Assembly: GCA_016184305.1 (NCBI GenBank)
Contig: JACPCX010000133.1
Location: forward strand, 1 to 16,777
Direction of reading: 5' to 3'
DNA length: 16,777 nt
DNA from: Candidatus Rokuibacteriota bacterium
GTDB lineage: Bacteria > Methylomirabilota > Methylomirabilia > Rokubacteriales > CSP1-6
Part shown: positions 1 to 16,777 of the stretch, piece by piece
How the letters are laid out: each line of letters opens with the position of its first letter
How positions within the stretch are numbered: the stretch's first letter is position 1
Notes under the pieces: generated by a model
Seen by the model: only the letters and a program-made list of their open reading frames with translations
The model's database searches: none
Told to the model about the DNA's origin: nothing
Position numbers and translations under genes: made by a program

Positions 1-2
1 CC

Positions 3-452
3 CATGTCCCGGCCCGCGTGGCGGCCGTGCTGTCCATCGCCCTCGGGCTCTGGATGTTGAAGGACTACTTCATCCCGGACCTCGGGGTCCGCCTTCAGGC
101 GCCCGCCGCGGTCGGCGAATGGGCTCGGGCGTCCGCCCGTCGGATGACGGTGCCCGGTCTCGTCGCCGGCGGTATCGTCATCGGGCTCTGCACCGTTCCG
201 TGCAGTGGCGCCGTCTACCTCGCGGTGCTCTCGCTGCTGGCCGCTCAGGCGGACCGCCTGGCCGGCTTCGGCTATCTCCTCCTCTACAACGTGATGTTCA
301 TCCTGCCCCTGGCCGCGCTCCTCGTCGCCTCCTCCTCCCGCCCCGTGCTGGCCCGCCTCGCCCGGTGGAACCTCGCGCACCGGGAGCGGATACGCCTCGG
401 GCTCGGGACGGGCGTCGTGCTGCTGGGCTTCGCGATCCTGGTCACGGTGTGA
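3..452 (+). CDS. CcdA/DsbD-type cytochrome c biogenesis transmembrane protein, C-terminal part (5' end lies outside the window)
   Basis: The frame is open from the window edge. Several hydrophobic helices and the motif GLCTVPCSGAVYLAVL, followed by YLLLYNVMFILPL, resemble the C-terminal half of CcdA-like proteins. Confidence 0.75.
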   Translation, partial: HVPARVAAVLSIALGLWMLKDYFIPDLGVRLQAPAAVGEWARASARRMTVPGLVAGGIVIGLCTVPCSGAVYLAVLSLLAAQADRLAGFGYLLLYNVMFILPLAALLVASSSRPVLARLARWNLAHRERIRLGLGTGVVLLGFAILVTV

Positions 453-955
453 GGCGCGCGCACCGTCTCGCGCGCCTCGCGGCCGCGCCTGTCGCGCTAG
501 CGCTGCTCCTCCTTGCGGCGGGCTGCGGCCGCCCGCCCAACGTCCCGCCCTCGCTGGCCGGCCTGCCCCTCACCCATACCACGCAGGGCGCGGAGGCGCT
601 CGCGGAGATCGGGCGCCTGCACGGCAAGCGGATCCTGCTGCGGGACGCCTGGGTGGCCCATTACGAGCGCAACGCCGCCGTCGCCATGCTCTACGTCTCG
701 CGCTCGTATCTCGGTCCAGTCGCGCGGTGGCAGTTCTCGCGCATGGTCGACGGGATCGGACGCGGCGCGGCGAACGCCGAGGGGCGCTTCACCCACCTGA
801 GGCACCGAGACGAGGCCGGCATCCCGCTCTATTCGGCGCTCGGGCTCGGCCAAGTCCACTACTTCTACCGCAGCGGGCCGGCCATCGTCTGGCTTGCGGC
901 GGATGCGGAGATTGCCCGCGCAGCGGTCGCCGACACGATCCGTCGGGTCCGTTGA
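449..955 (+). CDS. Hypothetical lipoprotein (168 aa)
   Basis: GTG at 449 overlaps the upstream TGA (GTGA coupling). A basic N-terminus and hydrophobic stretch lead to the lipobox LAAG-C. This is the 3' part of ORF 119..955. Confidence 0.75.
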   Translation: MRRAHRLARLAAAPVALALLLLAAGCGRPPNVPPSLAGLPLTHTTQGAEALAEIGRLHGKRILLRDAWVAHYERNAAVAMLYVSRSYLGPVARWQFSRMVDGIGRGAANAEGRFTHLRHRDEAGIPLYSALGLGQVHYFYRSGPAIVWLAADAEIARAAVADTIRRVR

Positions 956-1117
956 GGGAGCGGCGCGTTCATGGCCGCCAGCATGCAGTTTTGTGGAGCC
1001 GGCCAGCGACCTGATCGCGCACCGGCAACAGAGCACAGAAGCGGGGGCGAGATGAGACTGATCACGAGAGGTGACGATGAACGGCAAGATCTTCCGGAAC
1101 GTCGATGGAGGCATGCG

Positions 1118-1663
1118 GTGGGCCGAGCCTCGCTGACAGTCACGGCCGTCTTCCTCCTCGTGACCGGGGCGCCTTTCGGCGCGGCCGCCGGCGGGGCGAA
1201 ACACCCGTTCGACGCGATGGCTGTCCATCGCCCCGCCGAGCCCTTCGCGGCGCCCGAGCTCGTCTTGACGTCGCTCGATGGGGGGGAGGTGCGGCTCAGC
1301 GCCTTGCGCGGGAAGGTGATCGTGCTTGGCTTCTTCACGACCACGTGACCGAACTGCCGGCGGGAGGCTCCCGCCAAGGCAAAGCTGTACCGGGAGTTCA
1401 GCGGGAAAGGCGTCGAGTTCGTGGGCGTCGCGTTGCGCGAGAACGCGGCGGCGGTCAGGGCCTTCGCCCGCGAGTTCGGGATCGAGTTTCCGCTCTGGCT
1501 CGAGCCGCAGGGCCGGAGTCCTGCCGCCTTCGGCGTATGGGGCCACCCCAGCACGATCCTCATCGACCGGGCGGGCACAGTCGTCGGGCGGGTGCGCGGC
1601 GAGCGCGACTGGGACACGAGAGACGCCCGCCGTCTCCTCCAGTCGCTGCTGGACACGAAGTGA
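1118..1663 (+). CDS. TlpA/ResA-like redoxin (thioredoxin fold), putative selenoprotein with a UxxC motif (TGA at 1346-1348 read as Sec)
   Basis: ORFs 971..1348 and 1421..1663 are in the same frame. Reading through TGA gives APELVLTSLDGGEVRLSALRGKVIVLGFFTTT-U-PNCRREAP...VEFVGV...FGVWGHPSTILIDRAGTVV...GERDW, a complete TlpA-like domain. SD GGAGG (1107-1111) precedes GTG 1118 and a signal-peptide-like N-terminus. ATG 1052 is an alternative start. Confidence 0.88.
1359..1375 (+). promoter_or_regulatory. Putative bacterial SECIS hairpin
   Basis: GGCGGGA-GGC-TCCCGCC forms a perfect 7-bp stem starting 11 nt after the UGA, and the loop begins with G. This matches the known geometry of bacterial SECIS elements. 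Confidence 0.7.
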
Positions 1664-1778
1664 GGGGACGCGTCCGCGCGTGCGCGCCAGGCCAGGGCCG
1701 AGGTGACGGGCACGGCCCGGCGGATGCGTAACGGCGACGCCGGACAAGACGCGCTGGGTGCCACTTCAGGAGGGTGCA

Positions 1779-1985
1779 ATGGCGATCGAGACCGCTGAGA
1801 AATACTGCCCGATCTGTGGGAAGCAGGTGACCGAGCCGACGTTCAACCGCTTCGGCGAATGGGCCTGCTCGGAGGCGCACGCCGACGAGTACGTGAAGGA
1901 GGTGCGAGCCCAGAAGATGCGCGCGGCGGCTCCCGCCCCGGAGCAGCAGCCGCAGCGGCCTCCGCGGCAGATGCGCGGGGGCTGA
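1779..1985 (+). CDS. Small TRASH/YHS-like metal-binding protein (68 aa)
   Basis: SD AGGAGG at 1768-1773 and ATG at 1779. Motif YCPICG-x-RFGEWACSEAH (CxxC-x16-CSxxH). A paralogous domain is present in 2327..2869. Confidence 0.8.
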   Translation: MAIETAEKYCPICGKQVTEPTFNRFGEWACSEAHADEYVKEVRAQKMRAAAPAPEQQPQRPPRQMRGG

Positions 1986-2189
1986 GCGCGGAAGCGGAGG
2001 TATGCGGTGAACAGCCCCGCACCCTCCACGCCGATCGTGAGGGACAGTGCGGATGTCGAGCCGCGTGCGGTCTGATCCCGGGCGGCGCCGTGGCGGCGCC
2101 TCCCGGGACCGCGTCGGCCGGAGATCCGTGAGTTGAGCTGGCGGACACGGCCGCGGACGCGGACTACGAGGGCCGGGTTACGGCGCAGC

Positions 2190-2273
2190 GGGCGCTTGCC
2201 GAAGATGCCGGCGCTGGGCGTCACGAAGGGGCAGGCGCGCACGTCGGTGGACTACGTGATGAGCCTGAAGTAA
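2190..2273 (+). pseudogene. Possible C-terminal remnant of a c-type cytochrome
   Basis: The frame ending at TAA 2271-2273 reads LPKMPALGVTKGQARTSVDYVMSLK*, resembling the MP axial-ligand motif and C-terminal helix of class I cytochromes c. No CxxCH or credible start lies upstream in frame. Confidence 0.4.
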
Positions 2274-2326
2274 TGACCACACGGAGGCGTAAACGCGTGA
2301 AGCGAGATAGACGAGGAGGAGTGGAC

Positions 2327-2869
2327 ATGACTGAGTCATCGCGGGACAGATCATCACGGGAAGGCAACGGACAGCACATCGCACTCTCTGTGGTGCCGGT
2401 CGCTTCCAGGAACGGGCCACCACCGCTCCAGGCGGCAGGCCAGGCGCGGTACTGCGCGTTCTGCGGCGCGGAAGTCGGTCAGGAGGGCGCGCCGGAGCGC
2501 TTCGGCGAGATCTTCTGCTCCGACGCGCATGCCGAGGAGTTCCTCACAGGCGTGCGGGCGGTCCGGGGCGAGGGTGCCGTCGCGGGTGGCGCCGAGATCC
2601 AGCGCACGGGCGAGACGGCCCCGGAGCAGCCGACCGGCGCCGCAAAGCCCTGGGACTGGAAGATGGCGCTCAAGATGGCCGCCTGCTGCGGCGCGCCTGT
2701 CCTGGCCCTCGTCGTCCTCGCCGGCGGTGGAGGCGCCCTGCTCGGCGCGGCCGGATCCCTCCTCCCCGTGCTGGCGTTCCTTGCGTGTCCAATCGGCATG
2801 TACTTCATGATGCGCGGCATGTCGAAGGGCCATCAGCAACAGCCGAAGGACAAAGATCAAGGCAAGTGA
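2327..2869 (+). CDS. Membrane protein with a TRASH-like domain, a CC-containing helix and a DUF2933-like C-terminus (180 aa)
   Basis: SD GAGGAGGAG precedes ATG 2327. Contains YCAFCG...RFGEIFCSDAH, then AACCGAPVL, then LLPVLAFLACPIGMYFMMRGM (the DUF2933-type LACP..M.FM pattern). Confidence 0.8.
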   Translation: MTESSRDRSSREGNGQHIALSVVPVASRNGPPPLQAAGQARYCAFCGAEVGQEGAPERFGEIFCSDAHAEEFLTGVRAVRGEGAVAGGAEIQRTGETAPEQPTGAAKPWDWKMALKMAACCGAPVLALVVLAGGGGALLGAAGSLLPVLAFLACPIGMYFMMRGMSKGHQQQPKDKDQGK

Positions 2870-2995
2870 CGCGTACACCCGCTTCTTCGAGATCTCGGTG
2901 CGGGACGCCATGTGGGCGAGAATCCAGGTCCGCGAGGCGCTCCACCAGACGCGCCAGTCGTCCTTCACGACCTTTGCCCGGGAGGGCCCGCTGTG

Positions 2996-3415
2996 ATGCG
3001 CGCCGTCCGTCGCCTCACACTGGTGGCTGTCGGCACGCTGCTGTCCCTCGGCACCCCCGTGGAGGCTACCCACGACGTGACCCACCGCTATGTGGTGCTC
3101 GGATATGTCCGGGACGGGGCGCACCGGCCCATCGCGGGCCTCACGGTCGCGGTGGTCCGCGAGAAGACCGGGTTGTCCTACCTCACCGAGGCAGACGCCG
3201 AAGGCTTCTACCTCGTTATCGTCCATCTGCAGGACGAGGACCTCTTGGACGCCCTGCGAGTGACCGCCGGGCGGGCGACGATTCGCATCGAGGCCCGGTT
3301 CAACCCCCTGAACTCTCGGAGCCATCGAGGGACGCGGGTCGACTTCACCGGGAGCGCGGCGGTGGAGCGGCAGGAGACATTCGGTGCGACGGTCGACGAC
3401 TACCTGAGGCGGTAG
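2996..3415 (+). CDS. Exported hypothetical protein, carboxypeptidase-regulatory-like beta-sandwich (139 aa)
   Basis: SD GGAGG at 2981-2985. Signal peptide ends in VEA. Pattern GYVRD..HRPIAG..V......TG.......DAEGFY. Confidence 0.65.
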   Translation: MRAVRRLTLVAVGTLLSLGTPVEATHDVTHRYVVLGYVRDGAHRPIAGLTVAVVREKTGLSYLTEADAEGFYLVIVHLQDEDLLDALRVTAGRATIRIEARFNPLNSRSHRGTRVDFTGSAAVERQETFGATVDDYLRR

Positions 3416-3460
3416 GGGGCCCCGGTGTGGGCAGCAATCACGGGAAGGAGCGCGCGTGAG

Positions 3461-4294
3461 ATGGGGACTTCCGTGAAACAGCTGACGTCCGCTTGGCGTA
3501 TAGGTCGCTGGGTCGTCGTGGTGCTCGTGCTCGCGTTGCTCTTGAAGGCAGTGGCCGATATCCTGCGTGGCGCGCCCGGCGGTCATAATGTCCCGTTCGA
3601 GTACTGGTACGGGCACTGGCGGCAGGCTCTCGTCCTCTCGGCGGTCTTCCTCGCCTTCCTGCTGGGGTTCGCCCGGCCCCGGCGCCGGGGCGAGTGGCGG
3701 AACGCCGGGCTCTCGGCGGCATTCTTGATCTCGCTCTTCACCGAGATGTTCGGAATCCCGTTGACCATCTACCTGCTCGCACCTCTGCTCGGCGTTCCGG
3801 CGTCTGCGTTCGGGATGAACGAGAGCCACCTGTGGGCCCTTGCTCTGGATCGCCTCGGTCTGCTCCCGCTGCAGGCCGGGGTCTACCTGGTCATGACGGT
3901 AAGTGTCGTCCTCATCGCGATCGGTCTCTCGCTGCTCGCCGTTGGCTGGGCCACCGTCTATCGGGGACGGGATCGGTTGGTGACGGACGGTATCTACCGC
4001 TACCTCCGGCACCCTCAGTACCTCGGCCTGATGCTGATCGTCTTCGGCTTCAACATCATGTGGCCGACTGTCCTCACCCTCCTGATGGCGCCGGTGCTCA
4101 TCGTCATGTATCTCCGCCTGGCGCGCCGCGAAGACGAGGAGCTGGCGACGTTCTTTGGCGAGACGTTCTTGGACTACGCCGCCCGGACGCGGGCGTTCCT
4201 TCCATGGGGGCGAGGCCGAGCGGTGCCGCCCCGCGGCACGCCGGAACGCCGTCCCCGGGATGCCGCAACGCGCGCAGGCGGGGAGCAAGAATGA
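3461..4294 (+). CDS. Isoprenylcysteine carboxylmethyltransferase (ICMT/PEMT, Ste14-like) family membrane protein
   Basis: Motifs LFTEMFGIPLTIYLL, ESHLW, LVTDGIYRYLRHPQY and ARREDEEL...FGETFLDY. Start is uncertain (3425, 3461 or 3473). Confidence 0.88.
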   Translation: MGTSVKQLTSAWRIGRWVVVVLVLALLLKAVADILRGAPGGHNVPFEYWYGHWRQALVLSAVFLAFLLGFARPRRRGEWRNAGLSAAFLISLFTEMFGIPLTIYLLAPLLGVPASAFGMNESHLWALALDRLGLLPLQAGVYLVMTVSVVLIAIGLSLLAVGWATVYRGRDRLVTDGIYRYLRHPQYLGLMLIVFGFNIMWPTVLTLLMAPVLIVMYLRLARREDEELATFFGETFLDYAARTRAFLPWGRGRAVPPRGTPERRPRDAATRAGGEQE

Positions 4295-4722
4295 CACTGC
4301 TGCCCCGCTGGCGCTTGGATTTGCTCTCCGGGTTGATCTTCTGGCTGGCGACGATCCCGTGGGTGGCGCCGACGATGCTGCACAATGGCGACGTGCCGTG
4401 GCCACTGGCCGGGGCTGTACTGCTCGCTCTCTCCGGCTACCTGGCCCTCTACCCGGCAGCCTTCTGCTGGCTCCTCGGCGGGACCCCGCTGCGCTCGAGC
4501 GCTGCGTACGTGGCCGTCGCGGCGAGCGGCACGATTCTGTTCACGCCAGGCTTCTGGGTTGCGGTGATCGTCGGCATCGTGCCCCGCATTCGCCCGCCGG
4601 TCAGGCAGAGCAAGCAGTCTCGCTCGAACGCGGCCCTCGATGTGCTCCGTCAACCGTACGCGCACGGAGAGATCAAGAGCGAGGAGTTCGAGGCGAGGAC
4701 AGGCGACCCCCGGGGCGGTTAG
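4291..4722 (+). pseudogene. Chimeric or degenerate ORF: Lnt N-terminal membrane fragment fused in frame to a SHOCT-domain C-terminus
   Basis: ATG 4291 overlaps the upstream stop (ATGA). GLIFWLATIPWVAPTM..GDVPWPLA..LLALSGYLALYPAAF aligns by eye with the Lnt at 8711..10189 (GMVFYPLNLSWVTHAM..GGLSWAL..LLLSLYLAVYVGVF). The C-terminal ALDVLRQPYAHGEIKSEEFEAR is SHOCT-like. Confidence 0.65.
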
Positions 4723-4725
4723 CCG

Positions 4726-6519
4726 GTGCTCTCATCCGTGCCTGCCTCCGGCGAACAGAGGGCGACGCTCCGCCGCCTCCGGGCGCTCTCGATCGTCACG
4801 ATGACCGCCTTCCTCGTCGTCATCGGCCAGCTCTGGTATCTCCAGGTTCTCGAGGGATCGCGCCTCGGCGAGCTGGCCGACCGGAACCGGATTCGTGTGC
4901 GGCCTCTGCCCGCACCGCGAGGCATCGTCTCCGACCGGAACGGCGTCCCGCTCGTGGACGCGCGCCCCGCCTTCACCGTCTCCGTCGTCCCCCGCGAGCT
5001 CGAGGATCGCCAGACCGTGCTCGGTACGCTTTCGGTCCTGCTCAAGATCCCTTACGCGGAGCTCGACCGAGCGCTCGATGCGGCGCCCCCCGCCTCGCCC
5101 TGGCCCGTGCGCGTCCGTCGCGGGTTGACCTTCGAGGAGGTCATCCCGCTCGAAGAGCGGCGAGCGGGGCTGCCCGGCGTGACGGTCGCGCTCGAGCCCC
5201 GACGCGCCTACCCGTCGGGCCGCTTAGCCGCGCACCTCCTCGGGTACGTGCGCGAGGCGAGCCAGGAGCAGCTTCGCGACGGGCGCTACCGGCCGGGCGA
5301 CCTCGCGGGGCAGAGCGGGATCGAGCGAATGCTCGACGAGCTCCTGCGCGGGCGCGACGGCGGTGAGCAGGTGGAGGTGGACGTGTCCGGGCGCCCGCTT
5401 CGGATCCTCGAGGGGCGCGCGCCGCAACCGGGCGCGGATGTCACCACGACGTTCGACCGGCGACTCCAGGAGGTGGCGGAGCGCGCATTGGGCGACGCCG
5501 CTGGCGCGGTGGTGGTCATGGACCCACGGAACGGCGACCTCCTGGCACTGGTCTCCACACCGGCCTTCGACCCGGCTCTGTTCACCGGCGCGATCGAGCG
5601 TGACGAGTGGCTGCGGCTGTTGCGCGATCCTCAACATCCCCTCCTGAACCGCGCGTTTCAGGCCTATCCGCCAGGCTCGGTCTTCAAGCTCGTAGTCGCC
5701 GCTGCCGCCCTCCAGGAGAGCCTGATCACCCCTTCCGACAGGCTCCCGTGTCCGGCCAACCTCCAGATCGGGAACCGGACGCTCCGAAACTGGACACGTG
5801 AAGACCAGGGTCCGATCGACATCGAGCGAGCGATCGCGATATCGTGCAACACGTTCTTCTACCGCCTGGGACTGAAGGTGGGCATCGACCAGATCGCCCG
5901 CTACGCCCGTGCCTTCGGGTTCGGTCAGGCGACAGGCATCATGCTCGGCGATGAGAAGGTCGGCGTGCTGCCCGTGGCCACGCGCGCGTCTCTCACCCGC
6001 GCGTGGTCGCCGGGAGATACCGCGAACGTGGCGATCGGTCAGGGGCGCGTACTCGTGACACCGCTCCAGGTCGCGCGGTTCATGGCGGCGATCGCGAACG
6101 GGGGGGTCCTCTGGCGGCCTCGCCTCGTCCAGCGTGTCGACAGCGGCGGCGAGATGGTTCTTTCGGTCGCTCCGGAGGTGACTGGACACGTGGCGCTCGC
6201 TCCCGCCGTCCTCGCCGTCCTCCGTCGAGGTCTCTGGGCCGCGGTCAACGACGGTGGGACGGCCTCTGGGGCGCGGAGCCCCGGCCTTCTCGTCGCAGGA
6301 AAAACCGGGACCGCACAGATCGTCCGGGACAGCGATTCCGCCAAGGGGCAGGATCACGCCTGGTTCGCCGGCTATGCCCCGGCGGATGATCCTCGGATGG
6401 TGGTCGTCGTCCTCGTCGAGCGCGGCGGAACGGGGGGGAGGGTCGCTGCGCCGATCGCCGGCCGCATCTTTCGCGAAATCTTTCACTCCGTGACTCGCGC
6501 CCCCGAGCGCCCTGCGTGA
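4726..6519 (+). CDS. mrdA: Penicillin-binding protein 2 (class B transpeptidase)
   Basis: N-terminal anchor LWYLQV, dimerisation-domain motifs PAPRGIVSDRNG, RAYPSG...HLLGYV and GQSGIE, and catalytic motifs SVFK (SxxK), SCN (SxN) and KTGTAQ, plus DHAWF. Confidence 0.93.
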   Translation: MLSSVPASGEQRATLRRLRALSIVTMTAFLVVIGQLWYLQVLEGSRLGELADRNRIRVRPLPAPRGIVSDRNGVPLVDARPAFTVSVVPRELEDRQTVLGTLSVLLKIPYAELDRALDAAPPASPWPVRVRRGLTFEEVIPLEERRAGLPGVTVALEPRRAYPSGRLAAHLLGYVREASQEQLRDGRYRPGDLAGQSGIERMLDELLRGRDGGEQVEVDVSGRPLRILEGRAPQPGADVTTTFDRRLQEVAERALGDAAGAVVVMDPRNGDLLALVSTPAFDPALFTGAIERDEWLRLLRDPQHPLLNRAFQAYPPGSVFKLVVAAAALQESLITPSDRLPCPANLQIGNRTLRNWTREDQGPIDIERAIAISCNTFFYRLGLKVGIDQIARYARAFGFGQATGIMLGDEKVGVLPVATRASLTRAWSPGDTANVAIGQGRVLVTPLQVARFMAAIANGGVLWRPRLVQRVDSGGEMVLSVAPEVTGHVALAPAVLAVLRRGLWAAVNDGGTASGARSPGLLVAGKTGTAQIVRDSDSAKGQDHAWFAGYAPADDPRMVVVVLVERGGTGGRVAAPIAGRIFREIFHSVTRAPERPA

Positions 6520-6540
6520 TGACGGCGCCTCATGCGGCAC

Positions 6541-7218
6541 CTAGTTTCGTGGACTGAGCGGCTCACCGCTGGATGCACGCCTCCCCTCCAGCAACCGCCG
6601 CCACTCCCCCCGGTGTGGAACGAACATGGGAACGCGCCCCCGGTAGTCCAGGTAGCCCTCGCCGAACTGCCCGATCATCCGCGCCTCCTCCTTGCGCGCG
6701 AGCCGGACGTAGGTCCAGACAATGACGGGGAAGAGCGCCACGGTCAGGATCGTCGGCCAGTGGATGAGCTGGCCGAAGAGCGCCAGGAAGATCGCCGCGT
6801 ACTGAGGGTGCCGGACCACGCCATAGAGGCCGGCGGTGGCCAGGCATCCGGCGCGGCTCGCCCGGTAGACCTCGCGCCACCCCTGGATCAGCAGGGAGAT
6901 CCCCAAGAAGACGAAGGCGTACCCGACCATCATCTCGATCATGGCCCCGAGATCGCCCCACCCGAAGAGCGTGGCCCAGAGGTGACCGCTCTCGTGGAGC
7001 CAGGGGATGTCCCAGCCCAGGAACCCGCTCAGAACGTACACGGTGAGAGGGAACCCGTACATCTCGGCATAGAGGGTGATGATGAAGGCCTGCACCAGCC
7101 CCGCCCGGCTCCACTCCCGCCACCCCTTGGGGGCCACGTAGCGGTAGAGCAGCCACGAGGCGATCACCACCATGATCACCGTCAGCTCCCAGAACCCGAT
7201 GTTCGTGGCGCGTTCCAT
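6541..7218 (-). CDS. ICMT/PEMT family membrane protein (second paralog)
   Basis: Motifs LYAEMYGFPLTVY, ESGHLW, GLYGVVRHPQY and ARKEEARM..FGEGYLDY..RVPMF. Confidence 0.9.
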   Translation of the reverse strand: MERATNIGFWELTVIMVVIASWLLYRYVAPKGWREWSRAGLVQAFIITLYAEMYGFPLTVYVLSGFLGWDIPWLHESGHLWATLFGWGDLGAMIEMMVGYAFVFLGISLLIQGWREVYRASRAGCLATAGLYGVVRHPQYAAIFLALFGQLIHWPTILTVALFPVIVWTYVRLARKEEARMIGQFGEGYLDYRGRVPMFVPHRGEWRRLLEGRRASSGEPLSPRN

Positions 7219-7227
7219 GCGGGCCCC

Positions 7228-8160
7228 TCACGCGGACTGCCGGGACCACGCCTCAAGCCAGGGCGGTGAGGCGCCGATGCGGCAGAGGGTTCGCACCACC
7301 CGCTCCGGAGTCCCCCAGTCGCTCCACAGGGTGCCAGAGACGGGCAAGACCGCCAGGACATCGGCGGCCCGCTCCAAGACGTCTCGAGAGAAGTTCGACG
7401 CGCGCATCAGGGCATAGGCCTGCTGGACGGCCCAGGCTTCGTGCTCACCGCCGACAAAGGCTTCGATCCTCGCCAGGCGGGCGTGCACGTCCGGAACATA
7501 CTGGCGGCCCATGGCTTTGAGGGTCCCCACGCGCGCGACGACCACGAGGCTGTTCCACAGGAAGCCCGAGCCAAAGAAGGCGCTGGCCCGCTCCGCCGTC
7601 GGCTTTTCCCAGAAGCTCCGCACCCGGGAGCACCCGGGGGCCTCGGGCACTGGCTCCCCCGGCTCGATCCAGCCGTATCCCTCCTCGGGGCCGTCCGGAT
7701 ACATGCCGAGAAGGATGACCAGCCCTGAGCACCGGCGCACGAGCTGGACGGCGTGGTCCACGTACGCCAGAAAGGCGCGTTCCTGCAGCAAGAAATGGTC
7801 TGAGGGGAAGACCGCCACGATCCCCTCGGGATCGCGCCAGCTCACCCAGTGGGCGGGCCAGAGGATGCCGAGCCCGGTTCCCTTGTTGGACGGTTGGAGG
7901 AGCGTGTGGGGAACCGAGCCAGGCAGATCGCGTCGCAGGTAGGGGGCGTGGGCCCGGTTGCCGACGACCACGGTGCGCTGGGACGGGATCAGTGGCGCGA
8001 TCCGCAACAGCGTCTGGCGGAGGAGCGTCCCGGCCCCGTTCACCGCGCAGAACTGCTTCGGGCATCGCTCACCCGCGATGTGCTGGGTCAGCGGAAGCAG
8101 GCGGCTGCCTTCGCCACCCGCGAGGACGATCCCCCACACGTCTCCACCCGGCGATCCCAT
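7228..8160 (-). CDS. Mannose-1-phosphate guanylyltransferase-like sugar-phosphate nucleotidyltransferase, without a cupin domain
   Basis: Motifs IVLAGGEGSRLLPLT...PKQF, QPSNKGTG, FPSDH, GYGWIEPG, FWEKP, FLWNS and WSDWG. Confidence 0.85.
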   Translation of the reverse strand: MGSPGGDVWGIVLAGGEGSRLLPLTQHIAGERCPKQFCAVNGAGTLLRQTLLRIAPLIPSQRTVVVGNRAHAPYLRRDLPGSVPHTLLQPSNKGTGLGILWPAHWVSWRDPEGIVAVFPSDHFLLQERAFLAYVDHAVQLVRRCSGLVILLGMYPDGPEEGYGWIEPGEPVPEAPGCSRVRSFWEKPTAERASAFFGSGFLWNSLVVVARVGTLKAMGRQYVPDVHARLARIEAFVGGEHEAWAVQQAYALMRASNFSRDVLERAADVLAVLPVSGTLWSDWGTPERVVRTLCRIGASPPWLEAWSRQSA

Positions 8161-8176
8161 CGGCGTCCCTCCACGA

Positions 8177-8491
8177 TCACGGCATGCGCGACGCCCGTCG
8201 CGGGCGTCGCGGAGACTCCGCCATCTCGATCTCCCGCTCCCTCAAGCGCTCGGCGACACAGGGCGGGAGCCCGACACACCGGATCCTGACGCCTCCCTTG
8301 TGCGGCCCACCGAGCTCCTGGACCAACACTTCAGCCCCGGAGGGCTCCACGTCACGGATCGCGGAGAAATCGACGATCACCTCCCCGGTCCGGAAGCGGT
8401 CCAGCTCGTTGAGGAGCTGCATCGCGCCTGACGCGTCGAGGACCCCGCTCAACCGGACGCGCACGTGCATCCGGGACATGTCCACGTTCAT
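8177..8491 (-). CDS. STAS-domain (anti-sigma-factor antagonist-like) protein
   Basis: Pattern VRLSGVLDASGA...VIVDFSAIRDVEPSG...IRCVGL..VAERL. A purine-rich SD-like stretch (GGAAAGGAA) lies upstream. Confidence 0.75.
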   Translation of the reverse strand: MNVDMSRMHVRVRLSGVLDASGAMQLLNELDRFRTGEVIVDFSAIRDVEPSGAEVLVQELGGPHKGGVRIRCVGLPPCVAERLREREIEMAESPRRPRRASRMP

Positions 8492-8544
8492 CTCGTACTG
8501 TTCCTTTCCGAAGAGTGCGCCACAGCCATCACATCATCGTGGGC

Positions 8545-8560
8545 AGCAGGAACGATGCCA
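8545..8560 (-). promoter_or_regulatory. Sigma-54 (-24/-12) promoter for the STAS / nucleotidyltransferase / ICMT unit
   Basis: Minus strand reads TGGCATCGTTCCTGCT, i.e. GG-N10-GC, close to the TGGCAC-N5-TTGCW consensus. It is intergenic and 54 bp upstream of the STAS start. Confidence 0.7.
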
Positions 8561-8660
8561 GGAGCGCGGCGCAGGAGTGGACCGACCGGGAACTCCGCTC
8601 GCCCGAGGGGTTGGAGAACAGGCTTCACTTTCTGCGGGCCGCCCAGACACCCCGAGTGTC

Positions 8661-8712
8661 GACATCCTGGCGGAAGGGGCAGGGAGCCGGCCGCGCGCGC
8701 AGACAATTTGTC
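8661..8712. promoter_or_regulatory. Candidate paired binding sites (UAS) for an enhancer-binding protein
   Basis: GACA-TCC-TGGC (8661-8671) and the palindrome GACA-ATT-TGTC (8702-8712) lie 41 bp apart, about 100-150 bp upstream of the sigma-54 site. The same arrangement occurs at 14682-14732. Confidence 0.5.
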
Positions 8713-10189
8713 AGGAAGCGAACCGGGATCGCAAGAGCCCGACGGCGGCTGATACCACCGCGAACCAGGCGAAGAGGTCGCCGATCCGGGTATAGACAGT
8801 CCCGTCAGCCTGAGCGCCGATCTTCCCGACAAGCACTCCCTCGGTGAAGGTTGCCGACTGCTGCCGCACGCGGCCGCGCCGGTCCACGATCGCCGAGACC
8901 CCCGTATTGGCCGAGCGGACGAGAAAGGCCCCATGCTCCACGGCGCGGAAGACCGCCATTGCGAGATGCTGCGCGGGTGCCGCGCTGCGGCCGTACCAGG
9001 CGTCGTTGGTGATGTTCACGAGAAATCCCGCGCCGTTCCGAAAAAGGCGGCGAACCTCGGCGGGGAAATAGACTTCGTAGCTGATGACCACCCCGAAGCG
9101 ACTCCGCGGAAGCCGGAACACCGTGGGCTCCGTTCCTGAGCTGAAGTCGCCGATCGCGCCCCGGGCGAGCTTCTCGGCGAAGCCCAGGAGGGGACGGAGC
9201 GGGATGTATTCACCGAATGGCACGAGGTGCATCTTGTCGTAGCGCTGGAGAAGGGCGCCGCCCTGAGAGATGAGGAAGGCGCTGTTGTAGAAGCCCCCGC
9301 GATCCAGATCGGGGCTGCCCACGAGGAGGAACCGCTTCGTTTCGCGCGCGAGCTGCGCGACCCCGGCCTCGCCCTCGGGTTCCAGCCGAAGCAGAAAGGG
9401 AATCGCGGCCTCGGGCCAGACGATCAGGTCCGCCCCCTTCCGGGCGGCCTCCCGGGTCAGGCGCTCGTAGGTCTTAAGCGTCGCGCCCCGCAAGGCCGGG
9501 TCCCACTTGACGCCCTGGTCCACATTCCCTTGGAGAACGGCCACGCTCAGCCCATCGGACGGCTCCGGGAGCGAGAGGGCCTGCACTCCATAGCCCACAC
9601 TCAGGAGGAGCGCGAGAGAGGCGGCCAGGACCGATGCGGCGGCGGCCCTGCCGCGATGCCCGAGCGCGAAGGCGATGGCGGCATTCACCACAACAACGAG
9701 GAAAGACACACCGTACACACCGGTAATCGAAACGATCTGGATCAGCGGGAGGGTCCGGTACTGCGTATAGGCGAGGAAGGCCCACGGGAAGCCCGTCAGC
9801 AGATATGTCCGCGCGAATTCCAGGGTGACCCAGAGGCTTCCCGCCAGCAGAACACTGCTCACTCCCGGGGCGGGCCTCAACCGGATCCAGCACGCCGAAA
9901 ACACCCCCACGTAGACGGCCAAGTACAGGGAGAGGAGGAGCAGCAGGAAGAGGCTCAGTGCCCAGGAGAGGCCGCCGTACACCGCCATGGCGTGCGTGAC
10001 CCAAGAGAGGTTCAGGGGATAAAAGACCATCCCGGCCAGCGTCCCGATCCAGAAGGCCGCGCGGCGCGGGGCCCGCTCCAGGGCCACGAGGAGCGGCACC
10101 AGCGCCACGAACGCTAGCGGCCACAGGGCGGCGGGGGGAAAGCTCAGAAACAGGCCGAGCCCGGTGAGGACCGCGAGGAGAGCCGGCAT
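8711..10189 (-). CDS. lnt: Apolipoprotein N-acyltransferase homolog with the catalytic Cys replaced by Ser
   Basis: Motifs TGFPWAFLAYTQ, GVYGVSF, LQGNV, VWPEAA (catalytic E), YDKMHLVPFGEY (catalytic K), NITNDAWYG, RAVEHG and RSANTGVS. The expected ICYE reads ISYE (codon AGC at 9082-9080). Confidence 0.93.
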   Translation of the reverse strand: MPALLAVLTGLGLFLSFPPAALWPLAFVALVPLLVALERAPRRAAFWIGTLAGMVFYPLNLSWVTHAMAVYGGLSWALSLFLLLLLSLYLAVYVGVFSACWIRLRPAPGVSSVLLAGSLWVTLEFARTYLLTGFPWAFLAYTQYRTLPLIQIVSITGVYGVSFLVVVVNAAIAFALGHRGRAAAASVLAASLALLLSVGYGVQALSLPEPSDGLSVAVLQGNVDQGVKWDPALRGATLKTYERLTREAARKGADLIVWPEAAIPFLLRLEPEGEAGVAQLARETKRFLLVGSPDLDRGGFYNSAFLISQGGALLQRYDKMHLVPFGEYIPLRPLLGFAEKLARGAIGDFSSGTEPTVFRLPRSRFGVVISYEVYFPAEVRRLFRNGAGFLVNITNDAWYGRSAAPAQHLAMAVFRAVEHGAFLVRSANTGVSAIVDRRGRVRQQSATFTEGVLVGKIGAQADGTVYTRIGDLFAWFAVVSAAVGLLRSRFAS

Positions 10190-10292
10190 CGGGCTCAGCG
10201 AGACAGAGGCTGATCGAGGTCGTGGACACCGATTGCCGGACCGTCTCGTAGCCTGCTGCCCGGAGGAAGCCTCAGCCAGTGATGGATCTGCG

Positions 10293-11333
10293 TCACGGTG
10301 TCACGCTGATCCCATTGGGGCCGCGTCCCACCGGGATCGTGGCGACGACCTTCAGGTCCTTCACCTCGATGACCGAGACGGAGTTCGCGTAGGTGTTCGT
10401 GACGTAGGCATAGCGGCCGTCGCCGCTGACCGTGACGCCGTGAGCCCCCGGCCCGGTCTCGACAGTCTTGACGACGCCGAACGTCGCCAGGTCGATCACG
10501 CTCACGGTTGTGCCCGGACTCTTCTTCGTGCCCTGGTTCGCGACGAAGAGAAGGCGGCTGTCGGGCGTGGGGTGAACCTGGATCGGCACCGTTCCAACCC
10601 GCACCTTCCTGATCACCTGACGGGTGGCCGGATCGATGACCGCGACCTGGTCTTCCTGGGACAAGGAGGCGAAGGCCAGGCGGCCGTCGGGGGTGAATCC
10701 CACCTGCGCGGGCCCCTTCCCCGCCGCGATCCTGGCGACCTCGCGGCGAGCTTCGGTGTCGATCACCGAGACTGTCCCACCCTTGAGGTTGGCGACATAG
10801 GCCTCCTTGCCGTCGGGGCTGATCCGGATCCCGTGGGGGTAAGCTCCCACCGGGATCGTGGCCACGAGCCGCCGCGCCAGCGTGTCCACCACGCTGACCG
10901 TGCTCTCACCGCCGTTGGTCACGTACGCGAAGCGGCCGTCCGGCTCCAGCACGACATGGGCAGGATGCAACCCCACCTTGACCCTGGCCACGACCTTGTC
11001 CGTGGCCGTGTCGATGGCCCAGACCTCTCCCGGGTTCCCCATCGCCGCGTGGTCCCGCCTCGGCATTCCCTTGTGCTCCTGCTCCCATTCCTTCCGCTCC
11101 TCGCCGTTGTTGGTGACCCAGGCGAGCTTGCCGTCAGGGGAGACCTGGATGTTGTGAGGGTCGCGGCCCACCGGAACGATCGCGAACCGGGTGAACATCC
11201 GGGCTTCGATCACTGACACGGTATTGGCCCCCTCGTCGGCCACGTACACCTTGTCCGAGGCCGCGCCGGCCGGGCCGGCCCAGCCCACCGCCAGGGTCAA
11301 GGCGGTTCCCGCGATCCAGTGCCACCATCTCAT
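10293..11333 (-). CDS. Exported YVTN/YncE-family beta-propeller repeat protein
   Basis: Signal peptide (AGA-A) followed by about seven repeats of the type P.G....PDG..AYVTN.....VSVID......ATIPVG. SD GAGAGGA. Confidence 0.9.
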   Translation of the reverse strand: MRWWHWIAGTALTLAVGWAGPAGAASDKVYVADEGANTVSVIEARMFTRFAIVPVGRDPHNIQVSPDGKLAWVTNNGEERKEWEQEHKGMPRRDHAAMGNPGEVWAIDTATDKVVARVKVGLHPAHVVLEPDGRFAYVTNGGESTVSVVDTLARRLVATIPVGAYPHGIRISPDGKEAYVANLKGGTVSVIDTEARREVARIAAGKGPAQVGFTPDGRLAFASLSQEDQVAVIDPATRQVIRKVRVGTVPIQVHPTPDSRLLFVANQGTKKSPGTTVSVIDLATFGVVKTVETGPGAHGVTVSGDGRYAYVTNTYANSVSVIEVKDLKVVATIPVGRGPNGISVTP

Positions 11334-11411
11334 CGTCGTTCCTCTCTTTCTCGCCTCAACGGTCGCGCCAAGCGCCCGGTTCCGGCGGGTGTCACACCTC
11401 CCTTGCCGGGT

Positions 11412-12295
11412 TCACGGATGACCACGTTCCGCCCGGGAAGAGGTCGCGATCGGAGCCAAGGCCGCGTAGAGCGGCGGCGCGATCTCCGAGACGAGGCTCA
11501 GGGCGTCCTCGAGCGCGCCGCCGCTCTCTGCCGGGATCCCGAGGCGCACCAGCATCGCATCGGCCTGCCGCCGGAACAGGATCTCGCGCATCAGCGCCAG
11601 CCGATAGCGATAGTCGTCGCCGTAGACACGCCGGCCGAGCTGACGCCAGTACACCACCGCCAGCGGCCCGCCCTGCTTGTAGCCGACCACGGCCGGCAAC
11701 CGAACCGGTGTTGCGCCGTTCAAGACTACTGGAATGGCGACGCGGTCGATCCGGCTGGTGTTCGCCTCCGGGAAGATGCGGTCGATGGAGCCCCGCCGCT
11801 TCGGATCGTCCTCGCGCGCGAAGAACGCGACCGAGACCCAGACGACCTGGCCCGCGCGCCGGTAGGTCCGCCGAAGAGCCGCCTTCTCATGAGATAGGGG
11901 AGGGGGATCATGAAGAGCAGGAACCCGATTCCTGACCAGACATGCCGGGCGACGCGGGCGCCGGCCAGGAAGAGCACCGTCCCCAGCAGCATGACGGGCA
12001 GCGACACGCGAGCGAGGAACGGCTCGCCGCCCAGGGACCCGAGCGCGAGGGCGGCGAGCCCGAGCACCACGAGAGGGAGCCCGAGCGGAGAGGACCCCAG
12101 GGCCTCCCGCGCGATCCGCTCCCTGCGAGCCCAGATCAGGTACGCCGCGATGAAGGGAATCGCGAAGCCGTGGGAGAGGTTCGGAAACGCCGCCCACTCC
12201 GCCACCATGGCGGGCACGACCGGCGCGTAGATGCCGAGGATCGCCGCCACCCCGGCCCCGAGCGGAATCCACGGAGCCGAAGGACTCACCGGCAT
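11412..12295 (-). pseudogene. Exosortase / EpsI-family gene with an internal deletion and frameshift
   Basis: ATG 12295 (SD GAGGAG) starts an exosortase N-terminus (W...PNLSHGFAIPFIAAYLIW...FLLFMIPLPY) that breaks off near 11892. A different frame then carries an EpsI-like C-terminal domain (LRRTY....VWVSVAFF...LAVVYW.Q.GRR...DAMLVRL) to TGA 11412. The catalytic exosortase region is missing. Confidence 0.8.
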
Positions 12296-12336
12296 CGTCG
12301 AGCTCCTCACAGCGGCCCCCGGCAGCACGGGTGAAG

Positions 12337-12804
12337 TCAGCGGGACCTCCGCGCGATCGCATGGCCCGCGTCCGCCCAGGCGACCATTCCCCCGTCGAGG
12401 TTCCACACGTCCGTGTAGCCGAGCTGGACCAGCGTGCGCGCGGCGATGGCGCTCATGGCCCCGCTCCGGCAATAGACGACGAGCCGCGCTCTCTTGTCGG
12501 CCGGCAGCTTGCTCAGGTTCGCCTCCACCTGGTCGAAGGGGATGAAGAGGTCGGTGGGGCGGATCTCGCCGGCATAGGGGGTGTGGACATTGATCAGCGC
12601 GAAGCTCTTGTTCTCGAGGAGGCGCACGAGTCCGGCCGGGCCCACGTCGGTGTACCTCCCCCCTGCCCCGACGAGCACCGTCCGCGTTTGGGGGCTGGGC
12701 TCGCCGGCCGCCAGCGCCCTCCAGGGACCGGGCAGAATCAGGACCGCCAGGCCAAGAAGCATCGCCCCGACCAGATGGTCCCGCGAGCGTCTCCGGAATG
12801 TCAT
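12337..12804 (-). CDS. Exported rhodanese-like domain protein
   Basis: Signal peptide ending in ALA. Motifs LINVH.PY.GEI..TD, LVVYCRSGAMS (active-site loop) and LGYTDVWNLDGGMVAW. SD AGGAGG. Confidence 0.9.
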   Translation of the reverse strand: MTFRRRSRDHLVGAMLLGLAVLILPGPWRALAAGEPSPQTRTVLVGAGGRYTDVGPAGLVRLLENKSFALINVHTPYAGEIRPTDLFIPFDQVEANLSKLPADKRARLVVYCRSGAMSAIAARTLVQLGYTDVWNLDGGMVAWADAGHAIARRSR

Positions 12805-12942
12805 AGGTCCCTCCTGCGTCGCAAGTTCAGGGTTGTCCGAAACATTCTCTCGGGCAGGCTGGCAAGGGCTTGCGCCACCGTGCCGGCAATGGGGTCATCC
12901 CAACGAACCTCCAGCACCTACTCCATCGTCCTTGCGCCTGCG

Positions 12943-13182
12943 TCACCGGGCCCCGCTGATCCCGTCGGGCGGGGAGGCCGGGCGCGCATCGTTCCTCGTG
13001 CACAGCCCCCAGCAGAGTCCGCCGACGAGCACGAGAAGGCCGAGGGCGGCTGCCGCAGCCGGCCCCAGCCCAAGCCGAGGGACGAGCAGCCAGAAGACGA
13101 GCGGCAGGCTGCAGAGCCAGACCAGGCCGGCGACCATCATCGGCGTGAGCCCCTCCCTTCTCCGCCCCGTGCCGCGCTCCAT
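12943..13182 (-). CDS. Small two-helix membrane protein with Cys residues (79 aa)
   Basis: Starts 1 nt after the lgt stop. Two hydrophobic segments carry WLCSLP and LCWGLC. Confidence 0.65.
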   Translation of the reverse strand: MERGTGRRREGLTPMMVAGLVWLCSLPLVFWLLVPRLGLGPAAAAALGLLVLVGGLCWGLCTRNDARPASPPDGISGAR

Positions 13183-13183
13183 G

Positions 13184-13945
13184 TCACACTCTCCGCGCCG
13201 TCAGCCTCCAGGCATAGGCGGCGAGGGCGGCAGCGAGAAATGCGAGGCTCGCGCCCTGGAGCAGGGACAGGCCGAAGCCGAGGTCCACGCGATCACCCCT
13301 GAAGACCTCCGTGACGAGACGGATCGCCCCATAGCCCCCCAGGTACAGCAGAAAGAGCTGGCCATCGAATGTCGTCCGCTTCCGGAGGGCCCACAGGGCC
13401 GCGAAGAGGGCAAGGTCGAGACCGAGCTCGTAGAGCTGCACCGGATGAAGCGGCACACCCTGCGGGGCCAGCGCGTGAACGTCGGTGAAGGTGACAGCCC
13501 AGGGCACCGCGCTGGGGCTGCCGTACGAGTCTCCGCTGAGGAAGCATCCCACCCGCCCGATCCCCTGGCCCAGGATGAGCGCAGGCGCGAGCGCATCGCC
13601 GATGCGCCAGACGCTCAGACGGCGCGCCCGCGCGTACCAGACCCCGGCGGCGAGACCGGCCAGGAGCCCGCCGTGCAGGGCCAGCCCTCCACGCCAGACA
13701 GCGAGGACGCCGAGAGGATCACGCCAGAGCAGCTCGGGCTCCCACCCCAGCACATAGGCGAGCCGGCCGCCGACGAGGCCGGCCACGATCACCGGGAGCG
13801 CCAGGTCATTGACCGTATCCCGAGGAAGCCCCCTGCGTCGGGCCTCGAGGCTCCCGACCCAGATGGCCACGAACAGAGCGGACGCGAGGAGCACGCCGTA
13901 GCTGTGGAGGCTGAAGCCGCCCACCTGGAGAAGCACCGGGTACAT
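13184..13945 (-). CDS. lgt: Prolipoprotein diacylglyceryl transferase
   Basis: Motifs MYPVL...HSYG, GGRLAYV, WRGGLALHGG, GIGRVGCFLSG, HPVQLYE and RLVTEVFR. SD GGAGG. Confidence 0.93.
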   Translation of the reverse strand: MYPVLLQVGGFSLHSYGVLLASALFVAIWVGSLEARRRGLPRDTVNDLALPVIVAGLVGGRLAYVLGWEPELLWRDPLGVLAVWRGGLALHGGLLAGLAAGVWYARARRLSVWRIGDALAPALILGQGIGRVGCFLSGDSYGSPSAVPWAVTFTDVHALAPQGVPLHPVQLYELGLDLALFAALWALRKRTTFDGQLFLLYLGGYGAIRLVTEVFRGDRVDLGFGLSLLQGASLAFLAAALAAYAWRLTARRV

Positions 13946-14056
13946 GGTATCCGCCTCCGCGTCAGCGTGCGCCGCCGGAGAGGCCCAGCGCCGCAGCGAG
14001 GGAGATTCCGATGTGGCCGGGCGCGCCCGCCCGCCCGACCCGCCGATCCAGGACGT

Positions 14057-14260
14057 TCATAGCGGCTTGCCCTCCTCGGTTCCCCGCGACGACTCCGCCC
14101 CGCCGTGGTGACCGCGGTGCATGCCGAAGAAGTGCAGCAGCGGGCAGAGCAGGAGCACGAGGAAGCCGAGCGCCTGCCCTCCGCTTACCTCCACGGCGGG
14201 GAGGTAGAGATACCCCACGACCACGGCGAAGACCAGCATCCAGATCCACCTGCGGGTCAT
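14057..14260 (-). CDS. DUF2933-like small membrane protein (67 aa)
   Basis: SD GGAGG precedes ATG 14260. Contains LVLLLCPLLHFFGMHRGHHG. Confidence 0.8.
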   Translation of the reverse strand: MTRRWIWMLVFAVVVGYLYLPAVEVSGGQALGFLVLLLCPLLHFFGMHRGHHGGAESSRGTEEGKPL

Positions 14261-14378
14261 CGCACGGCCCTCCGTGTGCGCAGCTTCCGTCGGCCCGGCC
14301 GGTTCGAGGGCGGGGTGAACCGTGCGAGGAACGGGGTGTCGAGCGGCGAGCGCCACTCGACGTCCATGCGCGCCCCCT

Positions 14379-14567
14379 TCAGTGGGATCCGCCATGATGG
14401 CCGGAGGCTGCGGGATCCTTCTTCGCGTCCGCCGACTTGCCCGCCTCCTCCCCGGTGTCGCGATCATGGGAATGGCCGCCCCCGCATCCCATCCCGAACC
14501 GGTGCATGGCCACGAAAACGCCCACGAGCAGGATCCAGATGCCGTAGTTCCTCAGGAAGTCTTCCAT
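14379..14567 (-). CDS. Small single-TM His/Gly-rich protein, DUF2933-related (62 aa)
   Basis: SD AGGAGG (14580-14575). Sequence MEDFLRNYGIWILLVGVFVAMHRFGMGCGGGHSH...GHHGGSH. First gene after a sigma-54 promoter. Confidence 0.75.
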   Translation of the reverse strand: MEDFLRNYGIWILLVGVFVAMHRFGMGCGGGHSHDRDTGEEAGKSADAKKDPAASGHHGGSH

Positions 14568-14592
14568 GGCCAGTCCTCCTGGCCATGGAGGG

Positions 14593-14608
14593 AGCAAGGC
14601 GGGTGCCA
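14593..14608 (-). promoter_or_regulatory. Sigma-54 (-24/-12) promoter
   Basis: Minus strand reads TGGCACCCGCCTTGCT, an exact match to TGGCAC-N5-TTGCW, directly upstream of the SD and ATG at 14567. Confidence 0.85.
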
Positions 14609-14681
14609 GCGAGCCCGTGCGCGAACTCGCAGAGTGGCGCGGGGTTACGTCACGTGCACGGGAAGAGCACGGACAGGCTCA

Positions 14682-14732
14682 GACAAAGTGGCAAAGGGGA
14701 TGGAAGGACGCGTCCGGGCCCGACTTCTTGTC
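14682..14732. promoter_or_regulatory. Candidate paired binding sites (UAS) for an enhancer-binding protein
   Basis: GACA-AAG-TGGC (14682-14692) and GACT-TCT-TGTC (14722-14732) lie 40 bp apart, in the same order as the pair at 8661-8712. Confidence 0.5.
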
Positions 14733-14765
14733 AGCGGGTTGCAGCCGGAGAATACGGGCCGGGGG

Positions 14766-14806
14766 AGAGAGACGACCCCCCCGGGAACCGAAGCTCCCGG
14801 GGGTCG
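14766..14806 (-). terminator. Intrinsic-terminator-like hairpin after the Met-rich protein gene
   Basis: Minus strand CGACCCCCGGGAGC-TTCG-GTTCCCGGGGGGGTCG forms a long GC stem with a C(UUCG)G tetraloop, followed by a pyrimidine tail (TCTCTCT) rather than a pure U tract. It lies just downstream of the stop at 14823. Confidence 0.6.
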
Positions 14807-14822
14807 CACACAGACAATCCTG

Positions 14823-15272
14823 CTAACCGCTACGGCGCTGCGCACCGCCGAACGGCATCACGTTCCCCCAGGGGTTGATGTGGAACGTGCGGAACTCTCC
14901 GTCCGGGCCCTTCAGCTCCACGGAGTACATCGTGCCGTGGCCGCCGGTGAACGGTAGGACCCGCTCCACCGTGAAGCCCTTCAGATAGGAATCCGCGTAC
15001 TGCTGAGCCAGCTCCTTGGCCTTCTCCTCCGTGATCTGGACCGGCTGGGCACCGGCGCCAGCCTGTCCGGCCGCGCCGCCCATCATGCCGGGCCCCATCA
15101 TCCCTCCGCCCATCATCCCACCACCCATCGTCCCTCCGCCCATCATCCCTCCGCCCATCATGCCCGGGCCCATGCCGCCGCCCGCCGGACCGCCGCCCAT
15201 CTGTGCCAGGGCCGCGCCGGCGAGCAGCGCCATCACACCTACCGCGAGTGTAACGCTCAGAATGCGCTTCAT
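14823..15272 (-). CDS. Exported Met/Gly-rich protein with a PepSY-like C-terminal domain (149 aa)
   Basis: SD GAGGAGG precedes ATG 15272. Signal peptide ends in ALA-Q, then (GGGMM)n, then ITEEKAKELAQQY...VERV.....MYSVELKGPDG....FHINPWG. Confidence 0.8.
   Translation of the reverse strand: MKRILSVTLAVGVMALLAGAALAQMGGGPAGGGMGPGMMGGGMMGGGTMGGGMMGGGMMGPGMMGGAAGQAGAGAQPVQITEEKAKELAQQYADSYLKGFTVERVLPFTGGHGTMYSVELKGPDGEFRTFHINPWGNVMPFGGAQRRSG
15078..15173 (-). repeat. Coding 15-bp tandem repeat, about 6 imperfect units (GGGMM/GPGMM)
   Basis: Units such as gcccatcatccctcc recur at 15078, 15093, 15108, 15123, 15138 and 15153. Confidence 0.85.
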
Positions 15273-15324
15273 CTTTCCCCTCCTCTGGGTCGATCTGACG
15301 ACTGAGCTTCTGGTTCCCTGTGAC

Positions 15325-15340
15325 AGCATGGCTCGTGCCA
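15325..15340 (-). promoter_or_regulatory. Sigma-54 (-24/-12) promoter
   Basis: Minus strand reads TGGCACGAGCCATGCT (GG-N10-GC, one mismatch to consensus), 53 bp upstream of ATG 15272. Confidence 0.78.
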
Positions 15341-15367
15341 TCCGCACACCAGGCTCGAGCCCTGTGT

Positions 15368-15380
15368 TTTCAGTTGCTTG
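15368..15380 (+). promoter_or_regulatory. Possible IHF site between the sigma-54 promoter and its UAS
   Basis: TTTCAGTTGCTTG has one mismatch to WATCAR-N4-TTR and sits in a locally AT-rich patch. Confidence 0.35.
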
Positions 15381-15432
15381 CTGGGGGGTCCGGAAAGCTG
15401 GATCCAGCCGTTCGTCGGAATTGTCGAGGGCC

Positions 15433-15450
15433 GTCGACATCTGTGTCGAC
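15433..15450. promoter_or_regulatory. Inverted repeat, candidate UAS
   Basis: GTCGACA-TCTG-TGTCGAC has perfect 7-bp arms and lies about 95 bp upstream of the sigma-54 site. It shares GTCGACATC with 8658-8666. Confidence 0.5.
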
Positions 15451-15476
15451 CGGTAGGGCGGGCGGCGACGGAGGCG

Positions 15477-16776
15477 TCACCGGGACGCCTTCTGCGCCGG
15501 CCTCGTCTCCTGCTCCAGACGCTGCCGCGCCTGCGCGAGGACAGAGCCCACATGATCCCGGTCTTCGCGCGAGAGGTCCTGGGCCATCAGCGCCTCCCAT
15601 GTCCTGATCGCCTCGCCGGTCTTCCCCGGTGCCTCGTAGAGGACCAGCCCCTTCCCCCAGAGCGCCTGAGCCAATTTCGGCTCCTGCGACAGCGCTCGGT
15701 CGAATTCGGTGAGGGCCCGGTCCGGATGCCCCCCGCGGAGGAGGATGAGGCCGAGATACGCGCGAGCGCCCGGGTGCTCGGGATCGACCTCCAGTGCACG
15801 CTGAAACAGGCGGAGGGCGCGTCCGAGGTCCTCGGCCTCCATGGCCCGCCGACCCTGGTCGAGCAAGGCCGGCAGATCTCGCGACTCCACGGGAAGCGCC
15901 GCGTTCCCCGTTCCGGTGAGGAACCCCCCAGTCATCGAACCTCCGTCCCGCGATCGCAGCGACCGGGGAAGGAAGAATCCGATCGCCGCGCCGAACCCCA
16001 CGAGGAAGAGCGCCGCGGCCACCCAGCGCCAGGCCCGAAAGGCTGGAGCCCGCGGTGCGCGCTCCGCACGGGGAGCCTCCGTGGCCCCTTCGGCCGGGGC
16101 GCCCCGCGGTGGCTCCTTCAGCGAGGCCAGCGCCAGGGCAGCCCGGGTCTCGTAGAGCGTGCGAGGCCAGCGCCAGGGCAGCCCGGGTCTCGTAGAGCGT
16201 GCGTAGCTCCTCGTAGTCATGAGCGGACAGTGCCCCCGCGCGGTGGTCGAACTCGAGCTCCCGCAGCCCCTCGACGAGCCGCGCCCCCTCGGGCGGCAGC
16301 GCCGAGGGCGCCTCGTGGACCAGGGCACGCACGCGGGCGAGAGCCGCAGCATCCACCGGCGCCGGCGGCGCCGCCCCGCGGCGCGCCCACCGTCTCAGGA
16401 CCCACACGGCCCCACCGAGCCCCATGGCCGCGCCGAGCCCGGGGAGCACCCAGAGCAGCAGACCGAATCCGCGCGCCGCCGGCGAGAGCAGGATCCACTC
16501 GCCGTACTTCGAGACGAAGTAGGCCCGGATCTCGTCGGGGCTCGTCCCGGCCGCGAGCTGATCCGCGATCAGGGCCTTCATCTCCCGGGCCATCTCGGAG
16601 GGCGATTCGGCCACCGACAGGTTCTGGCACACGGGGCAGCGCAGTCCGGCGGCGATCTCGCGCACCGTGGCGTCGAGGTCCTCCTTCGCGCCGGCCGCGG
16701 TCGCGAGGAGCAGCGATCCGACGAGCGCGGCCAGCAACCGGCCCGTCCGGGCTCTACTGGATCGAGCGGTAGTCAC
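15477..16776 (-). pseudogene. ccmH: CcmH (LRCxxC) fused to a CcmI/CycH-like TPR region, frameshifted by a 40-bp duplication
   Basis: LRCPVCQNLSVAESPSEMA...YFVSKYGEWILLSP, a TM helix and LRELEFD..AG.LS..DY..LR lie in one frame, and the TPR repeats lie in another. Removing one 40-bp copy gives a continuous 419-aa ORF. The start is at the window edge and is uncertain. Confidence 0.85.
16121..16200. repeat. Exact 40-bp tandem duplication
   Basis: gcgaggccagcgccagggcagcccgggtctcgtagagcgt occurs at 16121-16160 and again at 16161-16200. Confidence 0.97.
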
Positions 16777-16777
16777 C

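Follow-up and report, generated by a model that had tools for sequence, protein, structure and literature searches.

Copper is described as impairing lipoprotein acylation, cutE being the same gene as lnt (PMC6538781), and cytochrome c assembly is named as a copper target (PMC4600104); a Firmicute copper element that holds lit2 and a second lgt has been reported (PMC8689077), as have merR-copA-cupredoxin-DUF2933-ICMT islands (PMC8478169). The locus analysed here, referred to as the window, is an entire 16.8-kb contig in a metagenome-assembled genome (MAG) of Rokubacteria/Methylomirabilota, the host being a bacterium of soil and groundwater. The Firmicute element is a precedent for this locus. 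On balance, we consider it probable that the window represents one fragment of a Rokubacteria copper-stress locus that is accessory and mosaic. The gene inventory of the initial annotation holds for Lgt, Lnt, the lnt and exosortase relics, PBP2, the CcdA-like protein, the redoxin, CcmH, the rhodanese, DUF2933 and the Met-rich GGGMM protein (Table 1), whereas its TRASH-like and sigma-54 assignments stand only in part and CcmH is corrected below.

Table 1. Features of the window, with the evidence for each assignment.
Feature	Position	Strand	Evidence or remark
CcdA/DsbD-type thiol:disulfide membrane transporter, 3' part	3-452	+	TxPC; gene truncated by contig end
Lipoprotein, lipobox LAAGC	449-955	+	Several invariant His and Tyr
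TlpA/ResA-like redoxin	971-1663	+	ResA subfamily 89.5 bits; WAxxUGC selenoprotein model 51 bits; start codon uncertain
SECIS-like hairpin	1359-1375	+	7-bp stem, 11 nt 3' of TGA
Small Cys/His protein	1779-1985	+	TRASH/YHS-like motif C-x2-C...C-x3-H; weak zinc-ribbon matches only
Fusion of Cys/His domain and DUF2933-like membrane tail	2327-2869	+	C-terminal DUF2933 21.7 bits (cut-off 21)
Secreted CarboxypepD_reg-like protein	2996-3415	+	25.2 bits, below cut-off
PEMT/ICMT-family membrane methyltransferase	3425-4294	+	PEMT 45.9 bits, ICMT 32.2 bits
Relic of second accessory lnt	4306-4494	+	N-terminal membrane part only; LNT_N 25.7 bits, below cut-off
Extra PBP2 (MrdA)	4726-6519	+	TIGR03423 622.8 (cut-off 455); SxxK, SxN and KTG motifs intact
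Second ICMT/PEMT-family methyltransferase	6541-7218	-	Paralogue of 3425-4294
Sugar-phosphate nucleotidyltransferase	7228-8160	-	Non-recurrent
STAS-domain protein	8177-8491	-	Non-recurrent
Sigma-54-like site, 2 mismatches	8546-8560		Before STAS gene
Accessory Lnt	8711-10189	-	TIGR00546 378 (cut-off 132.9)
Secreted YncE-like beta-propeller	10293-11333	-	82-83% identical in G204 and G228, adjoining Lgt
Exosortase/EpsI relic	11430-12277	-	Internal deletion fuses both out of frame
Exported single-domain rhodanese	12337-12804	-	46 bits; active-site Cys
Small membrane protein	12943-13182	-	Orthologue 41% identical in G028, adjoining DUF2933
Accessory Lgt	13184-13945	-	PF01790 217.7 bits; TIGR00544 147.9 (cut-off 118.9)
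DUF2933 small membrane protein, His-rich tail	14057-14260	-	42.6 bits
Small one-helix Cys/His-rich protein (MEDFLRNYGIW...)	14379-14567	-	Sequence
Perfect sigma-54 consensus TGGCACCCGCCTTGC	14594-14608	-	27 nt 5' of ATG
Secreted Met-rich protein, GGGMM repeats	14823-15272	-	C-terminal domain matches no known family
Sigma-54-like site, 1 mismatch	15326-15340	-	54 nt 5' of Met-rich gene ATG
CcmH-CcmI fusion gene, 5' end beyond contig	15477-16776	-	CcmH 97 bits

In the window, lgt, lnt, mrdA, ccmH/I and the genes for the CcdA-type transporter and the TlpA-like redoxin are present as second copies. Its description as a backup island presupposed separate housekeeping lgt, lnt and mrdA; these are present, in conserved settings, on contigs C77 (adjoining tolQ/tolR), C196 (nusB-...-lnt-prfB-lysS) and C67 (mreBCD-mrdA), so the window copies are extra, and a housekeeping ccm operon lies on C187. 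Among the ORFs scanned, no metal gene was found at three housekeeping Lnt loci (rpsB-tsf-pyrH-frr-cdsA-lnt-prfB-lysS). Extra, diverged copies serve lipoprotein acylation in the case of Lgt and Lnt, c-type cytochrome maturation in that of CcmH/I, and periplasmic thiol reduction in that of the CcdA-type transporter, the TlpA-like redoxin and the rhodanese. Their companions are small metal-binding proteins; this group includes the Met-rich secreted protein, DUF2933 and Cys/His mini-proteins, together with the two PEMT/ICMT methyltransferases. The accessory Lgt is 75% identical to that of genome G228 and 43-51% identical to those of G012, G236 and G014.

The grouping proposed from this one sequence recurs: the core set, taken as Lnt, Lgt, PEMT/ICMT, CcdA-like protein, redoxins, CcmH/I, propeller and DUF2933/TRASH-like proteins, was found in nine other loci of the phylum, each with metal genes. 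These vary by locus and comprise a CopA-type Cu(I) ATPase, multicopper oxidases, CopC/CopCD, cupredoxins or MerR beside the core, with an RND/CusB set also contiguous in relatives. In G028 the order is CcdA-PEMT-Lnt(S)-lipoprotein-ICMT-small gene-ATPase-DUF2933-DsbD_2-CcmF, the ATPase lying between the counterparts of two window genes, the small Cys/His gene and the DUF2933 gene, that are separated there by only about 120 bp; it has the motifs GMHCAGC, CPC, YN(x4)P and M(x2)SS, which we take to be marks of Cu(I)/Ag(I) pumps. The G228 locus reads CcmF-CcmH/I-Lgt-propeller-NfeD-cupredoxin-CcdA-Lnt(S)-lipoprotein-ZIP, and that of G204 resembles it, with a cytochrome c in addition. In G014 a co-directional locus runs CcmF-CcdA-ICMT-redoxin-YHS-CcmH/I-Lgt-DUF192-Lnt-propeller-DUF3105-cytochrome c-CopC-...-Sec redoxin. 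The G023 locus has Lnt-OmpA-CopCD with PEMT, redoxins and a TRASH-DUF2933 fusion; that of G236 has a cupredoxin, rhodanese, TRASH-DUF2933, PEMT-Lgt-Lnt and MerR; those of G047 and G052 have CDF, MerR and a CPC ATPase; and in G012, whose genome is unpublished, two multicopper oxidases occur together with CusB/RND/OEP, DUF411, an HMBD ATPase and CtaG.

The genes of the window itself, which is no more than one short contig, include no copper pump, oxidase, sensor or activator. The loci of relatives carry copper genes contiguous with the same set and therefore supply the metal identity that is absent from the window: the metal is most likely copper. Those same neighbours, namely the CopA-type ATPase, RND/CusB, multicopper oxidases and CopCD, contradict the proposal of the initial annotation that the module acts instead of exporting metal; it accompanies copper exporters and is no replacement for them. 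It is quite improbable that the locus answers not to copper but to a different thiol poison or soft metal, whether silver, mercury, cadmium or zinc, or to selenium or sulfur chemistry; MerR regulators of unassigned specificity, CDF, ZIP and a chromate transporter do occur among the neighbours, and the cluster contains rhodanese and Sec proteins, but copper-specific families (multicopper oxidases, CopC/CopD, cupredoxin, CtaG) prevail, the G028 ATPase has motifs of the Cu(I) type, and mer or ars genes were not found adjoining the core in the loci read.

Neither PBP2, STAS, nucleotidyltransferase nor the Met-rich (GGGMM) protein, whose gene contains a 15-nt repeat (15076-15161), was found in the other nine loci. 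The extra PBP2 lies outside any mre/rodA setting. Family genomes have one PBP2 each, to which it is 55-63% identical, and 158 of these genomes yielded no close orthologue. The exosortase relic joins exosortase residues 48-181 to EpsI residues 62-216 in two different frames, and an intact pair on C144 adjoins DUF3105, a multicopper oxidase and CcdA. The lnt relic shares 60% identity with residues 90-156 of the G236 Lnt and occupies the spot where relatives show PEMT then Lnt; positions 4210-4707 are covered by a contig of an independent run with one difference. In ccmH/I, a perfect 40-bp tandem duplication (16121-16200) disrupts the reading frame; contigs of three other studies (runs X5, X6 and X10) do not have it. 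The locus had been called partly eroded, and this stands for the lnt and exosortase relics but cannot safely be extended to ccmH/I.

These two relics and one broken frame, the different gene order in every genome read, an ISL3 transposase adjoining Lnt in G236, the absence of PBP2, STAS and nucleotidyltransferase from the other loci, and a segment (2006-2285) that is missing or replaced in other strains would all suit an accessory region prone to recombination, or a wrongly binned piece, that gathers unrelated duplicates and relics with no functional unity. The tetranucleotide profile of the contig is unremarkable (rank 87 of 123), which, in a binned MAG, is still compatible with a related organism as the source. 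We nevertheless hold such disunity to be very unlikely, as about ten protein families recur jointly in at least five genera and two taxonomic families, one co-directional run comprises about 15 genes (G014), tight pairs are retained (CcdA-Lnt(S), PEMT-Lnt and Lgt-propeller) and near-identical sequence was found in runs from 16 studies. The runs listed included none of RNA. In the copper-stress reading, the relics, like PBP2, STAS and the nucleotidyltransferase, would be passengers of a heavily rearranged region.

Among the more distant loci, the PEMT/ICMT protein at 3425-4294 is the best conserved of the set (64-69% identity in G028, G012, G023 and G236), and is directly followed by Lnt in G028, G012 and G023 and by Lgt then Lnt in G236. 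The CarboxypepD_reg-like protein has orthologues of 55-59% identity in G012 and G023, and the Cys/His-DUF2933 fusion has orthologues in G012, G023 and G236. The small Cys/His protein at 1779-1985 and the N-terminal domain of this fusion are paralogous; the label 'TRASH-like' is borne by motif resemblance but not by a match to a TRASH/YHS model.

The substitution of the nucleophilic Cys by Ser that had been proposed for the accessory Lnt is borne out by alignment: Ser370 (VISYEV; codon AGC, 9080-9082) occupies the position of Escherichia coli Cys387, E and K are kept, and Tyr374 and Tyr399 are also present. Ser occurs in 38 of the best 120 Lnt homologue clusters, with E and K kept in all 121 rows, and the tree contains an all-Ser clade of 36 rows (support 99). 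At position 374, 36 of 36 rows of this clade have Tyr and 81 of 82 Cys rows have Ile; at position 399 the clade has Tyr and 81 of 82 Cys rows have Phe. The Ser-Lnt clade is old, and its two Tyr changes, close to the active site, are coupled. In the 71 of 76 genome matches that were examined, Ser was found in six, each with E-K-S-Y-Y and codon AGC; five of the six also have a Cys Lnt, and in the sixth, G204 (90% complete), a second Lnt was not found. The Ser-Lnt was seen only outside the housekeeping context. The accessory Lnts of four loci in copper context (G012, G023, G014 and G236) retain Cys, and therefore Ser is not required there. A precedent exists in a mycobacterial Lnt paralogue, which likewise has Ser; because this paralogue failed to replace Lnt (PMC3850990), and E. 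coli Lnt C387S has low activity (PMC10313180) or is inactive, the Ser-Lnt may have a function other than N-acylation.

The proposed replacement of Cys by Sec in the redoxin also stands. An in-frame TGA (1346-1348) lies at the first Cys of the CxxC motif, giving T-U-P-N-C, and is kept in the orthologues of G012, G204 and G014; with both the Ser of Lnt and this TGA conserved in relatives, neither is an error. The SECIS-like hairpin is kept in four TlpA-like orthologues, two pairs being altered on both sides, and the fold of the single sequence has z = -1.55. The SelD gene has an in-frame TGA itself, and 10 of 12 relatives have selB. The CcdA-like fragment scores below the cut-offs (DsbD_TM 18.4 bits, SfLAP 20.7 bits); both 'PC' motifs of CcdA align, TxPC matching TPCVGP of the bona fide CcdA of the same genome, and full-length orthologues stand immediately upstream of the Ser-Lnt in G204, G228 and G047. 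In other loci rhodanese was seen only as a domain, in G236. What had been read as CcmH is present, but as the front half of a CcmH-CcmI fusion, which is a single open frame in G228 and G014.

The minus-strand part had been placed under sigma-54 promoters, and we can support this in part. With the pattern TGGCAC-N5-TTGC, the window has the perfect and one-mismatch sites listed in Table 1; the perfect one is among 16 in 3.2 Mb, and its position is conserved in G028, a member of another family, upstream of the orthologue of the 14379-14567 gene. The genome encodes rpoN and about 19 full-length activators. On the other side, the two sites in the window do not exceed what chance would give (0.81 expected; 38 of 200 shuffles had as many as 2), and coverage of the strand is incomplete.

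Rhizobial TlpA reduces copper-site proteins. The locus could be viewed as an assembly line for certain envelope copper and haem proteins (a lipid-anchored cupredoxin, cytochrome c or oxidase parts) rather than a stress backup, with the CcmF/H/I haem lyase, the CcdA and TlpA path, copper chaperones and a private Lgt and Lnt maturing its own clients. Cupredoxins in G204, G228 and G236, cytochrome c in G204 and G014, CopC in G014 and CtaG in G012 are consistent with this, as is the best NCBIfam match of the window CcmH, the NrfF haem-lyase subunit (51.6 bits, below cut-off). Also consistent with it is the lipoprotein at 449-955, which has no match in Pfam or NCBIfam and whose orthologues (57-64% identity) lie immediately downstream of the Ser-Lnt in G028, G204 and G228. 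We regard this possibility as unlikely, though it is the strongest of the alternatives: across the 10 loci no single client enzyme is conserved, conservation instead extends to detoxification genes as partners (CopA-type ATPase, RND/CusB, multicopper oxidases and MerR), and copper efflux islands are already known to include DUF2933 and ICMT (PMC8478169).

In the copper-stress reading, Cu(I) flooding the periplasm would attack thiols, among them the catalytic Cys of Lnt and the Cys of the lipobox, as well as the CxxCH of apocytochromes and CxxC redoxins, and the locus would provide fresh or hardened versions of the affected envelope steps. The Lnt thiol would be replaced by Ser, aided by two new Tyr side chains near the oxyanion hole, the redoxin would use Sec instead of Cys, and the dedicated CcdA would deliver reducing power. 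In addition, complete N-acylation would block the free amino group of lipoproteins, which binds copper. Sigma-54 promoters would drive at least the small metal-protein operons, and the module would operate beside copper export. Since the same genes adjoin copper pumps in relatives, the extra envelope-maturation copies probably allow the cell envelope to stay functional during copper stress.

The gene map of the window, collected in the table below, was built from codon-position G+C, Pfam and NCBIfam matches and the translations, and it bears out the gene inventory of the initial annotation, with two weak spots: the label 'TRASH-like' and the reach claimed for sigma-54. Lgt is full-length, scoring 147.9 bits against TIGR00544 (cut-off 118.9) with PF01790 spanning positions 1-240 of 240, and PBP2 scored 622.8 bits against TIGR03423 (cut-off 455), with SVFK, SCN and KTG in its translation. 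The DUF2933 model (PF11666) was matched above its gathering score by the minus-strand DUF2933 gene (42.6 bits) and by the tail of the plus-strand fusion (21.7 bits), and gave no match to the minus-strand small Cys/His protein. The Cys/His proteins of the window do resemble TRASH domains in their motifs, but the YHS/TRASH models returned no match to them even at E up to 5; a genuine YHS gene (56.4 bits) lies in the related cluster of genome G014. In the CcdA-like protein family NPCAFT and TxPCSG align with SPCVLP and TPCVGP of CcdA; HMM scores fell below the cut-off, and the window copy has the second PC motif only. An Rfam scan of the window returned no family, and scans of it for sigma-70 promoters and terminators gave results at chance level.

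Features of the window, with positions and coding strand
Feature	Positions	Strand
CcdA-type transporter, 3' part	3-452	+
Lipoprotein	449-955	+
TlpA/ResA-like redoxin with in-frame TGA	971-1663	+
Small Cys/His protein	1779-1985	+
Same Cys/His domain fused to DUF2933-like tail	2327-2869	+
CarboxypepD_reg-like secreted protein	2996-3415	+
PEMT/ICMT methyltransferase	3425-4294	+
lnt relic	4306-4494	+
PBP2	4726-6519	+
ICMT	6541-7218	-
Nucleotidyltransferase	7228-8160	-
STAS	8177-8491	-
Lnt	8711-10189	-
YncE-like propeller	10293-11333	-
Exosortase/EpsI relic	11430-12277	-
Rhodanese	12337-12804	-
Small membrane protein	12943-13182	-
Lgt	13184-13945	-
DUF2933	14057-14260	-
Small Cys/His protein	14379-14567	-
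Met-rich GGGMM protein	14823-15272	-
CcmH-CcmI fusion	15477-16776	-

A backup role, as first proposed for these genes, presupposes that they are not the sole housekeeping copies, and they are indeed extra, because genes in housekeeping contexts lie on other contigs of the same genome. Searching all open frames of the genome with phmmer gave paralogues for 17 of 24 window-gene queries. A second Lgt lies on contig C77, adjoining tolQ/tolR, and a second Lnt on C196, within ribBA-ribH-nusB-(phosphoesterase)-lnt-prfB-lysS; in three other families of the class (loci L129, L138 and L141) the Lnt context is rpsB-tsf-pyrH-frr-cdsA-lnt-prfB-lysS. On C67 a PBP2 gene comes after mreB-mreC-mreD, and the window PBP2 stands between the lnt relic and an ICMT gene that converges on it, and not among the mreBCD/rodA elongasome genes. 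Contig C187 carries a ccm operon that includes ccmF and a TPR ccmI. On C144, DUF3105, a multicopper oxidase and CcdA come after an intact exosortase and EpsI. This stretch (L155 2335-7101), in which the multicopper oxidase is short, is a second copper-flavoured cluster of the genome and ties the exosortase to copper genes; DUF3105 is common to it and to the G014 cluster.

With the window Lnt as query, a match at E <= 1e-110 was found in just 9 of 158 same-family genomes, and three genomes of the same genus had only a housekeeping-type Lnt, about 43% identical; the distribution of this accessory Lnt is thus patchy. We read the DNA around nine such copies (see table). One of these genomes, G012, is unpublished, and our conclusions never depend on it alone. 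The fullest form of the cluster among the loci read is that of G014 (L039 2200-14917), with about 15 genes, all co-directional.

Gene content around nine accessory Lnt genes of relatives
Genome and contig	Genes
G028:C109	CcdA-PEMT-Lnt (75% identical to the window Lnt)-lipoprotein-ICMT; then small Cys/His gene, P-type ATPase with HMA, DUF2933, small membrane protein, DsbD_2, CcmF
G228:C183	CcmF, CcmH-CcmI, Lgt, propeller, NfeD, cupredoxin, CcdA, Lnt, lipoprotein, ZIP
G204:C99	Lgt, propeller, DUF5676, cupredoxin, CcdA, Lnt, lipoprotein, SHOCT, cytochrome c, OmpA, Sec redoxin
G014:C58	CcmF, CcdA, ICMT, redoxin, YHS, CcmH-CcmI, Lgt, DUF192, Lnt, propeller, DUF3105, cytochrome c, CopC, methyltransferase, Sec redoxin
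G023:C72	Lnt, OmpA, CopC-CopD; also PEMT, CarboxypepD_reg-like gene, TRASH-DUF2933 fusion, redoxins
G236:C30	Propeller, cupredoxin/COX2-like, glutaredoxin-like, Rieske, double rhodanese, TRASH-DUF2933; then PEMT, Lgt, Lnt, ISL3 transposase; MerR farther along
G047:C34	CDF fused to Band 7, CcdA, Lnt, MerR
G052:C33	Lnt, MerR, CPC ATPase
G012:C183	ICMT, multicopper oxidase, Lgt, redoxins, TRASH-DUF2933, CarboxypepD_reg-like gene, two Sec redoxins; then PEMT, Lnt, OmpA, CtaG, CusB/RND/OEP, second multicopper oxidase, DUF411, HMBD ATPase

At least one metal-handling family was present at all nine accessory loci and none in the ORFs scanned around three housekeeping Lnt genes, a contrast that is descriptive and carries no statistical test, since the loci had been sorted by context beforehand. 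The dominant families are specific to copper (multicopper oxidase, CopC/D, cupredoxin, CtaG and a Cu(I)-type ATPase), and the metal, left open by the initial annotation, is therefore most likely copper, with silver possible; that another metal is concerned instead seems to us improbable. The ATPase of G028 has the motifs GMHCAGC, CPC, YN(x4)P and M(x2)SS, which we take to be marks of Cu(I)/Ag(I) pumps. Its gene stands between the orthologues of the small Cys/His gene and DUF2933, which are about 120 bp apart in the window. The proposal that the module acts instead of metal export fails, because it travels together with exporters in the relatives. The Ccm, cytochrome c and cupredoxin genes in the table would also suit the main rival reading, that the cluster is dedicated to assembling copper and haem proteins of the envelope; set against the pumps and oxidases at the same loci, we judge this unlikely, and prefer a response to copper stress.

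PBP2, STAS, the nucleotidyltransferase and the Met-rich protein had no match in any fetched related locus. Although PBP2 was matched at E <= 1e-100 in 144 of 159 family genomes, almost all with a single copy, those proteins are 55-63% identical to the window PBP2 and none is closer; the extra PBP2 is therefore peculiar to contig C70, the window itself, and is not counted in the conserved module. A weak search for a PEMT-Lnt fusion found one longer protein, of 530 aa, with PEMT/ICMT-type domains only.

The window Lnt clearly belongs to its family, with 145.1 bits for PF20154 (LNT_N), 134.7 bits for PF00795 (CN-hydrolase) and 378.3 for TIGR00546 (cut-off 132.9), but its top match in the PDB is the chain of an E. 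coli C387S mutant. Of the Glu-Lys-Cys triad (E. coli E267, K335 and C387), Glu and Lys are present and Cys is replaced by Ser (S370, codon AGC), with VISYEV in place of the ICYE of E. coli. The residues essential besides the triad include W237, E343, Y388 and E389 (PMC3850990, in excerpt); these align with W229, E327, Y371 and E372 of the window protein, which, together with E260 and K319, do not vary among 14 Ser-type sequences. In a large protein collection, 38 of the best 120 homologue clusters had Ser, and Glu and Lys were kept in all 121 rows, window included. In a tree made with FastTree only and rooted on the C196 copy, in which some long branches were flagged, 36 rows formed an all-Ser clade with support of 99 and deep internal branches; the further Ser cases were a pair, P0108 and P0118, and one recent single, P0098, so that at least three changes of nucleophile are needed on the tree. 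Two other positions are coupled to the change: 374 is Tyr in 36/36 Ser-clade rows and Ile in 81/82 Cys rows, and 399 is Tyr in 36/36 of the former and Phe in 81/82 of the latter. Both Tyr residues are present in P0108 and P0118, and P0098 has Ile and Phe. The near-identical clusters P0098 and P0114, both with Ile and Phe, differ in having Ser and Cys, respectively, as nucleophile, a difference due to a switch in the very recent past or to a sequence error. In the alignment to the solved structure, positions 374 and 399 are E. coli I391 and F416, and I391 lies in the helix whose backbone amides make the oxyanion hole (PMC5500888, in excerpt).

The same pattern held in the genomes. Of 76 genome Lnt matches, 71 were examined (outside the count are G074, G084, G226, G053 and G014:C2), and six had Ser: those of the window, G028, G204, G228, G047 and G052. 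All six read E-K-S-Y-Y with the codon AGC, the remainder E-K-C-I/V-F, and none of the six stands in a housekeeping context. A Cys Lnt is also present in five of the six genomes; in the sixth, G204 (90% complete), it was not found. A divergent CcdA gene lies directly upstream of the Ser-Lnt gene in G204, G228 and G047 and one gene off in G028, and directly upstream of Lnt at none of the four accessory Cys-Lnt loci. A profile search of genome contigs with the Ser-Lnt alignment, which worked with generic Lnt patterns, gave at least 80 loci; the 80 retained were at most 46% identical and from other phyla, and these were set aside. The lipoprotein encoded at 449-955 and its orthologues, which follow Ser-Lnt in three genomes, have five invariant His and belong to no known family; the protein is a candidate private substrate or partner of Ser-Lnt. 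Its structure, predicted from four sequences, was too poor for use (mean pLDDT 49.7), and atlas look-ups for it and for the Met-rich protein returned only unnamed hypothetical-protein clusters.

Because the reading frame has long been kept intact, together with the essential residues and the coupled Tyr changes, we argue that the Ser would be a working adaptation and not decay. The E. coli C387S enzyme is described as having low activity (PMC10313180, in excerpt) or as forming the acyl-enzyme with undetectable activity (PMC3850990, in excerpt), and a mycobacterial paralogue with the equal Cys-to-Ser substitution, BCG_2279c, failed to replace Lnt (PMC3850990), so that a natural Ser-Lnt paralogue is already in print. 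By analogy, the low activity of C387S and the failure of BCG_2279c would count against an ordinary Lnt role for Ser-Lnt. Like the window protein, the mycobacterial BCG_2279c / Rv2262c-2261c is a Ser paralogue beside a functional Cys Lnt, likened here by description and not by sequence, but the excerpted text (PMC3850990) reports no copper link. Compared with E. coli Lnt (CutE), the window protein shares the family, the domain structure and the equivalents of E267, K335, W237, E343, Y388 and E389, but differs in its Ser nucleophile, in changes of the I391Y and F416Y type and in being an extra copy outside the cdsA-lnt-prfB context. In the literature covered, which excluded subscription journals, we found no paper on the Ser-Lnt clade, its Tyr pair or its copper neighbourhood, and none on lnt in copper loci of this phylum.

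The minus strand had been placed under sigma-54 promoters, a claim that survives, as a prediction, for the small metal-protein genes only. A perfect site at 14594-14608 lies 27 nt before the start codon of the small Cys/His gene and a site with one mismatch at 15326-15340 lies 54 nt before that of the Met-rich gene, each gene having a Shine-Dalgarno sequence; the site before STAS has two mismatches, and none was found before Lnt, Lgt or the propeller. The number of sites in the window is not above chance (two against 0.81 expected, with at least two in 38 of 200 shuffles), and across the 3.2 Mb of the genome 100 sites of this kind were counted, of which 16 are perfect. In G028 the orthologue of the small Cys/His gene, which the ATPase gene follows, has TGGCAAAGGGCTTGC upstream at a similar distance. 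The genome encodes rpoN and about 19 full-length sigma-54 activators, with no activator gene in the window. Contigs C173, C62, C160 and C123, with paralogues of the Met-rich protein, of STAS and CcdA, of the rhodanese and of the propeller, also carry sigma-54 activator genes, and C173 has a perfect sigma-54 site that points away from the paralogue.

Selenocysteine in the TlpA/ResA-like redoxin is well supported by comparison of sequences. The TGA at 1346-1348 takes the place of the first redox-motif Cys, the sequence before and after it matches the thioredoxin fold, and an aligned TGA is kept in the TlpA-like orthologues of G012, G204 and G014. A SECIS-like hairpin with a 7-bp stem begins 11 nt after the TGA and is kept in the four orthologues, among which two pairs are altered on both sides; both cases also occur in G014, so that this evidence is independent of G012. 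The single-sequence fold z-score of the hairpin is only -1.55. The selD gene of the genome itself carries an in-frame TGA; searches of this MAG, 88.8% complete, found no selA, selB or tRNA-Sec, and selB passed its cut-off in 10 of 12 relatives, the three same-genus genomes among them. The redoxin resembles the UxxC oxidoreductase selenoproteins of NF041054 (ResA-like, WAxxUGC), likewise membrane-anchored proteins of the thioredoxin fold whose redox motif starts with Sec, but with 51 bits against a cut-off of 300, and the motif TTT-U-PNC, it is not of that family. A second UxxC redoxin type, peroxiredoxin-like and with the motif GAG-U-xMC, has a TGA in G012 (L037 6674) and G023 (L038 12172).

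Parts of the window are eroded. The lnt relic is 60% identical to the Lnt of G236 but 38% to that of the window and is therefore the remnant of a PEMT-linked, Cys-type Lnt; it is also present in a contig from an independent study. The exosortase relic covers only profile positions 2-119 of 254, short of the complete 8-TM domain of XrtA-like exosortases, and after an internal deletion residues 62-216 of EpsI follow in another frame. The CcmH-CcmI frame is interrupted by a perfect tandem duplication of 40 bp, 16121-16200, but contigs from three other studies (sequencing runs X5, X6 and X10) join 16120 to 16161 without it, so the duplication is strain-specific or an assembly artefact. The contigs of X6 and X10 also join 2005 to 2286, about 280 bp between the two TRASH-like genes (2006-2285) thus being absent or replaced in other strains, with one side of the join only 33 letters long. 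At 2076-2273 a relic of a cytochrome c was suspected by eye, but the stretch had no match in Pfam or to the G204 cytochrome c.

The relics and broken frame might be taken to mark the window as a functionless mosaic or a mis-binned piece, which we consider very unlikely. The window is the whole of one contig of a MAG of 239 contigs and 3.2 Mb (completeness 88.83%, contamination 1.91%), its G+C is 69.3% and that of the genome 70.2%, and by tetranucleotide distance, a weak test of mis-binning, the contig is no outlier. The nearest Lnt homologues are labelled Candidatus Rokubacteria, Methylomirabilales or NC10 in their source records, and near-identical sequence occurs in contigs from groundwater and soil runs of 16 studies, with no RNA run among those listed. 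The three same-genus genomes measure 4.7-5.4 Mb, so that a large share of the MAG may be unassembled; its small size, and the missing selA, selB and tRNA-Sec despite a selD with TGA, suggest that true completeness may lie well below the marker-based value.

Several known systems share parts of this locus. Scs of Salmonella (suppressor of copper sensitivity), tied to copper tolerance, combines a DsbD-like ScsB with thioredoxin-like ScsC and ScsD. Judged by description, we take the pairing of a DsbD/CcdA-type transporter with periplasmic or TlpA-like redoxins to be a likeness, and the selenoprotein redoxin and the divergent short CcdA adjoining Lnt to be presumable differences. In a mobile copper-resistance element of Listeria and Enterococcus, lit2 and an additional lgt adjoin genes for a copper pump, a chaperone and an oxidase (Armbruster et al. 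2019; PMC8689077, in excerpt). The proposed logic is that N-terminal acylation blocks the copper-binding free amino group of lipoproteins, and copper induction has been shown (PMC8689077). Extra lipoprotein-acylation genes with copper genes, including a second lgt, are common to both, but the present locus is in another phylum and envelope type, its N-acylating enzyme is an Lnt paralogue and not Lit, and cytochrome c maturation, CcdA, the Sec redoxin and ICMT are added. Islands of merR-copA-cupredoxin-DUF2933-ICMT occur in Alteromonas and other Gammaproteobacteria (PMC8478169, in excerpt); of these five genes the window has DUF2933 and ICMT only, with cupredoxin, MerR and a P-type ATPase in the related loci. 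The window lacks copA, cupredoxin and merR, has sigma-54-type sites instead, and adds Lgt, Lnt and Ccm, absent from those islands as described there.

We think it probable that the window is an accessory copper-stress locus that provides spare or hardened versions of envelope-maturation steps; these would supplement the usual pumps and oxidases and not replace them. This reading builds on the findings that copper impairs lipoprotein acylation, cutE being lnt (PMC6538781, in excerpt), and targets the assembly of c-type cytochromes (PMC4600104, in excerpt), and on the precedents of the lit2/lgt element and the DUF2933-ICMT copA islands; the step from gene content to a 'backup' function is one that we infer. 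A bolder version, which we hold only tentatively, is that Ser-Lnt is a thiol-free, copper-proof N-acyltransferase at the centre of a copper-induced regulon with metal-hardened parts, the Sec redoxin among them, that would rebuild all the thiol-dependent steps of envelope maturation: lipoprotein acylation, haem attachment and disulfide reduction. Copper islands containing DUF2933, ICMT, YHS, CcdA-like and thioredoxin-like genes have been described before, as have extra lipoprotein-modifying genes in a copper element of Firmicutes. The novelty lies in finding Lgt, Lnt and CcmF/H/I combined with copper-island parts in a different phylum, in the tight pairing of Lnt with PEMT and with CcdA, and in the Ser/Tyr/Tyr clade of Lnt.

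Copper kills bacteria mostly at the envelope, where lipoprotein acylation and cytochrome c assembly are targets, and the copper defences known to us are pumps, oxidases and chelators. The cluster suggests a second line of defence, in which the vulnerable enzymes themselves are replaced. The pairing of PEMT/ICMT with Lnt gives a lead to the unexplained ICMT-family methyltransferases in the copper islands of many phyla, and a Ser-for-Cys Lnt offers a direct test of the Lnt thiol as a copper target. Conserved across deep divergence, with two coupled Tyr changes beside the oxyanion hole, Ser-Lnt would, if the bolder version is true, have exchanged the universal Cys nucleophile for Ser and be a rare natural enzyme of the nitrilase superfamily that functions without cysteine.

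Follow-up and report, generated by a model that had tools for sequence, protein, structure and literature searches.

Positions 1118 to 1663 of the 16,777-nt contig analysed here (C70 of genome G000, Candidatus Rokuibacteriota; the whole contig is referred to as the window) hold a reading frame that is interrupted by a TGA codon. The question raised by this locus is whether that codon is read as selenocysteine (Sec) and, if it is, what the resulting protein might do. An earlier note, made from the letters alone, had proposed that the two halves form one 181-amino-acid UxxC selenoprotein with a SECIS hairpin, apparently exported. We found this to be the best reading of the locus, with a predicted signal peptide and with Sec insertion and export as predicted properties, and on sequence grounds it is very likely that 1118..1663 encodes one exported selenocysteine enzyme of the thioredoxin type. 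The gene is called the redoxin gene below, and the features of the locus are collected in Table 1.

Reading frame, predicted fold and predicted export

The frame runs from the GTG start through 76 codons to the TGA (codon 77), followed by 104 codons and a stop at 1661-1663, and the sequence around codon 77 is FFTTT-TGA-PNC. The read-through protein was matched by two Pfam families across the TGA, each above its cut-off: AhpC-TSA (residues 44-156, E 1e-22) and Redoxin (residues 45-171). The TGA aligned with the first Cys of ResA and of the Cys paralogues, as is expected of a bacterial selenoprotein. The proposal that the TGA occupies the first-Cys position, with thioredoxin-like sequence on both sides and a GHPST motif downstream, was thus borne out by the alignment, by the Pfam matches that span the codon, and by the presence of His143-Pro144.

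A PDB search using a profile of 14 redoxin orthologues ranked ResA first (E 1e-30), and the predicted structure (pLDDT 90) was nearest to ResA and then to DsbE-/TlpA-type structures, including the TlpA-ScoI mixed disulfide 4txo. The model has a thioredoxin fold with an N-terminal hairpin and an inserted strand-helix, as in the TlpA/ResA/DsbE-like proteins of PF00578/PF08534. In the model and the alignment, as in those proteins, U77-P-N-C80 precedes a helix (residues 78-94) and an invariant Pro144 lies in the facing loop.

Residues 1-30 were modelled at a pLDDT of about 56-65. The N terminus has a hydropathy of 2.41. Judged by hydropathy only, 87 of the 88 orthologue loci encode a hydrophobic segment there, and none of the 88 has a lipobox. 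This sequence fits a cleaved signal peptide, and export is predicted. The ATG at 1052, which belongs to the remnant of an upstream gene described below, now shares the frame of the redoxin gene, and translation might alternatively begin there. A promoter and terminator scan of window positions 1-2400 found none.

Table 1. Features of the redoxin locus and of related loci (window coordinates unless a locus or contig is named)
Feature	Position	Strand	Basis or remark
3' half of membrane protein with two conserved Pro-Cys motifs; candidate electron donor (putative role)	3..452	+	Pfam: weak SfLAP only
Propeller gene, 5' remnant (ATG 1052, M-R-L-I-T)	1052..1067	+	Alignment to L020
Propeller gene, 3' remnant; its stop overlaps the redoxin start by 19 nt	1073..1136	+	Alignment to L020
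GGAGG, putative ribosome-binding site, 6 nt 5' of GTG 1118	1107..1111	+	Sequence
Redoxin gene, 181-aa ResA/TlpA-like, U77-P-N-C80	1118..1663	+	TGA read-through, Pfam, NCBIfam, PDB profile, model
Predicted cleavable signal peptide	1118..1189	+	Hydrophobic residues 6-16, A-A-A at 22-24, no lipobox
Predicted selenocysteine codon, in-frame TGA, first position of CxxC	1346..1348	+	Sequence, orthologue alignment
SECIS-type hairpin GGCGGGA-GGC-TCCCGCC	1359..1375	+	Starts at the 11th base after the TGA
His143-Pro144, cis-Pro loop	1544..1549	+	Cis conformation predicted from homology
Small Cys/His protein CPICG...CSEAH, directly 3' of the redoxin gene	1779..1985	+	No Pfam match
Intact propeller copies	L020:3108-4010, L081-L110, L143
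Second Sec TlpA-like clade	L027, L030-L033, L035, L037, L038, L040, L041, L043-L045, L049, L050
Other read-through genes of G000	Contigs C8, C10, C18, C52, C80, C118, C121, C128, C142, C162, C173, C200, C215, C220, C227

The TGA codon, the hairpin and probable selenocysteine decoding

Conservation of the TGA was evaluated in genomes and in metagenomes. Among 251 genomes of the phylum there were 13 redoxin matches at E<=1e-40, that of the source genome included, and all 13 have a single TGA at codon 77. In the best 80 of 129 confirmed metagenome relatives the codon is TGA in 79 and TCA in one (L150), with no Cys codon; the scan used two search patterns, one of them the Cys form, so that Cys versions would have been caught. 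Orthologues with protein identities as low as about 48% retain the TGA. Exceptions among the relatives are the TCA in L150 and an Arg at the site in P0002, the latter seen at the protein level, and the G041 orthologue carries a frameshift directly after the hairpin. Near-length database matches for the subfamily consist of split fragments and one Arg variant. In the window itself, the TGA is covered without a differing letter by contigs of three runs (X1 record 2, X2 record 19 and X5 record 27, the last of which ends at the TGA codon); X1 is possibly the source sample, X2 is from the same study as X1, and X5 is from a different study.

The hairpin described in the earlier note lies where it had been placed, and can be drawn with a 6-bp stem and an AGGCU loop or with a 7-bp stem and a GGC loop. 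The bSECIS model, as set out in PMC13188914, allows a loop of 3-9 nt with a G within its first two bases, a stem of 4-16 bp, a distance of 16-37 nt from the UGA and a minimum free energy of <= -7.5 kcal/mol. The redoxin hairpin falls within all of these limits, with a loop of 3 or 5 nt, a stem of 6-7 bp, a codon-to-loop distance of 16-17 nt and a value of -18.7 kcal/mol. Folding of the 60-nt window after the TGA gave z -0.96, and windows trimmed post hoc to the hairpin gave z -2.3 and -3.1. A comparable stem follows 4234 of 69502 TGA triplets (6.1%) by chance in this 70% GC genome, and by itself the hairpin is modest to weak evidence; it rises above chance because it is conserved across orthologues. 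In 15 genome loci, 98.9% of the hairpin cells are paired and one pair changes from G-C to U-A in 4 of 15; the other five of the six stem pairs are invariant, and the covariation rests on that single pair. A stem of at least 6 bp is present in 77 of 80 redoxin orthologues, and none of the 40 Cys paralogues from those loci has one. The codons under the hairpin in the 80 metagenome loci are nearly fixed (CGG 80/80, GAG 80/80, GCT 79/80, CCC 79/80), and the usage of these codons in the source genome is 34, 91, 4.5 and 39%, respectively. The 80 loci comprise only 44 distinct 40-mers and are kin, and the counts are not independent.

The earlier note had also pointed to the Sec machinery of the genome, and here the outcome was divided. 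A selD gene, itself with an in-frame TGA, and many read-through genes are present, but selA, selB and tRNA-Sec were not found in the assembly (88.8% complete, 239 contigs, 25 tRNA calls) using NCBIfam and Rfam profiles, ARAGORN at default settings, and BLAST with the sel loci of relatives. With relaxed settings ARAGORN produced spurious TCA calls by the dozen, and these were discounted. Of 61 relatives searched, 54 have selA, 52 have a selB over cut-off and 54 have tRNA-Sec, and the genes are clustered; both selA and selB are present in each of the three genomes of the same genus. Since the three genes cluster in relatives, one missing contig would remove all of them, and a lost contig is the simplest explanation for their absence here. 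The sel loci of the same-genus genomes provided no usable flanking synteny by which the cluster could be placed in an assembly gap. Of 41 carriers of the redoxin or propeller gene, 30 have selB over cut-off and 40 have selD. Carriers G012 and G010 (95% and 98% complete) are without selA, selB and tRNA-Sec, and G248 (100%) is without selB; the absence of selB from these three is probably assembly loss. All three nonetheless carry a TGA-containing SelD and redoxin or propeller genes.

In a codon-usage scan of G000, 129 TGAs were flanked on either side by sequence that looks coding, and a hairpin follows 35 of them. Fifteen of the 34 such genes other than redoxin were scanned, and all 15 matched an NCBIfam family across the TGA, four of them over the curated cut-off. 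The (seleno)protein labels among them were UGSC (twice), CYCXC, C-GCAxxG-C-C, WAxxUGC, rhodanese, AhpD-like, DsbA-like, MoeB, Prx-like and SelD. Many of the remaining 19 look like true stops. With an additional peroxiredoxin-like gene containing a TGA, the genome has at least 16 further read-through genes, which belong to selenoprotein types already known. A molybdopterin search gave 11 matches, none with an internal TGA, and a Sec formate dehydrogenase was not found in it. Because so many read-through genes are intact, the source organism almost certainly decodes Sec, as judged from its gene content.

Two rival readings do without Sec at the TGA. If it were a nonsense mutation or sequencing error in a CxxC gene, the hairpin would be one of the 6.1% that occur by chance. 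We reject this reading as vanishingly improbable, given that none of the 80 metagenome loci and none of the 13 genomes has a Cys form and that independent runs are identical; the earlier note had named TGC or TGT in close relatives as the mark of such a lesion, and the orthologues keep the TGA and the hairpin, none having TGC or TGT. Alternatively, the source strain may have lost selA, selB and selC, leaving a silent gene in which the TGA now terminates translation. The failure to find selA, selB and tRNA-Sec and the deleted or fragmentary state of adjacent genes are consistent with such a loss, but the incomplete and fragmented assembly with its low number of tRNA calls, the clustering of sel genes in relatives, and a SelD and at least 16 other read-through genes that are still open on both sides of their TGAs make it highly improbable. 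We regard the selenoprotein reading of the redoxin gene as extremely probable.

A deleted beta-propeller gene and the gene neighbourhood

Directly upstream of the redoxin gene are the remains of a beta-propeller gene. Window positions 996-1067 and 1073 onward flank 826 nt that are present in L020 and are replaced by 5 nt here, and the junction is bridged by contigs in X5 and X14, from two other studies. L141 and L142 have the same deletion junction, L144 has the same 5' break with more 3' sequence, and L143 is intact. L020, a record titled Deltaproteobacteria, has 92-93% DNA identity to window positions 1-1583, and three same-genus genomes are without the orthologue; recent transfer of the island or mis-binning may account for this.

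The intact gene encodes a secreted BNR-repeat beta-propeller with the motif RNPDCF-TGA-GW. The TGA was present in all 43 matches, from 40 of the 251 phylum genomes. Its position was checked in 32 copies (31 loci) and was the same in each. Of the 120 best database homologues, 115 stop at (P/A)DCF, that is, at the TGA codon. A hairpin lies at SECIS distance, with GGT in 28 of 30 copies versus 5.8% genome usage; 93% of its cells are paired and three pairs change on both sides, and shuffle controls were mixed. A second propeller copy, L095:1181-1240 (G039:C182), has TGA at both motif positions (D-TGA-F-TGA-G) and the same hairpin, which at the sequence level is a Cys/Sec exchange at the first motif site. 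G102 also has two TGAs in its propeller. A C-F-C form was not seen, the five full-length matches being C-F-L or without the motif. It is highly probable that the propeller is a real selenoprotein.

The propeller model is predicted to be all-beta (pLDDT 88), with GH74 and YCF48 as its nearest structures. Each of the 34 aligned members matches the F510_1955 family (NF045728), the first with 119 bits against a cut-off of 175, but the propeller differs from that family and from the YCF48/GH74 BNR propellers in its conserved C-F-TGA with hairpin and in four invariant His residues (45, 61, 106 and 133). These residues, with near-invariant Met residues, suggest from sequence that the propeller may bind copper. 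None of the 34 members was matched by an NCBIfam model labelled as a selenoprotein, the family is absent from Table 1 of PMC13188914 in its accessible part, within a literature that was partially covered, and the word 'propeller' does not occur in the main texts of deep-Sep (PMC12013277) and BSepDB (PMC13326102) by word search. We think it fairly probable that this candidate selenoprotein is unpublished.

Across the 33 metagenome loci with a length of at least 3.5 kb, the redoxin gene is accompanied by Sco (22), the propeller (20), a Cys CcmG-like protein (19), CcdA/DsbD_2 (13), a multicopper oxidase (11), PCYCGC (10) and a Prx-like protein (9). Further neighbours, seen in the genome loci, are CopA, CtaG, cupredoxin and an efflux set of the CusA/CusC type. 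The window itself contains no Sco gene, and the one Sco-like match of the genome is on contig C123. Contig C62 carries CopA, cupredoxin and the 5' half of a CcdA-like gene. The window begins with the 3' half of that gene, which makes it probable that the two contigs join. We take the membrane protein encoded by this 3' half to be CcdA/DsbD-like by its motif, and the small Cys/His protein downstream of the redoxin gene is presumably YHS/TRASH-like, again by motif.

Several further observations were made in these regions. A probable lipoprotein (window 449-955; LAAGC lipobox by eye, no Pfam or NCBIfam match) sits between the CcdA-like gene and the deleted propeller. Signs of island decay are seen at 4291-4722 (an Lnt-like N-terminal fragment, by eye), at 11412-12472 (a half-model exosortase match) and at 15370-16776 (a CcmH-like gene with its TPR part in another frame). 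Prx-like genes split by a TGA, with FYMxxx-TGA-xxC and a hairpin, adjoin the redoxin gene in L069:9185-9760 (-), L071:6365-7006 (+), L110 and L170; the TGA was checked in L069, L071 and L170, and two scanned copies were under all NCBIfam cut-offs. At L069:5154-5702 (-), an in-frame TGA (QGIHT-TGA-MAAGD), followed by a stem-loop, connects two ORFs that have no NCBIfam match; this is a single case and may be two genes.

Relation to known redoxins and possible clients

[quoted passage not shown] The redoxin described here has in common with the catalogued TlpA, Prx-like and redoxin families the Pfam domains, the predicted Sec at the first CxxC position and the SECIS element directly after the UGA, but differs from them, compared by description only, in the motif FFTT(T/W)-U-PxC-(R/L)REAPAK and in a His before the cis-Pro. 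It is a new subfamily within an already catalogued selenoprotein class. All 82 subfamily sequences compared have this His directly before the cis-Pro position and none of the 52 other TlpA-like sequences does, the residue there being L/I/V (38 Cys proteins) or P/T (14 other Sec proteins). In a quick tree (86 rows, unrooted, with the subfamily thinned from 82 to 34) the subfamily formed one branch with an SH-aLRT of 100, and a second Sec TlpA-like clade of the phylum, FW(A/T)(T/G)W-U-xxC, formed a separate branch (14 rows, support 98). This second clade is commoner in the phylum and shows FW(A/T)(T/G)W-TGA-xxC-x(E/K/R)ELP and an AGUU(G/A)-loop hairpin with pairwise variation. Literature on Rokubacteria and Methylomirabilota selenoproteins, partially covered, contained no title on the redoxin gene; a Methylomirabilota MAG with 63 predicted selenoprotein genes is cited in PMC13188914.

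Bacillus subtilis ResA is the best match in sequence and structure (target-normalised TM 0.82-0.88); it is extracytoplasmic with CcdA as its partner, and the redoxin is predicted to be exported and has CcdA-type genes nearby. ResA differs in having Cys at both positions and in lacking the cleavable-looking signal of the redoxin, which scored 90.4 bits against the ResA model (NF002854, cut-off 170); resB and resC were not noted among the scanned neighbours. Bradyrhizobium TlpA (1jfu, 4txo, 4txv) has the same fold (query-normalised TM 0.72-0.73) and the redoxin neighbourhood contains Sco genes, but identity is 24-25%, the score against the TlpA model (NF047696) is 62.2 bits (cut-off 230), and TlpA is membrane-anchored and uses Cys in place of the predicted Sec. 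The redoxin also resembles the WAxxUGC selenoprotein (NF041054) in its ResA-like fold and its predicted Sec in the CxxC region; that family has a UGC motif and a 354-position model, to which the U-P-N-C redoxin scored 52 bits (cut-off 300), and a separate, better match to it lies on contig C10 of the same genome. Two other redoxin orthologues were likewise under the ResA and TlpA cut-offs, and no curated family cut-off was reached. Assignment as a strict ResA or TlpA was rejected because the protein is below both curated cut-offs, and assignment as a Sco copper chaperone because its spacing is UxxC and not CxxxC and SCO1-SenC gave no match at E<=0.001.

We propose the following mechanism. SelB bound to the hairpin would decode UGA 1346 as Sec, and the signal peptide would export the redoxin, with cleavage near Ala24. 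A CcdA/DsbD-type membrane protein would then pass electrons from cytoplasmic thioredoxin to the U77-C80 pair. The Sec selenolate would attack client disulfides and Cys80 would resolve the mixed species. This would release the Cys ligands of metal-binding proteins, those of the Sco type among them, for which the action of Bradyrhizobium TlpA on Sco and CuA may serve as a precedent. TlpA keeps Sco and apo-CuA reduced and CcdA feeds ResA, according to PMC9145763. The copper-cluster neighbours and the TlpA/CcdA precedent together point to a periplasmic reductase that would ready Cys ligands for copper loading. We consider the copper-client role moderately probable, and the same holds for the joint statement that the protein is an exported ResA/TlpA-like Sec protein and a periplasmic disulfide reductase for the copper-binding proteins of its cluster.

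The exported selenoprotein might instead serve the C-F-U propeller, the Prx-like selenoprotein or apo-cytochrome c, and not Sco, in a periplasmic antioxidant or cytochrome-maturation relay. No other gene lies directly beside the redoxin gene as often as the propeller (20 of 33 long loci; 38-40 of 80), which in many cases overlaps the redoxin start; a Prx-like gene occurs in 9 of 33 loci, the closest structure, ResA, is a cytochrome c reductant, and the window has a CcmH-like gene. However, the redoxin gene has stayed intact in the window, L141, L142 and L144 despite the propeller deletion, and the cytochrome role could be filled by the separate Cys CcmG-like protein that 19 of 33 loci encode; on balance we hold such clients to be unlikely. 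A further possibility, and a very unlikely one, is that Sec77, Cys80 and His143 form a Sco-like Cu(I) site with no disulfide exchange. In Sco, the site is built from two Cys together with a His of the corresponding loop, and the His conserved throughout the subfamily and the copper-related clusters agree with such a site, but a cis-Pro blocks metal binding by active-site thiolates and Pro144 is invariant, the spacing is of the CxxC type as against the CxxxC of Sco, and both sequence and fold are nearest to ResA/TlpA, with no Sco among the matches listed.

The redoxin may be the reductase of a selenium-dependent periplasmic copper-handling module, in which it would recharge the His/Met-rich C-F-U propeller, with Sco, CcdA and multicopper oxidase as further members. 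Such a module of Rokubacteria and relatives would be undescribed; it is possible but doubtful, with functional coupling as the weak link.

The residue at the cis-Pro loop tunes redox behaviour in thioredoxin-type proteins. The redoxin gene corrects the annotation of the locus and defines a subfamily with an unusual His at that loop, and it connects the use of selenium with periplasmic copper clusters, in a phylum for which a wealth of selenoproteins has already been reported. The C-F-Sec beta-propeller would add a fold outside the current selenoprotein table, and most of the value of the locus lies there.
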